NCBI GenBank assembly: GCA_963722305.1
Contig: CAVRKE010000002.1
Location: forward strand, 522,678-586,677
Direction: 5' to 3'
Source of the DNA: Candidatus Levyibacteriota bacterium
GTDB taxonomy: Bacteria > Patescibacteriota > Microgenomatia > Levybacterales > UBA12049
DNA: 64,000 nt
Shown here: positions 1 to 64,000 of the stretch, piece after piece
Numbering within the stretch: the first letter of the stretch is position 1
How the letters are laid out: each line of letters opens with the position of its first letter
Made by a program: the position numbers and the translations under genes
Notes under the pieces: model-generated
Database searches by the model: none
What the model saw: the letters and a program-made list of their open reading frames with translations, nothing else
What the model was told of the DNA's origin: nothing

Positions 1-23
1 GTCTTTTATAAAAGCGGTAATGC

Positions 24-428
24 TTAAGGGGTTGAAAGATTAACGTTGGGGATATTTAAATTGGAAAGGGTGCCGATATTGAAGAATTGGAGGAGGAGGT
101 TAATGATAAAATAAGCCAAAAAGATCACCACTAAGCCGATGATAGCGGCAATAATATGCTCTCTGGCTTCGGCAACTTTGCTTTTGTCTCCGGTCGAGAT
201 TAGCCACCTAAATCCGCCGTAAATTAAGTAAAAGAGAGCTGCAATAACCGCAATTACAAACACCAATTGAATGGCAGCGCCAACCACGTTGCCAAAATTA
301 TTGGTGGACAGACTACACAAAATATTGAATTGTCCCCCTCCGCAGGTGTTTACTGATCCGGCGGCAAAAGCAGATGTGGCCAAAGAAAAATATGCTACTA
401 AAGATAATGGGAGAATAAGTTTTTTCAT
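24..428 (-). CDS. VirB2/TrbC-like conjugative-type pilin (signal peptide + two-TM pilin core)
   Basis: 134 aa. N-terminal signal peptide (MKKLILPLSLVAYFSLATSAFA) is followed by two hydrophobic helices flanking a short charged loop (…LIYGGFRWLISTGDKSKVAEAREHIIAAIIGLVVIF…), the architecture of TrbC/VirB2 pilins. Paralogous to ORFs 489..839, the C-terminus of 843..2318, and 17359..17763. Confidence 0.5.
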   Translation of the reverse strand: MKKLILPLSLVAYFSLATSAFAAGSVNTCGGGQFNILCSLSTNNFGNVVGAAIQLVFVIAVIAALFYLIYGGFRWLISTGDKSKVAEAREHIIAAIIGLVVIFLAYFIINLLLQFFNIGTLSNLNIPNVNLSTP

Positions 429-488
429 CTACTAATTAAATGCTAGTGCCTTTTTTGGCTGTTGTCAAGACCCATTTTAAGGCTAGCC

Positions 489-839
489 TCACGGGTTATT
501 GTAGTTAAGCGGCGCTGCACCGCTACCCAACAGAAAATTGTAAATAGCATTAATAATTAAAAAGGCGAAAAAAACAACCAATAAGCCAATGATGGCCCAA
601 ACAACCTTTTGTCTGGCGCTACTGACGCGTTGTTTATCGCCTTCGGACATCAACCAATTAAACCCTCCCCAGATTAAAAAAAACAAGGAAAGAAGAATTG
701 CTCCAACTAACAAAAGGTCAAGTCCGGTGCGGACAATTGTTAACAGGGGATCCGGCCCGCCTTCGGGCATGCCGCTGACACCGTGGATTTCTAGCGGTGC
801 ACCGTTAACACCCGGCACTGTTAAAGTAAGCAATTTCAT
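489..839 (-). CDS. VirB2/TrbC-like pilin paralog
   Basis: 116 aa. Shares the core motif with the neighbouring pilin (…LIWGGFNWLMSEGDKQRVSSARQKVVWAIIGLLVVFF… vs …LIYGGFRWLISTGDKSKVAEAREHIIAAIIGLVVIF…). In tandem with the adjacent pilin genes, with a 4-bp gap to the upstream gene. Confidence 0.5.
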   Translation of the reverse strand: MKLLTLTVPGVNGAPLEIHGVSGMPEGGPDPLLTIVRTGLDLLLVGAILLSLFFLIWGGFNWLMSEGDKQRVSSARQKVVWAIIGLLVVFFAFLIINAIYNFLLGSGAAPLNYNNP

Positions 840-842
840 ATT

Positions 843-2318
843 TTACTGGGCAAAACCCGGCAGCTGTAAAATGTTCACTCCGATAATCTGCAGAATAATC
901 AGCGAAAGGATAACAAATAATAACCCGATAATCGCAGCGGTGAGCTGGTCCCTGGCGTTTTTAATATTTTCCGGATTGCCTTGGGAAACCATCATCCGGT
1001 AACCGGAGATAATGATTAAAATTACGGCAATCCCGCCGGCAATACTAAGAATTAGTCCTAAAATTGCCTGAGCGATTTGGTCCGGAGAAGTGGTAATGTC
1101 TCCAATGGCAGTATCGCAGGTAAAAGTATTATTCGGTTCCGGTGTACAGAAGGGCTGGTTTGGGGCAGGGGGAAGTCCAATGCCCTGGAGATCATTAATC
1201 GACTCACAGTAGAATTCCCCTCCGGTTGTAACCCCTCCCTGTAAGCAAACATACCCACTGCAGCATCCGCCAGTGGCCCCTGGCGCGGCATTAGGAGCAC
1301 AAGGGGATGGGTTTTGTGGGGTTCCGTCAGTATTAGTGCCACAGGTGCCTCCACCATAACAGGAATATGTTCCCCCAGTGGTTACGCCTCCCGAACTGCA
1401 AATTTGTCCGGCGCAGCATGAGCCTGCTTGAGCCAATCCCGCTGTGACAGTGGGGTTACAGCTAGACGGGGGAATAGGGGGGTTGGAAGAGGAGTTGCAG
1501 TAATTTAGCGTGCTCACACAACCATATGTAGTATTTGGGTTGGTAGATCCAGCAGTATTGGTTACTACACAACTAAAGTATGTACAACAGCCGTGATTTG
1601 ACTTATTGTCATTTGGGTTACAGGAGGTTGGATTGTGGCCGTTAATGCAGGTTGCCGCAGTATAAACGCAGGCGTAATATTCTGGTGTATTATCAGCAGG
1701 AGGATTAGGTACATGGTGATAACAGGTATAGCCGTCGCAACAGGGATTGGGAGTACAGGAAGTAATATTAGTAGGGTTGGTGCAGGCACCCGGAGCTGAT
1801 GCACTAGAATAACAGCAGGTTGTCGCGCCTGTACAATCAGAGGTTGCCACTTCGCTGCCACCATTGCAGTCGTTTGGGTCTATACAGTTGCCGCCGTAGT
1901 CTCGTTTACAGAAAAGAGGAATGCAACAACTTCCACCTCCTACAGCTGAACAATAGCCTGTAGAGCCTACCATCTGGATGTATCCTGACTGGCACGCGGA
2001 GCCAGACTGACCAGGCTGACATTCCCCGCCCATTGCGCTGCAGGTATCTTCGCAGCAATAATGGGGGTTTGCGGGGTTTGTGGGGTTTGCACAAGCAGGG
2101 TCTGAAGTAGTAGTATAACCGGTAGGGCAGACCTCTCCGCCACCTAAACCATTGGTTGTCGAACAGCTATATGCTTGGTTAGGGCCGCAAGTACCGGCAA
2201 ATACAGATTTAACAGGAGCAAGAATACTTAAGAACAAAAAGATAAAAACAGAAGTGAATAAATAAATGAATAGCCTTCGCACAAGTTTATGATAGAACAA
2301 AAACTGAATAAAATGCAA
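843..2318 (-). CDS. Secreted cysteine/threonine-rich protein with C-terminal VirB2/TrbC-like pilin domain (pilin fusion)
   Basis: 491 aa. Long N-terminal signal/TM region, then ~380 aa very rich in Cys (many CC and CxxC), Thr, Gly, Asn and Pro. The C-terminal ~80 aa (…IAVILIIISGYRMMVSQGNPENIKNARDQLTAAIIGLLFVILSLIILQIIGVNILQLPGFAQ) matches the pilin core of the neighbouring genes and of 17359..17763, which ends …NVLKIPGFSP. Confidence 0.5.
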   Translation of the reverse strand: MHFIQFLFYHKLVRRLFIYLFTSVFIFLFLSILAPVKSVFAGTCGPNQAYSCSTTNGLGGGEVCPTGYTTTSDPACANPTNPANPHYCCEDTCSAMGGECQPGQSGSACQSGYIQMVGSTGYCSAVGGGSCCIPLFCKRDYGGNCIDPNDCNGGSEVATSDCTGATTCCYSSASAPGACTNPTNITSCTPNPCCDGYTCYHHVPNPPADNTPEYYACVYTAATCINGHNPTSCNPNDNKSNHGCCTYFSCVVTNTAGSTNPNTTYGCVSTLNYCNSSSNPPIPPSSCNPTVTAGLAQAGSCCAGQICSSGGVTTGGTYSCYGGGTCGTNTDGTPQNPSPCAPNAAPGATGGCCSGYVCLQGGVTTGGEFYCESINDLQGIGLPPAPNQPFCTPEPNNTFTCDTAIGDITTSPDQIAQAILGLILSIAGGIAVILIIISGYRMMVSQGNPENIKNARDQLTAAIIGLLFVILSLIILQIIGVNILQLPGFAQ

Positions 2319-2338
2319 GCCCTCCCGTGATTGCTGAT

Positions 2339-2725
2339 TTATGATTTTGGATTAATGAATGTTTTGCTTTTTCTGATAAGCCCTTGTAAAAGTGGCCCGA
2401 CGATATTTGATTGTTCAACTAAATCTTGAAAATCTTTCTCAGCCAAGTAGTTTATGTCTTTTGCGATTAATATAAAATTTTTAAGCTCGGACAATGAACC
2501 TTTTGCCAGATAATAAAACTGGACCTTCTCTTTGTAAGTTTGTCTACCGAATCCTTCAGCAATATTTGCGGTAATTGAAGCAGCCGCTCGTCGCATCTGG
2601 TCCACAAGTGAATATGTCTCTTCTCTTGGAAAACTTTTGGTAATTTTATAGGCCAAGATTACCAGTTTATGTCCTTCTCGCCAAACATTTAAATCTGTAA
2701 ATGTTTCTATTTTCCCGTTTTTCAT
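2339..2725 (-). CDS. Four-helix-bundle protein (23S rRNA intervening-sequence protein family, TIGR02436-like)
   Basis: 128 aa. Motif LVILAYKITKSFPREETYSLVDQMRRAAASITANIAEGFGR…LAKGSLSEL is the hallmark of the '23S rRNA IVS / four helix bundle' family. Confidence 0.6.
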   Translation of the reverse strand: MKNGKIETFTDLNVWREGHKLVILAYKITKSFPREETYSLVDQMRRAAASITANIAEGFGRQTYKEKVQFYYLAKGSLSELKNFILIAKDINYLAEKDFQDLVEQSNIVGPLLQGLIRKSKTFINPKS

Positions 2726-2763
2726 AAATCTTTAATCAATAATCTGTAATCTTTAAATTCACA

Positions 2764-4131
2764 TCAGGATGTGAATTTAAACCCGCGGCCTTTGGCGGTC
2801 TGGAGATGCTGTGGAGTATTGGGGTTTTCTTCAATCTTTTTTCTGACCCGGAAAATCAACTGGTCTAAAGCCTGGTCGGTTACACCCAAGGTAGTTTTGG
2901 CTTCTTTCCAAACAGCGTTAATAATTTCCTCCTTTTCCAGCACCCGCTCTTTGTTTTCCAGCATAAATTTAAGCAGCCGGTACTCAAGCGAAGTTAATTT
3001 ATCCGAGATTAATAGCTCGCCTTTGAGGATTTCTTGGGCTTCATTGAGCGAAAAGTGCTCATCCTGTTTTGAAAGTGTTTGTTTTTCTTTAATAAAATCC
3101 GCAAACAAAGAAATGCTTAACAGACCATTTTTAATCAGCCCGACGTTTTCCAGATAACGCAGTTCTTCAGTGTCGGAAGCCAGGGGTTTGGCGCCAACGG
3201 AGAGAAAATTCTGTTCAAAGGGAGTTAAATAATTCCAAATCGCGGCCAAGGTATTGCGGATGGTTTTTTGTTCGAGTAAGAATTTTCTCAGCAGCAATTT
3301 ATTCTCAAATTGTTGCTCGGTGGCCAACAACGCCTCAACCGATAGCAGCAATAAACTACTGTGCCCACCGGTTAATTGCAAAACCTCATCCAACAGTTTT
3401 GGCTCAATTTTTTTCTCGGTGATTTTCTCTAAATAGGAAACCCGGAATTTAATCCCCACCTCATCATATATCGGTAGGTAAATCACTTTGCCCACTACAT
3501 ATTCATAAAAGTCGGATAAAAAGCTGGCTTCCAGAATATCTTCCAGCGGCCGGTTGAGGGAAAAGACCACCGAAAAGCGGTATTTAGCCCTATTCCTTAA
3601 AATTCTTAGGTTGGCAAAAAAATCGCTGTCCACCACCGAAAGGTATTCTTCAAAGCGGTCAAACAAGAAAACGATGGTCAATTCTTTTTCCAGGGCCAGA
3701 TAATCAACGGTTTTTTTTAAGCCCTGAAACAAAACCAATTCGTCTTTAAACTCCAGGCTTTCTTTAAAAATCTGGTTGGCAACGGCGTATTCTGCGTCTT
3801 TTTTCCTTTCGCGCAGCGAATCAACCAAATTTAAAAAGATAAACTTTGTCGCATCAAGCAACGGCCTTTTTTTGATTTCGGAAAAATTTAAATAAACAAA
3901 ATGAAACCAACTTTGCCGTTCTTCGCTGACGTGTTTAATCCTGACGTTGCGGTTGTAAGCCAACAGCCCCAAGAAATTGGAGCGGCCGGCCCCGGGAACG
4001 GAAACCACTTGGCAGGAGCTGCCTTCTTTAATAAAACCCAAAATTTTTTCAATTTCCGCAAAACGGGTATTTTCCGGATACAGAGCTTCGAAATGGGCAG
4101 ATTCGATGGTTGCATTATCTAGTTGTTTCAT
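2764..4131 (-). CDS. ATPase-like (degenerate Walker A) protein with C-terminal OmpR/PhoB-type winged-helix DNA-binding domain
   Basis: 455 aa. N-terminal P-loop-like VSVPGAGRSNFLGL (Arg in place of the Lys in GxxGxGK) and Walker-B-like IVFLFDRFEE. C-terminal …LTSLEYRLLKFMLENKERVLEKEEIINAVWKEAKTTLGVTDQALDQLIFRVRKKIEENPNTPQHLQTAKGRGFKF fits the trans_reg_C (OmpR) consensus. Confidence 0.5.
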   Translation of the reverse strand: MKQLDNATIESAHFEALYPENTRFAEIEKILGFIKEGSSCQVVSVPGAGRSNFLGLLAYNRNVRIKHVSEERQSWFHFVYLNFSEIKKRPLLDATKFIFLNLVDSLRERKKDAEYAVANQIFKESLEFKDELVLFQGLKKTVDYLALEKELTIVFLFDRFEEYLSVVDSDFFANLRILRNRAKYRFSVVFSLNRPLEDILEASFLSDFYEYVVGKVIYLPIYDEVGIKFRVSYLEKITEKKIEPKLLDEVLQLTGGHSSLLLLSVEALLATEQQFENKLLLRKFLLEQKTIRNTLAAIWNYLTPFEQNFLSVGAKPLASDTEELRYLENVGLIKNGLLSISLFADFIKEKQTLSKQDEHFSLNEAQEILKGELLISDKLTSLEYRLLKFMLENKERVLEKEEIINAVWKEAKTTLGVTDQALDQLIFRVRKKIEENPNTPQHLQTAKGRGFKFTS

Positions 4132-4190
4132 GATTTAAAATTTCTAATTTTTAATTCCTAATTTCTAGTCAAATCCGAATTTAACAATAA

Positions 4191-4445
4191 CTAATGTTTA
4201 TTGTTACTAGATTTAATAATAGCATTAAATATGAGATTAAGCTCTTTTGCTTCTTGCCACAAGATTCTTGCTTCCTTTTTCGTCTCCGGTAAGGTTGTGG
4301 CGATTAACTGGTTAATAAGAGAATTTGTAATTGCGTTTTGGGAAATTTTTTTGCAAAACACAATAATACTCTCCGCAAATTTAGTAGTTCTTTCTTCTAA
4401 ATCGTATTTATTTGGGTTTTCTTTTATTGGCACTTGACTAGTCAT
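4191..4445 (-). CDS. Short four-helix-bundle (23S rRNA IVS family) protein
   Basis: 84 aa. YDLEERTTKFAESIIVFCKK…NSLINQLI matches the N-terminal consensus of the four-helix-bundle family (DLEERT.FA..II.FCKKL). Shorter than usual. The overlapping + ORF 4201..4437 has no recognizable features. Confidence 0.45.
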   Translation of the reverse strand: MTSQVPIKENPNKYDLEERTTKFAESIIVFCKKISQNAITNSLINQLIATTLPETKKEARILWQEAKELNLIFNAIIKSSNNKH

Positions 4446-4543
4446 TAGAAATTAATAATTTAGGATTTGTGTAACTAAATTGTAAACTTTCTGTAAGCTT
4501 AATATCAAGCTTCTACCGCCAACTTCTTTTAAACTCCCCTCGT

Positions 4544-7500
4544 ATGGAAAACGAAAATTATGTTGTCAAGCCGGTTGAAAAACCAGTTGTGCAACAAAAA
4601 CCAAATGAATTGACAAGCAGGCCCAATTCTCCTAAGCTGAATAGAGAGGGGAATATTTTTATGGCAGATACAGTAAACGAAAGCGCACCGACAGGTAACG
4701 GACAAGGGACATCGGATGTTAAAGCAACAGCTGAATCAGGTACTGGAACCGTAACAGCTGAAGATACAGAAGCCAGTGCCAAAGAAGCAAATTCTAACCC
4801 CGCAAAAACAGCAGCCAACGCTGAAGAAGCGGCCAGAGCTAGAGATGAAGAAGCCACAGCCAGAGAGGCAGCAGCCAGAGCCAGAGAGGAAGAGGCAGCC
4901 GGTGAAGAAGACGAAAGCGGAGAAGAGCCAACAGCCAAGACAGCCGGGGAAGACGAAAATACAGCTGAAGAAGCCACCCAAGAGCAGCAGGAGTGGGCAG
5001 CAGAAGCATGGACTTATTTAAATTTGTTAGGTGAGGAAGAAATTAGCGAAGATGACTTACAGGCGCAGCAAAAGAAAATAAGTAAAGGGATTGGTCCTAA
5101 CGGGAAAAAAATGACAATGGATGTTATCGCTAACACCGAATTGGAGGACGAAGAGCGCATCCGGGCAGTGGAAGTAATGCTGCAGCGCGAGAGCAATCCT
5201 TTTAGCGAAGAACAAAAAAAACTGCTGATTGCCGCACACGAAGTCGGCGCAAACGAACCAGGGCGTCTTCCCAACACCATGGCAGGCGCTTATAACTATA
5301 CACAGGAACAGTTAGGAAAGAAAATAAAAAAATTAAAAGAGGCGGGAATAGAGAGCGCAGGAGACCGCCGAAAATTAATCGAAAGCGGTCTGATGGGAAA
5401 GGGATTTAACATCGGTAAAACGGGCATTAATGATGCAGTTATTCTAAACGAAATTAATACGATAGAGTTAATGGTTAATATAGCTATCAGTCAAGAAGCA
5501 AAGATTGAACGGTTACGTGAAGCCATGGCAAGGCTGTCAAGCATGCCGCCTTCGGCAGATAAAGATATTGCCCTAAAAAGGACTAAATTTCATTTGATTA
5601 AAGAATCAATAATGGGTAAAGAAGCTGCCGAGGAGTCAAGACGAAAAGAACCAAAAATATGGGATGGGACACAGGGTTATCAATGGCCCGAAACATATTA
5701 CGAGAATCAATACAATAATCCTGACCGTAAGCTCCACGACAGTCTTCAGGATAACTTTAATAAGATGTTTGATAAGCTTTCGCCTCAGCATGGTGTTGAT
5801 GCAGGCTTAGTCGATTTTATTGTTAACCTGCCTGATTCAAAATTACTTTTTTCGCTTGTCAATAAAATCGCCGCTTTACCTTTGGAAACGGAAATTGCCG
5901 ATTATGAAATCAGTTTCTACGCCAATGCGGTTTTAGATAATATCAAGGAATCTTTATCCAAATCTGCTGCCGGTCCTTCCGTTGAGAGGAGAGAAAGGCA
6001 AACTAAGGTGAATAATCTCTTGGAAGCATACCGACATCTACACCAGATGAATAAATACATCGCCACCGATAATGCCGACCATTTTGCAGATGGGTCAGGC
6101 TCTATTCTGCCGGAGCATCTCCAGGCTTTGCTGGATGTTAAAGGTGTTGATGTGCTGATGAATTTATATGACTCGGGCTACATGAGTTTAATAACAGGAA
6201 CAGATAAATGTGTAACTGTTGCCAATGAAGAAAGGTTACTCGGTAAAGAACTGGAAGGCAGCGAGCTAAAACAGGCGGTTAACAATCTGGGCCGGGTAAG
6301 GTCTATCGGTTCAATCGAGGATCAAATACGCCATTTGGTTGATTTGGCAAGAACCAACCCTTTTCTTTCGGAATTACAAGGTATGACCGATGAGGAAATC
6401 CGTCACGCCATTGGTTGCGCCAGGGTTTTATATAATGATTCTTTACGGTCGGTGGAGGTAGTTTCCTTGGGTGAATGGCGAAAAGGTGCCGAACTTCGGT
6501 CGCCGCCTAAGGAACGCGCTGCCAGACTTTGGTCTCTTGGCTGGGAATGGAAAAGGTTTGAATCGGGCAAAGCCACCGGAGGAATGTGGGTATTAGACCG
6601 TATGCTGACGCACCACCAGGGACTGCGTGTCAAACAGGGTTGGGGGAAAACTTCGATTACCAGATTATCCGGAGGCAAAGATCTTAGAGACTTTGAACTT
6701 AATGGCTTACTCAACGGGGCGAGCATTTTTGCCACCTGGAGGACAGAGGGTACAATTATTGAGCAGGCACCAATAGTCATAGATGGTGAATTAACCACGC
6801 TTAGTAGATACATTCAAGCAGAAAAGGCAAAGAACGAGGAGCCTACTAATCCCCATAAGCTTAAGCCGGATGAGCTTTTAAGACACATCTTCTTGGTTGG
6901 TAACCAGTTAAAACCGGAATTCACCAACGCTTATGGAGTATTGTTAAAATTAGACGATGTTCTTCCTAAAGAACTCGATTCAAAAGAGCTAAAAGATGCT
7001 AAAAAAGCTGTCAGAACCGCCATCCTTAAACGAATGGCCGAGGAAACGCCGATGGCTTTGGCATTTTTAACGGCGGGGATGGATTTTGATTCCCAAAAAG
7101 GAAAAGTTCCGGCATTCCATAGAGATTCTCAGGGAAGACAGCTCACGCTAGATGATTTTCGAGATTTTGCCAAAACACTTAACCCTGACACAAATGAAAC
7201 TTACAGGGATTTATTACTAAAATTAATCACTACCAATGAAATACGCTTGGCCAGCATCAAAAACAACACAGTAGATTTGGGGCGTCAAGCAAAAGGGGTG
7301 TTGGGTCCGTCTTCGCCAATCTTAAACTTGAACGATATTATTTTTGATCCAAGTAGTGGTGGTGCAAAACAGGATTTTCAAGTAGAACTTAGTGGTGCTG
7401 AAAAAGAGCTCTTAGATCAAATTCAAGCTTATGGTAATGACGTGGCAGAGGAGTTGGCTGAGGTCCGTTTTCCCTATAACCCGGTAATGAATGACGTAGT

Positions 7501-8146
7501 CTGGGGAACAGTTGATTTTCGAAAAGCTGGAGCAATTTATTTTAGCCGTCAAGTCGGCGATGATGTCGCCAGGTTTCAGACGGAAAAAAAACTCGAGGCT
7601 GTTAATCGCGAACCGACCATGGAGCCAAAAAATGCCATTGAGGCGATACATGAGGGGGCAAAAATTCTGGACGGGCCAAACGGCAGGGACAAAGTTCAAG
7701 ATGAGTTCTTGCCTTTGATTATGGCCTTGGCTGATTTTTACCGGGCAGGAGGACAACTGGGTGATGGACCACTGGCCACTTTAATGAGGTGGGGACTGCA
7801 TAATACTTGGTATGCGAAGGAATTAGCGAACATACTGAATACTTCTAATTCGGTTGCTCAGGAGTATGGTGGAGCAAAGGCCCCGTGTCTTGATCAGTTG
7901 GCGATGAACGACTGGTTCAATGACGTCTTGGTAGCCGAGCTTACCAGAAGAAGTATTAAATCAAAATTATCGGATGGTACAGTCTATAACTTTGCCGACA
8001 TTGACGGCTGGTTGAGGAGAAAATACGGACTGTCCTTTTTTGGATTACCGCTTTGGCTAATAGTGGTATTACAGAATCTGTTCCCAATAGCGCTGGGCGG
8101 CGGTGTGATTGTGGCCGGGAGAAAGGCCACCGGAGAACAGAAGTAA
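4544..8146 (+). CDS. Giant hypothetical protein (1200 aa): Ala/Glu-rich low-complexity N-terminus, C-terminal transmembrane anchor
   Basis: Longest ORF in the window. The N-terminal ~150 aa are an acidic Ala/Glu/Thr-rich low-complexity region. The C-terminus …LSFFGLPLWLIVVLQNLFPIALGGGVIVAG is hydrophobic (tail anchor). No P-loop or other catalytic motif recognised. Confidence 0.45.
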   Translation: MENENYVVKPVEKPVVQQKPNELTSRPNSPKLNREGNIFMADTVNESAPTGNGQGTSDVKATAESGTGTVTAEDTEASAKEANSNPAKTAANAEEAARARDEEATAREAAARAREEEAAGEEDESGEEPTAKTAGEDENTAEEATQEQQEWAAEAWTYLNLLGEEEISEDDLQAQQKKISKGIGPNGKKMTMDVIANTELEDEERIRAVEVMLQRESNPFSEEQKKLLIAAHEVGANEPGRLPNTMAGAYNYTQEQLGKKIKKLKEAGIESAGDRRKLIESGLMGKGFNIGKTGINDAVILNEINTIELMVNIAISQEAKIERLREAMARLSSMPPSADKDIALKRTKFHLIKESIMGKEAAEESRRKEPKIWDGTQGYQWPETYYENQYNNPDRKLHDSLQDNFNKMFDKLSPQHGVDAGLVDFIVNLPDSKLLFSLVNKIAALPLETEIADYEISFYANAVLDNIKESLSKSAAGPSVERRERQTKVNNLLEAYRHLHQMNKYIATDNADHFADGSGSILPEHLQALLDVKGVDVLMNLYDSGYMSLITGTDKCVTVANEERLLGKELEGSELKQAVNNLGRVRSIGSIEDQIRHLVDLARTNPFLSELQGMTDEEIRHAIGCARVLYNDSLRSVEVVSLGEWRKGAELRSPPKERAARLWSLGWEWKRFESGKATGGMWVLDRMLTHHQGLRVKQGWGKTSITRLSGGKDLRDFELNGLLNGASIFATWRTEGTIIEQAPIVIDGELTTLSRYIQAEKAKNEEPTNPHKLKPDELLRHIFLVGNQLKPEFTNAYGVLLKLDDVLPKELDSKELKDAKKAVRTAILKRMAEETPMALAFLTAGMDFDSQKGKVPAFHRDSQGRQLTLDDFRDFAKTLNPDTNETYRDLLLKLITTNEIRLASIKNNTVDLGRQAKGVLGPSSPILNLNDIIFDPSSGGAKQDFQVELSGAEKELLDQIQAYGNDVAEELAEVRFPYNPVMNDVVWGTVDFRKAGAIYFSRQVGDDVARFQTEKKLEAVNREPTMEPKNAIEAIHEGAKILDGPNGRDKVQDEFLPLIMALADFYRAGGQLGDGPLATLMRWGLHNTWYAKELANILNTSNSVAQEYGGAKAPCLDQLAMNDWFNDVLVAELTRRSIKSKLSDGTVYNFADIDGWLRRKYGLSFFGLPLWLIVVLQNLFPIALGGGVIVAGRKATGEQK

Positions 8147-8175
8147 AGTTTGTTATTGTTGTTCTTGTTCTTGTT

Positions 8176-9816
8176 CTATACTCCAAACCACCCTCTGACA
8201 GCACCGCCGATTCCAGGGCGCTGTCCTTGGGTAGGAGTTTTCATAAAGCTTCTGGCTGCGCTTTGGGCGCCTCCGCGGACCACCGCTGTGCCTCCGCTAA
8301 CGGCCGTGGCTACTCCGCCCAGACTAATCCCCGGAGCTTTGAGGGCTTTTCGAACAACCACAATTGCTTGCGGAGTGGTAAAAATAATCCCAAGTCCGAT
8401 GATTGCGCCGATGATATTCGGGGTGGCGATTGAGCCAATCAGTGGCGGAACAAACGGATTAGTTTGTGCCGTCCCAAACTTATCCATAAAGACAGCCCCC
8501 AAGAGAAACATCCCAATAGTGACGGGAAATGCGGACAGGTTGGCGACAAGGTCTCTTATCCACGGGCCAAAACCAAGCTGGTTATTGCTGGCCGGAATCA
8601 GGCCCAAGGCAATCCAAAAAGGCGCAAAGACAATGTCGATTAAAATAAAAATGTAAGCGGAAATCAGGGTAATCCACAGCCTAAGGAGCATCACAATAAT
8701 TGCCGCCCCGAGAATTAAGAGAGTTAAACTTTTTGTAATTACCCAGGCAATCTGGGAGGCCAAAACTGCACCGACAACTGCGCCAACTAAGGCGCCAATT
8801 ATGGGACCAATAATCGGGACTGCTTCACCAACGTCAGTAAAAAATCCTGCTACCTTACCGGCAAGCACTGCCCCGACAATGGTCCCTAACATTCCAAAAA
8901 TCGCACTTCCGGCGGGGTTGTTAAAAACTGAGGCAGCCAGGTTTGCGACTGTATCGCTGGTAGTTCCGGCAACTCCCCCCAACCCCCCGACATTGGCCAT
9001 GTTAGTGGCTTGGTTTAAGGCATCAAACGGGTTCAGTGCCGAAGGAACGGCCGTAATAGCGTTTTGTATTGTCGGGTCGGCGGAGCCGATTAAGTTGGTG
9101 ATCAGATAAACCGTTACATACATTAGATCAATTAAAAATCCGGCAATGGCAAAGGACAAAGTGACTAAAATAATGCCGATAATTATTTTGGGTATCTGGT
9201 TTTGGATCGTCATGACGGTGCGGGGGTCAATGCGTACCCGCAGCATAATAGCCACGCCGATGAGTAAGAAAATGGCCACAAATAAAATATAGATGCTGTT
9301 ACGAAAAGCAACCCACAGGCTCATGATCGGTGAGAGTTGATTAAAGCCGTTACCCGGTCCGGCGGCATAGGATTTTTGCCCAAAACCAAAACTTTTTGAG
9401 AGATACGCATAGTATTCGGCCGGCTCAGCCGGAGGGGTATATAAAGAAGCGATGCCAAAAGTCATTAGCCCTATTACTCCGCCCCCGTTTTCGACAAAAC
9501 CAATTCTGCCGGATTTGGGATCAACCCCTAAACACTTTTGTTCCGGATCGGTGGGATTGGAACCAAACATTTGGCAAAGCATGGCGTTGGAGGCTTCAAG
9601 CATCATGCTTTGCGCATAAGTGTTCATGTTTTTGGGAACATCAGGATTAGTATTCGGGGTTAAATATTGATTTGCTTGCGTTTGGACATTACTGGTAGTT
9701 TGAGCATGGGCAACAGGCAGGAAAAGGCAAAAGGCAACCAGGAAAATAAAGATTACCGAGAACAGTCGGACCGCTCTTCGCGTAAAGCTTCGTAACGGCA
9801 AGGCAGTAAGTTGCAT
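8176..9816 (-). CDS. VirB6/TrbL-like polytopic membrane protein (putative)
   Basis: 546 aa. Signal peptide, a ~150-aa extracytoplasmic domain, then ≥6 TM helices and a Gly/Ala-rich C-terminal tail. Shares motifs with ORF 14928..17354 (…WVAFRNSIYILFVAIFLL…LSFAIAGFL… vs …WVAVRNITYAMFVLLILI…FSFAIARFL…). The topology resembles TrbL/VirB6. Confidence 0.4.
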   Translation of the reverse strand: MQLTALPLRSFTRRAVRLFSVIFIFLVAFCLFLPVAHAQTTSNVQTQANQYLTPNTNPDVPKNMNTYAQSMMLEASNAMLCQMFGSNPTDPEQKCLGVDPKSGRIGFVENGGGVIGLMTFGIASLYTPPAEPAEYYAYLSKSFGFGQKSYAAGPGNGFNQLSPIMSLWVAFRNSIYILFVAIFLLIGVAIMLRVRIDPRTVMTIQNQIPKIIIGIILVTLSFAIAGFLIDLMYVTVYLITNLIGSADPTIQNAITAVPSALNPFDALNQATNMANVGGLGGVAGTTSDTVANLAASVFNNPAGSAIFGMLGTIVGAVLAGKVAGFFTDVGEAVPIIGPIIGALVGAVVGAVLASQIAWVITKSLTLLILGAAIIVMLLRLWITLISAYIFILIDIVFAPFWIALGLIPASNNQLGFGPWIRDLVANLSAFPVTIGMFLLGAVFMDKFGTAQTNPFVPPLIGSIATPNIIGAIIGLGIIFTTPQAIVVVRKALKAPGISLGGVATAVSGGTAVVRGGAQSAARSFMKTPTQGQRPGIGGAVRGWFGV

Positions 9817-9922
9817 ATCAATTATTAGTTTGTATTATTTTTTTGCTTTTGTCAACTTCGCTGTTAAATTGTTTACTATGTGTTGTTTTATCAAGTGGAG
9901 CGAGGTTCAAGGCCGTGCGACA

Positions 9923-9952
9923 TACTTAAGCCATTACCTCAAGGCTTAAGTA
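9923..9952. promoter_or_regulatory. 10-bp inverted repeat (tacttaagcc N10 ggcttaagta) in divergent intergenic region
   Basis: Perfect 10-bp arms separated by 10 nt, in the 280-bp AT-rich region between divergently transcribed genes 8176..9816 (-) and 10098..11504 (+). Confidence 0.3.
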
Positions 9953-10097
9953 CAATAAGATTAAAAATATGTAATATTCTTGTAATGTTTATGTCAAGCT
10001 AATTATTGAAACTCAGGCTACAATACTGCCTGTAAAAAAGAGAGATTGGTTTGACAAATTATTTAAAACTAATCTAGACTGGAAAGAGAGGATATTT

Positions 10098-11504
10098 ATG
10101 GAAGGAGCAATAGCAGCAGTACCAGCAGAAGTAGTAGCAGGAGTAGCAGTGAGCGCAGCGGTGCCGGTAGCAGCAGCAGGGGCAGAAGCAGCTGTTTCTG
10201 GTGTTGCGGCAGCAGCAGCGCCAGTGGTGGAAGCAGCGGTGGAAGGTGCTTCTAGCGCTGCGGCAAGTACAGCGGAGGCAGCTGCGGGTGTGACATCAGG
10301 CATTGCTGATGCGGCAGCCGGAGCAACCTCTGAGTTGCCCTTGGTCGGGGCATCTTTGACAGGAGAAGCAACCGTACCATTATTGAAAACGACAACCACA
10401 GCTGCCACAGACACTGCAGGTGCAGCAGCTGAAGTCTCTCCAGCTCTTGCAGGGCCTGCTGCAGATTTCATTCCTGCGCCAGCCGAACCGGCGACAACCG
10501 CCGAAGGCCTTGCGGCAAGAGTAGCCGATGTTAGAGACATGGTCAAAGATAGAGAAGGAGGAGACGGTAATGGTGGATCGGCTGACGCTGCTGCACTCGA
10601 GACAACAATAGATCAATCGGTTGGAGAGCAAGAAGCAACAGGAGTTGCACCGGTCCCTGAAAATGGCGGAGCAGCCCAAAACGCTCATCTTGCAGAAGCG
10701 CAAACCGCTGAAGCCAGAACGCAAAGAACGCAAGAATTAACAGAGAGCGTAAGAAATGGAACCGCGACAGATGCGGATCGCGCCGAATTGAATAAATTAA
10801 ATCAAGAAACAGCCTGGGCGGAAGAACACCGAATGTTAAAAGAGAGAATTTTAAAAGGAGAACCATTGTCAGATAAGGAACTGGCAAGGTTAAACAGCTA
10901 TGAAAAGAACGGAACTCCTGGAGAGGAAACTCCAGCGTCACAGGTGGAAGCAGTAGCTACGGAACCAGCTGCAGCGGAAGCCAAAGCGGGTGACGCAGCT
11001 CATGCCCAACCACAACCAATAGAAGGAGAAATACCGGGGAGACCAAGCCTTAGAACTAGGTGGACTAGTGAATTCAGACGAGCAAAGAGAGACTTGGAGG
11101 CAAAAGCCATAGCCAACGGTGTAAACATCAAAGATCCAAAAGTAAAACAACAGATAGAAAATGATGCTGCTCAACAGCGTTATGAGGCTGTTGTCGGAAC
11201 AACCCCGTTAACAGACGAAATTGCAAAAGATCAAGTTTATAAAAAAGCTTTCGGTAAACGATTAGATGATGCCAGAGTAGCACTAAAGCCGGGGGAGAAA
11301 ATTGACCTCGAAGCAATTCAAAGAGATGCTATAGCGGATTATTTGGAGCATTGGGATAAAGCAGCAGTTACGGAAAAAGTCAAAAGGTGGGTAAAAAGAC
11401 ATGGGAAAAGTTTGCTTATGTTATTAGCAGCGGTGGTTTTTGGGGGTGCAATTGAAACAGGAAAACAAGGAACCGAGCCTGCGCGCAATCCAGGTAGAGC
11501 ATAG
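10098..11504 (+). CDS. Ala-rich hypothetical protein with C-terminal TM anchor
   Basis: 468 aa. The N-terminal ~100 aa are almost entirely A/V/G/E/S. The middle is charged/coiled-coil-like. The C-terminus …SLLMLLAAVVFGGAIETG is hydrophobic. Antisense ORFs (10013..10546, 10380..10733, etc.) are artefacts of GCN-rich codon periodicity. Confidence 0.4.
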   Translation: MEGAIAAVPAEVVAGVAVSAAVPVAAAGAEAAVSGVAAAAAPVVEAAVEGASSAAASTAEAAAGVTSGIADAAAGATSELPLVGASLTGEATVPLLKTTTTAATDTAGAAAEVSPALAGPAADFIPAPAEPATTAEGLAARVADVRDMVKDREGGDGNGGSADAAALETTIDQSVGEQEATGVAPVPENGGAAQNAHLAEAQTAEARTQRTQELTESVRNGTATDADRAELNKLNQETAWAEEHRMLKERILKGEPLSDKELARLNSYEKNGTPGEETPASQVEAVATEPAAAEAKAGDAAHAQPQPIEGEIPGRPSLRTRWTSEFRRAKRDLEAKAIANGVNIKDPKVKQQIENDAAQQRYEAVVGTTPLTDEIAKDQVYKKAFGKRLDDARVALKPGEKIDLEAIQRDAIADYLEHWDKAAVTEKVKRWVKRHGKSLLMLLAAVVFGGAIETGKQGTEPARNPGRA

Positions 11505-11550
11505 TGTGGCGAGGAGATGGAATAAAAAACTCACTCCTTATTTTTGACTT

Positions 11551-12396
11551 TTGCTTTTACTCAGTCTATGCTTAGATTGTATGGAAAATAGGGAGAAAGG
11601 ATACGTTACCTTACTGCTTATAATCCTGATTGCCTTTGGTTTTTTATTAAGCGGCGGGTTAATGCCCCTGCTGCAACAGGCAATCACCAGTACAGACCGC
11701 TATCAGTTGGTAGACCGGCCAACCTTTACGCCTCATAATACGCTGCAGTTTTCGACTCTTAGCTTTGTCTATAACGCCCCTCCGGTGGTTTGTAACCCGG
11801 GGTCGAATTTTGGAGACGAACCAGGCATTCTCTATGCTTTTATGCCGGGGTCCAGCCAGTCCCTGACACCCGGCGGGCAAATAAAAGTCTGGTATACCGA
11901 TGAACACGCCTTGACCTTAGGGAAAAATCCGGGGGTGTCTCCTGTGCCGGACACTCACGTCTTGAGTAATCCTGGGGTTGGAGATACAACAGCCAGAGAC
12001 AGCAGTAACCTTCTTTATTATCCGGGTTTGTATATTACCGATATTACCAATGATGCGTCAAGTACAGCCGGGGATGCGCAAAACGGCGGAACAGGTATTC
12101 CGCCATCAATGGTCTACGGCTACTGGAAAGCGTTGGGGGACAGCGATCCTAATTGTGGCGGTGGCGACTGTAATTTACCAGCGGGGGCAGACCAATTCTC
12201 TTCCATTCCCAGCGCAGACCTTAACACTAACACTGGAAGCAGGGGAACGGAAACCGGTTTTCAGGCGGAAATAATCTGGAATGTTGACAGTTTAGGGCTT
12301 ACCCCGGGACACCAATACAGGGCACAGTTTGTGATTCATGATGGGGACAGAGACGGAGATATCGGCCTCGGCTGCGTTTGTCCAATCAACTTCTAA
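11551..12396 (+). CDS. Hypothetical exported protein (N-terminal hydrophobic segment; alternative start at 11581)
   Basis: 281 aa. MENREKGYVTLLLIILIAFGFLLSGG is hydrophobic with a pilin-like flavour but lacks the conserved Glu5. The remainder is a Gly/Asp/Asn-rich soluble domain ending …GDRDGDIGLGCVCP. Confidence 0.35.
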   Translation: MLLLSLCLDCMENREKGYVTLLLIILIAFGFLLSGGLMPLLQQAITSTDRYQLVDRPTFTPHNTLQFSTLSFVYNAPPVVCNPGSNFGDEPGILYAFMPGSSQSLTPGGQIKVWYTDEHALTLGKNPGVSPVPDTHVLSNPGVGDTTARDSSNLLYYPGLYITDITNDASSTAGDAQNGGTGIPPSMVYGYWKALGDSDPNCGGGDCNLPAGADQFSSIPSADLNTNTGSRGTETGFQAEIIWNVDSLGLTPGHQYRAQFVIHDGDRDGDIGLGCVCPINF

Positions 12397-12408
12397 AACA
12401 GCTTTCCA

Positions 12409-14775
12409 CTATTTGGCTGCAGCAATACTGATTGGAGATGGAATATTTGAGGATGGTTGAGCGGTTGACGTGGCAGGCGGTACAGACGGAGTCGGTTGGA
12501 TAACTCCGACTGTTTGACCATTCTGTTGAGCGGTTGTCGTTGGAACAGATTGCGGTGTGGCTAATTTTTGAAAAGTATACACTTCTTTTGTTTGGTCGAA
12601 ACCCACCACAATCGTCTCTCCGGCAACAAACTGCTTCTGTATCAGTAGTGTGGCGATCGGGTTTTCAATCACGGACTGAATAAGTCTTCGCAAGGGGCGT
12701 GCCCCATATATCGGGTCATAACCTTCCTTCGCCAGCTGCTCAAGCGCCTTCGGGTCAATAGTGAACATTACTTGTTGGTCAATCAAAAGCTTGGCGGTTT
12801 TTTGTAACTGGAGTTTGGCAATTTCCAGCATATGTTTTTGCCCGAGAGGATCAAACATAATCACATCGTCAAACCTGTTTAAGAGTTCGGGTTTGAAAAA
12901 TTTATGCAGTTCGTTTTCAACCAACGCTTTGACTTTTTTCAACTCCTCAGAAGAAACTTCATTTTTATTTTGCAATTCTTGTTGAATAAGGCTGCTGCCG
13001 ATGTTTGAGGTAGCGACGATAATCGTATTTTTAAAAGAAATCACATTACCTTTATTATCGGTTAGCCTTCCGTCTTCCAAAATTTGCAGTAAAATGTTAA
13101 AAACGTCCGCATGGGCTTTTTCCACTTCATCAAAAAGCACCACCGAATACGGTTTAATTCTGACCGCCTCGGTTAGTTGACCTCCTTCTTCATAGCCGAC
13201 ATATCCGGGAGGCGCACCAATCAGCTTAGCCACTTCGTGTTTTTCCATATATTCGCTCATGTCAAGTCGTATCATTGCCTCTTCTTTGCCAAAGAGAACT
13301 TCCGCCAGCGTTTTGGCAAGTTCGGTCTTTCCAACGCCGGTGGGACCTAAGAAGATAAATGAGGCAATCGGTCTAGTTACATTTGTCAAACCGATTCTGC
13401 CGCGGCGTACCGCCTCAGCAATGGCTTTGACGGCAACCTCTTGATTAATCAGGCGCTTATGAATTAAATCTTCCAGATGCAGTAATTTCTCGCTTTCGTC
13501 TTCGTTAAGTTTGGTAATCGGGATATTAGTCCATTTGCTAATCACCAACTCGATGTCTTGGCGGGTCACCTGGTTGGAGGTGCGCTTTCCGGACTCCGTA
13601 GAAAGCCGTACGTCTGCCGCTGCTTCATCCAGTACGTCAACCGCTTTGTCGGGCAGGTAACGGTCGCCTATATATCGTTTGGAAAGTTTTACCGCCGCCT
13701 CAATTGTCTCATCGGTGAAGACAACTTTATGAAACTCTTCGTACTTTGATTTTAGAACATTAATCATTTTTACCGCGCTTTCTTCCGGCGGTTCTTCGAC
13801 CAATACAGTCTGGAATCTTCGCTCAAAGGCCTTATCCTTTTCAATATATCTTCGGTATTCGCTAATGGTCGTACTGCCGATAATCTGCAGTTGTCCGCGC
13901 GCAATAAAAGGTTTAATAATGTTTGAGGCGTCCAACGAGCCCTCTGTTTGGCCGGCACCGATGAGCGTCTGAATTTCGTCAACAAAGAGGATGATTTTCC
14001 CTTCGGAGAGTTGCACTTCTTTGATTACCTTTCTTAATCTTTCTTCGAATTCCCCCCGGTGAGATGCCCCCGCCACCAGCGAGGCGATATCTATTTGGAT
14101 AATCCGTTTACCGATCAGTTCATGTGGGACTTTACCCTCAATAATCAGCTGAGCCAACCCTTCAACAATGGCGGTTTTTCCAACACCGGCGTTTCCGATT
14201 ATCACCGGATTATTTTTTATTCTGCGTAAAAGTATGTGTATGGTCCGGTCGATTTCATTAGTTCTTTCGGCTACCGGGTCAAGCTTGCCTTCTTCGGCTA
14301 ACTTGGTGATGTCTGTTCCGAATTCAAGCAGCACGGATTTATTACCAAAGTTATATTTGGTGGAGTTTGCCAACTTTTCCTGAACTTTTTCTTTTTGTAT
14401 TCCTTCTGTTGCCAGGATAGCGGACGCGTTAATGTCGGCCGACATAACAGCCATCAAGATATCTTCCGGCATCACAAAATCCATTTTCCTGTCTTTGGCC
14501 AAAATAAAGGCTTGTTCTAAAAGTCTCTTGGTGTCCTCACCAAGGCTTGGTTGGCCATCATATGTTCCAACTTGTTCCTTCGACTGAATTTCTCTGGCAA
14601 TATCCCCGGCTTTTAGCGAGAATTGTTCAATTAATTGAAAAATTTCCTGATCGTATAAAAGGCCTAAAAGCAGTTGTTCCGGTTGAATTGTCGGTTGTTT
14701 CATGCGTATGCTTTCTTTCTCCGCGGCCGCCAATATCTGAAGTGAGCGCTGGTCCAAATGCGTTAAGACGGTCAT
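12409..14775 (-). CDS. clpC: ClpC/ClpB-family AAA+ chaperone ATPase (two Clp_N repeats, two AAA+ modules)
   Basis: Two Walker A motifs ([15 protein letters not shown] and [15 protein letters not shown]). Clp_N repeats ([16 protein letters not shown]…; …[15 protein letters not shown]…). The ORF track extends to 14931 (840 aa), but the Clp_N domain starts at the internal Met (MTVLTHLDQ…), giving ~789 aa. Confidence 0.7.
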
Positions 14776-14927
14776 GTCCTCTTTGGTAGTAGGGGAAACA
14801 ACGGCAGTAGCTGCCGGAATAGTTGGAGCTTGGACGGAAACATTATCCGTTTGCTGGTTAACCGGTTCTGTTTGTGAAAAAAGATTATCTAACATAATTA
14901 TATTATGCGCAGAAATTGTCAAAGCCG

Positions 14928-17354
14928 TCAATTAATTTTGGTTTTATCATTCTCATCAGCTTCAACCTCTTCGCTTAGTTCCTTGGCCTGTGCTTTTTTT
15001 GCCCCCTTTTCAACCAAAGTTTCTTCACTTTCTTCTTTCTTTGCCAATTCCTGCAGGGCCGATTTTCCCGCCGCAAGCTTGGCCTTAAGATAAGCAATAA
15101 CTTCTGTCTGCGAAAAGCCCCCGATTAAAAGGAAGGGAAGAATGTTGGAGACCGAAGAAAGGCCTTCCCGAACTTTGACCGGATCGGGCGAAGAGAGTAA
15201 AGTAATTGCTTCCGAAACGGTAGTTCCGTCATCTTCAATCCAGGATTTCCTGTCGGGATATTTATCGGGAGGGATATCAATTTGCAAATAATTTTCCAGC
15301 CATAAATCCTTTACGGCTTCATAGTCATCAAAGCCCACTGTTTGTATTTGGTTAACGGTAGGAAGACTAACAGTAGGAGTTACCTGCGGTGCGCCCGAAG
15401 CGGTTGCTTCTGCGGTTTTTGCCGCTTCCGGCTTTTTAACGGTATTTGCGGCAGAAAGAATAGATTTTGCCAAGACATCTCCTTTGGTTGTTTCGTCGGT
15501 AAGTTTTTCACGCAAGTTTGTGTAATATTGTTTTTCGGCAGAGGTAGTATTTACCTGCGGGTTGGCAATTTTCGCAAGAGCCTCCGTTGTTTGTTGTAAC
15601 TGTTGAGTTCCCTCCTGAGTGCGTTTTAACCTGGCACTTTCAAACTTGACAATATCACGCATGGTCGGTATAGGGAAGCTGATTAAAGTTGTTGTCGGCC
15701 TGGTCAAAATTTCGGGTTTAAATCTGGCGATCATTTCTGTTCGGTTGGTGGTCATTTTAGTCTGGCGGTTGTTTACGGTTGAAGTAGAGATATTATTTTG
15801 TTGAATCTGATTAACTGTTTGGTTTTGTGTTTGGTTTTGTTGGGTCGTACTGGCAAATTGCGTATGCGACGTTTGTCCAGCCTGTTGCCCGGTTTCTTGT
15901 TGCGTTGGAATGTTTATTGTCGCCCGTCTTAGATTAAGCTCTTTTTGTATTACGCTTTGCTGTTTTTGTTGAATCTGATTAACTGTTTGGTTTTGTGTTT
16001 GGTTTTGTTGGGTCGTACTGGCAAATTGCGTATGCGACGTTTGCCCAGCCTGTTGCCCGGTTTCTTGTTGCGTTGGAATGTTTATTGTCGCCCGTCTTAG
16101 ATTAAGCTCTTTTTGTATTACGCTTTGCTGTTTCGGTATCTTAAGAGCTTCTCCGGCTGGGAATTGTCCAACCGGAAGAGGACCAGGTGATTGGGGTTTT
16201 TTTAAGAATGCCAAACCATTATTGATAAGGTTATTTTGAATGTTATTTATATATGGAGGCGCGTGGTTTTTCCCGAAATCGTAATTTGAGAGAAACTCCA
16301 AGAGTATTTGCAAGAGAATAAAAGGCATAAGAATTGCTACCCATAACATCAGTAAAGCAACGATAAATTGCGTAAATGTTTCATTGTTGTTAAGACTGTT
16401 GGTAAGGCTTAGTGTCTGACCGGGTCCTCCTACTAGAATGCTGATGGCGGTCGGATAAGTAAGTCCGACCGGGTTTGCAAAATTAAAAGGCAGGACAAGA
16501 ATATTGCTTTTCCAAATAATAACGATTGCCGATAAAAACAAGGAAAAAAGCGGAGCATATAATAACCACCTCAAAAACTCATTCCTGATTATTTTCACTG
16601 TACTTCTGGTCGGGAAATAGAAGATGATAATCGGCAAAAGCGGAGAGGCAACGAGAAAAAACCACAAAATAATTTTTCTAACCATGAGAATAAAACCGAT
16701 AACATAAAAAGTCACCGAACTCAGCTTGATAAGAAGAAGAGAAATAAATGCGGGCTCGTCGAAAGTTGCCCCAAATCTCCTAAAGCCGGAAAAGTTCTCA
16801 TAGGAAAAGCCGATGTTGACGACATCTTTAGCGGTAATAACACCGTTACCGGATACATTAAAGAAAAATGCCTGAAAGATGTCTGCTATTTGATATAAAA
16901 ATCTGGCAATAGCAAAAGAAAAGGTAGCAAGTAGTAATACAATAATAAATTTTTTGACAAAAACAAGAACTCCTACATTACTGCCGCCGCTTATTATAAT
17001 TAAAAAAGCGGCAATTAGAATAAGCAAAACGAACATTGCATAGGTGATATTTCTAACCGCAACCCAGACATTTATTAGCGGAGCATCCAGGTAATCCCAT
17101 TTATAATTAGTAAGCATCCAATCCATAAAATTTGCCGATCTAGATGCTGTTTCTCCTAAGAAAGTTACCGTTGGATCCTGGACCCAATCTCCGGAAGCAA
17201 GGGGAGCTACCATTGGAGTCGGCGTTGGAGTCGGAACAGCCTGAGCAAAGGCAGTCGGAGCGGACAAAGTAAAGAAGGAAAGCAAAGACCGTTCTTTATA
17301 AAAGGGGAGAATAAAAAGTAGTCCTAGGATACCGATAAAAAAAATACGTTTCAT
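14928..17354 (-). CDS. VirB6/TrbL-like polytopic membrane protein paralog with Gln/Thr/Asn-rich tandem-repeat tail
   Basis: 808 aa. Signal peptide, PTPTPTP linker, extracytoplasmic domain, ≥6 TM helices sharing motifs with ORF 8176..9816, then a long hydrophilic tail containing two near-identical 56-aa repeats (KQQSVIQKELNLRRATINIPTQQETGQQAGQTSHTQFASTTQQNQTQNQTVNQIQQ). Confidence 0.4.
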   Translation of the reverse strand: MKRIFFIGILGLLFILPFYKERSLLSFFTLSAPTAFAQAVPTPTPTPMVAPLASGDWVQDPTVTFLGETASRSANFMDWMLTNYKWDYLDAPLINVWVAVRNITYAMFVLLILIAAFLIIISGGSNVGVLVFVKKFIIVLLLATFSFAIARFLYQIADIFQAFFFNVSGNGVITAKDVVNIGFSYENFSGFRRFGATFDEPAFISLLLIKLSSVTFYVIGFILMVRKIILWFFLVASPLLPIIIFYFPTRSTVKIIRNEFLRWLLYAPLFSLFLSAIVIIWKSNILVLPFNFANPVGLTYPTAISILVGGPGQTLSLTNSLNNNETFTQFIVALLMLWVAILMPFILLQILLEFLSNYDFGKNHAPPYINNIQNNLINNGLAFLKKPQSPGPLPVGQFPAGEALKIPKQQSVIQKELNLRRATINIPTQQETGQQAGQTSHTQFASTTQQNQTQNQTVNQIQQKQQSVIQKELNLRRATINIPTQQETGQQAGQTSHTQFASTTQQNQTQNQTVNQIQQNNISTSTVNNRQTKMTTNRTEMIARFKPEILTRPTTTLISFPIPTMRDIVKFESARLKRTQEGTQQLQQTTEALAKIANPQVNTTSAEKQYYTNLREKLTDETTKGDVLAKSILSAANTVKKPEAAKTAEATASGAPQVTPTVSLPTVNQIQTVGFDDYEAVKDLWLENYLQIDIPPDKYPDRKSWIEDDGTTVSEAITLLSSPDPVKVREGLSSVSNILPFLLIGGFSQTEVIAYLKAKLAAGKSALQELAKKEESEETLVEKGAKKAQAKELSEEVEADENDKTKIN
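15795..16135. repeat. Two-copy ~168-bp near-perfect in-frame tandem duplication inside CDS 14928..17354
   Basis: The sequence ttgttgaatctgattaactgtttggttttgtgtttggttttgttgggtcgtactggcaaattgcgtatgcgacgtttg… is repeated head-to-tail (copies begin near 15798 and 15967), with a single visible mismatch (gtttgtcc vs gtttgccc). Confidence 0.8.
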
Positions 17355-17358
17355 TCCA

Positions 17359-17763
17359 TTAAGGGCTAAAGCCTGGAATTTTTAAAACATTAACCGTGAT
17401 AACTTGAATAAAAACCAAGGCAAAAACTGCTAATAAAAGACCGGCGATAGATGAATATAGATATCTTTTTCCTTTCCTAACCTGCATGGGGTTTCCTTGA
17501 GAGGTCATCAGGATGTAACCTGCGTAAATAATACCAAGCACAGCAACGCCTCCTATGAGTGACAGCCCAATACCATAAAATTTTTCGACAAATCCAACCG
17601 GGTCATTGGGAATACATCCAAAATCGGTAAGTGTCTCATTGACTAGGCAGTCCATGCTATGTTTAGCGTAGCACATTTTTGTCAATGGTTCTAGATAGCA
17701 CGAAGTTTCTAAAGTGGAGAAATTTAAATAAGTTAGTACATAGGGCGGGATTTGGGCGGGCAA
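17359..17763 (-). CDS. VirB2/TrbC-like pilin paralog
   Basis: 134 aa. The C-terminal half (…GIGLSLIGGVAVLGIIYAGYILMTSQGNPMQVRKGKRYLYSSIAGLLLAVFALVFIQVITVNVLKIPGFSP) is alignable to the C-terminus of 843..2318 (…ISGYRMMVSQGNPENIKNARDQLTAAIIGLL…NILQLPGFAQ). Confidence 0.5.
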   Translation of the reverse strand: MPAQIPPYVLTYLNFSTLETSCYLEPLTKMCYAKHSMDCLVNETLTDFGCIPNDPVGFVEKFYGIGLSLIGGVAVLGIIYAGYILMTSQGNPMQVRKGKRYLYSSIAGLLLAVFALVFIQVITVNVLKIPGFSP

Positions 17764-17962
17764 GATGGGATGATTTTCGAACTACTCATTGGTTAGAGAT
17801 TATAAACTATCCGGAAATTACACTACAACAAACGCAGCAGTTACTTAATTTCGTAGTTTAATTATACCCCACCATGCTTTACGCTATAATTTGAGGTTAC
17901 GTAGTTCCCCCTGATGTTGAGCTTCAGCGAAATCCTGAGCTTTGCGAATGGAGACGACGTTA

Positions 17963-17997
17963 GAGACCAGGAATCTTTTGTCAAGACCCCTGGTCTC
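17963..17997. other. 9-bp-stem hairpin (gagaccagg N17 cctggtctc) just downstream of IS110 transposase stop
   Basis: Perfect inverted repeat directly read. Lies 20 bp beyond the transposase stop on the minus strand. Could be a terminator or an IS-end structure. Confidence 0.35.
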
Positions 17998-18016
17998 AAA
18001 GTGTTACCGATGTATC

Positions 18017-18964
18017 TCATCCAGGTATATAAGGTGTCTGCCTTTTTAAAACTGCATATACTCTATTGAGCAGTTTTCTTGATACCGCAATGGTTGCTTC
18101 TTTGTACCTCTTTCCCTCAGCTCTCTTCTTCTCGTAATACGCCTTAAGTTTCTTATCATGCCGTTGTGCAATAGAAGCTCCTGTATAGAGCATCTGTCTA
18201 AGGTAAGGAGAGCCTCTTTTAGTTAAATGGGTATTATGGTGTAATCTTCCTCCTGATTGTTTGACCTTTGGATCCAATCCCGCATAAGCAACGAGGGCTT
18301 TATCTGATTTGAACTGATTAATATCTCCGATTTCCGCAAGAAGTACCGTTGCTATTGTTTCTCCCACTCCCGGTATAGAGCAAAGCAGTTTAACAAGTTT
18401 TGAATCAACCTCTTCTTCTGCTTTCTTCCTAAATGCTTTGATTGACTGTTCTATGGTATCAATACAGACCTGCAACTCCTCAAAAGAAGCTGTATCATCC
18501 GGATCTACCTCTTGTACGTGCTGTTGTATTAGTAAAAGACGCTGTTTCATGTGTGTTAGCTTTATGGCGGTTCTCTCATGGGTTTTGGCAATGTGAAAAG
18601 TTTGGGTACTTATCAGCCTTCCTTCTCCGGCAAGAGCCAGCTTAGCAATGGTTAATGCGTCTTGAGGGTCAGTTTTTCTCTTTCGAACAGTTGCTTTGGT
18701 ATATTGCTTAGTCACAATGGGATTTAATAACCTCAATGGTATTTTAGAAGAAAGAGCCAAAAGTGCAAGTACCCTGTGGTATTCGGTAGTTGCCTCACAA
18801 GAGAGCAGCATCTTTTTGTACGGAAGAGCATTTAACCACTTATCGATACTTTCCTTGTTATTCTTAACGGTAAATGAATGCTTTATTCGTATTGATTTAT
18901 CAATTGCCACAGCAACAAGGGTGTCTTTTGAGACATCTACGCCTACAACTATCATTTTCATCAC
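18017..18964 (-). CDS. IS110-family transposase (DEDD-type)
   Basis: 315 aa. N-terminal MIVVGVDVSKDTLVAVAID is the characteristic IS110/IS116/IS902 start. C-terminal region (…LCSIPGVGETIATVLLAEIGDINQFKSDKALVAYAGLDPKVKQSGG…) matches the Transposase_20 domain. Confidence 0.7.
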   Translation of the reverse strand: MMKMIVVGVDVSKDTLVAVAIDKSIRIKHSFTVKNNKESIDKWLNALPYKKMLLSCEATTEYHRVLALLALSSKIPLRLLNPIVTKQYTKATVRKRKTDPQDALTIAKLALAGEGRLISTQTFHIAKTHERTAIKLTHMKQRLLLIQQHVQEVDPDDTASFEELQVCIDTIEQSIKAFRKKAEEEVDSKLVKLLCSIPGVGETIATVLLAEIGDINQFKSDKALVAYAGLDPKVKQSGGRLHHNTHLTKRGSPYLRQMLYTGASIAQRHDKKLKAYYEKKRAEGKRYKEATIAVSRKLLNRVYAVLKRQTPYIPG

Positions 18965-19225
18965 CTCCTTTTCTTTTAAGCCTTAAAGAAAGAAGAGAAA
19001 GAGAAGAAAGAAAAGGAGAGCTTAAAAGTCTTGCCTTAGGAAGTACTACGATATGCTTGTTGGTTATGTGTGCCTTCAAGCACAACCAGGAATAGATCGC
19101 TTTCTACTTACCGGGAAGACCAGTTGCTCTAACAGTGGGCATAGTAAAAATACTATCCCGAAACCTATTTTCGCTGGCTCTCCGTTTTCAGTATACCTTT
19201 CTCTAGGGGAATGATACAAACCTGT

Positions 19226-19819
19226 TTAATATCTACCAGTATAATCTCTTAAAGCTTCCAGCTGCCTGGTAAGTCTTCCTCCTGCAGCTGAATAAGTTTC
19301 ATCAACTAACTTTGTTAGATTATCTCCGTCTAGAGCCAGTTCTTCTGGTTTTTTCCCAAGCTCAGCAGCAAAAACCTCTCTAGCTGCTTCGCTGTAAGCT
19401 ATTGGATTTGTTAACCTAAGTTGCTCTGCAAAATCAGCTGATTCAATAATGCTTCTTTGTAGCTCTCCTAAACTTTCGGTATCATCATTAATACCCGGAG
19501 GCTGAATATTTTCTCTTTTTGCGATTTGCCTTGCGCCCTCCAGAGTAAGGCCCAATGTCGCCTTTTGCGCTTCTAATACTTTTGCATCTGTTAATTCTGC
19601 ATCAGGAACATCCACCAAGGAATGACTAAAGTCTGTTAAAACAGGACTATCTCGAAAACAGGAAAAACCACTATCTCTTCTCTCTTGATCTATTCTTGCA
19701 AGCTGTTGTCCTAATCTCGCTGCTTCAGTAAATCTTGTTCTTAACTCTGGTGGCTTAGATGCTTGTTCAGCAGCTGGTGGAGGTTTAACGGCAATTTCGG
19801 TTGCTACTGCATCTGTCAT
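19226..19819 (-). CDS. Hypothetical protein
   Basis: 197-aa ORF between the IS110 element and tRNA-Ser(GGA). No motifs recognised. Confidence 0.35.
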   Translation of the reverse strand: MTDAVATEIAVKPPPAAEQASKPPELRTRFTEAARLGQQLARIDQERRDSGFSCFRDSPVLTDFSHSLVDVPDAELTDAKVLEAQKATLGLTLEGARQIAKRENIQPPGINDDTESLGELQRSIIESADFAEQLRLTNPIAYSEAAREVFAAELGKKPEELALDGDNLTKLVDETYSAAGGRLTRQLEALRDYTGRY

Positions 19820-19869
19820 AAATAAAGAATAACATATGTGAATAAATTGTCAATTTTGAGGCTAATTTG

Positions 19870-19956
19870 CGGAGAGAGGGAGATTCGAACTCCCGGTAGT
19901 CTTACGACTACAAACGCTCTCCAAGCGTTCCGATTAAACCGCTCTCGCATCTCTCC
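19870..19956 (-). tRNA. tRNA-Ser (anticodon GGA)
   Basis: Manual fold of reverse complement: acceptor GGAGAGA/UCUCUCC; anticodon stem AACGC/GCGUU with loop UUGGAGA (anticodon GGA); long variable arm GUAGUC…GACUAC; T-arm GGGAGUUCGAAUCUCCC; discriminator G; no encoded CCA. Confidence 0.8.
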
Positions 19957-19991
19957 AGTGAGGCTATTATAATTTATTTATAGATTCTACG

Positions 19992-20420
19992 CTAGATGCT
20001 ATTAGTTAATAATTGCTTTGCTTGATTCCAGACTTTTTTGTCCGAAGCGTAAGTTAGTCTATTTTCCACTTCATCTTCTGCTAGCCACTCAACCTTTTCC
20101 ATTTCAAAATCATGTTTGTTAATATCTCCGTCTACGAATTCCATTAAGAAATAATAGACGGTTTTTTTGATTTTTTCGCCCTCAAATTGATACCAATATT
20201 CAACCGGCGTTAGCGGCTTAATAATTTTACCTTTCGCTCCGGTTTCTTCTTCCACTTCTCTTAGGGCCGTCTCTTCTTTTTTCTCATCCTTAATATGGTC
20301 GCCGATTAAACCTTTGGGGAAAACCCAGCCGTGATGCTGCGAATGCTGGGAAACCAGAATTAAATTTTGCCCATTTTCTTTCTTAACGACAATTCCACCG
20401 GCGGAAAATTCAAGCTTCAT
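19992..20420 (-). CDS. NUDIX hydrolase
   Basis: Perfect Nudix box GDHIKDEKKEETALREVEEETG (Gx5Ex7REVxEExG). Confidence 0.7.
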   Translation of the reverse strand: MKLEFSAGGIVVKKENGQNLILVSQHSQHHGWVFPKGLIGDHIKDEKKEETALREVEEETGAKGKIIKPLTPVEYWYQFEGEKIKKTVYYFLMEFVDGDINKHDFEMEKVEWLAEDEVENRLTYASDKKVWNQAKQLLTNSI

Positions 20421-20430
20421 ACTTCATTCT

Positions 20431-21204
20431 TCAGGCCTCGACCCTTGAGAAAAGGTAGCTCCCAAGAGCGAGGATTAGCGAAGAAATTATAACAAGTACC
20501 GCAAAATCTGTCACCAGTCCAAAATGTGTCACGCCGGTCAGACTGCCCCTGACTGCGTCAACGCCATAAGCCAGCGGATCAAAAGAGGAAATAATGGAAA
20601 GAAAGCTGACTACTCCGGCCAGGGGGAAAAGCGCGCCGGATAAAAAGAAAGTCGGTTGGACGACAAAATTCATAATTAACTGAAAGCCCTGCATGTCCTG
20701 CAAAACCGAAGCAATCGAAATCCCCAAAGCAGTAAAGAACAGCGCGACTAGAAACATCGCAATTAAAGCCACGGGAATCATCAGAAGATGTTCTACTTTA
20801 AAGCCGATCAGCATTGATAAAATTAAGACAAAAATTCCTTGAATAAGCGCGACAGTTGCTCCGCCCAGGGTTTTGCCAAGCATAATTTCAAAGCGCGTAA
20901 TCGGCGCGACCAAAGTTTCCTTTAAAAAGCCAAATTGGCGGTCCCAAATAACCTGAATACCGGCAAACACACCGGTAAACAGAATGCCCATACAAACCAC
21001 CCCCGGTCCTAAAAACTGGAAATAATTTCCCTGTCCGGCGCGTTGGAAAACCGGGCCCAAACCAAAGCCCAAAGCCACTAAAAATAATAATGGTTGTCCC
21101 AAAGAGCCGACCAGTCTCGCCCGAGAGCGAAAATACCTGATTAATTCCCTTTTCCAAAGAATATAAACTGCACTCATCTTATCTATTCCTCCATCGAAAA
21201 GCAT
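20431..21204 (-). CDS. ABC-2 type exporter permease
   Basis: 257 aa with six predicted TM helices. Immediately downstream of, and overlapping, the ABC ATPase gene. Confidence 0.6.
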   Translation of the reverse strand: MLFDGGIDKMSAVYILWKRELIRYFRSRARLVGSLGQPLLFLVALGFGLGPVFQRAGQGNYFQFLGPGVVCMGILFTGVFAGIQVIWDRQFGFLKETLVAPITRFEIMLGKTLGGATVALIQGIFVLILSMLIGFKVEHLLMIPVALIAMFLVALFFTALGISIASVLQDMQGFQLIMNFVVQPTFFLSGALFPLAGVVSFLSIISSFDPLAYGVDAVRGSLTGVTHFGLVTDFAVLVIISSLILALGSYLFSRVEA

Positions 21205-21976
21205 GCGCTCTTAGCTTATCTGTTCCGCTAGCTTCTTCATCACGGATCGCTGTTCCGGTAAATTTCAAAAAGGCTTCTTCCAGAGTTTTGGTCTGGGTCT
21301 GTTCCATCAGTTTCGCGGCTGTTCCGGTCTCAATTATTTTTCCGTGATCCATAATCGCAATTCGCTGGGCGATTTGTTGTGCTTCTTCCATGTAATGGGT
21401 GGTGAAAAAAACGGTGATTTGTGTTTCTTTATTTAAATCTTTTAGATACTCCCAAATTTTATTCCGGGTTTGCGGGTCCAAGCCCTGGGTCGGCTCGTCC
21501 AAAAATAAAATTTCCGGTTTATGCAGTAGGCCGCGGGCAATTTCCAGTCTTCTTTTCATGCCGCCGGAAAAAGTTTTGACCAACTCGTTCTTTCGGTCCC
21601 ACAACTCAACAAATTTCAAGAATTTTTCCAAGCGTTCTTTGAGCTCATGGCGGGGGACTTTGTAGAGAACGGCGTGAAATTCCATATTCTCCATGGCGGT
21701 TAATTCATCATCTAAACTTGGGTCCTGAAAAACAATGCCGAAAGTTTTGCGGGCTTTTTCGGGATGGGTAATGGCATCAACACCGTTTAATTTGATACTT
21801 CCGCTGGTGGGTCTTAAAAGGGTTGTCAACATTTTGATGGTAGTGGTTTTGCCGGCGCCGTTTGGCCCTAAAAAAGCAAAAATTTCGCCTTTGGGAACGT
21901 TGAATGAGACATTGTTCACGGCGGTAAAATTGCCGAAGGTTTTAGTTAGATTTTGCGCGTTAATGATATCGTCCAT
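21179..21976 (-). CDS. ABC transporter ATP-binding protein
   Basis: Walker A GPNGAGKTT, signature LSGGMKRRLEIA, Walker B ILFLDEPT, H-loop. Confidence 0.8.
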   Translation of the reverse strand: MDDIINAQNLTKTFGNFTAVNNVSFNVPKGEIFAFLGPNGAGKTTTIKMLTTLLRPTSGSIKLNGVDAITHPEKARKTFGIVFQDPSLDDELTAMENMEFHAVLYKVPRHELKERLEKFLKFVELWDRKNELVKTFSGGMKRRLEIARGLLHKPEILFLDEPTQGLDPQTRNKIWEYLKDLNKETQITVFFTTHYMEEAQQIAQRIAIMDHGKIIETGTAAKLMEQTQTKTLEEAFLKFTGTAIRDEEASGTDKLRAHAFRWRNR

Positions 21977-22052
21977 TGTTTTATTATCTCAGAGATTTAA
22001 AAAATTTAAAAGAGTTTAGATAAGAGGGTCTAATAATAGACTGAGGAAAAGC

Positions 22053-23171
22053 TTAGAAAGTGGTTGTTAGTGGACTACCCAGCCCCGTCACATAATCATA
22101 ATGCTTGCGCGCCTGACAGTAATAGCCACAATCGCCGTTACTGCCACTTCGAATATCGCGGAAATAACTGGCATTGTTGTTTGATGCCTTGTCGGTATAA
22201 AATTTAGCATTGTCTGCCGACAGCCCCAAGGATTTAATAGCCGCCCACTGCGGCGCTCCGGCGCTGGTGCCGCCAACGACATACCAGCCTTTTTTGGATT
22301 TGCCGGTGGTTTTATAAATAGAAAAACCGGACTCCGGCGCGGCATTATAGGCAACATCGGGAATTGCCCGGTGGCCTTGCGCTTTAGCAATGGCGTAATC
22401 AACTTGTTGTTGTGGCTCGGGTTCATAAGCGCTGACGCCCCCGCCACTGCCAGCCCAGGCAGTTTCGGAAGAAACTTGGCCGGATGAAGTAAAAGTTAAT
22501 TTGGTTCCGCCAACTGCCACCACGTTTGGTGAAGCCGCCGGCCAGCTGGCACCGCTGCCGTTATCGCCCGAAGAAGCAAAAAAAGTGATTCTTCCCGATG
22601 GGTCAACAAAGTGGCTATCCAGCGTTACTTCATCGGAAAATTCCGCACCACCCCAACTCATGGAAATTGCCACCACACCGGCTTGTTTACGGGCATAATC
22701 AATGGCGTCAAGCAAATTTTTACCACTCGGCGTTTTGGCTTCTACCAAGAGAATTTTAGCCTCCGGGGCAATGGCGTGTGACCATTCCACATCCAGCGAT
22801 GTTTCCATCGCCCAGCCGGAGTTGCTACTGGTACCCATGGCGTGTTTGCTAAAACAGCCGTTAGCAGTGGTGCAAGGCGGTAAATTAAATTGCTGGCTAA
22901 AAATATTTAAATCTTTTTCAATCGTCTTATCGTCATAAGCTCCGACAATGGCAATTACACCGTTTCCGCCGCTTGAGGGTAAGTTGTAAGCGTGTTTGAT
23001 TTGCTCGGGTGATAATCCAGCCGGGTTTTTGCTGGCACCACCGAATTGATGGATTGGCGGGCGGCCTTTAAAATTAGCAAAACGGTAAGCAGCTTGAACT
23101 TGCGAAGACAGCAGAAGATAGCTGAAAAAGATGATGGACAAAATTATCGGGCAAAATAATCTGTGTCGCAT
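22053..23171 (-). CDS. Secreted serine peptidase, sedolisin (S53)/subtilase-like
   Basis: Signal peptide, then motif SMSWGGAE and catalytic-Ser motif VVGGTSAGAPQWAAI, which resembles the S53 GGTSxxAPxWA pattern. Confidence 0.5.
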   Translation of the reverse strand: MRHRLFCPIILSIIFFSYLLLSSQVQAAYRFANFKGRPPIHQFGGASKNPAGLSPEQIKHAYNLPSSGGNGVIAIVGAYDDKTIEKDLNIFSQQFNLPPCTTANGCFSKHAMGTSSNSGWAMETSLDVEWSHAIAPEAKILLVEAKTPSGKNLLDAIDYARKQAGVVAISMSWGGAEFSDEVTLDSHFVDPSGRITFFASSGDNGSGASWPAASPNVVAVGGTKLTFTSSGQVSSETAWAGSGGGVSAYEPEPQQQVDYAIAKAQGHRAIPDVAYNAAPESGFSIYKTTGKSKKGWYVVGGTSAGAPQWAAIKSLGLSADNAKFYTDKASNNNASYFRDIRSGSNGDCGYYCQARKHYDYVTGLGSPLTTTF

Positions 23172-23303
23172 GTTTAATTGTTAATTAAGACAATTTTATT
23201 GTAGCAAATTTTTTAAAAAATGTTAAGGGGGCAGGACGAAATAAATTTACTCTGTAAATTTAAACGTCCCAGCAACGTTTGCCGATTTATCGGCATTATG
23301 TTG

Positions 23304-23386
23304 CGGAGGGTACAGGATTCGAACCTGTGCGAACTTTCGCTCACTGGTTTTCGAAACCAGCGCCTTAAACCACTCGGCCAACCCTC
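23304..23386 (-). tRNA. tRNA-Ser (anticodon CGA)
   Basis: Reverse complement GGAGGGU…; anticodon stem CUGGU/ACCAG with loop UUCGAAA (anticodon CGA); long variable arm GAGCGAAAGUUCGC; T-arm CAGGUUCGAAUCCUG; discriminator G. Confidence 0.8.
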
Positions 23387-23443
23387 CTTTGCAGCCATGC
23401 TTATTTTAACACAAAATACAGCTCACTTCAGTTCGCAGAGTGT

Positions 23444-24601
23444 TTAAATGGTTTTTATCCGAAAAGTTGTGGGTAAAGATTGCTTCTGATATTTTGCGCT
23501 TATTCCATAACAGAAATAGATGCCCGGTGTTGCTTTCCATGTTTTGTCCGTTATTATTTTAACCATTTTGCTGTCAATATCAAAACTAAGCCTAGTAAAT
23601 CCGACTTCTTTTAAGAAACCAAGCATGGGATTTAAGTAAAAAGGAAAGTACCACAGATTGTTTCCCGTGTTTTTGTAAGCCTGCTCAAGCGTTTCGAAAT
23701 CCCGCAAAATACTGTTTAAAATTCTTGGTGTACCTAAATGATAGGCGCCGTTAAGTGGAGGTAAGGGTTTTACCTCGTCAATAATCAACAGCTCTGATGC
23801 GTTGCTCATTTTTTTTACATAATCAATAATGGCCAAAAATCCGTTTATCGGCAGATAGGCTCTTTGTTTACTCTGTAAAGCCCAAGAGGAAAAATCAAAT
23901 GAATAATATCCGGTTGTAAAAATCCCGTTTTGGAAAATAATCCCTCTTCTTTTGAGGTCGTTTGCGGACAAAACAATCTCTGCCAATATTCCGTTTTCGA
24001 TTTTTATTCCCAGCATGGCATCTGCAAGATTCTTCCGCGAGGTTGTGTTTACAACCACTTCGTTTGGCATACTATCCAGACTGAAAGGGAAAATTGTCAG
24101 ACTTTTCTGCGGTTTTAATTGGCGAACTGATTCTAAGAGGAAAAAGTTTTTCGGTTGGTTTTTCCCAATTTTATTCCATAAAGATTGGTTTATCTCAATG
24201 CCCGCCCACTTAAGAACCAAATTCATTTTATTAGCCAGTTTTAAGCTTTCTTTTCCTAACGCTCCGTCACCTGTTCCCACCTCAACAACCGAATTTAGGG
24301 AATATTTCTGACAAAGCTTAATAATCGCCTCCGGCCAGACTTTGGAGACATTTGTTTTGCCAAAATCGCTGTGGGTTTTGTAATAGCCGTTTTCGCCAAA
24401 CATCTCCTGGGCAATAAACTCTCCAAAAGTTAAGCTGCCACCCCTTTGTTGGCAAAGGTTTTCTAAGTCTTTTGTCAGTTTTGTGTTTGGCAACTGCACT
24501 TTCTGCCAGCCGAAGTTTTTTGCCTCCCAAGTTTTTAGATTCCTGGTGGGAGTAAATATTCTGGCCGACAAAAATTTAAAATAGTCTTTTAGTACGCGCA
24601 T
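23444..24601 (-). CDS. Class I SAM-dependent methyltransferase-like protein (MidA/DUF185-like)
   Basis: 385 aa. Glycine-rich SAM-binding motif VVEVGTGDGALG in the N-terminal third. Length and layout resemble MidA-family proteins. Tentative. Confidence 0.4.
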   Translation of the reverse strand: MRVLKDYFKFLSARIFTPTRNLKTWEAKNFGWQKVQLPNTKLTKDLENLCQQRGGSLTFGEFIAQEMFGENGYYKTHSDFGKTNVSKVWPEAIIKLCQKYSLNSVVEVGTGDGALGKESLKLANKMNLVLKWAGIEINQSLWNKIGKNQPKNFFLLESVRQLKPQKSLTIFPFSLDSMPNEVVVNTTSRKNLADAMLGIKIENGILAEIVLSANDLKRRGIIFQNGIFTTGYYSFDFSSWALQSKQRAYLPINGFLAIIDYVKKMSNASELLIIDEVKPLPPLNGAYHLGTPRILNSILRDFETLEQAYKNTGNNLWYFPFYLNPMLGFLKEVGFTRLSFDIDSKMVKIITDKTWKATPGIYFCYGISAKYQKQSLPTTFRIKTI

Positions 24602-24618
24602 CTTGCAGGAAGAAGCTG

Positions 24619-24691
24619 CGTCCTCGGGGAGAGTCGAACTCCCAACCTAAGCGTCCGCAACGCTTCACTCTATCCATTGAGCTACGAGGAC
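24619..24691 (-). tRNA. tRNA-Arg (anticodon GCG as read; unusual)
   Basis: Reverse complement GUCCUCGUAGCUCAAUGGAUAGAGUGAAGCGUUGCGGACGCUUAGGUUGGGAGUUCGACUCUCCCCGAGGACG. Anticodon stem AAGCG/CGCUU with loop UUGCGGA gives anticodon GCG. Short variable loop. Discriminator G. Confidence 0.65.
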
Positions 24692-24828
24692 TCGTCAAAA
24701 CTGGATTTTGCGCCTTCATCCTCATTTCTTCGGATTCCGGCTGTCAATCGGTTTCTCCTCTTACATTGCCATGCAATTCTAGAAGTAAGATAGAGCTATT
24801 ATAACATTACAAAGGCTTGGAGCGAAAA

Positions 24829-25350
24829 TTATTTATTTTCCAGAGGGAAGTTTTTAGCCAGCCAGTTACCGGATTTTTCCATAAAGGTTGGTTTGATGTA
24901 TTCCCGAAAAGGTAAATAAGGCAGTAGGGCTGCTTTAACTTTTTCCTTATCCATGCTGCCTAAGGTAATGATTAATTCTCCCGGGAGATAGCTTTGGGTC
25001 CGGATGTGAATAGTGTCTGTGCCTTCATCTTTAAAGTAAAAATCATAGAGCTCTTTCCAAAGAAAAAAGGCATCCTCAACCATGACACCTTCGGAGCTAA
25101 TCCGGTAATGGAAATCTTTGGGTGGAATAGCCGCCAGGGCGAATCCGACAAAAACCAGAGAAAGAACAACGACCATTAACATATATTGCGAAAATAAAAA
25201 TAAAATTACTTCTACGAGGAGCATCACCAATAAGGCTGTCAGATAAAATTGCCTAGTCCTTTTTTTAAACGGTCTGCCTGGAGCAGTCCATTCAATCGGC
25301 GTGAATTCGGTTTGTTTCCCTTCCGTTTCTTTGTTAACTTCCTCGGGCAT
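24829..25350 (-). CDS. Hypothetical membrane protein (two N-terminal TM helices)
   Basis: 173 aa. A hydrophobic hairpin (…YLTALLVMLLVEVILFLFSQYMLMVVVLSLVFVGFALAAI…) is followed by a soluble domain. Confidence 0.4.
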   Translation of the reverse strand: MPEEVNKETEGKQTEFTPIEWTAPGRPFKKRTRQFYLTALLVMLLVEVILFLFSQYMLMVVVLSLVFVGFALAAIPPKDFHYRISSEGVMVEDAFFLWKELYDFYFKDEGTDTIHIRTQSYLPGELIITLGSMDKEKVKAALLPYLPFREYIKPTFMEKSGNWLAKNFPLENK

Positions 25351-25463
25351 AATTCTACTTTAGACGAATAATCGTTTTAAGTCAAGAAAAGGTTGTTTGA
25401 CTGAGGCTGTTCTGATATACTTTAATTCGCGGAGAGGTCGTCCCACAAGGGGACTACTCTCAA

Positions 25464-25550
25464 GGAGAGGTCGCATAGTGGACTAGTGCGGTGCTCTTGA
25501 AAAGCACTGAGGTTGCAAGACTTCCGTGGGTTCGAATCCCACCCTCTCCG
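25464..25550 (+). tRNA. tRNA-Ser (anticodon UGA)
   Basis: GGAGAGG acceptor; D-arm GUCGCAUAGUGGACUAGUGCGG; anticodon stem GUGCU/AGCAC with loop CUUGAAA (anticodon UGA); long variable arm; T-arm GUGGGUUCGAAUCCCAC; discriminator G. The ORF-track start at 25526 lies inside this tRNA. Confidence 0.8.
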
Positions 25551-25552
25551 CA

Positions 25553-26788
25553 ATGAAAGTTTACTTTAAGAGCTTCTATTTATTTTTATTCTTTTCGATA
25601 GCCTATCTGATACTTGGAATAAGCATTACAAACACTGTAAACGCAAAAGAAATTTTCAAACTTGACTTTCGTTCTTTTTATACCTCAGCATTAATGATTC
25701 AGCACGGGATATCAGAAAATTTTTATAATTTTAATACACAGTTCTATTTTCAAAAATCTATTTTTAATCTTCCTAACAGTCAGTTCTTGATGCCGTTTCT
25801 TAATCCTCCCTATGTTGCTGCAATTTATTACCCGTTTATTTTTTTATCTTTAAAAAATGCTTATTTCGTATTTTCAATATTAAATATTTTTATATCTCTA
25901 ATTTCTTTCTACACCTTACTCAGTGAGCTATATAAGAAGGAAAGTAACTTATCAAAATACTCTTTAAGTTTATTGTTTTTGCTTCTTTTTTTCCCTGTTT
26001 GGGTAACTATAGTGCAGACCCAGGTTTCATTTTTTCTTTTATTAAGTTTAGTCGGAAGCTGGTATTTTTTAAAACATAAAAAGACGATTGCTTCAGGGAT
26101 TTGTTTGTCCTTACTTTTTATTAAGCCGCACCTTGTGATATTGCCTTTGTTTTTTCTCATAGTAAAAAAACAGTGGGAAGTTATATTTGGCTGTTTTATT
26201 GCAGGACTTATGTTATCAATAATCTCGTTTTTAATAGTTGGCTATTCGGGATTAATAAATTATTTACAAGTTTTGGTTAAAATGTTGTTCGTGGGAAGTA
26301 GTTTTGCGATTCACCCACAACTAGAGCCAACTCTAAGAGGATTTTTACAATATATTTTTCAAACTAGTGAGATATTAAAAATTTATATTCCCCTTGCCAC
26401 AGGGATATTAATCATCATCTCTTTTCTATTATTTTTTACTAAGGGTAGGCTTAATTCAAACTCGAGAACATTCGATTATCAATGGGGCTTGTTAATTGTT
26501 TCAGTAATACTTACAAGCCTACACACAAATTATCATGATTTAGTATTGCTTCTCTTTCCGATATTGCTTATTCTGAAATCGATTACAAAAGTACAGTTGG
26601 TCTACCTTTTTGTTACCGCGATAGACTTTATATTTTTAGCCTTTGCGTTTACACCGTTTCTTCTTTTTCCTATTATCGCAATTATATTTCTAATATTAAT
26701 GTATATAACCAAAGCTCAAAATCTACCCGATAGCCCTCGAAACATCAGCCTAGCCAGTACCAATTTACAAAAAATAAGGAAAAAATAA
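25553..26788 (+). CDS. Polytopic integral membrane protein (possible GT-C/DUF2029-like glycosyltransferase)
   Basis: About 411 aa from the first ATG after the tRNA (MKVYFKSFYLFLFF…). At least 10 hydrophobic helices. Function inferred only from general architecture. Confidence 0.4.
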   Translation: MKVYFKSFYLFLFFSIAYLILGISITNTVNAKEIFKLDFRSFYTSALMIQHGISENFYNFNTQFYFQKSIFNLPNSQFLMPFLNPPYVAAIYYPFIFLSLKNAYFVFSILNIFISLISFYTLLSELYKKESNLSKYSLSLLFLLLFFPVWVTIVQTQVSFFLLLSLVGSWYFLKHKKTIASGICLSLLFIKPHLVILPLFFLIVKKQWEVIFGCFIAGLMLSIISFLIVGYSGLINYLQVLVKMLFVGSSFAIHPQLEPTLRGFLQYIFQTSEILKIYIPLATGILIIISFLLFFTKGRLNSNSRTFDYQWGLLIVSVILTSLHTNYHDLVLLLFPILLILKSITKVQLVYLFVTAIDFIFLAFAFTPFLLFPIIAIIFLILMYITKAQNLPDSPRNISLASTNLQKIRKK

Positions 26789-27911
26789 ACAATAAAATAG
26801 CAAAAACCAACAGCGTAAAGAAATAGCTTTTATTTCTAAGTACCTGCGCTCCGTATAAAAACAACGGGAAAGAAATTGTTTGGTATCTGGTAAAAGACAT
26901 GGTGTCGGTGGTCAAAAGCGGGCCTAACCATAAAAGAAAGCTGATTAACCAAAGCTTGGGGTTAATTTTTTTCCGAGAGATAACCAGAAGAATTAAGGTG
27001 ATGATAATAATTAAAATGTCCAGTTGTGAATAGTGAAAAGAATGCATAGGCAGTGAAAAAAAACTAAGAACTAAGATTAAATTATGAATAATCGGTATCT
27101 GAATACCGCTCCAGGCATATCTGATAGCTATAAAATATAAAAAATTTCCGGTTTGTAAATAACAATAAATGGCCCAAAGCAAAAACGGCAAAAAAGAGAA
27201 AATTAAGTAGATAATTAGTTTGTTGATGTGGATTTGTTTTCTTCTCAGTCCTTGCCAAAGATAAAACAAAAAAAGCGGAAATAAAAACAACCCGGTAGCC
27301 CTGGTTACCATGAGAGCGGCTAACGTAATTGAAGTAATAAACCATTTGTTGGATAACAGTCCATAGCTAAACCAAACTAAAAAAAATAAAAATAGGCTTT
27401 CGCTAAAATAACTCCGGTAAAACAGGCTGAATGGAAACAAAAATAACAGAAAGATTGTTTTAAAAGCAATGCTCGAGGTATAAAATTTTTTAAGCACAAA
27501 ATAAAGACTGAAGAAATTAAGAATTAATAGAAGGTTTGTTAGCGCAAAGGCCGAAAGCTCAATATTGCGTATGGGCAAATTGACAATGGATAAGGTTAGT
27601 GGGTAAAACGGAAAGAAGGCATAAGATAATCCACCCATAAGATTTTTATTGGTTAGTGTTTCTGTAACCGGATTTTTGGGGTATCCCTTTTGGGCAATTT
27701 TTAAATACCATTGCGCATCATACTGGCCCAAAGCATTTAATAGGTTAAAGCTTTTTTTAGTAACTCTTTGGTCGGGAAGGTAATGGTGTGCGTTAGTAGA
27801 ATAATTATAGCTGTTAAAAGGAACTTTGGTATTAAAAAGAATGATAAAACAATAAAGAAGAAGGTTGATTATAAGAAAAAGGCTTAAGTTTAAACAAAAT
27901 TTCTTATTCAT
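26745..27911 (-). CDS. Polytopic integral membrane protein (possible GT-C mannosyltransferase-like)
   Basis: 388 aa, multi-TM. Convergent with the preceding gene and overlaps it by 44 bp at the 3' ends. Confidence 0.35.
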   Translation of the reverse strand: MNKKFCLNLSLFLIINLLLYCFIILFNTKVPFNSYNYSTNAHHYLPDQRVTKKSFNLLNALGQYDAQWYLKIAQKGYPKNPVTETLTNKNLMGGLSYAFFPFYPLTLSIVNLPIRNIELSAFALTNLLLILNFFSLYFVLKKFYTSSIAFKTIFLLFLFPFSLFYRSYFSESLFLFFLVWFSYGLLSNKWFITSITLAALMVTRATGLFLFPLFLFYLWQGLRRKQIHINKLIIYLIFSFLPFLLWAIYCYLQTGNFLYFIAIRYAWSGIQIPIIHNLILVLSFFSLPMHSFHYSQLDILIIIITLILLVISRKKINPKLWLISFLLWLGPLLTTDTMSFTRYQTISFPLFLYGAQVLRNKSYFFTLLVFAILLFIFSLFFVNWYWLG

Positions 27912-27922
27912 TATTGCATGGT

Positions 27923-29719
27923 TTATCGGCTGGCCCTTAGGGCGTTAATAATAACGGCTACATCAATGGCTTCCTGCAAAAATGCTCCGCCTAAAGGCGG
28001 AATAAAACCCAAAGAGGCAAACACCATACCTAAAATACTGATGCCGATCCCCACAAAAATACTTTGTTTGGCAATTGCAATCGTCCGCTTGGCAATATTT
28101 AAACTATCAATCACCAGGGAAAAATTGCCACCCAAGAAAACCATATCCGCCGCTTCGGAGGCGGCGGTTTGCTCTTCGTTACTAAACACCATGCCAACGT
28201 CAGCCAGCGCTAACGCCGGCGCGTCATTAATGCCGTCACCGACCATGGCCGTGACTTTGCCCTGCTTTTTCAGTTCCGCAATGCCTGCTTGTTTATCTTC
28301 GGGTTTGGCCTCGGCTTTAATCACAATATTGCCGCCAAGATCAGCAACCACTTTTTCGGCCGCTTCCTTTTTATCGCCGGTAAAAATAAATAAGTCAAAA
28401 CCGCGCTCCCTGAGGTCCTGAATAATCTTTTTCGATTCCTGTTTAATTTCGTCTTCAAATTGGAAAGTGGCCAACTGAGTTTTGTTCTCAAACACACCGA
28501 TCATCATTCCTTCTCGGCTTGGTAATTTGGAAAGCGTATAGGTTTTGTTGTTCACTTCGCCGGAAATACCCGAGCCGATCTTCTCTTCGATCTTGTCGGC
28601 GTGCCAAAGCGGCACTTTGTGTTCTTTGGCATACGTCACTACTGCCTTGGCCAGAGGATGCAAAGAGCTTCTTTCAATGCTTTGCGAAATTGCCAGAATT
28701 TCTTCATCAGAATATTGTTTGCTTAAATTTGTAAATGCGGAAACTTTCGGAATGCCCAATGTAATGGTGCCGGTTTTATCAAAAATTAAAGCCTGCGCTC
28801 TTGATAAAACTTCCAAAGCCGCCAGTTTTTTGACAATAATGTGTTTTTTGGAAGATAAATTCACTCCACCCAAAAGCGCAATCGGCGTAGCAATAATTAA
28901 CGGGCAGGGAGTGGCAATGGCTAAAACTGCCAAAGCGCGGATTAAATCAAAGCCGGAAAAAACATAAGCAAAAGCCGTAATTAAAAGCGTCACAATGGTA
29001 AAAACTCCGGAATATTTGTCGGCCAGGCGGACGAGTGGCGATTTTTCGTCCTGAGCCGATTTAACCATCTGAATGATTTTGTTGTAAGTGGAATCGCCGC
29101 TTTCTTTAGTGACTTTAACCACAATCGGCTGGCCGATGTTAATTGTTCCGCTTCTAATCGGATCGCCTTCAATCTTTTCCAGCGTGTAAGGCTCTCCGGT
29201 TAAAGAGGACTCGTCGGTTAAGCCATCCTCCGACACTAAAACTCCGTCAAGACCAATCACTTCGCCTTTGCGCACAAAAATCTGCTGGCCTTTTTTGACT
29301 TTTTCAATCTGCACTTTTTCGCCGATTTTAGCATTTGTCCAAAGAAAAACTTCATTGGGAATTCTTTCCGCCAGCTTGGTTAAAGATTTTTTCGCCTGCG
29401 AAACGCCGTAATCCTCAAGCGTCCGGCCGCTGGCAATCATCAAAGCTAAAATGGCGGCGACTAGATATTCCTGCGTGGCTAGCGAGACGATAATGGCTAA
29501 AATCGCAATATAATCCAGGGCAAAATTCTTTTTCAAAAGCGAAGTAGCGGTTTCGTAAAAAAGCCGGTAACTACCCAAAAGTGTGGCCAGAATTGCCACC
29601 ATTGCCGCAGTGGTATTCCACTGTAAAACCAGCAGAAGAAGATAGAGAATTATTAAAACGATGACAATTGCCGGAATGCGGAAAGTGTTCAAAAGTCCGA
29701 CTTTTTGCTTCATGCTCAT
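27923..29719 (-). CDS. P-type ATPase, P1B-like (heavy-metal/cation translocating), lacking N-terminal metal-binding domain
   Basis: Phosphorylation motif DKTGTITLG; hinge MVGDGINDAPALALADVG. TM6 reads …AIATPCPLIIATP (a TPC variant of the CPx motif). 598 aa. Confidence 0.7.
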   Translation of the reverse strand: MSMKQKVGLLNTFRIPAIVIVLIILYLLLLVLQWNTTAAMVAILATLLGSYRLFYETATSLLKKNFALDYIAILAIIVSLATQEYLVAAILALMIASGRTLEDYGVSQAKKSLTKLAERIPNEVFLWTNAKIGEKVQIEKVKKGQQIFVRKGEVIGLDGVLVSEDGLTDESSLTGEPYTLEKIEGDPIRSGTINIGQPIVVKVTKESGDSTYNKIIQMVKSAQDEKSPLVRLADKYSGVFTIVTLLITAFAYVFSGFDLIRALAVLAIATPCPLIIATPIALLGGVNLSSKKHIIVKKLAALEVLSRAQALIFDKTGTITLGIPKVSAFTNLSKQYSDEEILAISQSIERSSLHPLAKAVVTYAKEHKVPLWHADKIEEKIGSGISGEVNNKTYTLSKLPSREGMMIGVFENKTQLATFQFEDEIKQESKKIIQDLRERGFDLFIFTGDKKEAAEKVVADLGGNIVIKAEAKPEDKQAGIAELKKQGKVTAMVGDGINDAPALALADVGMVFSNEEQTAASEAADMVFLGGNFSLVIDSLNIAKRTIAIAKQSIFVGIGISILGMVFASLGFIPPLGGAFLQEAIDVAVIINALRASR

Positions 29720-29809
29720 TTGATTATAACAGTTGCAGCCTCAATTTGTAAGAATTCTGTAAAGTTAAAATGAAGCTAAATAAACCTAATTGGTTTACAA
29801 TTTTGCCAT

Positions 29810-31279
29810 ATGTCAGTAGAAGCATTAGGATCAATCGCAGTGGGAGTCGGCGAGGCAGTTTCAGCCGCTCCTGCGCTTGGCGCAGGAGCCGGCGGTGTTG
29901 CATCTTTGGCCGGTTCGGGCGTGGAAGCAAGTGGAGGATCTTTTGCAGCCGGTTTAAATGCGGCTAGTTTATTTTCGGAAACAGTTCCGTTTACTGCTTC
30001 GGTAGGAGCAGTTCCGGAGATGGCACCGGCAAATGCCGGTGACGTCTTTTCATCTTCTTGGCAGACGCTTGCGGAAGCGCCAAAGTCTTTATCAACAGTT
30101 GAACCGGTAGTAAAGCCGCCGGATGTTTTTAACGGCTTGGGTTTTGAGTCTTTTAGTGGGCATATCGCTTCTGTTCCGGAAAGGCCAATCGCAAATCCAA
30201 ATGAGATTTTCTCCCAGTCTTCTTGGATAACAATTGGAAAGGCCAAGGAGACAGCTGCCGGTCTGGTATCGGATGCTGCTCCCGAGCCGCCGGGCGCAGT
30301 GGAAAATACAAATGCTGAAAATCTTAATCTTAACATTGCCGCTATCCCGGAAACAGCGGAAGAGACTCAAATAAAGGAAGAGGAGTGGCTGACAATAGCG
30401 GAAAAACCTCAAGAAGCAGAGTTTTTACCGGGAGAAGTTTCAATTCAGCCGGAAGGGGCTGTTGCCCAAGGATTAAGCGACTTGCAGGCTGAAGGATTAC
30501 AGGTTTTGCTCGAAAGTGCAGTTGCCGGTGAAGCAGTTCAAGCTCAAGCAGCCGAAACGCTTGAGCAGAATAGGCTGGCGGAAAAAGTGGTTGGGCTGCT
30601 TGTCGAAACAGGCGTATCCGCAACTGAATCTGAGGCGAGAAAAAGAGTTGGGGCAATAGTTTTAGAACAGGGAGAGTTATCTGAAGATGCAGTCGGTAGG
30701 GTAAAAACAGAAATGGTGATGGCAACAGCACTAAAAACAGAAGCTAGAGTTCAGCCGATTACCGAGACCAATTCCGAAAGAGCAAAAATAGAAACTGAAG
30801 TAACCCAGGTTGGAATACAAACCGAAGACAAGCGGGAGAAACCAGAGCTGAAGAAGTTATCTGAGCAAGCGCCTGTTGTTGATGAGGTTGCCCAAGCTAA
30901 CAGAAAAAAAACAGCGGGTGAAATAATTTCCGCCCTTTTTGGCAGAGCAAGACGAGAGAGTGTGCAAAGAGTTGACAGTCAAGAAGTTGCAGACGGCTTA
31001 GAAAGAAAAAGCGAGAATAAAAGTTTCTTGTTGACCCAGTTGATGGTTCCGCATCTTCCCGATGGGTCTTTAGAGGAAGCGGCAGGGGCGGTAGAATCTT
31101 TAGGGGATTTACAAGCAGATTTTTCAAAAGAAAATGAAAACAGAATACTAAGTAGAGTTGATAAAATTCTGGACGAACACGTGCCGGTTAAAATTTCAGA
31201 TTCAACTGCAAAAAGGGTTTCAGTCAAAGAGGTTAAGGAAGTCCTCAAACACGCAATGGGAAATAACGTTTTAGTCTAG
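29810..31279 (+). CDS. Ala/Gly/Glu-rich hypothetical protein
   Basis: 489-aa ORF. The N-terminal ~100 aa are Ala/Gly/Ser-rich low complexity; the remainder is acidic. Overlapping antisense ORFs (29776..30336, 30342..30731) are attributed to codon periodicity. Start codon uncertain. Confidence 0.3.
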   Translation: MSVEALGSIAVGVGEAVSAAPALGAGAGGVASLAGSGVEASGGSFAAGLNAASLFSETVPFTASVGAVPEMAPANAGDVFSSSWQTLAEAPKSLSTVEPVVKPPDVFNGLGFESFSGHIASVPERPIANPNEIFSQSSWITIGKAKETAAGLVSDAAPEPPGAVENTNAENLNLNIAAIPETAEETQIKEEEWLTIAEKPQEAEFLPGEVSIQPEGAVAQGLSDLQAEGLQVLLESAVAGEAVQAQAAETLEQNRLAEKVVGLLVETGVSATESEARKRVGAIVLEQGELSEDAVGRVKTEMVMATALKTEARVQPITETNSERAKIETEVTQVGIQTEDKREKPELKKLSEQAPVVDEVAQANRKKTAGEIISALFGRARRESVQRVDSQEVADGLERKSENKSFLLTQLMVPHLPDGSLEEAAGAVESLGDLQADFSKENENRILSRVDKILDEHVPVKISDSTAKRVSVKEVKEVLKHAMGNNVLV

Positions 31280-31298
31280 GTCGGAGCCAAGTCTGACT

Positions 31299-31390
31299 TG
31301 GCGGAGGAGGTGAGATTCGAACTCACGCGAGCTTATTCAGCTCAGGGGGTTAGCAACCCCCCGCAATGGACCAAGCTATGCGACTCCTCC
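31299..31390 (-). tRNA. tRNA-Ser (anticodon GCU), CCA encoded
   Basis: Reverse complement GGAGGAG…; anticodon stem GGGGG/CCCCC with loop UUGCUAA (anticodon GCU); long variable arm GAGCUGAAUAAGCUC; T-arm GUGAGUUCGAAUCUCAC; …CUCCUCC-G-CCA. Confidence 0.8.
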
Positions 31391-31526
31391 TCGTCGCATC
31401 TCAACTTCGCGTTTTCATCCTCACTTCGTTCGGAATTCAACTTTTTGTTGGATGCTCCTCTTAAAATTCCTTACGGAATTTTAGAATGTATAAGTGATTA
31501 TATCACGGGAAGAAGTTATTTTATAC

Positions 31527-32180
31527 CTACCTGGCTGTCCTTTTGGCTTCCAAATATTTTTTGCCGTGGCCGACATTGGTGTTAATCGGAACGCCCTTTT
31601 TACAAAGCGGGCATTCTTTCTCGTCAAAAGCTTCAGCCTTTAAAATGCCCAAGGCCGTAAATGGGCCACCGACAGTCTTACTCGTCACATTTTTTGGATC
31701 GCGGTTAACCATCACGCAAACAGCTGCCACTTTGCCGCCCGCTTTCTTGACTGCATCGACCACTTTTTTTACCGATATGCCGGTGGTGGTCAAATCTTCA
31801 ATCACCAAAACCTTTTTACCTTTCAGGAATTTATCGTAACCGCGTCTGAAAATCTGTTCGCTTTCTATGGCCGACGCCGTAGTCCCTTTATCCTTTTCCG
31901 TATAAACGGCCATTATTTCCTTTTTTTTCAATTTCGACAAATAATATGCAGTCCACTGGCAAAGGATAGTTCCGCCAACTGCCGGTGCTGCGACTATATC
32001 GATATCTCTGTCTTTGAATTTTTCGGCAAACATTTTGCCAACTTGTGCAGTTTCTTTAGTGTGCGGATACAAAGCATCCTTGTTGATATACACGCTACCG
32101 TGCTTGCCGGAAGTGTAAACAAAATGTCCGTCGGTTAAAACCGCCCCAACTTTTTTAAGAATCGAAATTACATCGCTCAT
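31527..32180 (-). CDS. pyrE: Orotate phosphoribosyltransferase (type I PRTase)
   Basis: PRPP-binding motif VLVIEDLTTTGISV. About 217 aa. Translationally coupled (ATGA overlap) to pyrF upstream. Confidence 0.55.
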   Translation of the reverse strand: MSDVISILKKVGAVLTDGHFVYTSGKHGSVYINKDALYPHTKETAQVGKMFAEKFKDRDIDIVAAPAVGGTILCQWTAYYLSKLKKKEIMAVYTEKDKGTTASAIESEQIFRRGYDKFLKGKKVLVIEDLTTTGISVKKVVDAVKKAGGKVAAVCVMVNRDPKNVTSKTVGGPFTALGILKAEAFDEKECPLCKKGVPINTNVGHGKKYLEAKRTAR

Positions 32181-33010
32181 TTTACCCCTTTCCGGACAGC
32201 ATTAATGCTCTCTCTTAATTTTTCCGCTTCGAGCCTCGCTTTTTGGGCAAAATCTTCACCGCTCGAAGCAAAAATAATACTTCGGGAGGCATTAATAACA
32301 AATCCTTCGCCAGTTTTATCCATGGCGTATTGGACTGATTTTTCCAAGTCTCCGCCTTGGGCGCCAACACCGGGAATAAGCAGTAGGACATTGGGAGCAA
32401 TCTTTCTGACGGTTTTTATTTCATGAGCGTAAGTTGCGCCAACCACCAACCCGCAATTGTGGTTTTTGTTCCAAACAGTAGCCACGCGTTTGGCGACCAC
32501 TTGATAAAGCGGTTTGCCGTTAACCATTAAGTCCTGAAATTCGCCGGCGCCCGGATTGGAAGTGCGGCATAAGATGTAGCAACCCTTATCGGCTCTTTTT
32601 AAAAACGGCTCTAGCGCTTCATGGCCAAGGTAGGGATGTAAAGTAATTGCGTCTGCGCCTAAATATTCAAAAGTGAATTTATCGTAGCGGTCGTTGCTCT
32701 CGCCGATATCCGCCCGTTTGACGTCTAAAATAATTGGGATTTTCGGATATTTTTCTTTGAGGTAATCACAGGTCATTTTCAGCTGCAAAATCCCGTATTC
32801 ACCCTGGACTTCATAAAAAGCGCTATTTGGTTTATAACAGGCAACCAAGTCATGGGTGGCGTCGATAATGGCTTTATTAAATGCAAATTGCGGATAGCGG
32901 TTTTCCAGTAAAAATTTCGGGAGTTTATTAAAATTACTGTCCAAACCAACGCACACCAGGGAATCATTCTTTTTAATGATGGCAGATAATTTTTGGTTAT
33001 AGGTCAGCAT
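32177..33010 (-). CDS. pyrF: Orotidine-5'-phosphate decarboxylase (type 2-like)
   Basis: 277 aa. N-terminal …LVCVGLDSN… and …ILDVKRADIG… motifs typical of OMP decarboxylase. Sits between pyrD and pyrE. Confidence 0.6.
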   Translation of the reverse strand: MLTYNQKLSAIIKKNDSLVCVGLDSNFNKLPKFLLENRYPQFAFNKAIIDATHDLVACYKPNSAFYEVQGEYGILQLKMTCDYLKEKYPKIPIILDVKRADIGESNDRYDKFTFEYLGADAITLHPYLGHEALEPFLKRADKGCYILCRTSNPGAGEFQDLMVNGKPLYQVVAKRVATVWNKNHNCGLVVGATYAHEIKTVRKIAPNVLLLIPGVGAQGGDLEKSVQYAMDKTGEGFVINASRSIIFASSGEDFAQKARLEAEKLRESINAVRKGVK

Positions 33011-33012
33011 AA

Positions 33013-33972
33013 TTAGTGCGCCACGCCGACAATTTCCTGTAAACTCTTAATCTTTTCCTTGGCCATATACTCCCTAAGTCCGGTTTTGATTTCTGCAAAA
33101 ACGCCCAGCCCTTTAAAATAAATTGCACTGCCTACTCCGACCAAGGTGGCACCGGCCATCATCATTTCGACCGTATCCTGCCAAGTGGTGACGCCACCCA
33201 TGCCGATAATCGGGATTTTCACCGCATCATAAATATTGTAAATAGCATTTAAAGCCAGCGGAAAAACCGCCGGGCCGGATAAGCCTCCGAATTTTGCGCC
33301 AAGCGTCGGTTTTCTGGTGCGGATATCGATTAACATACTGGGGCTATAAGTGTTAACAGCTACAATGGCATCGGCGCCAGCCTGTTCACAACCCTTAGCA
33401 ACGTCGGCAATATTCGGAACATTTGGAGTCAATTTTGCCAGCACTGGTGTTTTGCCCATAATCTTTTTAACCGCTTTTACTGCGGCGGACGCCGAAGCGC
33501 AGCCTACTCCTAAAGCTTTGCCCATATCGTCTTCGACATTCGGGCAGCTTAAATTAAGCTCAAATAACGGTGGATTAAGCGGTGCAAATTCATGGGCGAA
33601 CTTTTCAAAATCTTTAACGCGGGTGGCAAAAACGCTGACAATAACCGGAACAGGTGAAGTTTTAAGAAAATCTTTAATCAGTTTTTTGCCCTCCGTCATT
33701 CCAGGTCCTTTAAGCCCGACAGAATTAAGAAATCCATGATCGTATTTGACTACTCTGGGAATTGGATTTCCTTCGCGGGGCTTAGGCGTTAGGGATTTGG
33801 TGGTAATTCCTCCGACTCCGGCTTTAATCATGACTTCATGGTCTTTGGGAATTTGCTGGGCAATACCTGATGGAAGAACAATAGGATTAGGAAAAGTAAC
33901 GGAGCAGAATTTAACCGATAGACTATCCTTAGCCATTTGCGTAATATTACACCATTTTTCCACCTTCGGCAA
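33013..33972 (-). CDS. pyrD: Dihydroorotate dehydrogenase (class 1 catalytic subunit-like)
   Basis: 319 aa. Motifs …NPIVLPSGIA…, …GGITTKSLT…, …NLSCPNV…, …IGMGGV… characteristic of the DHOD TIM-barrel. Confidence 0.65.
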   Translation of the reverse strand: MPKVEKWCNITQMAKDSLSVKFCSVTFPNPIVLPSGIAQQIPKDHEVMIKAGVGGITTKSLTPKPREGNPIPRVVKYDHGFLNSVGLKGPGMTEGKKLIKDFLKTSPVPVIVSVFATRVKDFEKFAHEFAPLNPPLFELNLSCPNVEDDMGKALGVGCASASAAVKAVKKIMGKTPVLAKLTPNVPNIADVAKGCEQAGADAIVAVNTYSPSMLIDIRTRKPTLGAKFGGLSGPAVFPLALNAIYNIYDAVKIPIIGMGGVTTWQDTVEMMMAGATLVGVGSAIYFKGLGVFAEIKTGLREYMAKEKIKSLQEIVGVAH

Positions 33973-33984
33973 GAGTCTTGTTGT

Positions 33985-34782
33985 TTAAGACAAATGTCTA
34001 TTTAACAAAAGGTACATGATGTAGGCGCTGATGACAGAAATTATAAATGAAGTAAGAGTGCCAATTATTAAACCAGAATGCGGATATAGAATCCCCACGC
34101 TAATCGCGTAAGTTGAGCAAGTAACTGGCGCACTCACCATAATAGTCTTCATTACTGCAGCGGAAAAGTTCTTTCCGTGAGCAAGGTAGGTAATAATCAT
34201 GGTTGAGAGCATAATTGCGGGAAAAGATGCAAAAGCCCCGCCTAGAATTGGTCCGCCTAATTTAGTCATAACTACCGCAACGCAGACAATCGTTCCGCTT
34301 AAAATTGCCCTAAACATTAGTTGCGGGAGAGTTCTTTTTATCTTTTGCTGTCCGGAAGAAGTAATTTTTAATATTTTTTCTACCAAAACATAAGATATTA
34401 TTACTAATAATCCACAGCCTAATAATGAGAGTGGAAGATTATTGAAGTTAATAGCCACAAGACCTAGTGCCAGAATAAACCAACTAATTAATGCGGTAAT
34501 AAGGGACGAAATGAAATTAAAGCGCAAAAATAAAATGTAAATCGCCACAAATAAAGCGTCAATACCTGACACGATTGGAACAATATTGGTTGCTTCAGCA
34601 GCAATTGTTGTAGATTGTGTCCAGGCGATAAAAAATAAAGTAATGACAATTGTAGATGGAATTCCAATGATGATTCCACCTATTTTGGAACCAAATTTTT
34701 CTGCCAGTAAAGTTGCTGTAGTAATCCAAGTTGCACCAACAAAAAAAGCGATGATTAGCTTAAGATAAAGAATATCAATCAT
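33985..34782 (-). CDS. Hypothetical polytopic membrane protein
   Basis: 265 aa with ~8 hydrophobic helices. Sits between pyrC and pyrD. Confidence 0.4.
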   Translation of the reverse strand: MIDILYLKLIIAFFVGATWITTATLLAEKFGSKIGGIIIGIPSTIVITLFFIAWTQSTTIAAEATNIVPIVSGIDALFVAIYILFLRFNFISSLITALISWFILALGLVAINFNNLPLSLLGCGLLVIISYVLVEKILKITSSGQQKIKRTLPQLMFRAILSGTIVCVAVVMTKLGGPILGGAFASFPAIMLSTMIITYLAHGKNFSAAVMKTIMVSAPVTCSTYAISVGILYPHSGLIIGTLTSFIISVISAYIMYLLLNRHLS

Positions 34783-35821
34783 GATTAATAAAATTTCCGT
34801 TAGCTACAAGAGGTTTGTTATTTAAAACCACTGTTTGAACTCTGCCGTAAGCTGTCCAACCATCAAACGGTGACCAGCCGCATTTTGTTTGGTAACCGTT
34901 TGTGCCGATGACATATGATTCTTCCGGGTCGAGTTCGACAAAAGTATCAACTTGTTCGGGCAGGTTAAAGATTCGGCGCGGCGCGTCGTAAAGCAAGCGC
35001 ACAACGTCCGCTTTAGTCAATTTTCCTTCATGCGCAGCCTTAAACATTAAACCAAGGGTGGTTTCTAAATTCGGAACGCCAAAAGGCGGCTTGTCGCTTA
35101 ACTTTTCTTCTTTGGTGTGCGGGGCGTGGTCGCTTTCGACAATGTCGATTGTGCCATCCGTTAGTCCCTGCCAAAGTGCTTCTTGGTCAGCTTTCGTACC
35201 AAGTGGAGGTTTCATCATTGCAAACGGTCCTAATGCTTCAACATCCTTATCGATTAGGAATAGATGGTGGGGGGTTGCTCCAGCGGTTACCGGTAACCCT
35301 TGTTTTTTAGCTTGCCTTACCATTGCGACTTCTTCCGCCTTAGAAATGTGGCAAATATGTAGTCTGCGTTTGTGTTTTTCGGCCAAAGCAATTGCTAGCT
35401 TGGCTTTTTCCATTTCCGCATGAACTAAAATTGGTTTTTCAGATTGCCAAGCCATAAAAATTTGTTCAATAACTTCTGGATCTTCAATCAGTAAATCTCC
35501 GGTGGTCTGGTTTAAGTAAACTTTTAAACCGAAAACCCGCGGATGGGAATAGGCGGCAGAAAATTGGTCAAGATTTTTGCCATTGGTGCCGAAATGAAAT
35601 CCGACTGTGCAAATTGCTTTCTTATCAGCTAGTCTAATTTTTTCTTCCAAAGCTCCCAAAGTAAAAGTAGGAGGTTTATTGTTAGGCATGTCTAAAACAA
35701 AAGTAAATCCGCCGGCCACCGCCGCACGGCTTCCGGTCAAGAAATCCTCTTTGTGGGTAGCGCCTGGTTCTCTTAAGTGAACATGGACATCAATAAAGCC
35801 GGGATATCTTTTTAAGGCCAT
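34775..35821 (-). CDS. pyrC: Dihydroorotase (amidohydrolase superfamily)
   Basis: N-terminal metal-binding motif GFIDVHVHLREPG; the rest of the fold is consistent with cyclic amidohydrolases. Confidence 0.6.
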   Translation of the reverse strand: MALKRYPGFIDVHVHLREPGATHKEDFLTGSRAAVAGGFTFVLDMPNNKPPTFTLGALEEKIRLADKKAICTVGFHFGTNGKNLDQFSAAYSHPRVFGLKVYLNQTTGDLLIEDPEVIEQIFMAWQSEKPILVHAEMEKAKLAIALAEKHKRRLHICHISKAEEVAMVRQAKKQGLPVTAGATPHHLFLIDKDVEALGPFAMMKPPLGTKADQEALWQGLTDGTIDIVESDHAPHTKEEKLSDKPPFGVPNLETTLGLMFKAAHEGKLTKADVVRLLYDAPRRIFNLPEQVDTFVELDPEESYVIGTNGYQTKCGWSPFDGWTAYGRVQTVVLNNKPLVANGNFINHD

Positions 35822-35862
35822 AACTCAAACAGAGTATAGCACGGAGGGGGAAATTTTCAAAC

Positions 35863-36492
35863 TTAAACTTGGTAGGAGTAGATTTTGGCGGGAGTATATT
35901 CGTAAGAGCACATTTCCTCGTTGGTAAGATGCTCAAAATACTTTCGCATTGGCCTTAAAGCGTTAGCGGAGGTGGAGATAAGCACCACGTCGTCAGGTTT
36001 TAGGGTTGGTAAAACGTCATTTAAAAAAGCCATTACCCTGACTTCAACGTCTTTAATGCATTCTCCTCCGGGCGGAGGGACGTCATAAGAACGGTGCCAG
36101 AGCTTGAACTGCACGGGATTTTCTCTTTCTACTTCATCTTTGTTTTTGCCGGTTAAATTGCCGTAATCGCGTTCTTTGATCCTTGGATCGGTAATAATTT
36201 CCACCCCCTGATGGTAACCGTTTAAAACCAGCTGCAGTGTATGCTGTGAGCGGATTAAATCGGATTGGTACGCTTTAGTAACTTTTTCATCTTTCAGTTC
36301 CTCACCCATTTTTTTGGCCTCTTCAATGCCCGCGGGAGTTAAATCGGATTGCCGAAAGCCGGAAAAAGTGTGGGATAAATTGTCTTCGGTTTGTCCGTGA
36401 CGGAAAATAAATAATTTCGCCATAGAATCATTATAATACAAATTGATGGGATTTTTAGACTTGGTTTTTCCGAAAAAATGCGTGGTGTGCAA
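35863..36492 (-). CDS. Histidine phosphatase (phosphoglycerate-mutase-like) family protein
   Basis: RHG motif LFIFRHGQTEDN near the N-terminus. Confidence 0.6.
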   Translation of the reverse strand: MHTTHFFGKTKSKNPINLYYNDSMAKLFIFRHGQTEDNLSHTFSGFRQSDLTPAGIEEAKKMGEELKDEKVTKAYQSDLIRSQHTLQLVLNGYHQGVEIITDPRIKERDYGNLTGKNKDEVERENPVQFKLWHRSYDVPPPGGECIKDVEVRVMAFLNDVLPTLKPDDVVLISTSANALRPMRKYFEHLTNEEMCSYEYTPAKIYSYQV

Positions 36493-37180
36493 AAAGGGAG
36501 GTAGTTATCTTTGCGAACAGTGCTTTACTTATCTTTCTTTTGATGCAAAATCGCTTTGCCTAGTTTGCAATAATCCTTCGTTTAATAATCTCTCCCATCC
36601 AGGCTGCAAACGTAAATATACCATTGACGGCTGCTTCTCCGCTCTTGCCTATAACAAGACCGTCCAAAAATTAATTTTTAATTTTAAGTACAAACCATAT
36701 TTAACCGATTTAAAAACGGTTTTAACCGATTTGTTTTACGAAAGCATTATCCAAAACGAACAGTTTAATAAGCAAATTAAAAGGGGAGAGTGGATTTTTG
36801 TGCCAATTCCGTTGTCACCAGCAAGGCTTCGCAAGCGCGGCTATAACCAGGCGGAAATTTTGGCTCAAGAGCTGTCGAAAAAATTTAACTTCCCGGTGCA
36901 AAATCTTTTGCAGAGAATAAAAGATACTCAAACACAAGTTGGCAGATCAAGTATCGAAAGAAAAATGAATATCAAAGACGTGTTCGAAATCATAAATCAT
37001 CCTTCGGCAAGCTCAGGCCATAGCGCTGAGAGCTCAGGCTCAAAGAGATTTCGCAAAAATTGCTCAATTTTCCTGGTGGATGATGTGGTGACAACCGGCT
37101 CAACACTTTTGGAAGCAGCCAAAATCCTCAAAAGAAATGGTGCGCAGAAAGTTTTTGGCTTGACACTGGCGAGGGATTAG
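36443..37180 (+). CDS. comF: ComF-family protein (competence protein F / PRTase-like)
   Basis: N-terminal double CxxC zinc ribbon (KKCVVCKK…CEQC…CLVCN). C-terminal PRTase motif IFLVDDVVTTGSTL. Confidence 0.6.
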   Translation: MMGFLDLVFPKKCVVCKKGGSYLCEQCFTYLSFDAKSLCLVCNNPSFNNLSHPGCKRKYTIDGCFSALAYNKTVQKLIFNFKYKPYLTDLKTVLTDLFYESIIQNEQFNKQIKRGEWIFVPIPLSPARLRKRGYNQAEILAQELSKKFNFPVQNLLQRIKDTQTQVGRSSIERKMNIKDVFEIINHPSASSGHSAESSGSKRFRKNCSIFLVDDVVTTGSTLLEAAKILKRNGAQKVFGLTLARD

Positions 37181-37701
37181 AGGTCGACTAAACCTAACAA
37201 GCGGCTGATAAGAGAAGGATTTTTTTTCTCGGCAGCCAGCGGAGCGCTTCCGGCAGGAGCAGAGACGGGCTCCGCAGATTCGGTTGTAACAGCAGTCGCT
37301 GTTTCTTCGGAAACAACCGGTGCAGCCTCAGGTTCCGATTCAGCGACCGGTTCAGCCGGTGCAGCAACAGATTCATCAGGAGCTGTTTCGGGAACAACCA
37401 TCATCGGGTCGGCTGTCAGTGCTGGTTCGGGTTGAGCAGCAGTTACCGGAGCCGCTTCCGGCTCAGATGCACCAGGAAGAACACCGTCTTCACTGGTTGT
37501 AAAAGATGGGTTTGCTACTTCCGGTTCGGGCACCGGTGAAGATACTCTTTGAGTAGGCTCAGTTGGAGTAGGCGTCAGCGGAGCAGCGGTTGTTGAGTCT
37601 GGGGTGACATCAGGCGTTAAATCAGGATTAATAGCCGGCGCCGGCGTTGTCGGTTCTACTGGTTGAATTATTGGGTCGGTTGGATTGGTTGTTTGATCCA
37701 T
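37177..37701 (-). CDS. Pro/Thr/Ala/Glu-rich low-complexity hypothetical protein
   Basis: 174-aa ORF with extreme compositional bias. Coding status uncertain. Confidence 0.3.
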   Translation of the reverse strand: MDQTTNPTDPIIQPVEPTTPAPAINPDLTPDVTPDSTTAAPLTPTPTEPTQRVSSPVPEPEVANPSFTTSEDGVLPGASEPEAAPVTAAQPEPALTADPMMVVPETAPDESVAAPAEPVAESEPEAAPVVSEETATAVTTESAEPVSAPAGSAPLAAEKKNPSLISRLLGLVDL

Positions 37702-37792
37702 GTATTTATTACTTTCACATATTTGCGCTTTTCTGTCAAGCAGGAAAAATGCTAGTTAGCTTTAATTTTAGCATAAGTTATATAATAAAAGC

Positions 37793-38449
37793 ATGCAGAT
37801 TTTCGGGACGGATTTTGATGGAGTAATTATTAACATTGAGCCGGAAAAAGCGGTTGTGTTTGCAGAACTAGTGAATCGCAAGTGGAAAGCGGATAAAAAC
37901 GAAGCGGCTAAGTTCTGGCGCGAATTTCTCGGGACATCGAGAAGGCACAAATTCGACCATTTCTACGAAAAGATGTTCGGGAAAAAGCTGGATGAACAGA
38001 CCTATCAGTTAATTAGAGCAGAATATGGTAATTATTTAAAAACAAATTTTTATCCAAAGGTCAAATTCCTTCCCGGCGCCCTCGAAATACTTAAATTGGC
38101 CCGTGAGAATTTCGATTTTACTTTTGTCTCGAGCGGCATGCCATTGGATGAAATCAATTATCTGATTCAACTTTTAGGGCTAACAGAGTATTTCGATGTG
38201 GTTTTAGGTACAGATAATGTCTATAAGTCAAAAAATGAACATTTTGCGGAATTACTTAAAGATAAGCATCCAGATTTATTCGTTTTCCTGGCCGATGGGG
38301 CTAAAGATATGGAAGTGGCCAAAAAATTCGGTGCTAAAGCAATCGCTGTTTTAACCAACCGTCCTAAAAAAGAACTCGTAAAAGCTGGGGCGGATTTTAT
38401 CTGCCAAACCCCGCTTGAGGCAATCCCAATTCTGCAAAAAATGCTCTAA
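37793..38449 (+). CDS. HAD-superfamily hydrolase
   Basis: Motif I FGTDFDGVI (DxDG). C-terminal …FLADGAKDMEVAKKFG… resembles motifs III/IV. Confidence 0.6.
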   Translation: MQIFGTDFDGVIINIEPEKAVVFAELVNRKWKADKNEAAKFWREFLGTSRRHKFDHFYEKMFGKKLDEQTYQLIRAEYGNYLKTNFYPKVKFLPGALEILKLARENFDFTFVSSGMPLDEINYLIQLLGLTEYFDVVLGTDNVYKSKNEHFAELLKDKHPDLFVFLADGAKDMEVAKKFGAKAIAVLTNRPKKELVKAGADFICQTPLEAIPILQKML

Positions 38450-38504
38450 TCCAGCCCCATAGATTGCAAAAATACGAGAATGTGGTAAGATAGCAAAACA
38501 AATT

Positions 38505-39788
38505 ATGGCTTCAGCAGAACATCCTTCAATAGGCGATAGAATACGCGGGATAAGAGCAAATTCACGATTAACCCGTGAGCGTTTGTCACCTGAATCACGT
38601 TCACAAATCTGGATGGAAAGATATGAATCTCCAAACGGAATGGTTGGGGCAGCTGCGCATTTCGGCGAAAGATTTCCTCGTTGGCGCGTTGACAAGATAA
38701 TCCGTGAGAAAGTAAAACAAGAGCCAAGCGAGACAACAGGCTTCGATGTCTTATATCGTACTCCGGAAGGAGAATCTTTAGCGGAAATAGATAACTATAT
38801 GGCCGATGTTGCAAAACGTATGGTAGAAGATGCTCTTAGACAAAAAGGTTGGAGCATAGACGAAGTTGATGTTTTAGATTTTACCAGTAGTATGGGGGAC
38901 TTAGGAACGGCTAGAAAGATAGCGACTGCTATCGGTATAAAAGATGAAGCTATTAGAAGCGGAAAAGTGAAAGTTACCGGAAAATATATTGCTTGTGACG
39001 GTTCGGGTAAGGCTTTATATGAAAGGCTTTCGGATGAACAAAGTCGGGGTAAAAAAGTACTGCTTTTATCAATTGATCCGGTTACCAGTTTAATGCCTTT
39101 TGATCCAAACAAAGTTGATTCTGCTTCAATGCAGATATTTTCAAACGGAGCTGCGGTACTTGCATATCAGCCGGGAATTGACATGAGACTTTTGCCGGGC
39201 ATTGGCATAACTGAAGGTCGTAAGGACGAAGAGGGAATTAGAGCAATTCCACGTTATTATAGGCATATTAAAGGTTTGGAAGGTGGTCCTTTATTTGTGT
39301 TTAACAACGACGGTGTAATCGAAGAGGTGACAAGTTATCCATATCCGAGTAACGAGAATGGTGAAATGCATCCGAGAAAAACCTTGGAATTTTTTGTTAA
39401 CAACGCTAGCGAAATACTGGAAAAAGTTTACAAAATGTATAAAGAGCGATATTCAGATAGAGAGCCGGATTTCGTGGTTGGCCATCATCCAAGCGCCCAA
39501 GTATTAGAGAGTCTTAGGCGTAAGATGACCAATGTTTTATTTGGCGGAACACGTAAAAACTATATTCCTACATTCTTAGATAAGATGAAATGGATTGTGA
39601 ATGACGGAAACTCAAGCGGATCAACTTCACTTATAGCTTTTAATCGCTTAATGGCAGATTATAAACCTGGGGAACACGGGTTATACATCAGTTTTGGGGC
39701 AGGCGGGTCGTTCACGGTATTCGGCATTGAGATAGGGCCGGGTAGTAAGGGAGTAGCTTCAGATCAACTTCAGACTTTAGCCGCTTAA
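38505..39788 (+). CDS. Thiolase-fold 3-oxoacyl-ACP synthase III (FabH)/type III PKS-like protein with ~130-aa N-terminal extension
   Basis: Active-site Cys context …GKYIACDGSGKALYE…; His region …VGHHPSAQVLESL…; C-terminal …GNSSGSTSLIAFNRLMADYKPGEHGLYISFGAGGSFTVFGIEI matches the FabH C-terminal domain (GNTSAASIPLAL…G…L…FGGG.TWG). Confidence 0.55.
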   Translation: MASAEHPSIGDRIRGIRANSRLTRERLSPESRSQIWMERYESPNGMVGAAAHFGERFPRWRVDKIIREKVKQEPSETTGFDVLYRTPEGESLAEIDNYMADVAKRMVEDALRQKGWSIDEVDVLDFTSSMGDLGTARKIATAIGIKDEAIRSGKVKVTGKYIACDGSGKALYERLSDEQSRGKKVLLLSIDPVTSLMPFDPNKVDSASMQIFSNGAAVLAYQPGIDMRLLPGIGITEGRKDEEGIRAIPRYYRHIKGLEGGPLFVFNNDGVIEEVTSYPYPSNENGEMHPRKTLEFFVNNASEILEKVYKMYKERYSDREPDFVVGHHPSAQVLESLRRKMTNVLFGGTRKNYIPTFLDKMKWIVNDGNSSGSTSLIAFNRLMADYKPGEHGLYISFGAGGSFTVFGIEIGPGSKGVASDQLQTLAA

Positions 39789-39795
39789 GGCCAAT

Positions 39796-39828
39796 AAAAA
39801 ACCCCGAACATTATGTCAGGGTTTTTTG
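39796..39828. terminator. Putative bidirectional terminator hairpin between CDS 38505..39788 and the tmRNA 3' end
   Basis: aaaaaaccccgaacattatgtcagggttttttgt: a GC stem (aaccc/gggtt) flanked by an A-run and a T-run. Confidence 0.35.
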
Positions 39829-40234
39829 TGGAGATGTCGAGCAATGAACTCGAGTCCAAGATAACATTATAAAAATTTCTACAAGCTTATCCGATTTTTA
39901 AGAGTCGCTTTATCCTTTTCCAGTCGGAAGGAATAAATAAAGTCAAGATTATAAATTCGATAAGGAACTAATCAGCCTCCTTATTATTTCCTAGGCTAAG
40001 TTTATGCCCTAAAAGTTCCACCTAGGAGAGAACTTAAAGGACACCTTCAATCGGCTTTAAGCAGCAAGTGCCAAAGCGGGTTGAGAGAGTCTAATGGACG
40101 GAAGCATTGCTGCTACCTTATCCATCAGACTTGAAATGCTAGTTTTAGCATTTATATTTGACTTGTTTTACGGCATTAAGTCATTGCCGGCTTGCAGTTT
40201 TTAAAGTGCGTTCTTGTCGATGCAATGCATCCCC
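39829..40234 (-). ncRNA. ssrA: tmRNA (ssrA)
   Basis: On the minus strand: 5' end GGGGAUGCAUUGCAUCGACAAGAACG… (cf. canonical GGGG.UG.AUUC.G.AUUCGACGGGA); tag reading frame ending …GCU UUG GCA CUU GCU GCU UAA (= …ALALAA*) at ~40057–40095; 3' tRNA-like end with T-arm UCGAG-UUCAUUG-CUCGA and acceptor strand CAUCUCC pairing with 5' GGGGAUG, including a G3·U wobble, plus discriminator A. Immediately downstream of smpB on the same strand. Confidence 0.65.
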
Positions 40235-40296
40235 AAGTCCTAGAATTATACACTGTTGTCTTCCAGATGTCAAATTTATCGAGCCTCAGCTTAGCT

Positions 40297-40731
40297 TCAG
40301 CTACCTATCTCGTGCTCGATATTTCTTTGGATGTCTTTTTTCTTAATTGATTCGCGCTTTTCATACTTTTTCTTACCCTTCCCAAGGGCAATTTCGACTT
40401 TGACAAAGCCGTGTTTAAAATAGAGCGAAACCGGCACTAAGCTCAAATTGGCACTTTGCATTTTCGACTTTAAAGCCAGAATTTCTTTTTTATGCAGCAA
40501 CAGCTTTCTGGTCCTTTTTTCATCATAATCCTCGACTTGCCCGCTTTGATAAGGCGAGATGGTGGTATTAACCAGATAAATTTCACTGCCGATAATTTTA
40601 ACGTAAGCGCCGGTTAAATCAGCCCGACCTAGCCGGACAGCTTTGACTTCCGAGCCAAACAAATTGATCCCTGCTTCCAGGGTTTCGGACAAACTATAAT
40701 CAAAATGAGCCTTCTTATTTGTAATTTTCAT
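40297..40731 (-). CDS. smpB: SsrA-binding protein SmpB
   Basis: 144 aa. …AHFDYSLSETLEAGINLFGSEVKAVRLGRADLTGAYVKI… is the conserved SmpB core. Confidence 0.85.
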   Translation of the reverse strand: MKITNKKAHFDYSLSETLEAGINLFGSEVKAVRLGRADLTGAYVKIIGSEIYLVNTTISPYQSGQVEDYDEKRTRKLLLHKKEILALKSKMQSANLSLVPVSLYFKHGFVKVEIALGKGKKKYEKRESIKKKDIQRNIEHEIGS

Positions 40732-40853
40732 GGTTCGACTGCGCTCACCACAAGTACTCTTATCTAACTCAAATTTTTACCGAGCTCAAGATAACAAGTA
40801 CTTGGACAAAAACGCAACACTATGATACTTTAAATGGTAATAAATGTAAATTC

Positions 40854-42341
40854 ATGGCCTATTTTAAAAAACATCTGGACTTGCTAATTTTACTGGTAAT
40901 TGGCATAGCTGCGTTTATCCGGGGAATAATGTTTCTGGACCCGGATTTTGGCTGGCATCTGCGAATGGGGCAATTAATCCTACAGAAGGGGATACCACTA
41001 ACAGATCCCTTCTCCTACACTATGCCCTCTTATCATTTTGTTGACCATGAATGGCTGACAAACATTTTTCTTTCTTTGGGCTATAAAACAGTCGGAATTT
41101 TAGGGTTGTCATTAGTTTTTAGCTTGATTTTTATGGCGGCACTATTTTTGGTAATTCCGCCAAAATTCAAAAATTATGCGCCTTTGCCGCTGGCTCTGGC
41201 CGGGGCAACCATGCTTGGTTTTAGCGGGATAAGAACGCAACTTGTCACCTGGTTTTTCCTGGCGCTACTCTTAAGGATTATTTTTACGGAAAAACTGTGG
41301 CAGAGATGGAAACTGCTTATTCCGCTCCTGTTTGTCCTTTGGGCCAACTTGCATGGTGGGTTTGCGGTTGGCATCATGCTCTTGTTTGCAGTTTTTATTT
41401 TTAAAACGCTGCAAAAAAGAAAGATTGAGTGGCAAATCTTAGTCATTACCAGCATTTCCTTACTGGTTACTCTTATTAATCCCTATGGCGTTGGCCTTTG
41501 GCATGAAATCTGGATGGTTGAATCGGACAATTTTGCCAGGTGGAGAATTGCCGAATGGTTTCCGGGAATTTTTTATCTGGATATTGCCATGCTTTGTCTA
41601 TTTACTCTATCTTTTTCTTTTATTCTTAGGTACAGAGAGAGCCTCGGGGGTTTAAAAATATTTGTTTATTTATTGCTGCTTTTCATGGCCGCTTCAAGCC
41701 TCCGACACGTTCCGTTGTGGGCTTTAAGCGCGATACCGCTCACCGCAGGAGCCATTAACTGTTTAAACGTAAAGGTCGGTAAAAAGAAAGAGGGCAAATT
41801 GAAACTGGCCAAACTAAAGACAGTGTTAACGCTCGTAATTGGGCTGATCCTGGTGTGGGAAATAGGTATTAGCATCAATGGTGCCTATAATTTTAGCGAA
41901 CAAAAATATTATCCTGTCCAGGCCGTAAATTTTCTCAGTAAGCAAAGTCTGAAGGGCAATTTATTTGCCAGCTACAACTATGGTGGTTACTTAATCTGGA
42001 AGCTACCGCAAAAAAAAGTGTTTATTGACGGCCGGATGCCGTCTTGGAGAAGAACAGGGGTTTATCCGAATGAGGCCAATTATATTTTTAAAGATTTTGT
42101 CAAAATGTCCGAAGATAAGAACTACTTTAAGCAAATGCTACAAAAATATCACGTCCAATACGTGCTTTTACCGGTTGCAAAAACTGCAAATAATAAAGAC
42201 ATACTTCCGCCCCAGATTAGGAAAATTATCCAGAATATACTGTGGGGGGGGCCGCATGGGGCGGTTTTTACTATGGATTTAAGTAGTTTGGGAATGAAAA
42301 AAATTTATAACGACGGACAGTTTGTTATTTACAAATGGTAA
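40854..42341 (+). CDS. Polytopic membrane protein, GT-C-type glycosyltransferase-like
   Basis: 495 aa. About 11 N-terminal TM helices with a C-terminal soluble domain, an architecture like ArnT/PMT-family glycosyltransferases. Tentative. Confidence 0.4.
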   Translation: MAYFKKHLDLLILLVIGIAAFIRGIMFLDPDFGWHLRMGQLILQKGIPLTDPFSYTMPSYHFVDHEWLTNIFLSLGYKTVGILGLSLVFSLIFMAALFLVIPPKFKNYAPLPLALAGATMLGFSGIRTQLVTWFFLALLLRIIFTEKLWQRWKLLIPLLFVLWANLHGGFAVGIMLLFAVFIFKTLQKRKIEWQILVITSISLLVTLINPYGVGLWHEIWMVESDNFARWRIAEWFPGIFYLDIAMLCLFTLSFSFILRYRESLGGLKIFVYLLLLFMAASSLRHVPLWALSAIPLTAGAINCLNVKVGKKKEGKLKLAKLKTVLTLVIGLILVWEIGISINGAYNFSEQKYYPVQAVNFLSKQSLKGNLFASYNYGGYLIWKLPQKKVFIDGRMPSWRRTGVYPNEANYIFKDFVKMSEDKNYFKQMLQKYHVQYVLLPVAKTANNKDILPPQIRKIIQNILWGGPHGAVFTMDLSSLGMKKIYNDGQFVIYKW

Positions 42342-42343
42342 GT

Positions 42344-44122
42344 TTATTTTAAGTCAATTTCGTAGATTTTTCCGCCGGAGAGAACATAGGCCTTTTTATC
42401 TTTTTCCAGCACTTCAAAATCTTTGGCATTTTTTATTACATTGGCTTGGTATTGGTTTTTATAGTTGCCGCTTTTGTCAAAAACGACCATTCTGGAGTTG
42501 CCGTTATCAAGAATATAAAGATTAGTATCGCCAATGCTGGTAAAAATTCCGCTTGGGTTTAGAAGCGGTTTGTCCAGGCCGTTCAAAGAAAAACTATCCG
42601 CGTTGCCCCTAGTGTATTTGGTTGCCGTTCCGTCGGATAACAGAACGTAAACATCACTATCGATGGCCATCGAAACCGCTTTGGATAAATCGGGCTGAGT
42701 GCCAGTGAAATAATTGCTTTTGGAAAATCCCGAGTCGGTCTGCACATATTTTAAAATCTGGTTTTGCTTTTTGTCCAAAACATAGATATTACCAAAATAA
42801 GTTGACAGCCCGCCCGCCTCCTGCCAGTCCCCGCTATTAGTGATAAGAGTTTTTTTATTGGAACCGTCCGGATTTAAGGAAAAAACCTGGTCCGTCGTCA
42901 GTCCGTAAATATAACTGTCATCTTCGGTAAAGTATAATCCGCTATTTTTGCTTTCCGCCGAAAGCAGCGAGCTAACGCTTGGGTCAACTTGTTTTGCTTG
43001 GGTAGCGGTTACGCCGGAAGTTTGATTAAGAGCGAGATTGACTTTATCAAGTAAGCTAAGTACCTGCTTTTCCTCGGTTGAGTTTTTGGGAAGTTTGTCT
43101 TTACCGTTTTCAAGAATATTTTGGGCCTCGGAAAAACTATTCCGCGCCAGGTTTTGGTTTAGGCTGGCTAAACTCTGCCCTTCGTCATAGGCTTTTTGCG
43201 CCTGAGGATAAATGCTTTGGAAAGCAGCTTGGGTTTTTTCGTTTTGCTGTTTATTGATGGCAAAAATAATGCTAGCGACAAAAACAATTAAGATGATGGC
43301 GACAATGGTTAAGATTACTTTTCTGGAGTGGTTTAAACCGTAGGTTTGTGGCAGCTTTATTCTGGACGAAAAGTTAGCGATCATAGCTTTTGCTTTGTCA
43401 ACGATGTTAATTTTTTCCGCTACGCTCGGAGCGTAGAAAGGCGACTGGCTAGTTTCTGTACTGAGGGTTTCTGCTGCGCTTTCCGGCTCCTCCAAAGAAG
43501 CGGCAAGGGCTTCTTCTGCCGCTGCCTTGTAATTGACGATTATCGCCGTTGCACCCGCCTCTTCCTTTTCGTGGACTAAAGGCGCCAGATTTTCGGCCGC
43601 TTCCGCCGGCGAGAGGTTATCCATAAACTCGGTCAGGGTACCAATGGAAATGATGTCCGAGAACTGTTTGGTCTGAAGAATAATAATATCGCCGTCTTGC
43701 AAAAAACCCGAAGCCACTTTGAGTGAAGTCTGGGGAAGGTCTTTGGCTTCCAAGAGATTGCCCAATTTTTCCCCTCTTTTTAAAGCAACACTGCCATTGC
43801 CTAAAACATAAACATATAAGACGTTATTAACCACAGAGCCGATGACGAAAGAGCAGTTTACTTCTGGGGGAATTTTTGTAGAGGTTGTCGTTACGGCCTG
43901 TTTTATTGATTCCAGGTCCTTAGTTTCCAGTGTAAAAAACTCCTGTTCTAGCGTATCCAAAATTTCTTTGCCTAAAACATTTAAGTAGTCTTTTTCCGGG
44001 GATTCTTCTTCGGTTTCCAAAGACAACACCGCAAACAACTTGCCGGCGTTATAGGCCTGCGACCAGGAGTAGGCATTTGGATTCGCCACGATTTTTGCAA
44101 AAGTCAGGTTTGATTCAGGCAT
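42344..44122 (-). CDS. Membrane-anchored protein with C-terminal β-propeller-like repeats
   Basis: 592 aa. Central TM helix (…VILTIVAIILIVFVASIIFAI…). C-terminal repeats of the YVLD/YVLL type (…NIYVLDKKQNQILKY…, …DVYVLLSDGTATKY…, …NLYILDNGNSRMVVFD…, …AYVLSGGKIYEIDLK) resemble NHL/YVTN blades. Confidence 0.4.
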   Translation of the reverse strand: MPESNLTFAKIVANPNAYSWSQAYNAGKLFAVLSLETEEESPEKDYLNVLGKEILDTLEQEFFTLETKDLESIKQAVTTTSTKIPPEVNCSFVIGSVVNNVLYVYVLGNGSVALKRGEKLGNLLEAKDLPQTSLKVASGFLQDGDIIILQTKQFSDIISIGTLTEFMDNLSPAEAAENLAPLVHEKEEAGATAIIVNYKAAAEEALAASLEEPESAAETLSTETSQSPFYAPSVAEKINIVDKAKAMIANFSSRIKLPQTYGLNHSRKVILTIVAIILIVFVASIIFAINKQQNEKTQAAFQSIYPQAQKAYDEGQSLASLNQNLARNSFSEAQNILENGKDKLPKNSTEEKQVLSLLDKVNLALNQTSGVTATQAKQVDPSVSSLLSAESKNSGLYFTEDDSYIYGLTTDQVFSLNPDGSNKKTLITNSGDWQEAGGLSTYFGNIYVLDKKQNQILKYVQTDSGFSKSNYFTGTQPDLSKAVSMAIDSDVYVLLSDGTATKYTRGNADSFSLNGLDKPLLNPSGIFTSIGDTNLYILDNGNSRMVVFDKSGNYKNQYQANVIKNAKDFEVLEKDKKAYVLSGGKIYEIDLK

Positions 44123-44139
44123 GTCTGTTTAAGTATTGG

Positions 44140-44373
44140 CTATAGTATAACAAGCGCTGTCAAAAAAAGCGAAACCGCCACCGCAAAAAGCAAAACAGCA
44201 GCCGTCTTTACAATTGAAGAGGAATTGTCATCATTGACAATCGTATTCATGGTGTTGACCTGTTTAATAACGACCAAAAGGAAGATGATAAAAGCCAGAT
44301 CAAGAATTAAAACCCCTCCTTTGACAAAAGAATTCATTTGCGATAGCACTAAGAAATGAGTCAAATTATTCAT
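44140..44373 (-). CDS. Small membrane protein (hypothetical)
   Basis: 77 aa with two hydrophobic segments. 8-bp overlap with the upstream gene. Confidence 0.3.
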   Translation of the reverse strand: MNNLTHFLVLSQMNSFVKGGVLILDLAFIIFLLVVIKQVNTMNTIVNDDNSSSIVKTAAVLLFAVAVSLFLTALVIL

Positions 44374-45046
44374 GTTGTTTGCCGATTAAACCCTCAATTA
44401 CATGTACGATTTCTTCAGGCTCCGGGGCCGATTCAAAAGTAAAGTTATCCAAAGAGCCGGCAGTTTGGATTAAAATATCGCCATAGTCAAAAAAACTGCG
44501 GATAACCCCAACCTGGGCATAACTGACGTCTTGAACCAGGCTTAATTTGGTGGTGGCGACATCTTTATAAACCAAGCCGGAGAAATCAACATCAATCACC
44601 CGTCTATCGGTGATTAAGGCGACATTATAGTACCAGGTGATGAAGTTAATATATAAGTAGGTTGCGATTGCCAGATAATAGGTAACAAAAAAAACAAGGT
44701 AAAACTTAAAAGTAAGAAAAGCAAACGGATTTTTAAACAAGTGCTGTGCGAGCAAAAGCAAAAGCGGCAGTACCGCCAGAAAAAGTCCGATTAAAATCCA
44801 TTTGGCGTTGGTCATAAAATCTCTCCTGAAAAAAAGGAGGACTTTTTCTCCTTCCTCTTGAGTTTGGAAAGAGATACCGTCCGGGGCTTTGCAAAAAGAA
44901 GAAAATAAATGGACTGTATTTTTGGGGATGGTTAATGGGGGAACAAACGGGAATGATTTATCTCTTTTTTCCTGCTTTTCCAAAGTATAAGGTTCTTCGG
45001 GAATAACGCTTTTTGCTTTCGGTTCGGCGACAAAAATATCCGGCAT
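44366..45046 (-). CDS. Membrane protein with bacterial PH (bPH_2/DUF304, YdbT-like) domain
   Basis: Two TM helices, then …WYYNVALITDRRVIDVDFSGLVYKDVATTKLSLVQDVSYAQVGVIRSFFDYGDILIQTAG… typical of DUF304. Confidence 0.45.
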   Translation of the reverse strand: MPDIFVAEPKAKSVIPEEPYTLEKQEKRDKSFPFVPPLTIPKNTVHLFSSFCKAPDGISFQTQEEGEKVLLFFRRDFMTNAKWILIGLFLAVLPLLLLLAQHLFKNPFAFLTFKFYLVFFVTYYLAIATYLYINFITWYYNVALITDRRVIDVDFSGLVYKDVATTKLSLVQDVSYAQVGVIRSFFDYGDILIQTAGSLDNFTFESAPEPEEIVHVIEGLIGKQHE

Positions 45047-45053
45047 AAATCTA

Positions 45054-46841
45054 TTATTTTTCTACATTATACAACGGTCCGACAATCTGGATGTTGGCCG
45101 GTGCCCTTAAGTTAAAATAATTCTTAAAATCGTTACCTGAAAAACTGGTACTACCCGCATTTCCAGAGACATTCACGCTGCTGGTTTTGCCTGAGCCAAA
45201 GTCTACCGATACGGAAATATCACTGATGTTGTTGTAGGGAGTGACGCCTCTATTTTGCAGTTCTTGCTCAACTCTTCCGGCGTCCCAGGTGTCGGTTCCG
45301 GCCGGATTGGCTTTATCGGTTTGGTATAAATGGTTGACAGTACCGGAGTCTTTTTGGGCAAGCAGAATAACATTAACAATGTCCGCGACCTCGCTGCTTT
45401 GCAGCCAAGCAGTGCCGTTATAGGAACTTCGTGAGCCCCAGTCGCAATAAAACCAGGGCGAATCTTTATCGTAAGCATTGCTGTTTAAGTCGGAGAAGCT
45501 GTTGACGCTGCCTGATGTATCTTGGGCATTTTTGGTCCAGGCAGTGCTTGCCCAACCAATGTCTCCCGATGAATGAATATACCCGCCGTGAGTTGAGGAA
45601 AACCAGGCCTTAATCGGCTGTCCACCCTGCAGCATGACTTGTCCTGCGGTTTGATCAACCGCCTGTTCCCAGTTTCCGCCTTTGGGATTGGGTTGGAAAA
45701 CCTGGCATTGGTCGGTAGCACAAATAGGACTGGCGCCATTATTGGTGGCTGCCAAAACATAGGACCTGACGGCAATGGCCTGGGCTTTTAAGGCAGCCAA
45801 ATTATTATCCGTCCAGGAATCCGGGACTTCGTAAATCCTTCGAACATAGTCTTCCAAGGAATAAGTGCCATAGCCGGTAACGGTTATCTGTGTACTTTCG
45901 TTAGCGCCCGAAATGGAGTCGTAATTATAATAAGCTTGCAAAATTTGATTGTAGTCTTGTCCGGCCTTGGCTCTTCCCCAAGCCCCATACTGGTTAAGCC
46001 CGACTCGGTTGGGGACACCGTAAGTGAAGAAACCGAATTTTGGTGAAAATCCCGGGTCTTTGCCAACGTCACTTGAACAACCTCCGGCAGTGCTGGCGTA
46101 AAGCGGAATATTTAGCCCCGCCAGTCTTGAATTGAGGATTTGCTGCTGAATTGCGTTAAGCTCGGATAGCTGGTTTGATAACTTTGTCTGGTAGGCTTCT
46201 GCTCCGGAAACAAGTTGGTCCAGTTGGGCGGATTGCTGGTCAAGGTTAGCTTTTAAAGAAGTAAGGCTGGCTTCCTGGTTTTCCAACTGTTTCTTTTTAG
46301 TCTGCAAATCCTGAATGGTCACGGCAATGTTGGTAATGATGGCTTTATCTCTGTCGGCGTTGGCTCTTTGATATCCCAAGACCTGAGTGAACTCCGACGC
46401 AGTCGAAGAAGAAAGAAAAATTATTAAAGGCGAATCAGAATACGATTTTATGTAATAGTCTCTGATGGTCGCATCTAAAATCTGTTGCTGTTTGGCCAAA
46501 TCTTGATAGCCTTGGTTAATATCTGTTGCTTTTTGGGCTAAATTTATTTCAATTTGCGCCACTGTGTTTTTTATTCCCTGGATTTGTTGATTAAGTGCGT
46601 CTAAACGGGCTTGGTTAGGTGCCAGTGCTTTGGTGAGGTCGGATAACGCTTGTTGGTCAGAAGCAGCGCAAGCACTGGCTTTGTCTTGGCAAGGCTGTCC
46701 GCTTATCCCGTCACCGTAACAGATGCCGCCCGGAGCAGTTAAATTATCGCAACTGGTGTCATCTGCCTTTGATGTTGGAATCATGATGATACCAACGCTT
46801 AAAAATAGAATAAGAAATAGTAAAAAGAGCAGTTTTTTCAT
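45054..46841 (-). CDS. SpoIID/LytB-domain protein (peptidoglycan lytic/amidase-enhancer family) with N-terminal coiled coil
   Basis: Likely start at MKKLLFLLFL (signal peptide); the ORF track extends to 47087. A Gln-rich coiled-coil segment is followed by a C-terminal domain with …EDYVRRIYEVPDSWTDNNLAALKAQAIAVRSYVLAAT…ICATDQCQVFQP… matching SpoIID/LytB. Confidence 0.6.
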   Translation of the reverse strand: MKKLLFLLFLILFLSVGIIMIPTSKADDTSCDNLTAPGGICYGDGISGQPCQDKASACAASDQQALSDLTKALAPNQARLDALNQQIQGIKNTVAQIEINLAQKATDINQGYQDLAKQQQILDATIRDYYIKSYSDSPLIIFLSSSTASEFTQVLGYQRANADRDKAIITNIAVTIQDLQTKKKQLENQEASLTSLKANLDQQSAQLDQLVSGAEAYQTKLSNQLSELNAIQQQILNSRLAGLNIPLYASTAGGCSSDVGKDPGFSPKFGFFTYGVPNRVGLNQYGAWGRAKAGQDYNQILQAYYNYDSISGANESTQITVTGYGTYSLEDYVRRIYEVPDSWTDNNLAALKAQAIAVRSYVLAATNNGASPICATDQCQVFQPNPKGGNWEQAVDQTAGQVMLQGGQPIKAWFSSTHGGYIHSSGDIGWASTAWTKNAQDTSGSVNSFSDLNSNAYDKDSPWFYCDWGSRSSYNGTAWLQSSEVADIVNVILLAQKDSGTVNHLYQTDKANPAGTDTWDAGRVEQELQNRGVTPYNNISDISVSVDFGSGKTSSVNVSGNAGSTSFSGNDFKNYFNLRAPANIQIVGPLYNVEK

Positions 46842-46925
46842 TGCCTGTTTATTATAACAGACAGGCGCTGTTTCAGGTTTGCAAAATGTCAATAAAAGTG
46901 CTACTCTTCGCTTGAAGGAAAGTGT

Positions 46926-47534
46926 ATGGAAGAGTCTCCCATTGAAGCAATTCCTGCCTTCGGCCCTCAAACTAAAAGACCGGTCAATAAAAGATTTATC
47001 TATCTGGTCCTGATAATTCTTTTTCTGCTGGTTGCCTTCTTCAGTTATAAAGTTTTTGGTCCAAAAAGCAAAGGGACGATTTCGCAAAAACCAGCAATAA
47101 CCACTCCCGCGTCAAACGCGGCTAACGCAATGCCTACTTCCACTATTTTGCCTACTGTTTCGCAAGAGCAAACGCCAACCTCAAGTCCAAGCCTCTCTGA
47201 CACGCCGACACCGCTGCCAACCCTCAACCCGGTTGATCCAACCACCGGTCTTGACCGAAGTCAGTTATCGGTAACTGTGGAAAACGGTAGCGGAGAAGCG
47301 GGTGTAGCGGGAAAAGCGGCGGCAAGCTTAGCGCATTTGGGTTATAACGTCAGCGCAACACAGAATGCGGATAACTTTAATTACACAAACGTAACCATTC
47401 AAATTAAAGCGGCAAGCCAAGATTATTTAAGTCTTTTGCAAACAGATCTGGGATCAAGTTATACAATAGGGACAGCCTCAGCAGACCTTCCTGATAGTTT
47501 TTCCTCCGACGCGCTGGTAATAATTGGCCAATGA
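46926..47534 (+). CDS. LytR_C (LytR/CpsA/Psr C-terminal)-domain membrane protein
   Basis: N-terminal TM, a Pro/Thr/Ser-rich linker, then …LSVTVENGSGEAGVAGKAAASLAHLGYNVSATQNADNFNYTNVTIQIKA…. Confidence 0.55.
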   Translation: MEESPIEAIPAFGPQTKRPVNKRFIYLVLIILFLLVAFFSYKVFGPKSKGTISQKPAITTPASNAANAMPTSTILPTVSQEQTPTSSPSLSDTPTPLPTLNPVDPTTGLDRSQLSVTVENGSGEAGVAGKAAASLAHLGYNVSATQNADNFNYTNVTIQIKAASQDYLSLLQTDLGSSYTIGTASADLPDSFSSDALVIIGQ

Positions 47535-47647
47535 GCTATAAATTTCTAATTTCTAAACCCTAATTAAATCCCAATATCCAAAATTCAAATCTGCAAAATC
47601 GTAAAATGGGCATTTATCATTTATCATTCATCCTTTATAATTAATCT

Positions 47648-48154
47648 GTGAAAGTATATTTGGCAACGGACCATGCGGGATTAGAAATAAAAAATAAAGT
47701 CATTGACTATTTAAAAAATCTTGATTACGAAACAGAGGATTGCGGGCCATTTGAATTTAATAAAGATGATGACTATCCGGATTTAATCGCCAAAGCCGCG
47801 GAAAAAGTTTCCAAAGACCCGGATAATTCAATGGGGATAGTGTTTGGTGGTTCAGGCCAGGGAGAAGCAATGGTGGCCAACAAGTTCAAGAACATCCGCT
47901 GCGCTTTATTTTATGCGGAAGCAGTACCGGTTGAGGCAATTGACATTACCGGGATTAAAAGCAGTGATTCTTTTGAGATGTTGAAGTTAACCAGGGCTCA
48001 CAATAATGCGAATATGCTTTCTTTGGGAACCCGTTTTTTAAGCGAAGAGCAAATCCTAAAAGCGGTGAAAATTTTTCTGGACAGTCCGTTCCCGGGTGAA
48101 GAAAGACACCAAAGAAGAATAGAGAAGATTAAAAAGATAGAAGAAAATGTCTAA
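47648..48154 (+). CDS. rpiB: Ribose-5-phosphate isomerase B (RpiB/LacAB family)
   Basis: MKVYLATDHAGLEIKNKVIDYLK… N-terminus and …GIVFGGSGQGEAMVANK… core. Confidence 0.75.
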   Translation: MKVYLATDHAGLEIKNKVIDYLKNLDYETEDCGPFEFNKDDDYPDLIAKAAEKVSKDPDNSMGIVFGGSGQGEAMVANKFKNIRCALFYAEAVPVEAIDITGIKSSDSFEMLKLTRAHNNANMLSLGTRFLSEEQILKAVKIFLDSPFPGEERHQRRIEKIKKIEENV

Positions 48155-48253
48155 TTTAAAATTTCGAATTTCTAATCAAATCCAAAGGTTTTAAATTTAA
48201 AAATTGAAACATTCATTAGAAATTAATAATTAGTAATTAAAAATTGTATATTT

Positions 48254-48889
48254 ATGTCTGACATTATTCCAGGCATTTTGGAAAAAAGCTGGGAAGAGGT
48301 TGAAAAAAAGATTCAGTTACTTTCGCCTTTTGCCAAATCGCTTCACGTCGATGTCATCGACGGAAAGTTTGTCAATAATTTGACTTTTTTAGATCCGGCG
48401 CCCTTTGTAAAGTACAAAGACCAATTTTTCTTGGAAGTTCACCTGATGGTTGAAGAGCCGGTTAATTACCTCAAGCCCTTTGCTCAGGCTGGTTTTAAGC
48501 GGTTTTTGGGACATATTGAAAAAATGAGTGACCAGGCGGAATTTGTGGCCGAAGGCCAGCTTTTGGGTGAGGTTGGTTTGGCTTTAGACGGTCCAACCGA
48601 CTTAAATGCAATTAAAATTCCGTATGATGATTTGGATACAATTATTTTTTATGTTTCGGAGAAGGTGGGCTTTTCCGGTCCGCCAATGCTTCCCGAAAGA
48701 TTGGAGAAAGTTAAAGCCTTCCGGCTAAAATCAGACATTCCAATTGAAGTTGACGGAGGAATAAAAGATGCGACGATACTTTCAGCTAAAGAAGCCGGAG
48801 CAACGCGTTTTGTCGCCACCTCTTTCATTTCAAACGCTCCGGATCCGAAAACCGCCTACGACAAACTGGTAAGCTTAACCCTTGGCTAA
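48254..48889 (+). CDS. rpe: Ribulose-phosphate 3-epimerase-like
   Basis: …SLHVDVIDGKFVNNLTF… (cf. HxDxMDGxFVPN) and …VDGGIKDATI… motifs. Confidence 0.6.
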   Translation: MSDIIPGILEKSWEEVEKKIQLLSPFAKSLHVDVIDGKFVNNLTFLDPAPFVKYKDQFFLEVHLMVEEPVNYLKPFAQAGFKRFLGHIEKMSDQAEFVAEGQLLGEVGLALDGPTDLNAIKIPYDDLDTIIFYVSEKVGFSGPPMLPERLEKVKAFRLKSDIPIEVDGGIKDATILSAKEAGATRFVATSFISNAPDPKTAYDKLVSLTLG

Positions 48890-48929
48890 GTTGAAATTTT
48901 GACCTCAAGACTTTTGCTATAATCAGCTT

Positions 48930-49655
48930 GTGCAGGACTTTTCTTTTAATAACGACAATTTAAAATTAAACGGCACACTTTTTTACCCTTCCCATAAAAA
49001 AGCTAGCAATCCGGCCATTCTTTTTGTTCACGGTTGGACCAGTGAGAGAAAAAGAAGTTTTCAATACGCCAAAGCACTGGTTGATTTAGGTTTTGTTTGT
49101 CTACTTTTTGACATGCGAGGACATGGAACCAGCGAAGGCGATATTAAAACTTCCTCCAATAAAGATTTTTTAAGCGATGTCGCCGCCGCCTATGATTATC
49201 TTTCAAAAATGGGCGACATAGACAAAGAAAATATCAGCGCTGTCGGAACAAGCTTTGGTAGTTATTTAATAACACTCCTTTCAGCTAAAAGAAAACTTCA
49301 GAATCTGGTGCTGCGTGTTCCGGCAGATTACCTAAACCAGAATTTTAATAAATCAAAAATGCTTTATAGCAGCAATATAGAGGAGATCAGAAGCTGGAGA
49401 GAAAAACCCAAAAACCCCTCCGAAACATATGCTTTAGAAGCATTAAACAACTTTGACGGGCAAGTTTTGATTATTGAGGCGGGAAAAGACGATACCATTC
49501 CACAGCAGACAATTTTAAATTATATGAATGCAGTAAAAGATAAATCCAAATTGACGCACATTCTTTTGAAAGACGCTCCTCATAGCCTAAAAGAAGGGAG
49601 ATTTAGAGACGAAGTCGAGCAAGTGTTTGCGAGGTGGTTTCAAAACAAACGCTAA
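48930..49655 (+). CDS. Alpha/beta-hydrolase fold protein
   Basis: …ILFVHGWTSE… and nucleophile elbow AVGTSFGSY (GxSxG); C-terminal Asp/His region. Confidence 0.55.
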   Translation: MQDFSFNNDNLKLNGTLFYPSHKKASNPAILFVHGWTSERKRSFQYAKALVDLGFVCLLFDMRGHGTSEGDIKTSSNKDFLSDVAAAYDYLSKMGDIDKENISAVGTSFGSYLITLLSAKRKLQNLVLRVPADYLNQNFNKSKMLYSSNIEEIRSWREKPKNPSETYALEALNNFDGQVLIIEAGKDDTIPQQTILNYMNAVKDKSKLTHILLKDAPHSLKEGRFRDEVEQVFARWFQNKR

Positions 49656-51973
49656 TGTCCTCCCGAAGGTGAAATTGTCGCGCTGGGGCTATGGATAAAG
49701 TTACAATCAGAGGTATTTTCCGTTCCTTTAATAAAATATTCGTCTCTTCCTTGGCATTTTCGCACTACCACATCACTGGGCATTTCCTCAACCAGATTGG
49801 AAGCGTTAGCGGGGAGCAGCAGATTCATGATTTTATTCCAAATGGGCGCGGCTCCGGTGATTCCGGAGGCAAGGGTTTGGCTCATCGGTGAATTGTCATT
49901 ATTACCAACCCAAACCGCAACCAAATAGTTGGGTGTAAAGCCAAAAGTCCAGTTGTCCCTTTTATTGTCGGAGGTACCGGTTTTAACCGAGACCGTATGT
50001 CCGGGAATATTCAACGGCGAATTAAGGCCAAACTCCAAAGAGCGCGCATTGTTATCGGCCAAAATGTTGGAAATAATAAAAGTCACACCCGAATCAAGGA
50101 CCTGATTAGGCAGTTCTTCCTGTTTTTGATAAAGAAGGTCATTGTCGTGGTCTGTCACTTTCAAAAGCGGATCTAAATCAACTCTTTTACCAAGATTGGC
50201 AATGGTTCCGTAGACAACGGCCATATCGGTCATTTTAACTTCCGCTGCACCAAGAGTAATCGATAACCCGTACTGACTGGGATCCCCCCAAGTGGTAATG
50301 CCCATTTTTTTGGCCAGGTTAACCATAGTGGAAACGCCAATTTTTTGCAAAGTTTTGACCGCCGGAACATTAAAGGAATTGGCAAAAGCAAATCTTAGCG
50401 GCACTTTTCCGTGGAAAGTACCATCATAATTTACCGGCGAGTAGGGTGTACTGCCGGGAATAAAATAGGTCACCGGTGAGTCGTCAAGAATAGTTGCGGC
50501 GGTAAAACCGTCACTTAAAGCCGCCGAATAAGTAACGACTTTAATTGATGAACCGGGTTGACGTAAGGACGTAGTGAGGTTGACGTTACCGCCGTTTGGG
50601 TCATTATAATCATGGCTACCAACCATGGCTAAGATATCGCCGTTGGCCGGATCGGTGACCAGAGCCGCACCGTTGGTTAAATTGAGGTATGCGTCATTAG
50701 TCACTTCCTCGCTAACGATGTCCTGGACTTTATTTTGTAAATTTAAATCAAGGCTGGTGGTAACGATTAAGCCGCCTTTTTCAACCATTGGTAATCCGAA
50801 TTTTTGCACCAATAAATCCTTAATATACATCACAAAATGGGGAGCAAAGATTGGTGTTTGCGGCGGCTGAAAAGCCAAGTCTTCACTTAAGGCCTGGTTT
50901 TCCTGGTCTTTGCTAATGTATCTAAGTTCCAGCATTTTTGCCAAGACCTCTTTTTGTCTCTGTTTCCAAAGGGTGGGATTGTCTCCATAAGGAGAGTAGG
51001 TGGTTGGCGCCTGCGGCATACCGGCCAAAAACGCAGACTGTGCTAAATCAAGTCCTTTGACGTTTTCCCCAAAATAGGTCTCAGAGGCCGCCTCAATTCC
51101 CCAAGCCGTTCCGCCATAAGGTACCTGGTTAAAATACATTTCTAAAATTTCGTTTTTGCTGTAAATTCTTTCCGCCCAGAAAGCCAGAATGATCTCCTTA
51201 ATTTTACGGGAAATACTGACCTCCGGCGTTAACAGGGTGGATTTAATCAGCTGTTGGGTAATGGTTGAGCCTCCTTGAATTGGCTTGCCGCTTAAATCGG
51301 CAATGGCCGCTCTGATGATGGCGTTAATATCAAACCCGGGGTTTTGGTAAAAATCCTTATCTTCAATGGCAATGGTGGCGTTAATCAGATTTTTGGGAAT
51401 TGAGTTTAAGGGAACCAAGGTCCGGTTTTCATTGGCGTAGATTTGGTAGAGAAGATTACCGTTGCGGTCATAAATTTTGGTGGTCTGTGGGATTTCCATT
51501 TGTGAAAGCTCGCTTGGATTAGGCAAACTGCTTAAAAATTCGTAAGCTGAAATAGGGATAACCACAAACACAATACAAAAGAAGAGCCCGAAAATGAAAA
51601 ACTTAAATTTTAGCTTGATCTGTTTTGGCGGAGGGTAAAAGGTAACCAAACGTTCTTTAACCGCCTTTTTCTTGATTATCTTTTCTCGTCTTTTGGGCCG
51701 AAATTTGCGCTTAATATTTTTGGAGAAAAGTAGCAGTCGAAACTTAGAAAGCGCAAAATAATTATCGACTGTCCTTTTCGCCGTTTTACTATATGACAAA
51801 ATTTTTTCAGCTGTTTTTCCCGGAATTTTCAGAATTTGTAAGGCTAAGTAAAACAAAAATTTGATTAAGAATTTTGTAATCTTCCAAGCGATGCCGAGAT
51901 AAAAAAGCACGAAATCGCCGATCTCGGTTAAAATTAAGATGACCGCGTTAATTAAAACAACTAATAACTTCAT
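49652..51973 (-). CDS. Class A penicillin-binding protein (GT51 transglycosylase + transpeptidase) with long basic N-terminal extension
   Basis: GT51 motifs EDKDFYQNPG, GGSTITQQLIKS; TPase motifs GSSIK, SFN, KTGT. Confidence 0.8.
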   Translation of the reverse strand: MKLLVVLINAVILILTEIGDFVLFYLGIAWKITKFLIKFLFYLALQILKIPGKTAEKILSYSKTAKRTVDNYFALSKFRLLLFSKNIKRKFRPKRREKIIKKKAVKERLVTFYPPPKQIKLKFKFFIFGLFFCIVFVVIPISAYEFLSSLPNPSELSQMEIPQTTKIYDRNGNLLYQIYANENRTLVPLNSIPKNLINATIAIEDKDFYQNPGFDINAIIRAAIADLSGKPIQGGSTITQQLIKSTLLTPEVSISRKIKEIILAFWAERIYSKNEILEMYFNQVPYGGTAWGIEAASETYFGENVKGLDLAQSAFLAGMPQAPTTYSPYGDNPTLWKQRQKEVLAKMLELRYISKDQENQALSEDLAFQPPQTPIFAPHFVMYIKDLLVQKFGLPMVEKGGLIVTTSLDLNLQNKVQDIVSEEVTNDAYLNLTNGAALVTDPANGDILAMVGSHDYNDPNGGNVNLTTSLRQPGSSIKVVTYSAALSDGFTAATILDDSPVTYFIPGSTPYSPVNYDGTFHGKVPLRFAFANSFNVPAVKTLQKIGVSTMVNLAKKMGITTWGDPSQYGLSITLGAAEVKMTDMAVVYGTIANLGKRVDLDPLLKVTDHDNDLLYQKQEELPNQVLDSGVTFIISNILADNNARSLEFGLNSPLNIPGHTVSVKTGTSDNKRDNWTFGFTPNYLVAVWVGNNDNSPMSQTLASGITGAAPIWNKIMNLLLPANASNLVEEMPSDVVVRKCQGRDEYFIKGTENTSDCNFIHSPSATISPSGGH

Positions 51974-52021
51974 AACAGGGAATCTGCAATTGGCTGATTA
52001 TACTATAGGTATATAAGAATA

Positions 52022-54223
52022 TCAATGAGTTGGAGTGGGGGTTGGCGAGAGGTTTGGATGGGGACAACTTAGGCAATATCTGTCACCGGTCGGGTCGATA
52101 TAAACGGTTTCATTTTTAGTAGTCAGGTTATTCGTTTGGCCTTTGGCCGGTAAGTCTTGCGTGGTACTGTCAACTTGAGTGTCCCCGGTAACAATTTGAC
52201 CGTGGCTCGCTTCGGTGCCTTTAAGAATGTATTCGAACCTGGTCGGACAAGTTGCTCCGCTGACAGTCGTTGCCAGTCCCGTGTCGGAACAGACCGCTTT
52301 TTGGATAATATCCGGCGGCCGGGACATTGGCTCAGGAGCTCTGTCTTTCAAAAGATGCGACATAATGTCATTCCAGATCGGCGCGGCGCCGGTGATGCCG
52401 GAAACCAAGCCGCTCATTTGTGAATTATCGTCATTGCCCACCCAGGCGGCGACTAGGAATGAGGGAGTATAGCCGATGGTCCAATTGTCCCGGAAGTCGT
52501 TGGTGGTGCCGGTTTTGACCGAGACTGTTTGGCCGGGGATTTTAAGCTGCGAATTATCGCCAAATTCCATCATCCTAGCGTTGTTATCGGCCAAAATGTC
52601 GGAAATGATAAAAGCCACACCGTCCGGCAGAACTTTTTTGCCAAAAATCGGACTTAAAGGCGGAGTATATTCTTCCAAAACTTTGCCGGTTTTATCGGAA
52701 ACCTTCAAAATAGGCTGCAAATCAACCCGGTATCCCGCATTGGCGAAAACGCCAAAGGCAGTGGCCATATCGACCATTTTTACTTCCGCCCCACCCAAAG
52801 TCAGAGACAGTCCGTAACGCTGTGGGTCGGTAAAAGTAGTGATACCCATGGCCGAAGCAGTCGCCACCATGGCCTCCACCCCGTTTAACTCCAGCATTTT
52901 GACCGCCGGAATATTAAAAGAGTTGCCCAAAGCGTAGCGCATTTGCACCAGTCCGTGCCATTTGCCGTCATAATTGACAGGACAATAATCCGTTCCGCCC
53001 TGGTTCGGGAAGCAAATCGGCTGGTCAATAAAAGTGGTCGCAGCATTATAACCTTTCAGAAGCCCGACGGCATAGTTTATTGGTTTTATTGAGGAGCCCG
53101 GTTGTCTTAAAGCGGTGGTAATATTTACGTTGCCGTCTATTTGGCTGTCAAAATAATCTTTACTGCCAACCATGGCTAAAATTTCGCCGGTTCCCGGTTG
53201 AGTAACCAACGCCCCGCCATTAGTCACATGATAGTAAGTCGGCAGAGCGTCAACTTCGGTTTGCACCATTTTCTGAGCGTAATTTTGGATGTCTAAATCA
53301 AGACTGGTAATCACTTTTAAACCGCCTTCTTCGACCATTTTTTCGCCGTACTTGGCAATTAGTAAATCTTTAATATATAAAACAAAATGGGGAGCTTCGA
53401 TATCGTTGGTAAATTTTTTGTATTGCAAGTTTTCCTTTTCGGCTGCCTGCTCCTGGGCCTTGGTAATATAACCCTGCTGCTGCATGGCCGTTAGTACCTC
53501 AATCTGTCTATCTTTGCCCTCTTCCGGGTGGGCGCCAAACGGCGAAAACTCGGTCGGGGCTTGGGGTAATCCGGCCAAAAGAGCGCTCTGGGCCAAATCC
53601 AAGTCTTTGGCGTGTTTGCCAAAATAAGTCTCGGAGGCTGCCTCAACACCATAAGCGGTTCCGCCATAAGGCACTTGATTTAAGTACATTTCCAGAATTT
53701 GGTTTTTGGAATAGATAGTTTCGGTGGCGAAAGCTAAAACCACTTCTTTAATTTTTCTTAAAATTGTCTGCTCCTGAGTGAGCAAACTGTTTTTAACCAG
53801 CTGCTGGGTCAGGGTGGAGCCTCCCTGGATTTGGCGATGAAAAACAGTCGAAATAAAAGCCCTGGCAATGCCGCGGAAATCAACGGCGCCGTGCTGGTAA
53901 AAACTTTTGTCTTCAATGGCGATGGTTGCTTCCTGCATATATTTCGGAATGGTGCTTAAAGGAATGAAGGTTTGGTTTTTCTTGTCGTAAATGTTGTATA
54001 ACAACTTTCCGTTGCGGTCGTAAATGAGCGTTGATTGCGGGTTATTAGTGCTGCTTAGTTTGGTCGGAAGAGGCAAATCACGCAAAATAAAATAATAAAA
54101 TGAAAAAACAAACAAAACGAGGATTCCGACCAGCAAGCACTTTTTCCACTGGTGTTTTTTAAGGCGGACTTTTCGCAAGACCTTTTTATGCGGCCTAAAA
54201 TTTTTAAAAAGCGAAATTTTCAT
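52022..54223 (-). CDS. Class A penicillin-binding protein (second tandem paralog)
   Basis: EDKSFYQHGA, GGSTLTQQLVKN; GSSIKP, SFN, KTGT. Confidence 0.8.
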   Translation of the reverse strand: MKISLFKNFRPHKKVLRKVRLKKHQWKKCLLVGILVLFVFSFYYFILRDLPLPTKLSSTNNPQSTLIYDRNGKLLYNIYDKKNQTFIPLSTIPKYMQEATIAIEDKSFYQHGAVDFRGIARAFISTVFHRQIQGGSTLTQQLVKNSLLTQEQTILRKIKEVVLAFATETIYSKNQILEMYLNQVPYGGTAYGVEAASETYFGKHAKDLDLAQSALLAGLPQAPTEFSPFGAHPEEGKDRQIEVLTAMQQQGYITKAQEQAAEKENLQYKKFTNDIEAPHFVLYIKDLLIAKYGEKMVEEGGLKVITSLDLDIQNYAQKMVQTEVDALPTYYHVTNGGALVTQPGTGEILAMVGSKDYFDSQIDGNVNITTALRQPGSSIKPINYAVGLLKGYNAATTFIDQPICFPNQGGTDYCPVNYDGKWHGLVQMRYALGNSFNIPAVKMLELNGVEAMVATASAMGITTFTDPQRYGLSLTLGGAEVKMVDMATAFGVFANAGYRVDLQPILKVSDKTGKVLEEYTPPLSPIFGKKVLPDGVAFIISDILADNNARMMEFGDNSQLKIPGQTVSVKTGTTNDFRDNWTIGYTPSFLVAAWVGNDDNSQMSGLVSGITGAAPIWNDIMSHLLKDRAPEPMSRPPDIIQKAVCSDTGLATTVSGATCPTRFEYILKGTEASHGQIVTGDTQVDSTTQDLPAKGQTNNLTTKNETVYIDPTGDRYCLSCPHPNLSPTPTPTH

Positions 54224-54280
54224 TCAATAATAATACCACCATTAAGATCGACTGACAACGTTTTTAACGATTGTTATATA

Positions 54281-55324
54281 ATGGGTCTAATGAATATTGC
54301 TTCTTGGCTTTCGACCTTAACCACATTCTCAATCCCGAGCCTGGGTTTGAATTGGATTGACATCTTGGTTTTAGTGGTCGTTATTTTTTATGCCGTTCAG
54401 GGTTATTTCTTAGGGTTTTTAATTGCGTTGATTGATTTAGTCAGTTTTGCACTGTCATTTCTCTTGGGTATTGCTTTTTACGGAGTTGTTTCCAATTTGC
54501 TGGTTAAATATCTGTCGGTGCCCCAGGGATTTGCCAATGCCATCGGCTTTTTTGCAATAGCGGTTTTATTTGAAATTATTTTTACGCTGCTGATAAAATT
54601 AGTGATTACGAAACTGCCGGTATTTCGGCTGGAAAAAAGTAAGCATGAATTAATCACTATCATTAATAAATTCACCGGTATCATCCCCGGTGCTTTATCC
54701 GGTCTTTTGCTATCTTCGTTTATTTTGAGCTTAATTATTGCTTTGCCGTTTGCGGTTTTTCTGAAACATTCGGTAACAAATTCCAAAGTCGGCAGCATTC
54801 TGGTTGCCAATACCCAAGGCTTTACTAAAGACTGGCAGAATATTTTCGGCGGCGCGATTGACGATACGCTGTCATTTTTAACCATTGAGCCAAAAAGCAA
54901 TGAGTTGGTCAGCCTTAACTTCAAAACCAGCAATGTTTCCGTAGACAACGCGGCCGAGCAACAAATGTTTATTGACGTTAATCATGAACGTACTTCGCGA
55001 AGTATTCCGGCACTGACTCTTTCCGACTCTTTAACCGCCGTAGCCAGAGCCCATTGCACGGACATGTTTAAGCGGGGATATTTTTCTCATTACACGCCCG
55101 AGGGACTTTCACCATTTGACAGACTGGCTCAGGCTGATATAATTTTTAATTATGCCGGAGAGAATTTGGCGCTTGCGCCAAGCGAGGATTTGGCGATGAA
55201 AGGGCTGATGCAAAGTGAAGGGCATAAAGAAAATATTCTCTCGACCAATTTTCGGCGGATTGGAGTCGGAGTCATCGACGGAGGCATTTACGGGGAAATG
55301 TTTTGCCAGGAATTCACGGACTGA
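54281..55324 (+). CDS. CvpA-like membrane domain fused to CAP/SCP (YkwD-like) domain
   Basis: Start taken at MGLMNIASW… (the ORF-track start at 54152 overlaps the PBP gene). Four N-terminal TM helices (…IDILVLVVVIFYAVQGYFLGF…). C-terminal …ARAHCTDMFKRGYFSHYTPEG…GENLA…SEGHKENIL…FRRIGVGV matches the CAP domain. Confidence 0.55.
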   Translation: MGLMNIASWLSTLTTFSIPSLGLNWIDILVLVVVIFYAVQGYFLGFLIALIDLVSFALSFLLGIAFYGVVSNLLVKYLSVPQGFANAIGFFAIAVLFEIIFTLLIKLVITKLPVFRLEKSKHELITIINKFTGIIPGALSGLLLSSFILSLIIALPFAVFLKHSVTNSKVGSILVANTQGFTKDWQNIFGGAIDDTLSFLTIEPKSNELVSLNFKTSNVSVDNAAEQQMFIDVNHERTSRSIPALTLSDSLTAVARAHCTDMFKRGYFSHYTPEGLSPFDRLAQADIIFNYAGENLALAPSEDLAMKGLMQSEGHKENILSTNFRRIGVGVIDGGIYGEMFCQEFTD

Positions 55325-55330
55325 ATTTAT

Positions 55331-56374
55331 ATGCTTTATAACTTAAAAAGTGTCAAGGACGCTCAAGTTCAAAATCAGACGGTGCTGTTAAGGGCTGACT
55401 TGGACGTGCCAATTGAAGATTTGCAAATTCGGGACGACACAAGGCTGAATGCCTGGTTTCCGACCCTTGAGTATCTGCTGCAAAATCAGGCTAAAGTCAT
55501 CATTGTCGGTCATTTGGGCAGGCCCAAAGGTGCAGACGAAAAATTCACCTTAAAACCGGTGGCAGAGTGGATCGCCGCTAAACTTCAAGGCCAGGTTCAA
55601 GATGAAAAAATCGGCGATTTCGCTGCCTGGAAAATAACTGACAGCGTTTCGCTTTTGCAAAACATCAGATATTATCCCGAAGAAGAGGACAATAATCCGG
55701 AGTTTGCCAAAAAGCTAGCCTCACTGGCCCAAATTTTTGTCAACGATGCCTTTGCTACCGCTCACCGGGCACACGCCTCAACCGAAGGAGTGGCGCATTT
55801 TCTTCCCTCATTTGCCGGTTTAAGGGTTTTGGAAGAAGTTGAAGTGCTTTCCAAAGTGCTGGAAAACCCCGACAGGCCGTTAGGAGTGATTATCGGCGGT
55901 GCCAAAATCGAAACCAAGCTGCCGTTGGTAGAGAAAATGCATGCTCTGGCGGATATGGTTTTGGTCGGCGGAACAATTATGGGCAACGAGGCAATCATTT
56001 CCGAAGTTGCCAAGAAACCAAGCGAACACAACTGTGTTTTACTGACTGCTTCGCCAATTGCCAATAAAATGGACGCCACTGTCGAAAGTATGCAAAAATT
56101 CGTCGCCGCGCTTCAAAACATGAAAACGATTGTCTGGAACGGACCGATGGGGCAAATCGAAATTGAAGAGTATCAATCGGGGACACTCGCTCTGGCAGAA
56201 GGCATCATCAAAATTCCGGCCTATACCGTGCTTGGCGGGGGAGACACGATAGGATTTCTCAAAAAGAAAAATTTGCTCGATAAATTTTCCTTTGCCTCGG
56301 TCGGCGGCGGCGCCATGCTCGAATTTCTCTCCGGTGAAAGATTGCCAGGACTCGTCGCCCTTGAGCAGAAATAA
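55331..56374 (+). CDS. pgk: Phosphoglycerate kinase (short form, 347 aa)
   Basis: …VLLRADLDVPIED…IRDDTRL…VIIVGHLGRPKG…; C-terminal …GGGAMLEFLSGERLPGLVALEQK. Confidence 0.8.
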   Translation: MLYNLKSVKDAQVQNQTVLLRADLDVPIEDLQIRDDTRLNAWFPTLEYLLQNQAKVIIVGHLGRPKGADEKFTLKPVAEWIAAKLQGQVQDEKIGDFAAWKITDSVSLLQNIRYYPEEEDNNPEFAKKLASLAQIFVNDAFATAHRAHASTEGVAHFLPSFAGLRVLEEVEVLSKVLENPDRPLGVIIGGAKIETKLPLVEKMHALADMVLVGGTIMGNEAIISEVAKKPSEHNCVLLTASPIANKMDATVESMQKFVAALQNMKTIVWNGPMGQIEIEEYQSGTLALAEGIIKIPAYTVLGGGDTIGFLKKKNLLDKFSFASVGGGAMLEFLSGERLPGLVALEQK

Positions 56375-56431
56375 TTTATTGAGTAGTTAGCTAGATTTTA
56401 TAGGATTTTATATTTAAAATCTTGACAAATA

Positions 56432-56455
56432 CTATAATGATATATATCATTATAG
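56432..56455. promoter_or_regulatory. Perfect 24-bp palindrome ctataatgatatatatcattatag overlapping a TTGACA-containing promoter-like region upstream of the TrpR/YerC-like gene
   Basis: Verified by eye to be its own reverse complement. TTGACA at 56422–56427 lies immediately upstream. Confidence 0.45.
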
Positions 56456-56512
56456 TAAACAAATAAGGTAGGTTGGGTAATTGTAAAAAGTAAAGATTTA
56501 AATAAATTTAAT

Positions 56513-56956
56513 ATGGCGCAGGTTTCTAAATACCCAGTAAGTAAAGACGTTTCAGACAGGATGTCTGAAGTATTTCAGCTGACAATTTCTTCTCTCAATA
56601 GTAAAGAAGACATCGAAGAATTTTTTGCGGAATTTCTTTCACCGGTTGAAAAGATCATGCTGGCGAAAAGATTATCGATTGCTGTCCTTTTGGCAAAAGG
56701 CTATACCTATCCCTCAATAGCAGCAGTTCTCAGAGTAACTCCAAGTACAATCGCCAGCGTCAGCCTAGCTTTAAAATATAAGGGGAAAGGCTACCAAAAA
56801 GCAGTCGAGAAAATATTGGTTAATGAGAAAATGAATGATTTCTGGCAAAAGATTGAAGATGCCCTAGACGGATTACCGCCGACAAAAGGCAGTTTTATTT
56901 ATTATCGCGATAAATACGAAAAGGAAAAGAGAAAGAAAAAGCTTAAAGCATTTTAG
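56513..56956 (+). CDS. TrpR/YerC-YecD-like DNA-binding protein
   Basis: 147 aa. …FLSPVEKIMLAKRLSIAVLLAKGYTYPSIAAVLRVTPSTIASVSLALKY resembles the Trp-repressor-like YerC/YecD HTH. Confidence 0.5.
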   Translation: MAQVSKYPVSKDVSDRMSEVFQLTISSLNSKEDIEEFFAEFLSPVEKIMLAKRLSIAVLLAKGYTYPSIAAVLRVTPSTIASVSLALKYKGKGYQKAVEKILVNEKMNDFWQKIEDALDGLPPTKGSFIYYRDKYEKEKRKKKLKAF

Positions 56957-56972
56957 TTCATTATTGAATTAT

Positions 56973-57053
56973 TCTCCGGCGAACGCCTGCCCGGTCTGGT
57001 TGCCCTCGAACAAAAAATCATAAAAGCGTGGGTTTCAAAAGAAGAACCTCGTT
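56973..57053 (+). pseudogene. Recoded duplicate fragment of the pgk 3' end (…FSGERLPGLVALEQKIIKAWVSKEEPR*)
   Basis: ttctccggcgaacgcctgcccggtctggttgccctcgaacaaaaa encodes SGERLPGLVALEQK, identical to the last 14 aa of pgk (56330–56374), but with about one-third of the nucleotides different (synonymous). Confidence 0.45.
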
Positions 57054-57056
57054 AAA

Positions 57057-57320
57057 TTATCGATACCTCAACTTCATTCCAACTATAAATACGCTTAAAA
57101 TAAGAACAACGATGTTAACTGAGATAACAGGAATAGACGAAAGAAGCAATCCATAAGCTGTCCAGCAAAAAGAAGAAAAAGCAATCATGGTAAAGGTAAT
57201 AAACGAAATGCTTTTTGTATCTTTTGTTTTCCAAACCCTAAAGGCTTGAGGAAAAAACATTATAATTCCTATTCCCGCTGCGGTGAATCCAAAAAAATTT
57301 GCAAGTTGTAGATTACTCAC
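57057..57320 (-). CDS. SemiSWEET / PQ-loop (MtN3-like) 3-TM transporter
   Basis: 87 aa, three TM helices. PQ motif …IIMFFPQAFRVWKTKDTKSISF…. Confidence 0.5.
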   Translation of the reverse strand: MSNLQLANFFGFTAAGIGIIMFFPQAFRVWKTKDTKSISFITFTMIAFSSFCWTAYGLLLSSIPVISVNIVVLILSVFIVGMKLRYR

Positions 57321-57448
57321 GTTTGTATATTCGATTATATCAAATTTTAATTTTCCTCTTGTTCACTTTCCGAAAAATTTGCTATACTGAATTTGTATGG
57401 TGAAGTACATGAGCTTCGCTCAGTACCTCGTAAAGGAGAAAAATTAAT

Positions 57449-58555
57449 ATGACTCGGGTCGCAATAAATGGGTACGGAAGAATTGGGAGGGTAGCACATC
57501 GGGTCATCCTCGAAAAATATTTCAACGACGTTGATATCGTGGCCATTAATGCCGGTTCCTCAACCGATATCAGAGGCTGGATGTACCTTTTAAAATACGA
57601 CACTTCTTATGGTCCGATTTATTCCTTGGATGTTTCCTACCAGGAAAAAGAGGAAAATCCAGCGCTTAAGGATTTAATCGGCTATCTTTTGCTCGACAAC
57701 AAAAAAATTCCGGTTATCTCGCAAAAAGACGCCACTTTGCTTCCTTGGAAAGACCTCGGTGTTGACGTAGTTATTGAATCAACCGGACATCTGGAAACAG
57801 AGGAAAAATTAAAAGCGCACTTAACCTCAGGTGCTAAGGCGGTGGTTCTTTCGGCCCCGGCCAAAGAAGGCAATGTGCCAACCATTGTGATGTCAATTAA
57901 CCAGGATAAAATTGCCGGCCAAACTTTAATTAACAATGCTTCCTGTACCACCAACTGTATTGCGCCTGTCGCCAAAGTGATGGTGGATGCATTTGGCGTC
58001 GAAAAAGCGATGATGACAACCATCCACAGCTACACTTCGGACCAAAAACTGGAAGACGGCGGGCATAAAGATTATCGAAGAGCCAGAGCAGCCGCCCAAA
58101 ACATTATCCCGACTTCAACCGGTGCCACCATTGCGGCGGCCCAGGTGATCCCGGAGCTCAATGGTGTTTTCGGCGGGCTTTCGGTTAGGGTTCCGGTGGC
58201 AGTCGGCTCTCTTTCCGATTTCACTTTTGTTCTCAAACGCCAAACTACCAAACAGGAAGTCAACGATACTTTAAGAAAGGCTTCGCAGACGCCGGCCTTT
58301 AACGGCATTATGGCGGTGACCGACGACCCCTTAGTTTCCAGTGATATTATCGGTAGCCCTTATTCCTCAATTGTTGACCTTTCTCTGACCCAGGTGATTG
58401 GCAACATGGTTAAAATTATTGCCTGGTACGACAATGAATACGGATACGCCAACAGACTGGTAGAGGCAGTGATCGCTATCGCTACGCCGCCTCAATCGGC
58501 GTCCACAGCGCCTACACTTCAACAACCCGCTGCTCCCCAACAACCAACAGCATGA
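57449..58555 (+). CDS. gap: Glyceraldehyde-3-phosphate dehydrogenase with Pro/Gln-rich C-terminal tail
   Basis: N-terminal INGYGRIGR (NAD binding); active site SCTTNCIAPV; …WYDNEYGY…. Confidence 0.85.
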   Translation: MTRVAINGYGRIGRVAHRVILEKYFNDVDIVAINAGSSTDIRGWMYLLKYDTSYGPIYSLDVSYQEKEENPALKDLIGYLLLDNKKIPVISQKDATLLPWKDLGVDVVIESTGHLETEEKLKAHLTSGAKAVVLSAPAKEGNVPTIVMSINQDKIAGQTLINNASCTTNCIAPVAKVMVDAFGVEKAMMTTIHSYTSDQKLEDGGHKDYRRARAAAQNIIPTSTGATIAAAQVIPELNGVFGGLSVRVPVAVGSLSDFTFVLKRQTTKQEVNDTLRKASQTPAFNGIMAVTDDPLVSSDIIGSPYSSIVDLSLTQVIGNMVKIIAWYDNEYGYANRLVEAVIAIATPPQSASTAPTLQQPAAPQQPTA

Positions 58556-59151
58556 GTAAGACAAACCAACCAATTGAACTATCCGGAGTTAGAAACATTA
58601 CCATTTCCGGCAGAATTGGCGCCGGCGCCACCACCCTTGCCGTTAAACTGTCGGCAGAATTTCACTGGCCGCTTTTGGAGGGTGGGGAATTATTTGCCCG
58701 TATCCATCGAGAATTAAACATTGACCAAATTAATGTTTTGCAAAGGCCGGATCAATTTGATTTACAATTTGAAGAAAAGATCAAAAATATTTTAACCCAC
58801 GAAAAGCAGCAGATTATCCAAAGTCATTTGGCAGGCTTTGACATCCAGGGGATTACCGGAATTTATAAAATTTTAGTGATTTGCCAGGACGAACATGGAG
58901 AAGACAAGGCGGACATCCGCATTGACCGACTAATGAACCGAGACGGGATTTCAATTGAAGCAGCCAAACACGAAGCCTTAGAGAGAGAAAAAGAAAACCT
59001 GACAAAATTTAGAAAGTTATATGCCCATAATGACCCGAACTGGATTTACTGGAACCCGAAATATTATGATTTGGTAGTGAATACTTATTCGCTAAATAGG
59101 GAAGAGGCTTTTAAATTTGTCTTGGAAGAAATCGGTTACAAGCGGCCATAA
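58552..59151 (+). CDS. Cytidylate-kinase-like P-loop protein with degenerate Walker A
   Basis: ITISGRIGAGATTLAVKLSAEF aligns to the CMP-kinase P-loop (IAIDGPxGSGKST) but lacks the Lys. Start overlaps the gap stop (ATGA). Confidence 0.35.
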   Translation: MSKTNQPIELSGVRNITISGRIGAGATTLAVKLSAEFHWPLLEGGELFARIHRELNIDQINVLQRPDQFDLQFEEKIKNILTHEKQQIIQSHLAGFDIQGITGIYKILVICQDEHGEDKADIRIDRLMNRDGISIEAAKHEALEREKENLTKFRKLYAHNDPNWIYWNPKYYDLVVNTYSLNREEAFKFVLEEIGYKRP

Positions 59152-59159
59152 ACTCCCCC

Positions 59160-60336
59160 ACATGTTTCTGAGTAGGCTGAGATACATAGGTACCACTTTT
59201 GAACTACAATAGCGGTTCAAAAGGAGGTGAAACCTATGAAATCAAAAGCACATAAGCCGGCATTGTATCATCCATGGGGATACACAACCTGGAGAGCAAT
59301 TGAAAAGGGAAAAGATAACTACTGGGATTATCTTCGTATTCAGGCAAAGTTGAATAAACTATCTCCAAAAGGACAACTTCATTTGGAATGGGTAATCTTT
59401 TACTACACGTTTGGAGAAAGAAACGTTAGTAAAACCACTAAGCACTTTGGTATTGCAAGAAAGACTCTAAGAGTCTGGTTAAAACGGTTTGACGGTAAGT
59501 TTATCAAAAGTCTTGAAGAGAAACCGAAAAGACCAAAACAAGTTAGGACATGGATGGTATCTCAAAAAGAAGAGGAGCAAATTATTGCGCTTCGAAAAGA
59601 AAACATGGAGCTTGGTAAAAGAAAATTAAAGATTCTCTACGCTAGAAAATACCAGGAGAATATCTCAACTTGGAAGATTGAACGGGTAGTAAGAAAGCAC
59701 AAATTATTCCAAGAGAAAAAGAACGGATACGTTAAAAGAAGACCTAAACAGCCTCGAATTCGTATCCATAAGGTAAAAGAACTATTACAGGAATATCCTA
59801 CGGGAGTAGTCTGGCATACGGACAGTATTATTATCTGGTGGTATGGCACAAGAAAAGTTATCTTCACAGCCTTAGAGAACAAAACTAAGCTTGGCTTTGC
59901 CAGAGTATACAAAACAAACTCTTCGGCAAATGCTGCAGACTTTCTGAAACGACTAAGCTATTTAAGCAATAATCAGCTTGCCATTATTCACTCTGACAAT
60001 GGATCTGAGTTTGATAAGGATTTTGCAAGAGTATGTGAAATACTTTCCATCCGACAAGTATTCTCCCGCCCCCATACGCCCAAGGATAATCCTTGTCTTG
60101 AGAAGTTTAATCATACAGTACAAAGAGAGTGGCTTAGTTTTTCTGTCATAGGGCTTGATGAAATTGATGAAGCAAATATTGATTTAACAGAATGGTTAGT
60201 CAAATACAACAGTATTCGTCCGCATCAAGCCCTTGACTACAAAACTCCTTTGGACTATGCTTATGAGCAATCTCCTCAACTGGTACCAATGACCCCAGCC
60301 CAATCAGTTTCTTGTTCAGCTGTAGTATAATAACGA
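59160..60336 (+). mobile_element. IS481-like insertion sequence (limits approximate; terminal inverted repeats not confidently identified)
   Basis: Transposase ORF with ~70 bp upstream and 8 bp before the next gene. The only candidate IR is weak (gtttctgagtaggctgag vs reverse complement of cccagcccaatcagtttc). Confidence 0.3.
59227..60330 (+). CDS. IS481-family-like DDE transposase (rve integrase core)
   Basis: N-terminal HTH region. DDE core …VWHTDSII… (D), …IIHSDNGSEF… (D), …PHTPKDNPCLEKFNHTVQREW (E). Confidence 0.65.
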   Translation: MKPMKSKAHKPALYHPWGYTTWRAIEKGKDNYWDYLRIQAKLNKLSPKGQLHLEWVIFYYTFGERNVSKTTKHFGIARKTLRVWLKRFDGKFIKSLEEKPKRPKQVRTWMVSQKEEEQIIALRKENMELGKRKLKILYARKYQENISTWKIERVVRKHKLFQEKKNGYVKRRPKQPRIRIHKVKELLQEYPTGVVWHTDSIIIWWYGTRKVIFTALENKTKLGFARVYKTNSSANAADFLKRLSYLSNNQLAIIHSDNGSEFDKDFARVCEILSIRQVFSRPHTPKDNPCLEKFNHTVQREWLSFSVIGLDEIDEANIDLTEWLVKYNSIRPHQALDYKTPLDYAYEQSPQLVPMTPAQSVSCSAVV

Positions 60337-60337
60337 C

Positions 60338-60871
60338 ATGAAGAAGTACCTGTTGATATTTTTGCTGATTTTATTTTTGTTGCCTTTCCAAAAAGCTCAG
60401 GCCCAGAGTACACCATCGGCAGAAATTTTAAATGTCCAATACGACCTCCCTTATACGGGGGTTTTACCGGATAACCCGTTATATTTTTTAAAAGCCTTAA
60501 GAGACAATGTTTTAGGACTATTCATTACGGACCCGCTAAAAAAGGCGCAGTACGATTTGTTAATGGCAGATAAAAGGTTGAGTGGGGCAGAGGCCTTGCT
60601 TAACAAAAAAGAAGACGCCTTAGCAATTACCACTCTTTCCAAATCAGGCAACTACTTTTTTCAGTCAGTGCAAGAAGCAATCATTGCCAAGACTCAAGGA
60701 AGTGAGGTAAACGACATTGCCGGAAAATTGGTTGCAGCCTCTTTAAAACATCAACAAATAATTTTTCAGATGATGGCAGTGGCTAACAAAAATACCAAGG
60801 GAACTTTACAGGCGTCTTTAAGTAGAATTAAAGACTTCCAAATAAGTGCGGAGGCATTAAAGTCTAGTTAA
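60338..60871 (+). CDS. Secreted hypothetical protein (signal peptide)
   Basis: MKKYLLIFLLILFLLPFQKAQA signal peptide, then a helical-looking 150 aa. Confidence 0.4.
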   Translation: MKKYLLIFLLILFLLPFQKAQAQSTPSAEILNVQYDLPYTGVLPDNPLYFLKALRDNVLGLFITDPLKKAQYDLLMADKRLSGAEALLNKKEDALAITTLSKSGNYFFQSVQEAIIAKTQGSEVNDIAGKLVAASLKHQQIIFQMMAVANKNTKGTLQASLSRIKDFQISAEALKSS

Positions 60872-61066
60872 GAGTTTAAGTCTCCATAAAAGAACATATT
60901 TTATCTTCTGTCTAGATTAAGACTTTGTGGTGTCAGGATATAAATTTTATTCTATTTTTGCAGAGTTGAAAGTTTTCCCAAAAAGCGAAGCTAAAAATAA
61001 TGTTGATCTTCTTTGATACAGAAGTTAATAGTTGACAGGGCAGATCTAGTGCCATATTATTTTTTT

Positions 61067-61082
61067 GGCACTATATCTAGCG
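61067..61082. promoter_or_regulatory. Candidate NrdR box (ggcactatatctagcg)
   Basis: 13/16 match to the published NrdR-box consensus acaCwAtATaTwGtgt. Lies ~55 bp upstream of nrdR. An adjacent 8-bp inverted repeat tagtgcca…tggcacta spans 61045–61075. Confidence 0.35.
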
Positions 61083-61135
61083 TTTTAAGGCATCAAAGAC
61101 GCTTTAAAAACGGCAAAGGGTGCCAAACATTAGAT

Positions 61136-61585
61136 ATGAAGTGTCCATATTGCGGAAGTAAGGAAACAGAAGTCGTCGAGACCAGAGATAGCGAGGATTT
61201 AGAGACAATTAGAAGACGAAGAGAATGTTTAAAGTGCCAAAAAAGATTTACGACTTACGAAAGAATTGAAAATATCGATTTAATTGTTATTAAAAAGGAC
61301 GGTAGAAGGGAACAATTTGACCGGGATAAATTAAAGCGAGGAATCATTAGGTCTTGCGAAAAAACCAAAGTATCTCTTGAAGACATTGAAAAGATAGTCA
61401 CGGAAATCGAGCGGGAATTAAGGACTGCCGATTCGGTTGAAGTAGAAAGTAAAAGAATCGGACAGATGGTTGCTCAGCGATTAAAAACAATGGACAAGGT
61501 GGCATACATTCGCTTTTCGAGCGTTTTTCGAAGATTTGTTGATGTTGAGGATTTTGAGAAAGAAGTCAAAAGGCTGATTAAGTAG
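61136..61585 (+). CDS. nrdR: Transcriptional repressor NrdR
   Basis: Start at MKCPYCGSKETEVVETRDSEDLETIRRRRECLKCQKRFTTYERIE (zinc ribbon) followed by an ATP-cone. The ORF-track start at 61013 is upstream of the conserved N-terminus. Confidence 0.8.
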   Translation: MKCPYCGSKETEVVETRDSEDLETIRRRRECLKCQKRFTTYERIENIDLIVIKKDGRREQFDRDKLKRGIIRSCEKTKVSLEDIEKIVTEIERELRTADSVEVESKRIGQMVAQRLKTMDKVAYIRFSSVFRRFVDVEDFEKEVKRLIK

Positions 61586-61625
61586 TGTTAACTACCGATA
61601 AAATAATCCTTAAAAGGATAATAAT

Positions 61626-64000
61626 ATGAAATTAGACGGAATAAGACAGAAAGTATTTTTAGACAGGTACTCCTTGAAAGATCCGAAAGGCAACCCGCTT
61701 GAAAAAACTCCCGATGAAATGTGGAGAAGAGTGGCCAAAGGAATTGCCCGAGTGGAACGGCCAAAAGACCGCAAAAAATGGGAGAGGAAATTCTATGAAG
61801 CCATGCAGGACTTTAAATTCCTGCCGGGCGGAAGAATTTTGGCCGGTGCCGGCACCGGTTTTGACATCACTTATTACAACTGTTTTGTTATTCCCAATCC
61901 TCCGGATTCCCGCGGCGGGATCATGGCCAACTTAACGCAAATGATTGAAATCATGGCTCACGGCGGCGGAGTAGGGCTGAATCTTTCATCTCTTCGACCC
62001 CGCGGTTCAAGAGTGAAAAAGGTCAACGGTTTCTCCTCAGGTCCGATTAATTGGGCAGAGCTTTATTCGCTGGCTACCAAAGACATTGTCCAGCAGGGTG
62101 GTTCACGACGCGGCGCCTTGATGCTGATGCTTTGGGATTGGCATCCGGATATTGAAGAATTCATTACCGTTAAACAAGACTTAAACAAAATCAACGGTGC
62201 CAATCTGTCGGTTTGCCTGTCCGACGCTTTTATGGAAGCGGTGAAAAAAGATGCCAACTGGGATTTGGTTTATCCGGATTTGGACGACCCAAAGTACGAC
62301 AAAAAATGGAGCGGGGAGTTGGAAGAATGGAAAAAAATCGGCGGGAAAGTAAAAGTCTTAAAAACCATTAAAGCGCGCTATCTCTGGGATTTAATCTGCA
62401 CGGCTGCCTGGAAATCCGCCGAGCCTGGACTGCACTTCTTAGACAGAAGCAACAAGCGCTCAAACACCTGGTATTTCGAGCACTTAATTGCGACCAATCC
62501 TTGTGGAGAACAACCTTTGTCTGCCTGGGGAGTTTGCAATCTTGGGGCCATGAACCTCTCGGCCTACGTTAAAAACAAACAATTTGACTTCGAAGCCTTT
62601 GCCAAAGATGTCAGAGTGGCAGTTAGGTTCCTCGATAACGTCATTGACGATACCAGTTACTTTTATAAAGAAAATGAAAAAGTGGCCAAAGACATTCGTA
62701 GACAAGGCTTGGGAATTTTGGGACTGGCCGACGCTCTCATCAAAATGGAAGTAAAATATGGCGGGGATGAGTCACTTAAAATCATTGACAAAATCTTCAA
62801 AACCTTAAGAGATAACGCTTATATTGCCTCTTCCGATATTGCCGAAGAAAAAGGTTCGTTCCCCAAATACAACAGGGAAAAATATCTGGAAGGTTTCCAT
62901 ATCAAAAGACTGCCGGAAGAAATCAGGAAAAAAATTGCCAAACAGGGAATGCGCAACGCGGTCTTAATGACCATTGCTCCGACCGGTTCCACCTCGCTTT
63001 TGTCCGGTGTCTCATCGGGAATTGAGCCGGTTTATGAGTTCGAATTAATCAGGCGCGACAGACTGGGTGAACATATCATGTACCACCCGCTTTTTGAAGA
63101 ATGGAAAAAAGCCCACCCCAACGATAAAAAACCCGATTATTTTGTTTCGGCCAACGACTTAACACCGGAGGAGCACGTTAAGGTGCAGGCGATTGCCCAG
63201 GATTATATTGATGCTTCGATTTCCAAAACCGTCAACGCTCCGAAAAACCATACCGTTGAGGACGTAAAGAGACTTTATACCATGGCTTATGATGCGGGGC
63301 TTAAAGGTATCACTTATATGCGCGACGGCAGTCGGGCCGGGGTTTTAACCCGCAAAGACGAAGCAAAACCCGAGCTGAAAGCGCAGACTTCATTGCCGGT
63401 TTTACCCAGGCCGATAATGGTTGAGGGGGTCACTTACGGAACAGACACGCCGGTTGGGAAAACCTATATCACGATAAACCATGACGAAAACAAACAACCG
63501 TTTGAAGTATTTATTACGGTTGGAAAATCCGGTTCGGATGTGGCGGCCATGGCCGACGCCTTGGGCCGGATGATTTCTCTAAACCTAAGAATTAACGGGG
63601 CGCTTCCACCAAGGGAAAGGATTAGACAGGTGGTGGCGCAACTGATCGGCATCGGCGGAGCCAGAAGTGTCGGTTTTGGTGAAAATAAAGTCCGTTCGCT
63701 TCCCGATGCCATTGCTAAAGTGTTATCTAAACACTTTGAGTTCAGAGTCAATGGTATGGTCGAGGATAAGAAACCGGAAGCCGTAAGTCAAAACGGCAAC
63801 GGCCACAATGGAAATGTTGCCAACGCTCATCTTGCCAACGGGCATAACCAGCCGATTGCGGCGGATGCCCTACCAAAAGAAGAGATTGTCAAAATAGAGC
63901 AATTGAGCCTGCAGACTCCGTCGGGCTCACTGGCGATGACTGAAGCGACCGCCACCGGGCTGTATGATATTTGTCCGGAATGCGGGGGAGCGAGTCTGGC
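61626..64000 (+). CDS. nrdJ: Class II (adenosylcobalamin-dependent) ribonucleotide reductase, 3'-truncated by window end
   Basis: No stop codon from ATG 61626 to the window end. Translated by eye: MKLDGIRQKVFLDRYSLKDPKGNPLEKTPDEMWRRVAKG… The last residues include the C-terminal zinc-finger motif …CPECGG. The ORF track lacks it because it runs off the window. Confidence 0.8.
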   Translation, partial: MKLDGIRQKVFLDRYSLKDPKGNPLEKTPDEMWRRVAKGIARVERPKDRKKWERKFYEAMQDFKFLPGGRILAGAGTGFDITYYNCFVIPNPPDSRGGIMANLTQMIEIMAHGGGVGLNLSSLRPRGSRVKKVNGFSSGPINWAELYSLATKDIVQQGGSRRGALMLMLWDWHPDIEEFITVKQDLNKINGANLSVCLSDAFMEAVKKDANWDLVYPDLDDPKYDKKWSGELEEWKKIGGKVKVLKTIKARYLWDLICTAAWKSAEPGLHFLDRSNKRSNTWYFEHLIATNPCGEQPLSAWGVCNLGAMNLSAYVKNKQFDFEAFAKDVRVAVRFLDNVIDDTSYFYKENEKVAKDIRRQGLGILGLADALIKMEVKYGGDESLKIIDKIFKTLRDNAYIASSDIAEEKGSFPKYNREKYLEGFHIKRLPEEIRKKIAKQGMRNAVLMTIAPTGSTSLLSGVSSGIEPVYEFELIRRDRLGEHIMYHPLFEEWKKAHPNDKKPDYFVSANDLTPEEHVKVQAIAQDYIDASISKTVNAPKNHTVEDVKRLYTMAYDAGLKGITYMRDGSRAGVLTRKDEAKPELKAQTSLPVLPRPIMVEGVTYGTDTPVGKTYITINHDENKQPFEVFITVGKSGSDVAAMADALGRMISLNLRINGALPPRERIRQVVAQLIGIGGARSVGFGENKVRSLPDAIAKVLSKHFEFRVNGMVEDKKPEAVSQNGNGHNGNVANAHLANGHNQPIAADALPKEEIVKIEQLSLQTPSGSLAMTEATATGLYDICPECGGASL

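Follow-up and report, generated by a model that had tools for sequence, protein, structure and literature searches.

The closest described relatives of the locus reported herein are the chromosomal type IV secretion system (T4SS, pilus) clusters beside the replication origin of ultra-small Patescibacteria, which, VirB2 pilin arrays included, were described between 2023 and 2025 (PMC12102498; review PMC12857230). These systems combine a VirB4 clade related to MPF-FATA with TrsD, PrgI and rare relaxases (PMC12102498; PMC12857230 agrees). Arrays of 2-11 VirB2 genes occur in Saccharimonadia and, especially, Microgenomatia (PMC12102498; reviewed in PMC12857230); for Microgenomatia, the phylum survey also placed the T4SS near dnaA/dnaN and called VirB6 "scarce" (PMC12102498).

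We analyzed 64,000 nucleotides (the window) from a member of Candidatus Levybacteria (Patescibacteria, Microgenomatia), in which, very probably, two T4SS gene sets adjoin on the core chromosome (Table 1). The first (positions 1-9816) is the distal arm of an origin-proximal Patescibacteria T4SS of the monoderm type (MPF-FATA-like), a kind of system already known. The second (10098-17763) is a distinct and older module, whose pilin, VirB6-like and Clp trio appears to be unreported: no published description of a pilin/extended VirB6-like/Hsp100 trio was found in the literature searched. An earlier note on this DNA had proposed a T4SS-like pilus system of a small-genome bacterium, and a Patescibacterium with an origin-proximal T4SS bears this out; it called the combination no textbook operon, but the VirB2 arrays are no longer unreported (PMC12102498, PMC12857230).

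Table 1. Features of the window, with positions in nucleotides
Position	Strand	Feature	Evidence
24..428	-	VirB2-like pilin, 134 aa	PF18895 44.7 bits; predicted signal-like TM and two-TM hairpin
489..839	-	VirB2-like pilin, 116 aa	PF18895 31.1 bits; two-TM hairpin at 42-60 and 79-97
843..2318	-	Cys-rich pilin fusion, 491 aa	PF18895 44.2 bits at C-terminal residues 410-479
2339..2725	-	Four-helix-bundle protein (23S rRNA-intervening-sequence protein / bAvd-like), 128 aa	PF05635 124.1 bits
2764..4131	-	Cluster regulator, 455 aa	C-terminal OmpR/PhoB-type wHTH, PF00486 64.8 bits at residues 378-453
4191..4445	-	84-aa ORF	Called as gene on public contig
4544..8146	+	1200-aa protein, single C-terminal TM	TM predicted at 1166-1184 only; no N-terminal TM
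8176..9816	-	VirB6-like polytopic membrane protein of T4SS locus, 546 aa	
10098..11504	+	Ala-rich protein, 468 aa	22% Ala; short C-terminal hydrophobic stretch
11551..12396	+	281-aa protein, N-terminal TM	50% identity to 265-aa gene in L003/L004
12409..14931	-	Class-I Hsp100 (ClpC/ClpB-like) unfoldase, 840 aa, trio's third gene	Pfam Clp_N, AAA, AAA_lid_9, AAA_2, ClpB_D2-small
14928..17354	-	Extended VirB6/TrbL-like protein, 808 aa	TrbL family matches, fold search
15796..16133	.	168-bp tandem duplication, 2.0 copies, 99% identical, in linker of 808-aa gene	TRF score 669
17359..17763	-	Conserved VirB2-like pilin, trio's first gene	PF18895 30.3 bits
18017..18964	-	IS110-family transposase, intact	PF01548 75.7 bits, PF02371 98.6 bits

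The distal arm of an origin-proximal T4SS

The first set is identified as a distal arm by contig ERR11594402_120982, which is identical to window positions 1-1402 (1402/1402) and leads upstream through virB4 to dnaN and dnaA. Outward from the origin, the locus comprises dnaA, dnaN, genes for 228-aa and 585-aa proteins, VirB4 (627 aa; NF045971, CD1110 family, 389.8 bits, cut-off 325), a TraC-like/TrsD protein (224 aa), a PrgI/VirB3-like protein (407 aa), a C-terminally anchored protein of 2528 aa, DUF5663, a membrane protein of 221 aa and a tandem row of five VirB2-like pilins, of which the last three fall inside the window. Distal to the pilins come the four-helix-bundle gene, the wHTH regulator, the 84-aa ORF, the 1200-aa C-terminally anchored protein and the 546-aa VirB6-like protein. 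Read from the window, the PrgI/VirB3 and TrsD-like genes precede virB4, which starts about 12 kb upstream of position 1. The comparative synteny that the earlier note had suggested examining is conserved, with the same gene order in three other Levybacteria loci (L008, L010 and L011). That note had also seen no T4SS ATPase in the window, and none of the ten ORFs of at least 388 aa at 19-64 kb matched the T4SS ATPase families; of its two explanations, genes upstream of position 1 proved correct, and the virB4 found there refutes a non-canonical system without VirB4. VirD4-type coupling protein, VirB8 and VirB1 homologs were not identified in the DNA covered here.

The locus matches the published description in its VirB4 clade, TrsD, PrgI, VirB2 arrays, dnaA/dnaN proximity and relaxase rarity. 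Specifically, it shares with the systems of Southlakia epibionticum ML1 and Nanosynbacter lyticus TM7x (PMC12102498) a chromosomal location, MPF-FATA-like VirB4, TrsD-like and PrgI/VirB3-like genes, tandem divergent PF18895 pilins, a VirB6-like protein and no nearby relaxase, and with those of Microgenomatia the adjacency to dnaA/dnaN. Those two systems are, however, from Saccharimonadia, essentiality is known for S. epibionticum only, and the Levybacteria locus additionally encodes the 1200-aa and 2528-aa anchored proteins, neither of which has a signal peptide, and the wHTH regulator. Among MPF-FATA conjugation systems, CTn2/CD1110 of Clostridioides difficile and pCF10 Prg/Pcf resemble it in a VirB4 above the NCBIfam CD1110 cut-off, a PrgI-family VirB3-like protein, a TrsD-like split VirB4 N-terminus and a monoderm envelope. 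In contrast to their genes, which are on mobile elements, the locus is chromosomal at oriC; it contains VirB2-like pilins, which are absent from Gram-positive conjugation systems (PMC12857230), and no relaxase, coupling protein or PrgB-type adhesin was seen.

The IS110 element might suggest a mobile conjugative element or a horizontally acquired accessory island, an accessory apparatus having been the earlier interpretation. This element, recognized at the edge, is real and its transposase intact, and the VirB4 family (NF045971 CD1110) is typical of Firmicutes conjugative elements. However, the cluster lies between dnaN-dnaA and housekeeping genes, several Levybacteria share its gene order, which matches the published Microgenomatia arrangement (PMC12102498), and the GC content of the cluster (0.40-0.49) falls inside the window's range. 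Further, relaxase, coupling protein and integrase gave no match among all ORFs of 1-18 kb, the ten ORFs of at least 388 aa in 19-64 kb and several upstream genes, and relaxases are found in only about 100 Patescibacteria genomes according to the literature. A mobile or acquired origin is thus extremely improbable; the T4SS cluster is core chromosome, and IS110 marks a synteny breakpoint and is not a secretion-system component. The GC skew of the window stays positive and climbs from end to end, the pattern expected where a leading strand departs from a replication origin close by.

Pilins, partner genes and VirB6-like proteins

The four small ORFs first taken for paralogous VirB2/TrbC-type pilins all exceed the gathering score of the Pfam T4SS_pilin family PF18895 (26.6 bits), with a two-helix hydrophobic hairpin predicted in each. 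The family originally put forward, PF04956 (TrbC), gave a single weak, sub-threshold match, to the 116-aa pilin (15.3 bits, cut-off 27.9). An HMM built from the four pilins found no further copies at 19-64 kb. Counting from the regulator, the array is headed by the Cys-rich fusion, which joins a signal-like N-terminus and a ~380-aa domain with 9% Cys to a C-terminal VirB2-like hairpin; in L008, L010 and L011 the arrays likewise begin with a positional ortholog, of 385-442 aa. The third gene, encoding the 134-aa pilin, also has orthologs at the same position in these three loci. Public gene calls on identical DNA missed this ORF.

The neighboring regulator had been described as an ATPase-wHTH protein flanked by four-helix-bundle proteins. 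The wHTH stands, and in L008 and L010 the gene directly upstream of the pilin array is an ortholog (55-58% identity), but no sequence search detected an ATPase in the N-terminal 370 aa, and PDB matches were confined to the wHTH. As for the flanks, the 128-aa protein is of the four-helix-bundle type, with similar small genes at varying positions in related clusters, but the 84-aa ORF has no Pfam match and no BLASTP similarity to IVP (four-helix-bundle) proteins. The giant tail-anchored protein is a genuine ORF with just 157 relatives among 1.84 billion representative proteins. Its positional counterpart in L011 has 1070 aa and is 24% identical (E 9e-43), and proteins of 904 aa (L008) and 942 aa (L010) occupy that position elsewhere, which suggests a fast-evolving positional partner of the VirB6-like gene.

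Both polytopic proteins are predicted to be VirB6-like, as originally proposed, by family-level TrbL matches, a profile-profile match and a fold search; neither reached curated HMM cut-offs on its own. PF04610 (TrbL) was matched by 17 of 50 members of the 808-aa family, and PF19590/PF04610 are already annotated on homologs. The best structural matches of both were TrwI/VirB6 of R388 (PDB 7o3v, 8rt9, 8rtd), where VirB6 is the membrane base of the stalk (PDB entry titles), and DotA of Legionella Dot/Icm (9ngy), at 8-16% sequence identity. The AF2 models are moderate (pLDDT 72 for the 808-aa and 67 for the 546-aa protein; Foldseek E-values 0.1-0.2), with 8rtd_L TrwI as the best PDB match of the 808-aa protein (probability 0.99, target TM-score 0.51). 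This protein consists of an N-terminal 7-TM domain, a disordered Q/T-rich linker, where the tandem duplication is visible in translation as a 56-aa block, and a large, conserved and confidently modelled helical C-terminal domain; relative to TrwI/DotA, it carries an extra C-terminal extension of ~450 aa, and no VirB5 partner was found. Two divergent VirB6-like families were found by profile and fold in Levybacteria, in contrast to the "scarce" VirB6 of the survey (PMC12102498).

A pilin, VirB6-like and Hsp100 trio

The earlier note had treated all of these genes as one set. The ClpC-like gene, the 808-aa VirB6-like gene and the fourth pilin instead form a separate module, separated in the window by a 4-nt gap (pilin/VirB6-like) and a 4-nt overlap (VirB6-like/Clp). 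We surveyed 80 metagenomic loci, of which 64 remain distinct at 95% nucleotide identity. A pilin HMM match lay immediately upstream of the VirB6-like gene in 70/72 loci, and Clp lay downstream on the same strand, always within 1.6 kb, in 58/60; five annotated contexts also show the trio. No locus (0/80) had virB4, TrsD or PrgI within 8 kb; the trio is thus assigned to the T4SS by the homology of two member proteins and not by gene neighborhood. The trio pilin, for which the start codon is not certain (its orthologs have been annotated with 98-99 aa), is 73% (L003) and 65% (L005) identical to its orthologs, more than is seen between relatives for its VirB6-like partner (37-56%) or for the array pilins (31-49%). 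Of the two remaining genes, the 281-aa protein is kept beside Clp in close relatives and found in 4/80 metagenomic loci. The 468-aa protein has no family match, and a 423-aa gene holds its position in L003; it is Ala-rich as claimed, but its tail anchor is no more than probable because the short hydrophobic stretch falls below the hydropathy threshold.

The third trio protein, correctly recognized as a ClpC-like AAA+ unfoldase with two AAA modules, lacks both the M-domain and the ClpP-docking loop in alignment to S. aureus ClpC, and falls under the NCBIfam cut-offs for ClpB, ClpA and ClpV. Hsp100 genes are common in heat-shock regulons, and the Clp adjacency could reflect inherited synteny, the pilin/VirB6-like pair being an ancient insertion between dnaJ and a housekeeping Hsp100 that has no specific secretion or pilus role. 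Consistent with this, hrcA-grpE-dnaK(-dnaJ) lies just before the pair, with dnaK at most 8 kb upstream, in 35/40 loci with sufficient upstream sequence, nusA is often next, and an additional gene separates the VirB6-like gene from clp in 16/58. However, the Clp linkage outlasts the lost dnaK linkage in the window, L003, L042, L060 and L073, the intergenic distances are operon-like, and in some relatives another AAA_2 Hsp100 is encoded a few genes beyond the first. The protein is also atypical of housekeeping ClpB/ClpC, with no M-domain for DnaK or adaptor control. We regard inherited synteny as quite possible, if somewhat doubtful.

Alternatively, the trio might be an autonomous, VirB4-independent machine in which the Hsp100 motor extracts or unfolds pilin or other substrates at the VirB6-like platform. 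The absence of virB4 from every surveyed neighborhood, against the near-constant presence of Hsp100, fits this reading, as does the C-terminal domain of the extended VirB6, which could dock a partner. ClpV (TssH) is a dedicated secretion-system unfoldase of type VI secretion that works without ClpP. The trio Hsp100 shares its class-I build (an N-domain and two AAA+ rings), its lack of a ClpP-docking tripeptide and a gene context of secretion-related membrane proteins. Nevertheless, the Hsp100 scores 675 bits on the ClpV1 model (cut-off 885) and higher, 887, on that of ClpB, no T6SS genes accompany it, and the functional link is hypothetical. Further, all T4SSs described to date use an ATPase of the VirB4 family (PMC12102498, PMC12857230), and the trio occurs together with the VirB4-associated 546-aa family on at least one genome-sized contig (863 kb), such that no VirB4-free case is known. 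We consider an autonomous machine improbable.

Rickettsiales offer another parallel. The genes of the rvh T4SS are split over separate chromosomal loci and include several VirB6 paralogs, among them "extended" forms with large hydrophilic domains, and rvh and the Anaplasma/Bartonella arrays contain tandem divergent VirB2 copies thought to vary the host-facing surface. Unlike the Levybacteria locus, these are diderm MPF-T systems with VirB7, VirB9 and VirB10, and we know of no Hsp100 linkage reported for them.

Proposed roles in Levybacteria

Levybacteria are uncultivated, and VirB6 is a proposed pilin-loading platform. In the T4SS arm, the array pilins would insert into the membrane as helical hairpins, and the VirB6-like protein may provide the platform at which VirB4 drives pilin extraction and the assembly of a pilus or channel. 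The divergent pilin copies, including the Cys-rich fusion, could diversify the surface that meets the host cell, with the array probably under the control of the wHTH protein. The second module has as its core a tightly packed operon that encodes the conserved pilin, the extended VirB6/TrbL-like protein and a putatively ClpP-independent Hsp100; this operon resides in the hrcA-grpE-dnaK-dnaJ neighborhood in most relatives and here was presumably brought beside the T4SS arm by the IS110-marked rearrangement. We favor the reading that this module adds a further VirB6 platform, paired with a conserved pilin of its own, to the same VirB4 machine, by analogy with Rickettsiales, where VirB6 and VirB2 are likewise present as several paralogs scattered over different loci; the co-transcribed Hsp100 may then act as a chaperone or unfoldase in the assembly or turnover of the module's membrane components.

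Results

Mechanical ORF listing and translation of window positions 1-18964 gave the gene set tabulated here, in which four small or fused ORFs exceed the gathering score of the PF18895 (T4SS_pilin) family (26.6 bits), reaching 44.7, 31.1, 44.2, and 30.3 bits in window order. All four carry paired transmembrane (TM) segments in a hydropathy scan, and their alignment reveals two hydrophobic helices with a conserved polar loop between them and an I-G-L motif kept in the second segment. Because an HMM of the four pilins found no further copy in the remaining 46 kb of the window, these family matches and the shared hairpin establish that the pilin clustering described in the earlier note is real. 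Two sub-threshold results agree with this assignment: the PF04956 (TrbC) model was matched below cut-off by a single ORF (15.3 versus 27.9 bits), and NF045849, the mycoplasma ICE (Mbov_0395) pilin-like model, scored the pilins at 26-33 bits, under its cut-off of 40. Type IV pili, Tad, and competence pilins were weighed and rejected, since it is the VirB2-type family, and not prepilins, that the small proteins match. For such systems, pilus formation has been described only as a “potential to elaborate conjugative pili” (PMC12857230).

Genes and ORFs at window positions 1-18964
Feature	Window coordinates	Strand	Supporting match or property
VirB2-like pilin, 134 aa	24-428	-	
VirB2-like pilin, 116 aa	489-839	-	
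Cys-rich pilin fusion, 491 aa	843-2318	-	
Four-helix-bundle protein, 23S-rRNA-IVP/bAvd-like, 128 aa	2339-2725	-	124 bits (Pfam)
wHTH regulator, 455 aa	2764-4131	-	C-terminal OmpR/PhoB winged helix, 64.8 bits
ORF, 84 aa	4191-4445	-	
C-terminally anchored protein, 1200 aa	4544-8146	+	One C-terminal TM, no family
VirB6-like polytopic protein, 546 aa	8176-9816	-	
Ala-rich protein, 468 aa	10098-11504	+	22% Ala
N-terminal TM protein, 281 aa	11551-12396	+	
Class-I Hsp100, 840 aa	12409-14931	-	Pfam
Extended VirB6-like protein, 808 aa	14928-17354	-	
VirB2-like pilin, 134 aa	17359-17763	-	
IS110 transposase, 315 aa	18017-18964	-	PF01548 75.7 bits (DEDD N-domain), PF02371 98.6 bits (Transposase_20 C-domain)

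The ORF at 24-428 has the top pilin score of the four, yet its product is absent from the records, as the gene calls on a public contig identical to the window pass over it; public pilin counts may therefore be underestimates. Two pilin-domain proteins bear large Cys-rich extensions. In the window fusion (9% Cys), a repeated C-x-n-C-C pattern lies N-terminal to the hairpin, while in the protein at positions 1444-2316 of public contig L002, Cys-rich segments flank the hairpin on both sides. They could serve as tip or adhesin pilins; the system has no recognizable VirB5.

VirB4 and the replication origin

The absence of VirB4, VirD4, and VirB11 from the window, as the earlier note had it, was borne out: T4SS ATPase families went unmatched by all ten ORFs of at least 388 aa at 19-64 kb, five of which are housekeeping genes (two class-A penicillin-binding proteins, SpoIID, a P-type ATPase, and GT87) and five of which have no Pfam match. 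The two class-A penicillin-binding proteins (773 and 733 aa) stand in tandem on the minus strand at 49652-54223, both with transglycosylase and transpeptidase domains. The suggestion that an ATPase might lie upstream of position 1 also proved right. Exact-protein look-ups led to public contigs from run ERR11594402 that contain window-identical sequence, one matching window 2409-15825 at 13417/13417 bases and another window 1-1402 at 1402/1402 bases, and the latter overlap leads to a virB4. Outward from position 1, the genes encode a 290-aa fifth pilin-domain protein, a 221-aa five-TM protein (opposite strand), a DUF5663 protein (119 aa), a 2528-aa protein, a 407-aa PrgI plus CarboxypepD_reg protein, a 224-aa TraC-like/TrsD-like protein, and VirB4 (627 aa), so that five PF18895 genes stand in tandem near virB4, three of them inside the window. 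Beyond virB4 come genes for 585-aa and 228-aa proteins and then dnaN, dnaA, yidC, and khpA. Upstream of position 1, virB4 begins at a distance of about 11.97 kb and dnaN at about 16.3 kb.

VirB4 scores 389.8 bits against NF045971, the CD1110-family VirB4-like conjugal transfer ATPase model, with a cut-off of 325. Precomputed matches assign PF12666 (PrgI) to the 407-aa gene and PF26593 (TraC-like) to the 224-aa gene; the PrgI ortholog in L011, a related public locus, reaches 35.4 bits versus a cut-off of 27. The TrsD-like protein falls far under the NF041427 cut-off (25.5 versus 200 bits) and matches the N-terminal part of the VirB4_plasma model at E 1.2e-12. No signal-like hydrophobic stretch was found at the N-terminus of the 2528-aa protein, a 50% relative of which led to L011. 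A second assembly of the region (L098, ENA contig_42841) has the 2528-aa gene, dnaN, and dnaA in fragments, probably through frameshift errors in long-read assembly, and the giant gene is intact in the Logan contig. The 585-aa protein (L099, 12564-14321) corresponds to two genes in L011, of 515 and 282 aa (20792-23184), pointing to a gene fusion or fission; neither it nor its L011 counterparts gave a family match.

The order in L011 is alike, with dnaN and dnaA following on from virB4, and Microgenomatia T4SS have been described near dnaA/dnaN (PMC12102498). GC skew rises steadily across the whole window, which fits a leading strand running away from an upstream origin. A coupling protein (VirD4/TcpA) and a relaxase define a conjugative T4SS, and neither was found among the scanned window ORFs and scanned upstream genes. 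Published Patescibacteria T4SSs likewise mostly have no coupling protein or relaxase near virB4 (PMC12102498).

Synteny of the T4SS arm

The comparative synteny check raised in the earlier note came out positive, in that three related loci carry the same T4SS arm (window 1-9816), with orthology assignments backed by tblastn and HMM searches. The groundwater locus L008/L009 reads NUDIX, a 560-aa member of the 546-aa family, a 904-aa protein on the opposite strand, IVP, the wHTH regulator (58% identity), four pilins, PrgI, IVP, TraC-like, and VirB4. L010 (GCA_023379505.1) has NUDIX, a 592-aa protein, a 942-aa protein on the opposite strand, the regulator, four pilins, a 231-aa protein on the opposite strand, DUF5663, and then a giant protein. 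L011 has a 499-aa protein, a 1070-aa protein on the opposite strand, four pilin genes with an IVP gene after the first, a 279-aa protein on the opposite strand, and DUF5663, and continues through a 2340-aa giant protein, PrgI, TrsD-like, VirB4, proteins of 515, 282, and 150 aa, dnaN, dnaA, rnpA, yidD, and yidC.

The earlier note had suggested an accessory apparatus, and its observation of an IS110 element at the edge was confirmed, as both transposase domains match (PF01548 and PF02371). The cluster nevertheless occupies an origin-proximal core position with a gene order conserved in relatives, which speaks against an accessory apparatus; its composition is unremarkable, and the scanned ORFs gave no match to a relaxase, coupling protein, or integrase. 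A mobile conjugative element or accessory island is accordingly a very improbable reading of the region, and an ICE or plasmid origin was rejected on the same grounds. In L008 and L010, NUDIX directly adjoins the 546-aa-family gene. In the window, the block at 10098-17763 (468-aa protein, 281-aa protein, clp, VirB6-like protein, and pilin) stands between the 546-aa gene and the IS110, 197-aa, and NUDIX genes (NUDIX at 19992-20420; the 197-aa ORF beside IS110 matches no family). From this synteny, we infer a rearrangement with IS110 at the breakpoint (window 18017-20420).

The remaining genes of the arm fit the earlier note in part. Pfam, NCBIfam, and PDB sequence searches detected no ATPase in the N-terminal 370 residues of the regulator, which had been called an ATPase-wHTH protein, and its candidate P-loop is degenerate by eye (GAGRS). 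The 84-aa ORF, previously listed as a four-helix-bundle protein, shows no similarity to such proteins by Pfam or BLASTP, and these searches gave no support to its being a truncated IVP gene. The giant 1200-aa protein does look tail-anchored, having a C-terminal and no N-terminal TM segment in the hydropathy scan, and it gave no family match in Pfam or NCBIfam. Its residues ~190-290 form a segment of about 100 residues with 35-49% identity to dozens of otherwise unrelated proteins (230-1650 aa) from a representative library; no Pfam family covers this segment, and it looks, from these alignments, like an undescribed mobile domain. IVP/bAvd-like genes occur at differing spots in Levybacteria T4SS clusters (window 2339-2725; L008 14527-14898 and 20243-20620; L011 6617-6991), and this scatter suggests small elements that inserted independently and are not fixed parts of the clusters. 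Among the genes scanned or annotated around them, no reverse transcriptase was found. A promoter/terminator consensus scan of the window showed no enrichment over shuffles (38 vs 28.4±5.8 and 29 vs 23.5±4.8) and can serve as a hint only.

Two divergent VirB6-like families

Neither the 546-aa nor the 808-aa window protein matches TrbL/VirB6 models of Pfam or NCBIfam at E<=0.1, and BLASTP finds a single motif common to the two (E 1e-4). At the family level, 17 of 50 members of the 808-aa family scanned singly match PF04610 (best E 2.5e-7), and PF04610 (TrbL) or PF19590 (TrbL_3) is precomputed on several of its homologs, which are abundant and whose named sources are Candidatus Levybacteria or other Patescibacteria. 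Saccharibacteria are among the groups with homologs of this family, one example being 1235 aa long. The 546-aa family, with more than 900 matches and no Pfam annotation, yielded none against TrbL/VirB6 HMMs (0/41 members). The two family profiles align with each other in hhalign at 97.7% probability (E 1.8e-12) across 91 columns over the first helices.

An AlphaFold2 model of the 808-aa protein, built from the family alignment (pLDDT 72.4), has a well-modeled TM domain and helical C-terminal domain (residues ~545-800) joined by a disordered Q/T-rich linker, and its best PDB match by Foldseek is R388 TrwI/VirB6 (8rtd_L; probability 0.99, E 0.11, target TM-score 0.51). The 546-aa model (pLDDT 67.4) has TrwI chains as its three best Foldseek matches. 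Searches of PDB sequences with both family profiles returned nothing meaningful, the TrwI match having come by fold comparison alone. With at least five TM helices and a predicted fold like that of a solved VirB6, both proteins are, we conclude from models and profiles, VirB6-like, the longer one being an “extended VirB6” in the sense of PMC12857230. The earlier note's pair of VirB6/TrbL-like paralogs thus survives as a pair of VirB6-like proteins that are distant relatives, not recent paralogs.

VirB6 homologs were reported as “scarce” in Microgenomatia by a survey that suggested extreme divergence (PMC12102498). L008, L010, L011, and this genome each have a 546-aa-family gene in their VirB4/pilin-array locus; as the sole polytopic protein of VirB6 size in these loci, this family is a good candidate for the missing VirB6. 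As far as could be checked, these divergent VirB6 candidate families in Microgenomatia go beyond the published survey. Within the 808-aa gene, a 168-bp tandem duplication (window 15796-16133; 2.0 copies, 99% identical) doubles a 56-aa Q/T-rich block in the disordered linker; the short-read contig L001 starts just downstream of the repeat, at window 15825, a possible sign that assembly breaks at this point.

An unusual Hsp100

The ClpC-like AAA+ unfoldase named in the earlier note has all of its expected parts in Pfam, that is, Clp_N, two AAA+ modules, and the D2-small domain. Its best PDB matches are Staphylococcus aureus ClpC (677 bits) and ClpB (672 bits), and it remains under the NCBIfam equivalog cut-offs for ClpB (886.6/1232), ClpA (696.9/993), and ClpV1 (675.1/885). 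The M coiled-coil domain is long in ClpB and short in ClpC. In alignments, the window protein has no counterpart to about 35 ClpC residues (425-460) or to the ClpB M-domain region (~400-515), and both alignments split into two stretches because this coiled coil is missing. ClpA/ClpC-type protease partners are defined by a ClpP-docking loop, a hydrophobic-Gly-Phe tripeptide in D2; where S. aureus ClpC reads RFAGFGG, the Hsp100 reads ELQNKNE with gaps, and the x-G-F motif is absent from the loop. Further features are about 55 additional N-terminal residues and a C-terminal tail rich in Pro, Ser, and Thr. With neither M-domain nor ClpP loop, the protein is a ClpP-independent unfoldase that lacks the customary DnaK/adaptor control element. 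Such an architecture is unusual for a housekeeping ClpB/ClpC and does not by itself prove a role in secretion.

A conserved pilin/VirB6-like/Hsp100 trio

Annotated neighborhoods of 808-aa homologs (35-56% identity) repeat the window's arrangement, with a 98-101-aa gene preceding (PF18895 wherever Pfam matched) and a Clp_N-AAA-AAA_2 Hsp100 of 806-932 aa following. We scanned JGI metagenome contigs with the 808-aa family alignment and obtained 80 loci, which reduce to 64 distinct ones at 95% nucleotide identity. Where flanks sufficed, a pilin HMM match lay immediately upstream on the same strand in 70 of 72 loci, and a Clp lay downstream on the same strand in 58 of 60 (55-82% identity, <=1.6 kb away; <=600 bp in 42 of the 58, with one intervening gene in 16). 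In the window, the trio ORFs as listed lie 4 nt apart at one junction and overlap by 4 nt at the other, the first-listed pilin and clp starts possibly being too far upstream. Conservation is higher in the trio pilin, which shares 73% and 65% identity with its L003 and L005 orthologs, respectively, than in the VirB6-like protein (56% and 37%) or the array pilins (31-49%). A few 808-aa-family members (L067 and L060) lie beside 4-5 pilin genes, L067 having no Clp within 8 kb, and may be arrangements midway between a trio and a full pilin array.

Most Levybacteria-like genomes carry the trio within their dnaK heat-shock operon: dnaK lies <=8 kb upstream in 35 of 40 metagenome loci with enough flank, and hrcA-grpE-dnaK-dnaJ upstream and nusA downstream accompany it in three of four annotated contexts (L005-L007, L013, and L014; L003/L004 have neither). 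The Clp adjacency could thus be inherited heat-shock synteny carrying no functional link, a reading that we regard as a serious possibility, if somewhat short of probable. Set beside it are the window, L003, L042, L060, and L073, in which the dnaK linkage is gone and the Clp linkage persists. No CIRCE element (HrcA operator) with up to 3 mismatches occurs in the window, which therefore provides no evidence for HrcA control of the trio.

In all 80 loci, virB4, TrsD, PrgI, the regulator, and the 546-aa family are missing within 8 kb of the 808-aa homolog, an arrangement that an autonomous Clp-driven device would display. At least one genome-sized contig (863 kb) holds both the trio and the 546-aa family, indicating that the two gene sets normally coexist at separate loci, and we consider such an autonomous device quite unlikely. 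The literature searched contained no report of a Clp/VirB6/pilin trio, and its strong conservation in the dnaK neighborhood is, as far as could be checked, beyond the published survey.

Discussion

The system itself is already in the literature of 2020-2025 and is here correctly recognized. Reasoning from what is established for T4SSs and from the architecture of R388, whose stalk has VirB6 at its base, we envisage pilins that would insert as membrane hairpins at a platform formed by a VirB6-like oligomer. Energy would come from VirB4, with a split TrsD-like N-domain, anchored by PrgI/VirB3. The exposed surface would be varied by the divergent pilin array, including its Cys-rich, N-terminally extended member; pilin arrays have been proposed to help adaptation to different host strains (PMC12102498). 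The wHTH protein encoded immediately upstream of the array is likely its regulator.

The most likely role of the trio, judged by analogy with Rickettsiales, is to provide this same machine with a second VirB6 platform that comes with a conserved pilin; the Hsp100 would be co-expressed with it as a chaperone or unfoldase. A stronger version, which we put forward tentatively and consider unlikely, would make the trio a functional unit in which the Hsp100 acts directly at the VirB6 platform, either as a dedicated T4SS assembly/turnover factor or as a VirB4-independent pilin/secretion motor.

In a cultivated Patescibacterium, the T4SS belongs to the small number of systems demonstrated to be essential for epibiotic life, and its role there has been described as completely unknown (PMC11665869, PMC12857230). 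To that general picture, the present locus adds little. It does provide a fully resolved Levybacteria example, from dnaA to the cluster end, and two families emerge from it as candidates for VirB6, which HMM surveys had found to be scarce in Microgenomatia (PMC12102498). Among the by-products, the strongly conserved trio is the most useful, and it raises the question of whether a Clp-type unfoldase participates in assembling or powering T4SS-related membrane structures. If the Hsp100 does act at the VirB6 platform, this would be a case of type IV secretion having recruited an AAA+ unfoldase to one of its components, and the divergent VirB6 proteins of Microgenomatia would have been identified along with it.

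Follow-up and report, generated by a model that had tools for sequence, protein, structure and literature searches.

A probable modular pilin with a variable, cysteine-rich ectodomain is encoded at the head of the type IV secretion pilin array in Levybacteria

The gene at 843..2318 on the reverse strand of the window (the whole 64,000-nucleotide stretch of DNA that was analysed) is a genuine gene from an ultrasmall CPR/Levybacteria bacterium, and we think it probable, with moderate confidence, that its product is a modular VirB2-like pilin of the Levybacteria type IV secretion system (T4SS) displaying a variable adhesin or host-recognition domain. The protein consists of a leader, an ectodomain of about 350–365 aa that is extremely rich in cysteine, and a C-terminal pilin core of two hydrophobic helices. 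The same arrangement of parts recurs in over 120 protein clusters and at 63 loci counted at species level, and the long pilin (about 200–680 aa) is the standard first gene of the four-gene Levybacteria pilin array, a conserved yet undescribed part of the T4SS locus in this group. The reading of the DNA made earlier from sequence only (the sequence-only reading) had called the architecture unusual, which holds in comparison with classical VirB2/TrbC pilins but not within the Levybacteria, where a long pilin standardly opens the array.

The open reading frame spans 491 codons counted from a TTG at 2318 (the numbering used here), although the true start is most likely the GTG at 2282, giving a coding region of 843..2282 (reverse strand, stop codon at 843–845) and a 479-aa precursor. 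The gene call of a near-identical protein, P0001, likewise begins at the position equivalent to this GTG. The first 12 codons of the longer frame are probably not translated, because they overlap a promoter-like element (TTGCAT-N18-TATCAT; 2288..2317, reverse strand) situated 6 bases upstream of the GTG. Across the 63 species loci inspected, most long pilin genes are preceded by a motif of the form TTGCA[AT]-N17/18-TA[CT]GAT-N6-GTG/ATG, and it is solely by this cross-species conservation that the element is recognized; it is not among the sites listed by a generic sigma-70 scan. Its placement would give a near-leaderless transcript. Three hydrophobic segments were found in the protein, at hydropathy positions 11–44, 414–445 and 455–490, corresponding to a signal peptide and to the two helices of the core (412–444 and 449–483). 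The first is a predicted Sec-type signal peptide (aa 13–41, VRRLFIYLFTSVFIFLFLSILAPVKSVFA; 2196..2282, reverse strand) with a basic n-region, a hydrophobic core of 20 residues and a V-F-A site, with cleavage predicted between SVFA and GTCG, and a leader had indeed been proposed ahead of the cysteine-rich part. We note that the first cysteine is not preceded by a lipobox, and a lipoprotein identity was rejected.

The pilin core (aa 391–491; 846..1148, reverse strand) was delimited by its Pfam match, an AlphaFold2 model, conserved columns and alignment with paralogs. It comprises in order a C391–C401 loop, a T-A-I-G motif, helix 412–444, a polar SQGN loop, helix 449–483 and a conserved C-terminal L-P-G-F motif. 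Residues 410–479 match Pfam PF18895 (T4SS_pilin) with an E-value of 2.1e-11 (a score of 44.2 bits, with the gathering score at 26.6; profile positions 3–71 of 71), the two hydrophobic helices and their short polar loop are predicted by AlphaFold2 with pLDDT values of 85–94, and every family-invariant PF18895 position is retained (conserved columns, 120 homologs). The three stand-alone pilins of the window are its homologs, aligning co-linearly with it through both helices at 24–35% identity, and the claim that a complete two-helix pilin core forms the C-terminus of the 491-aa protein is thereby borne out.

Similarity to the classical pilins is more limited. The long pilin has no match to PF04956 (VirB2/TrbC), which matches one short paralog at E=0.024 and distant CPR modular pilins at about 1e-4. 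Alignment by hhalign of the core profile with an eight-sequence VirB2/TrbC profile is co-linear and marginal (E=0.018, probability 2.6%), and similarity to Agrobacterium-type VirB2 is correspondingly marginal. A PDB sequence search with the core profile returned only chance-level matches to membrane helices, and a fold search against solved pili gave none of significance, the best being the Aeropyrum conjugation pilus 8dfu (E=4.9). The long pilin nonetheless shares with VirB2/TrbC/TraA and the PF18895 pilins a leader, two hydrophobic helices with a short polar loop, and an arrangement in tandem arrays that in relatives lie beside VirB3-, TraC- and VirB4-like genes near dnaA. It differs from them in a putatively disulfide-rich insert of ~350 aa and in a length of 479–491 aa as opposed to about 100–130 aa; the mature protein, at about 450 aa, is well outside the small size (about 70–120 aa mature) of classical VirB2/TrbC.

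The ectodomain (aa 42–372; 1203..2195, reverse strand), recognized from its sequence and internal repeats, lies between the leader and helix 1 and contains 42 of the 44 cysteines of the protein. Cysteine accounts for 9.0% of the long pilin versus 0.58% (97 of 16,816 residues) in the 43 other genes of the window (binomial probability ~7e-39), and there are seven CC pairs. The description of the middle as rich in Cys, Thr, Gly and Asn is thus correct, and it is rich in Ser and Pro as well. Along the protein the cysteines fall in the layout 2 + 6 + 6 + 4 + 6 + 6 + 6 + 6 + 2, and within the ectodomain a C44/C52 pair is followed by six C-C-CC-C-C units (aa 64–100, 109–145, 179–217, 224–267, 274–320 and 326–371) with one four-cysteine unit interspersed, joined by linkers of just 5–8 residues. 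At least five of the six knottin-like units are mutually related. The strongest internal repeat is between modules M6 and M7 (BLAST E=3e-13; z=6.3 with cysteine positions fixed), followed by M4–M5 (BLAST E=8e-7), with z=2.9 for both M4–M7 and M1–M4. A further 25 units of this type are present in 18 of 119 other homologs scanned. Between the last cysteine unit and the core is a Pro-rich linker (aa 373–390, SINDLQGIGLPPAPNQPF; 1149..1202, reverse strand), which has two amino-acid differences from the near-identical strain and block-mean pLDDT values of about 60–68, compared with 85–94 in the core.

We found no known domain in the ectodomain by Pfam. Pfam scans of the individual modules gave sub-threshold matches to Tachystatin_B, Antifungal_pept and Dickkopf_N (E=0.03–0.05), which with seven queries are within chance expectation. 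A HMMER search of 1.84 billion representatives with the ectodomain alone recovered two proteins only (the same gene and one ortholog), and a module-profile search of 5.8 billion proteins had no match. The full-length AlphaFold2 model is of low confidence outside the core (ectodomain pLDDT mostly below 50) and is therefore uninformative on the ectodomain fold; unit M7 was modelled with a pLDDT of 82 using a 25-sequence module alignment. Foldseek gave no significant match with either model, and the best structural neighbour of the module, J-atracotoxin (TM 0.54 on the target), is itself not significant. All six units have the six-cysteine C-C-CC-C-C spacing of knottins such as tachystatin B, Alo-3-type antifungal peptides and J-atracotoxin, and the module model has the beta-hairpin between the last two cysteines. 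However, the inter-cysteine loops are longer, sequence and fold matches to knottins are not significant, and the units follow one another along a single membrane-tethered bacterial protein, whereas knottins are secreted as free peptides.

Of 159 long pilins, 154 have an even number of cysteines (p=2e-39), and the ectodomain cysteines are therefore probably disulfide-paired. MdbA-like oxidoreductases are over-represented in CPR genomes and frequently adjoin VKOR (bioRxiv 10.1101/335083); no DsbA, MdbA or VKOR gene is recognisable among the annotated ORFs of the window. The sequence-only reading had proposed a disulfide-knotted adhesin, and of this the disulfides are very probable given the even counts, while the knottin fold found no confirmation.

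That reading had also suggested release by processing, and a precursor could in principle be cut to leave a normal-sized VirB2/TrbC-like pilin, or to free cysteine-rich peptides (knottin-like toxins or antimicrobials) against the host. Proteolytic maturation and cyclisation are known for both VirB2 and TrbC, hhalign sets the mature N-terminus of VirB2 (QSAGG) opposite the conserved T-A-I-G just before helix 1, and the knottin cysteine spacing and the sub-threshold peptide-family matches also count in its favour. The bulky N-terminal domain would exclude head-to-tail cyclisation of the VirB2/TrbC type unless it were removed first. However, no conserved protease motif (dibasic or A-x-A) appears at the unit boundaries or where the ectodomain meets the core, the inter-unit linkers are very short, and the peptide-family matches are at chance level. 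Moreover, the domains grafted onto the pilin in other CPR lineages are Ig-like and lectin domains, which are typical of tethered adhesins rather than toxin precursors. We consider such a precursor quite unlikely.

The family is characterised by a contrast between core and ectodomain. The search of protein databases for similar fusions yielded more than 120 clusters, and all 120 homologous clusters listed (270–689 aa) have a C-terminal PF18895, the sole extra Pfam matches among them being one late-nodulin in an ectodomain and one TrbC. Cores are alignable in 1949 of 1953 pairs, with a median identity of 57%, whereas ectodomain similarity is detectable in just 68 of the 1953 (3.5%). Between the window and the near-identical P0001, eight of ten substitutions in the ORF are nonsynonymous and seven of ten fall within aa 259–306. 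By these comparisons the core is conserved and the ectodomain variable and fast-evolving. In Falkowbacteria and Parcubacteria, PF18895 is fused instead to Big_5 Ig-like and Laminin_G_3 lectin domains, which sets a precedent for adhesins on this pilin domain.

One conceivable source of ectodomain variation is a diversity-generating retroelement, with a bAvd-like gene directly upstream of the long pilin (2339..2725) acting as an accessory factor. This gene matches 23S_rRNA_IVP at E=3e-36 and bAvd below the gathering score, and of the ten positions in the ORF at which the two strains differ, six show an A-to-G change. These differences stem from a noisy assembly, however, and IVP-family genes occur at several unrelated sites in the loci of relatives. 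There is no template/variable repeat pair involving the ORF anywhere in the 64 kb and no reverse transcriptase domain in any of the scanned ORFs, and with neither found we rejected this highly improbable explanation.

The same assembly bears on whether a frameshift or assembly error has fused a gene for a cysteine-rich secreted protein to a separate short pilin gene. P0001, the closest relative (96% identical), stops after 384 aa and lacks the pilin domain, so that an in-frame stop, which had been named in advance as evidence against a real fusion, is formally present. However, its contig (L001) shows, relative to the window, 12 single-base indels dispersed over 3.6 kb, which also split the short pilin genes into fragments of 50, 62 and 87 aa, and the P0001 truncation is for this reason attributed to assembly noise. 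The uninterrupted layout is present in P0002, an ortholog with 42% identity, and in over 120 further clusters that derive from independent assemblies. We thus rejected an artefact, which is highly improbable, and regard the gene fusion as genuine.

Two short pilin genes lie beside the long pilin within the window. The second gene of the array (489..839, reverse strand; PF18895 E=2.5e-7) encodes 116 aa with no cysteine, and its position and size class are kept in most of the 63 Levybacteria loci; the third (24..428, reverse strand; PF18895 E=1.4e-11) encodes 134 aa with two cysteines and its own signal peptide, and is conserved in position across these loci. A fourth pilin gene is just outside the window start, judging by L001 3962–4450, and a further stand-alone PF18895 pilin is located at 17359..17763. 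Conserved upstream of the long pilin is a regulator-like gene (2764..4131, reverse strand) encoding 455 aa with a C-terminal OmpR/PhoB-type winged helix (PF00486 Trans_reg_C, E=7.8e-18), which occupies the same position in the annotated relatives L002 and L003 and is 91% identical to the L002 protein. In both relatives, which are fully annotated, the array belongs to the chromosomal T4SS locus close to dnaA: the regulator is followed by the long pilin and three short pilins, then by PrgI/VirB3-like, TraC-like and VirB4-like ATPase genes, dnaN and dnaA. In this strain the array is followed by a 44-aa PrgI remnant only; the VirB3, TraC and VirB4 genes do not adjoin it, and there is no ATPase gene within the next 8 kb. 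Most of the 63 species-level loci have the four-gene array headed by a long pilin, and some have a tandem pair of long pilins. Pilin arrays of the Patescibacterial T4SS are known, with no adhesin detected (PMC12102498), and pilin genes have proved essential in Southlakia (PMC10633639); in the papers that could be searched, the arrays are described with no mention of long or modular members.

Of the functions considered for the long pilin, that of an adhesin displayed at the surface has the best support, and the earlier proposal of a displayed adhesin fares well to this extent. We propose that the protein, once exported by Sec and freed of its leader, would place its two C-terminal helices in the membrane as a hairpin, both termini facing outward, by analogy with VirB2/TraA topology, and this arrangement would leave the ~350-aa N-terminal part exposed at the cell surface. 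The exposed part may be a string of small disulfide-stapled units, grown by tandem duplication and joined to the core by the Pro-rich linker. The conserved core would dock into a structure built by the T4SS and the three short pilins, either a pilus or a shorter stalk; within a pilus, the long pilin would most plausibly be a minor or tip subunit, and we infer its incorporation into a filament. The hypervariable ectodomain would then serve as the adhesin or host-recognition module and most likely recognises the host or a partner cell, an adhesive function that we infer for a region in which no recognisable binding domain was found. No other candidate for such a role has come to light in Patescibacterial T4SS loci.

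To our knowledge, a pilus has never been seen for any Patescibacterial T4SS, and the hairpin might be a mere membrane anchor or T4SS-docking element of a surface protein that is never in a filament, such as a stalk, a cell-wall spanner or a receptor. Some seven disulfide-rich units in a row might do no more than span the wall, and each of the four array members is conserved as a type of its own, which points to a defined hetero-oligomer and not to a homopolymer. Monoderm conjugative T4SSs are, moreover, generally without pili (PMC10633639; PMC12857230). Against this, the core is the most conserved part of the protein and keeps all PF18895 invariant positions, indicating constraint beyond the needs of a bare anchor, and we regard a non-polymerised surface protein as rather unlikely. 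The two readings overlap, with surface display in both and a difference in supramolecular form only.

Adhesins and minor pilins of other T4SSs provide one comparison for a modular pilin. VirB5/TraC/CagL proteins are located at pilus tips, PrgB-type adhesins function in Gram-positive conjugation systems, and Bartonella and Anaplasma have variable TrwL/TrwJ and VirB2 paralog arrays. The long pilin shares with VirB5/TraC/CagL, PrgB and TrwL/TrwJ a proposed role in target-cell contact and specificity, and with these and the VirB2 arrays it shares surface-concentrated variability and paralog amplification. It has, however, neither sequence nor fold relationship to VirB5/TraC/CagL, PrgB or TrwL/TrwJ, and unlike VirB5/TraC/CagL and PrgB the adhesin candidate is covalently fused to the pilin core instead of being a separate protein. 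Neither VirB5 nor PrgB homologs have been reported from Patescibacteria (PMC12102498).

A parallel in design, and a precedent in function, is given by the modular type IV pilins of Streptococcus sanguinis, PilB, which carries a vWA module, and PilC, whose modules are Ig-like and ConA-like lectin domains (PMC8179133, PMC9934059). These too have a small conserved pilin module, a short linker and a bulky functional module outside the cell, and are encoded beside ordinary pilins; the PilC pair of Ig-like and ConA-like lectin modules is also present on the T4SS pilin domain in other CPR lineages. PilB and PilC belong to a type 4 filament and not to a T4SS, with an unrelated pilin fold and an unrelated assembly machine, and the PilB and PilC modules are C-terminal, whereas that of the long pilin is N-terminal and belongs to no recognisable domain family. 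With its core (391–491), linker (373–390) and ectodomain (42–372), the long pilin corresponds to the modular-pilin concept (Raynaud et al. 2021), which was framed for type IV pilins and calls for a pilin module linked by a short stretch to a second module with no specific tie to pilus biology, and it fits this design but not the type IV pilin family, because its pilin module is of a different superfamily.

In the only genetically tractable Patescibacterium, the T4SS and pilin array are essential for epibiotic growth, and their function has been termed completely unknown (PMC11665869, PMC10633639). A conserved array member that joins a pilin core to a hypervariable, putatively disulfide-rich surface domain offers a concrete candidate for the element that contacts the host, making a host-specificity hypothesis directly testable, and it carries the modular design known from type 4 filaments over to the pilins of T4SSs. 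The several hundred uncharacterised, cysteine-rich residues per protein that lack any Pfam family are also a target for structural work. More speculatively, we may be looking at a filament or stalk whose first subunit is a modular VirB2-type pilin and whose cassette-like, disulfide-stapled ectodomain is a host-range determinant of the episymbiont, with the six-cysteine unit representing a new family of bacterial knottin-like mini-domains that grows by tandem duplication; we put this forward tentatively. If true, phage receptor-binding proteins and modular type IV pilins would have in this protein their T4SS counterpart, and the modular pilin would supply the adhesin so far missing from Patescibacterial T4SSs.

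The open reading frame at 843..2318 (-) is uninterrupted, with 491 codons from a TTG, and encodes a long pilin composed of a leader, a Cys-rich ectodomain and a C-terminal pilin core. Its 44 Cys residues (9.0%, including seven CC pairs) compare with a mean of 0.58% in 43 other genes of the window, a ~15-fold enrichment (binomial p ~7e-39) that confirms the extraordinary Cys content noted in the sequence-only reading. Hydropathy likewise supports the leader and two C-terminal hydrophobic segments described there, with three such segments at aa 11-44 (the leader), 414-445 and 455-490. The proposed kinship of the C-terminus with the stand-alone pilins is also borne out: Pfam PF18895 (T4SS_pilin) matches residues 410-479 (E=2.1e-11, above the gathering score), and the three pilins encoded by separate genes in the window (24..428, 489..839 and 17359..17763) are PF18895 matches too, aligning co-linearly with the long pilin C-terminus at 24-35% identity. 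An AlphaFold2 model using 120 homologs is confident for the core only (pLDDT 85-94), which is modelled as a small beta-loop shut by C391-C401, a helix at 412-444, a four-residue turn and a helix at 449-483. The protein behaves as a PF18895 member in every respect that could be tested, and its size lies outside that of classical VirB2/TrbC pilins. Comparison by hhalign of the core profile with a VirB2/TrbC profile (eight sequences from annotated plasmids) gives a co-linear but marginal alignment (E=0.018, probability 2.6%), and searches of solved structures by sequence and by fold returned no significant match.

The nearest protein in the databases, P0001 (96% identical), ends at residue 384 and lacks the pilin domain, which is the type of stop expected if a frameshift had joined two genes. 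However, the contig that carries it (L001; ENA ERZ25039473, contig_42841), although 99.25% identical to window 1-3609 over its positions 11-3621, departs from it by 15 substitutions and 12 scattered single-base indels. Three pilin genes are broken by these indels, the adjacent short ones being left as pieces of 50, 62 and 87 residues. The ortholog P0002, at 42% identity, shares the layout of the window gene without interruption and conserves the Cys residues of ectodomain units 4-7, and the same pilin core ends all 119 other homologs among the matches listed (270-689 aa). The truncation of P0001 reflects assembly noise, not biology; a frameshift artefact is thus ruled out and the fusion is genuine.

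The first twelve codons of the reading frame overlap a promoter-like element (2282-2317, -), TTGCAT-18 bases-TATCAT, followed by six bases and a GTG. The pattern TTGCA[A/T]-N17/18-TA[C/T]GAT-N6-GTG/ATG precedes most long pilin genes across the 63 species loci analysed, with the same element upstream of those in loci L005-L062. The true start is most likely the GTG at 2282, giving the N-terminus MRRLFIYLF..., as in the P0001 gene call, and the leader ends V-F-A, followed by GTCG. Because shared promoter-like DNA precedes the start, the apparent conservation of a 'MHF...YDK' peptide is conservation of DNA, and the element leads ORF callers to prepend a spurious 'MHF..YDK' segment to the N-terminus. 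Its position six bases before the GTG/ATG across Levybacteria implies a near-leaderless transcript. A generic promoter scan did not pick up the element, so cross-species conservation is the sole evidence for it.

With each species represented by one genome, a scan yielded 74 loci, mostly from Levybacteria or Levyibacteriota, and a pilin-core HMM run on their ORFs reveals a stereotyped array. The first member is a long pilin of ~200-680 aa (two in tandem in seven loci), followed by short pilins of ~105-135 aa without Cys, ~130-170 aa with two Cys, and ~100-130 aa with usually four Cys. The short pilins of L005-L056 are distinct conserved types with these characteristic Cys counts (0, 2, usually 4), which suggests non-redundant structural roles and not simple antigenic variants. 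The 0-Cys short pilin in the window has no obvious signal peptide. Public annotations call the long pilin homologs "pilin" or "hypothetical protein". The architecture had been considered unusual; the gene is indeed extreme, but it belongs to a common, yet undescribed, class and is not a one-off.

In two annotated relatives (L002 and L003) the locus starts with genes for a ~540-560-aa polytopic membrane protein, a protein of 900-1200 aa transcribed divergently, and a Trans_reg_C regulator, continuing with four pilins, PrgI(VirB3)-CarboxypepD_reg, a TraC-like gene, a VirB4-type ATPase, dnaN and dnaA. This is the origin-proximal chromosomal T4SS of Patescibacteria described by Quinonero-Coronel et al. 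(PMC12102498), who found VirB2-like arrays to comprise 2-11 genes, above all in Microgenomatia, and detected no adhesin in the Patescibacterial T4SS. The genes upstream of the array in the window have the same identity and order as in L002/L003, and include a 1200-aa protein with an acidic Ala-rich N-terminus (4544-8146, +) and a 546-aa polytopic membrane protein (8176-9816, -) 81% identical to its L002 counterpart, both conserved in the locus and without Pfam matches. The latter could be a divergent VirB6, a protein described in the literature as hard to find in Microgenomatia. Beyond the window start, the array in this strain is followed only by a 44-residue PrgI/VirB3-like remnant (L001 4644-4772), and no TraC-like or VirB4 gene is present in the next 8 kb (L001 4800-12492); the T4SS core genes of this strain may have been moved or lost. 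That interval encodes a DUF5663 protein, and three large ORFs there (826, 291 and at least 810 aa) match no Pfam family.

Among 63 species-level long pilins the cores can be aligned in 1949 of 1953 pairs (median 57% identity), and any ectodomain segment in just 68 (3.5%). Pfam finds one late-nodulin match and otherwise none in the ectodomains of 120 homologs; in the species-level set, the long pilin of L020 matches a PKD-type domain (E=1.5e-5). Of the 15 substitutions between the window and L001 (3.6 kb), ten lie in the long pilin ORF, eight of them changing an amino acid, seven within residues 259-306 and none at Cys, although this clustering is only suggestive because the L001 assembly is noisy. 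Between the regulator and the long pilin is a 23S_rRNA_IVP-family (bAvd-like) four-helix-bundle gene (2339-2725, -). This gene and an A-to-G bias in the strain differences prompted consideration of DGR diversification, which we rejected, as the 64 kb hold no template repeat for the long pilin ORF and no scanned ORF has a reverse transcriptase domain. A shorter ORF (4191-4445, -) resembles by eye a fragment of the same family, which is also found elsewhere in related T4SS loci (L003). A second class of modular T4SS pilins, with the graft at the C-terminus, is represented by 492-896-aa proteins of Falkowbacteria/Parcubacteria (L073 5774-8284 and 9210-11798; L074 7845-10535; L075 2241-3719; L076 8-2380), in which an N-terminal T4SS_pilin domain, also matching TrbC at ~1e-4, precedes Big_5 Ig-like domains and, in two proteins, a Laminin_G_3 lectin domain. 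Both termini of the VirB2-type hairpin (VirB2, TraA) face outward, and N- and C-terminal grafts are therefore topologically equivalent.

The Cys residues of the long pilin are laid out as 2 + 6 + 6 + 4 + 6 + 6 + 6 + 6 + 2, and six of the seven ectodomain units have C-C-CC-C-C spacing. Homology is clear between units 6 and 7 (BLAST E=3e-13; z=6.3 relative to shuffles with Cys fixed), and units 4-5, 4-7 and 1-4 show weaker kinship (z ~2.9); in the same comparisons units 2 and 3 showed no likeness beyond Cys positions. Units of this six-Cys type occur in 18 of the 119 other family members scanned, mostly in one or two copies. Modelled from an alignment of 25 unit sequences, unit 7 (mean pLDDT 82) has a beta-hairpin between the last two Cys, and by spacing and hairpin the units recall inhibitor cystine knots, a putative knottin-like fold. 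Foldseek returned nothing significant for the model (best E-value 4.3), the best-looking neighbour being J-atracotoxin (TM 0.54 on target, not significant), and Pfam matches to Tachystatin_B, Antifungal_pept and Dickkopf_N are sub-threshold (E=0.03-0.05). A unit profile search of 5.8 billion proteins gave no match, and a whole-ectodomain search of 1.84 billion representatives detected only P0001 and P0002. The Cys count of the mature part is even in 154 of the 159 non-identical long pilins that have a recognisable leader (p=2e-39; median 14 Cys), as predicted for obligatory pairing; this protein ranks second with 44, between those of L034 (50) and L046 (42). Of the disulfide-knotted ectodomain suggested earlier, the pairing is therefore very probable, and the knottin fold putative. 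An MdbA-like thiol-disulfide oxidoreductase is enriched in CPR genomes, often beside VKOR (bioRxiv 10.1101/335083), and no MdbA-like/VKOR-type gene was found among the annotated ORFs of the window.

Several other features of the window are of note. The orphan fourth pilin (17359-17763, -) has a long-pilin-type core ending KIPGFSP, 35% identical to that of the long pilin, lacks a signal peptide and adjoins an IS110-family transposase (18017-18964, -), so it could be what is left of another long pilin cut by the insertion. Immediately downstream of it, an 808-aa polytopic membrane protein (14928-17354, -; no Pfam match) contains a 168-nt tandem duplication (15796-16131; copies 99% identical) that repeats a 56-aa Gln/Thr-rich segment. 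Two tandem class A penicillin-binding protein paralogs (49652-51973 and 52022-54223, -; transglycosylase and transpeptidase) share ~72% nucleotide identity across several segments. A gene at 54152-55324 (+) joins a Colicin_V (CvpA-like) membrane domain to a CAP (cysteine-rich secretory protein) domain; one family of CAP-domain membrane proteins is reported to be almost confined to CPR bacteria (bioRxiv 10.1101/335083).

We consider it probable that the long pilin is a modular VirB2-like pilin with a variable ectodomain for partner-cell contact. The conserved core would insert into the membrane and dock into a T4SS-associated assembly made with the three short pilins, and the disulfide-stapled, repeat-expanded ectodomain would touch the partner cell. 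In function, the nearest precedent comes from Streptococcus sanguinis and its modular type IV pilins: PilB bears a vWA module and PilC Ig-like and ConA-like lectin modules, and both are modelled at the pilus tip (PMC8179133, PMC9934059). The two module types of PilC are also those on the CPR T4SS pilin domain in Falkowbacteria/Parcubacteria. That the protein instead stays membrane-anchored and enters neither tip nor shaft of a filament is the less likely reading, although a pilus has yet to be seen for any T4SS of Patescibacteria and reviews mention one as no more than a possibility (PMC12857230). Release of the ectodomain by processing, also raised earlier, is less likely still and gains no positive support, as no conserved cleavage motif was seen between units or at the junction with the core and the linkers between units are just 5-8 residues. 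VirB2-like pilin arrays are known in Patescibacteria and are essential in Southlakia (PMC10633639). The array literature, searched by term, describes these pilins as small and sequence-divergent; it does not mention that some members are long or modular, nor that these stand first in the array, carry disulfides and have hypervariable ectodomains. The long pilin is a candidate, open to testing, for the part that contacts the host in a secretion system that is essential and whose function is unexplained.

Follow-up and report, generated by a model that had tools for sequence, protein, structure and literature searches.

A candidate STAND/AAA+-type transcription factor with arginine-substituted Walker motifs at the T4SS-pilin locus of Levybacteria

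T4SS and pilin arrays occur widely in Patescibacteria (CPR) and are essential for epibiotic growth in cultivated Saccharimonadia (cited in PMC12102498). Which protein could control such genes? A 2025 survey of CPR T4SS/pilin systems does not mention a transcription factor, and we found no description of a CPR T4SS regulator, of nSTAND1 + Trans_reg_C proteins or of a STAND + OmpR combination in the literature. The window, that is, the whole 64-kb stretch of Levybacteria DNA analysed here, contains a gene for a 455-aa protein, below called the regulator, which lies upstream of pilin genes and between two ORFs ascribed by the initial annotation to a four-helix-bundle (4HB) family. The question is what this protein is, whether it may control the pilin genes and whether its 4HB neighbours belong with it. 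The three ORFs were confirmed, coordinates included, on the minus strand (Table 1). The genes are real; more than 1,100 homologues of the regulator were found.

Table 1. Features of the regulator-pilin locus (positions in the window; for parts of the regulator, residues)
Feature	Position	Strand	Evidence and remarks
Third T4SS pilin gene, 134 aa	24..428	-	PF18895, E 1.4e-11, 44.7 bits
Second T4SS pilin gene, 116 aa	489..839	-	PF18895, E 2.5e-7, 31.1 bits
First pilin gene, 491 aa as listed	843..2318	-	T4SS_pilin domain aa 410-479, PF18895, E 2.1e-11, 44.2 bits
Full-length 4HB gene, 128 aa	2339..2725	-	23S_rRNA_IVP/TIGR02436; between regulator stop codon and first pilin gene
Regulator gene, 455 aa	2764..4131	-	Trans_reg_C match, AF2 models, Foldseek, orthologue alignment, motif census
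AAA+/STAND-like NTPase-derived module	about aa 12-355		N-terminal; core, lid, winged helix
OmpR/PhoB winged helix	about aa 357-455		C-terminal
Regulator motifs			Walker A GAGRS 47-51, Walker B LFDRFEE 156-162, sensor-1-like R194, GGH 255-257
4HB remnant of a different subtype, 84 aa	4191..4445	-	in the leader between promoter and regulator
Three TTACA direct repeats, 11-bp phasing	4496-4492, 4485-4481, 4474-4470 (span 4470..4496)	-	candidate operator for the OmpR-type domain
Sigma-70-type promoter TTGATA-18-TACAAT of the regulator-pilin operon	4479..4508	-	10/12 matches
Gene for divergent 1200-aa protein	4544..8146	+	no Pfam/NCBIfam match; fast-evolving, position conserved
Gene for 546-aa polytopic membrane protein	8176..9816	-	tblastn, 30-45% identity in nearly all loci
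Second composite motif copy, GCTTGACA-N6-TTACA-N6-TTACA	9968..9999	-	154 bp upstream of the membrane-protein gene

Domain architecture and Walker motifs of the regulator

The proposed C-terminal OmpR-type winged helix was borne out. Trans_reg_C (PF00486) matches residues 378-453 with E 7.8e-18 and 64.8 bits against the Pfam cut-off of 26.2, and the AF2 model contains the complete OmpR/PhoB fold: an N-terminal beta-sheet (strands within 360-376), three helices (381-392, 400-408, 419-433) and a beta-hairpin wing (strands 443-446 and 450-453). The profile of the regulator's relatives matches the DNA-binding domains of RegX3, WalR and PhoB with E about 1e-21. NCBIfam response-regulator models align only to the C-terminal 80-130 residues, far under their cut-offs, and the HMM scan found no receiver (Response_reg) domain in the regulator. 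A two-component response regulator was considered and ruled out, as an NTPase-like fold takes the place of the N-terminal REC domain.

Scans of the regulator with Pfam and NCBIfam found only Trans_reg_C, with no NTPase model and no STAND-class match at E<=0.1. The predicted NTPase fold of the N-terminal part rests on AlphaFold, on Foldseek and on relatives found by profile search. The full-length model has pLDDT 82. The N-terminal 355 aa are modelled with pLDDT 91.8 and pTM 0.90 as an AAA+/STAND-like domain with a lid and a winged helix; it is followed directly by the OmpR domain, with no repeat (TPR/WD40/LRR) domain in between. Foldseek matches of the N-terminal model include ORC4/Orc1/Cdc6 (E about 2e-5, yet TM only 0.37-0.45), PAB2304 (TM 0.52), SSO1545, BrxC, MuB and MalT (8bob_C). 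The N-terminal sequence profile gave a single marginal P-loop match in PDB, to an ABC-transporter P-loop (E 0.086), and no match to solved ORC/Cdc6 structures; the ORC-CDC6-like model is touched by only 2 of 98 full-length relatives.

The regulator family comprises 820 clusters at 50% identity (E<=1e-3). Scanning of these 98 full-length relatives for domain architecture revealed AAA_16 in 52, nSTAND1 in 40 and NACHT in 11 proteins, and a C-terminal Trans_reg_C in 97. The C-terminal placement of this domain, initially thought uncommon, is thus the rule of the family, and the combination of an NTPase with a C-terminal OmpR domain is unstudied rather than rare. The suggested match to AAA_16 or NB-ARC failed on the regulator itself and was obtained only on Lys-bearing distant relatives. 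Since the HMM hits are confined to relatives, the STAND membership of the regulator is one of descent, not of direct match. The alignments show descent from Lys-bearing nSTAND1/AAA_16-type relatives.

The Walker A motif of the regulator reads S-V-P-G-A-G-R50-S51 and departs from the canonical GxxxxGK[ST] by Arg for Lys. Distant relatives (about 20-25% identity, from Chloroflexi and others) have GxGKS at Walker A and DE or DQ at Walker B, and GAGRS is the true Walker A position, as it aligns with GxGKS of these relatives and with the ABC-transporter P-loop. Together with the AF2 fold, this alignment upholds the initial proposal of a P-loop-derived domain with a substituted Lys. In the Walker B motif, V-F-L-F-D158-R159-F-E-E, the Asp is retained and the acidic catalytic residue is replaced by Arg, a second substitution that the initial annotation overlooked. 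Residues P46, G47, G49, R50 and S51 are invariant in 24 orthologues with 59-91% identity, and R50, S51, D158 and R159 in 25 orthologues. Whether homologues retain the Lys can be answered for the best 150 cluster representatives: 124 are aligned at this position, with K in 73, R in 29 and I in 20. Arg at Walker A paired with D-R at Walker B is a hallmark of the Levybacteria orthologues.

The sensor-1-like region VVFSLNR194 aligns with VVATRR and FTR of relatives, and TGGH257-S with TGGHPGL of the Lys-type relatives, the Pro being lost. Leipe et al. (2004) are reported to define STAND NTPases by, among other things, a sensor-1 Arg in hhhT/SxR behind strand 4 and, in the helical domain, a motif of the GxP type.

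Conservation of the P-loop glycines, of S51 (the Mg-ligand position), Asp158, R194 and GGH257 would be expected if the N-terminal domain were an active ATPase switch, with Arg doing duty for the Walker A Lys and hydrolysis cycling the DNA-binding states as in MalT. The acidic residues at +3/+4 of Walker B (FEE) point the same way; they can be likened to the NB-ARC-type motif hhhhDDxxD/E. However, we consider such a switch unlikely. Of 80 loci, 78 have Arg instead of Glu/Asp directly after the Walker B Asp, in a scan biased toward the DR motif, and an unbiased profile search also finds DR in the close clade, with E or Q in the distant relatives. Arg occupies the Walker A Lys position in 66 of the 80 species loci, Lys in six and Gln in two, so catalysis cannot be essential, and the Gln of two species suggests that nucleotide binding itself may be dispensable. 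Engineered Walker A K-to-R mutants, such as RecA K72R, typically bind ATP and hardly hydrolyse it, which also speaks against an active ATPase.

The pilin locus and a candidate operator

The trio had been placed directly upstream of a pilin operon. The regulator does stand at the head of one: all three ORFs downstream match T4SS_pilin (PF18895) above the cut-off of 26.6 bits. Comparison of starts with locus L005 suggests that the first pilin gene may truly begin at the second TTG, near 2300. Orthologous loci run on after the pilins into PrgI, TraC-like and VirB4-like genes, and the remaining T4SS cluster would lie past the left end of the window. No terminator-like sites were found between the genes of the regulator-pilin operon. 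In loci lacking an inserted 4HB gene, the gap between regulator and pilins is 12-20 bp.

Two gene orders were observed among the 70 species loci with enough flanking sequence: the pilins are co-directional and downstream in 42 and divergent and upstream in 27, and they are absent in one. Thus, of the conserved synteny proposed initially, the adjacency of regulator and pilins is retained (69 of 70 informative loci), whereas the trio with two 4HB genes is absent as a conserved unit. The adjacency persists for an orthologue with 39% identity. No adjoining pilins were found at the inspected loci of Lys-type and Ile-type relatives elsewhere. On the other side of the regulator, a large gene occupies the equivalent position in every locus inspected. 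Neither the 1200-aa nor the 546-aa neighbour matched a Pfam or NCBIfam family, and no known RNA families were found in intergenic regions within 1-12 kb.

The operon promoter is one of the two top-scoring promoter-like sites within 2200-4700 and is kept as GCTTGATAtttnCCTTACAAAAAAATTACAAT in about 25 orthologous loci. Its spacer, -10 and +1 are overlapped by the TTACA repeats, and the whole forms an 11-bp phased composite motif, GCTTGAyA-N6-TTACA-N6-TTACA. Because the repeats overlap the -10 box (TACAAT), part of the TTACA conservation reflects the promoter and not the operator. Within the window TTACA-N6-TTACA occurs 4 times against 0.19 expected: twice at the regulator promoter, once at the promoter of the membrane-protein gene and once at one other promoter. 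The composite motif is present in just two of the five strong promoters of the window, those of the regulator and the membrane-protein gene; orthologues of the latter in L005, L006, L042 and L081 likewise have it upstream.

In 91 loci and the window, all 40 matches of the composite motif fall at three positions of the locus: the regulator, the large divergent gene and the membrane-protein gene. Of 23 inverted-order loci, 12 have the motif upstream of the large gene, as does L009, and its position relative to this gene is conserved in either gene order. The recognition helix of the regulator, GVTDQALDQLIFRLRKKIE, is essentially invariant across both orders. TTACA repeats were found neither in the back-to-back pilin/regulator promoters of the inverted-order loci nor near the PrgI/VirB4 genes, which weakens the case for direct control of the pilin promoter in the inverted-order genomes.

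The neighbourhood could have another origin. If the regulator were not a transcription factor of the pilin locus but an ORC/DnaA-like DNA-binding protein associated with the origin or the chromosome, its adjacency to the T4SS would reflect a common near-origin location. The best Foldseek matches are indeed ORC/Cdc6 initiators, in L001 dnaN and the regulator are separated by about 7 kb, and T4SS clusters of Microgenomatia are located near dnaA/dnaN (PMC12102498). However, the adjacency is specific to pilin genes and outlasts both inversion of the regulator and divergence to 39% identity, the domain for DNA binding belongs to the OmpR/PhoB transcription-factor type, the motifs are embedded in promoters at three genes of the locus and do not form an origin-like cluster, and sequence profiles connect the N-terminal domain with STAND families and with neither Cdc6 nor DnaA. 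An origin protein therefore seems to us very improbable.

Four-helix-bundle genes flanking the regulator

According to the initial annotation, the regulator is flanked by two members of the 23S rRNA intervening sequence family. The downstream, 128-aa ORF is a genuine member: PF05635 matches residues 11-114 with 124.1 bits (cut-off 33.8), and TIGR02436 gives 114.6 bits (cut-off 24). The upstream, 84-aa ORF had no HMM match in Pfam or NCBIfam. It is similar to a 122-aa PF05635 protein at the equivalent position of L006 (BLASTP E 2e-9) but aligns only at helix 1 and helix 4, lacking 43 residues of helices 2-3 by an in-frame internal deletion. By this comparison it is a truncated deletion remnant and not a functional member of the family. 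The two 4HB subfamilies at the locus have no mutual similarity detectable by BLAST.

The arrangement in the window could suggest a functional three-gene module, in which the 4HB proteins would be co-regulators or partners of the NTPase domain and selected for co-expression with it. The window contains only two 4HB copies, both flanking the regulator, and the search found no others. The 4HB genes are strikingly enriched at this very place, which the initial annotation did not remark. Of the 48 copies that orthologous loci contain over 890 kb, 34 are within 250 bp of the regulator and 10 more are among the pilin genes; about 30 of 32 regulator-adjacent genes are on the regulator's strand, and the sandwich recurs in six loci (L019, L026, L029, L045, L047, L050). 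However, about 52-54 of the 80 species (about two thirds) have no adjacent 4HB copy, including L005, whose regulator is 91% identical and which has neither gene. The genes vary in place (upstream, downstream, between pilins), in subtype and occasionally in strand, and in-frame deletion remnants occur in both the window and L050. Between the window and L047, identity is 73% for the 4HB protein and 54% for the regulator, so the 4HB distribution is not vertical. No 4HB gene adjoins the regulator's relatives elsewhere. The trio is not a conserved module, and we regard a functional one as improbable.

The clustering within 250 bp of the regulator, nearly always in its orientation, fits cassette-like insertions. 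The insertion point of the 128-aa gene was defined by comparing L005, which lacks it, with L047, which has it; no obvious target-site duplications or terminal inverted repeats were seen by eye at the two 4HB junctions against the uninserted L005. One tentative reading, short of probable, is that the 4HB genes are mobile cassettes with no promoter of their own, which have homed again and again into non-coding but transcribed slots of one specific, highly expressed operon and supply the host gene with a downstream translation-start region. Such slots would be the leader of the leaderless regulator gene, the junction of regulator and pilins, and the spaces that separate the pilin genes.

The 23S rRNA IVP/Avd family (PF05635, TIGR02436) is known from insertions in highly transcribed rRNA genes, including those of CPR (PMC11270868), and as Avd, the accessory protein of diversity-generating retroelements (PMC10053308). 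The 4HB genes of the window differ from these kin in being sited in a protein-coding operon, with no reverse transcriptase in the window and bAvd below the cut-off. A diversity-generating retroelement was rejected: bAvd scores 34.7 bits (cut-off 40) and DivGenRetAVD 30.2 bits (cut-off 80), and the window has no ORF of at least 200 aa with a YxDD motif. If the cassette reading is true, this is the protein-operon counterpart of 4HB residence in rRNA genes, and the regulator-pilin locus of Levybacteria is a natural system for studying the movement and role of 4HB genes. The insertion hot spot is one of few systematic clues to the biology of this uncharacterised family.

Proposed mechanism and likeness to known systems

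With more confidence than doubt, we favour the explanation that the regulator is a dedicated transcription factor of the Levybacteria T4SS-pilin locus, of a minimal STAND/AAA+ type. It would consist of an NTPase-derived oligomerisation module fused to an OmpR/PhoB winged helix, with neither receiver domain nor sensor repeats, and is probably a non-hydrolysing, oligomerising controller, a variant of the STAND-type transcription factors. The module would no longer be a hydrolysing switch; it may still bind nucleotide or be locked in one state, as G47, G49, S51, D158, R194 and H257 stay conserved. Its oligomerisation would place several winged helices on the phased direct repeats, on the model of OmpR/PhoB domains, which bind direct repeats head to tail.

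Both repression and activation fit the sequence. Auto-repression of the regulator-pilin operon seems most likely, given the overlap of the repeats with the spacer, -10 and +1, and binding may also co-ordinate the divergent large gene and the membrane-protein gene. The flanking 4HB genes would stand outside this mechanism as co-oriented promoter-less insertions, one of them decayed, that ride on operon transcription.

Given the near-constant adjacency to pilins in related Levybacteria genomes, the regulator is the best candidate yet for controlling the secretion-system machine by means of which these tiny bacteria may live on other cells. Its position next to pilins in about 70 species, together with a promoter-embedded motif, offers a handle on how this machinery is switched. 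It is also a natural STAND-type example in which both catalytic residues have become Arg and the rest of the pocket is kept, and so bears on how NTPase switches become static scaffolds.

Lys-type proteins of Chloroflexi/Anaerolineae and others, named 'winged helix-turn-helix transcriptional regulator' (nSTAND1/AAA_35 + Trans_reg_C, about 450 aa), agree with the regulator in length and architecture. They can be aligned end to end with it at 20-25% identity and share NLRxLRD-KY, hhhTxR and TGGH motifs. They differ in the canonical Walker motifs and in matching NTPase HMMs, and the one locus inspected has no adjoining T4SS pilins. No experimental work on these proteins was found in the literature.

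MalT and other LuxR-type STAND activators likewise have a STAND-type NTPase followed by a C-terminal DNA-binding domain, and in MalT nucleotide-dependent oligomerisation sets several such domains on repeated sites. However, MalT has a LuxR-type HTH, a large C-terminal SUPR/TPR sensor and canonical Walker motifs, whereas the regulator has an OmpR-type domain, no sensor domain, and replacements of the catalytic Lys and Glu. AfsR and the large SARPs of actinomycetes unite an OmpR-type winged helix and a STAND (NB-ARC) NTPase within a single transcription factor, and they bind direct repeats. In SARPs the DNA-binding domain is N-terminal and followed by BTAD, NB-ARC and TPR; the regulator has the reverse order, and neither BTAD nor TPR was detected in it.

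The best structural matches, ORC/Cdc6 and the archaeal ATPase_2 proteins PAB2304 and SSO1545, have an AAA+ core, a lid and a C-terminal winged helix. Some ORC subunits, among them Orc4, the top structural match, are initiator paralogues with degenerate catalytic sites. These proteins differ from the regulator in having no sequence-level relationship to it, replication or unassigned roles, and no OmpR domain. Finally, OmpR/PhoB response regulators have the same full Trans_reg_C domain, whose expected targets are direct repeats recurring about every 11 bp. Unlike them, the regulator lacks both a receiver domain and a partner kinase; the NTPase-like module, and not phosphorylation, has to provide for dimerisation or oligomerisation.

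Pilin genes and four-helix-bundle genes

The three minus-strand ORFs of the initial annotation, a regulator flanked by two four-helix-bundle genes, are present as described (Table). We compared 10 regulator loci found by exact-protein look-up and 80 species loci from GTDB genomes. Pilin genes adjoin the regulator in 69 of the 80, either co-directional and downstream, as in the window (42 loci), or divergent and upstream (27 loci, inverted order). Flanks are too short to judge at ten loci, and one further locus lacks pilins. Co-occurrence of the regulator with pilin genes is thus seen in 69 of 70 loci with adequate flanks. It is retained at an orthologue of 39% identity, and is absent from one Ile-type relative from the candidate phyla radiation (CPR) and one Lys-type relative. 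Beyond the pilins, orthologous loci contain PrgI, TraC-like and VirB4-like genes, whose counterparts would lie off the left edge of the window.

The positions of the 1200-aa and 546-aa proteins are conserved across orthologous loci; neither has a family match in Pfam or NCBIfam. Pilin arrays are described in a 2025 survey of the T4SS of Patescibacteria, which mentions no regulator. According to the same survey, VirB6 is apparently missing in Microgenomatia, and a divergent form of it might therefore be encoded by the gene for the 546-aa membrane protein.

Features of the locus and other elements of the window
Feature	Position	Strand	Description
Regulator	2764-4131	minus	455 aa; sole Pfam match Trans_reg_C, residues 378-453, 64.8 bits (cut-off 26.2)
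Downstream four-helix-bundle gene	2339-2725	minus	128 aa; full 23S_rRNA_IVP/TIGR02436 protein
Upstream four-helix-bundle remnant	4191-4445	minus	84 aa; related to a PF05635 protein at the equivalent position of a related locus
Three ORFs downstream of these		minus	T4SS_pilin proteins (Pfam)
Large protein	4544-8146	plus	1200 aa; Glu/Ala-rich N-terminus, hydrophobic segment at C-terminus
Polytopic membrane protein	8176-9816	minus	546 aa; positionally conserved
Promoter-like site	4508-4479	minus	TTGATA-18-TACAAT; among best-scoring in region
TTACA repeat near P-type ATPase gene	29747-29762	minus	about 30-45 bp upstream of gene 27923-29719
ClpB-type chaperone	12409-14931	minus	elsewhere in window
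IS110-family transposase	18017-18964	minus	elsewhere in window
tmRNA gene	39826-40234	minus	elsewhere in window

The window is chromosomal DNA from a Levybacteria-like CPR bacterium; besides the tmRNA and ClpB genes it contains tRNA genes, four of the five being tRNA-Ser.

The four-helix-bundle genes had been grouped with the regulator as a trio. However, locus L005, whose regulator is 91% identical, has neither copy, and an adjacent copy is present in only 26-28 of the 80 species (on both sides in six). The L005 DNA defines both insertion points in the window. The upstream one lies between the -10/+1 region and the ancestral regulator ATG, which has become ATC (Ile10), the new ATG being nine codons upstream, within inserted DNA. 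The downstream one lies between the regulator stop codon and the conserved CTTGCATTTT preceding the pilin gene. Within 2300-2338, the 3' end of the downstream cassette provides a Shine-Dalgarno-like GGGAGG before the pilin gene, absent from uninserted loci. Judging from L005, translation of the pilin gene probably begins at the second TTG, near 2300.

Among 48 four-helix-bundle ORFs in the 80 loci (890 kb), 34 are at most 250 bp from the regulator, a count that includes two overlapping the end of the regulator as stop-to-stop ORFs; 10 are among the pilin genes and six elsewhere (binomial P 4e-35, kinship of loci ignored). Of the non-overlapping ORFs near the regulator, 30 of 32 are on its strand. 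Four-helix-bundle proteins fall into two subfamilies, between which BLAST detects no similarity. Only the 128-aa flanking ORF is a full family member as claimed; the 84-aa ORF matched no Pfam or NCBIfam model, and in the alignment lacks 43 residues (helices 2-3) in frame. The other in-frame deletion remnant, downstream of the regulator in L050 (7405-7626), is a 72-aa protein with helix 1 joined to helices 3-4; such derivatives seem to recur. Between locus L047 and the window, the four-helix-bundle proteins are 73% identical, the regulators only 54%. Taken together, the absence from L005, the enrichment, the subfamilies, the remnants and this difference in identity agree better with a history in which co-oriented cassettes lacking promoters were repeatedly inserted and then decayed than with a conserved trio. 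The pattern also echoes the presence of this family in CPR bacteria within insertion sequences of rRNA (PMC11270868). The possibility that these genes belong to a DGR was ruled out, as the window contains no reverse transcriptase.

Upstream cassettes have short degenerate tandem repeats at the 3' end, immediately before the regulator ATG, such as CTAGTNG x6, TTTGTAATTT-like runs and TTTTGA-like runs (loci L028, L030, L036, about 5950-6003; L025, L031, L045; L006, about 7940-8000; L033, L050; window 4132-4190). Regulators behind such cassettes often begin with an additional MKQ(L/F)xN peptide encoded by inserted DNA.

Promoter and candidate operator

The promoter-like site TTGATA-18-TACAAT of the window reads GCTTGATAtttnCCTTACAAAAAAATTACAAT in uninserted orthologous loci, where it is only 6-10 nt ahead of the regulator ATG, and thus the regulator mRNA there is predicted to be leaderless or nearly so. 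The ATG is 6-10 nt past the TACAAT box in the uninserted loci among L012-L091, e.g. L018 (5956-5994) and L062 (4300-4341). For the divergent pilin gene of inverted-order loci, the corresponding sequence is TTGCTT-17-TACGCT-6-ATG; judging from these sequences, regulator and pilin genes appear to be expressed from back-to-back leaderless mRNAs.

The regulator promoter contains three TTACA repeats with 11-bp phasing, spanning the spacer, the -10 box and +1. Direct repeats at about 11-bp spacing are binding targets of OmpR/PhoB domains. We therefore propose the repeats as a candidate operator, with the caveat that they overlap promoter elements. Whatever the gene order, the regulator keeps an essentially invariant recognition helix, consistent with a single conserved target sequence. 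Four copies of TTACA-N6-TTACA are present in the window (0.19 expected): two at the regulator promoter, one that precedes the membrane-protein gene by 154 bp, and one before a P-type ATPase gene. The latter overlaps a -35-like TTACAA in a layout unlike the locus motif, and may be a chance occurrence or an outlying target.

All 40 matches to the composite motif (promoter plus repeats) in the loci and the window are confined to three positions: the regulator promoter, the region upstream of the membrane-protein gene, and the region between the regulator stop codon and the large gene. The last is used in 12 of 23 inverted-order loci and at the 39%-identical orthologue. In the window, two of five strong promoters carry the motif, those of the regulator and the membrane protein. 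In inverted-order loci L070 (7448-7475), L071 (7503-7530) and L022/L064 (7757-7784), on the minus strand, a complete promoter-like motif (-35, TTACA repeats, -10) points into the regulator 3' end. It could yield an antisense transcript continuing into the pilin genes, possibly a convergent-transcription switch. In L022 this motif directly drives a four-helix-bundle gene.

The NTPase-like domain

A Pfam scan for AAA_16 or NB-ARC in the regulator found Trans_reg_C alone. The P-loop-like N-terminal region described initially is nevertheless seen in AlphaFold models of the full-length protein (pLDDT 82) and of residues 1-356 with a diverse alignment as input (pLDDT 91.8, pTM 0.90), both of which show a P-loop core of five strands, together with a helical lid and a segment resembling a winged helix. 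Foldseek matched ORC4/Orc1/Cdc6 (E about 2e-5), archaeal ATPases PAB2304 (TM 0.52) and SSO1545, and also BrxC, MuB, RFC and MalT.

When a profile built from just the N-terminal domain was run against 1.84 billion cluster representatives, 820 proteins were retrieved at E<=1e-3. C-terminal Trans_reg_C is present in 97 of 98 full-length relatives, which also match AAA_16 (52), nSTAND1 (40), AAA_35 (18) and NACHT (11). Thus this domain combination, initially considered uncommon, defines a large, unstudied family. Homologues of the regulator are labelled Candidatus Levyibacteriota; Lys-type members come from Chloroflexi/Anaerolineae, annotated solely as 'winged helix-turn-helix transcriptional regulator'.

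Alignment with distant, Lys-bearing relatives places GAGRS at Walker A, confirming Arg in place of Lys. This column is occupied by K 73, R 29, I 20, Q 1 and L 1 in the 124 proteins aligned there, out of 150 relatives listed; Lys is thus kept in many distant relatives, whereas Arg is invariant in 25 close orthologues. Directly after the Walker B Asp, distant Lys-type proteins have E or Q, and the close clade has R (LFDRFEE). P46, G47, G49, R50, S51, D158 and R159 do not vary across the 25 orthologues. Over the 80 species loci, counts at the Walker A position are R 66, K 6 and Q 2; the scan pattern contained DRF, so Walker B invariance there is partly by construction. The regulator fails strict definitions of both motifs. 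Both classical catalytic residues are replaced, with the remaining pocket conserved. Given these replacements and the tolerance of Lys, Arg and Gln at Walker A, we infer that hydrolysis is no part of the mechanism.

A third clade, also from CPR, has Ile at the Lys position (RVGIS; e.g. proteins P0180, P0193, P0196, P0275 and locus L010), and the Walker B Asp is also gone (F-x-R-F-D-R). The one locus inspected adjoins cell-division and restriction-modification genes, without pilins.

Relation to known regulators

Membership in the OmpR winged-helix family is through the C-terminal domain only: NCBIfam response-regulator models match just this part, and the protein is not a response regulator. 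The value of the finding lies in the link of the regulator to the CPR T4SS and in the hot spot of four-helix-bundle genes. The regulator is predicted to work like a minimal STAND-type transcription factor. The nearest studied analogues are MalT and AfsR, from which it differs in domain order or in the type of DNA-binding domain, in having no sensor domain, and in its doubly degenerate catalytic site.
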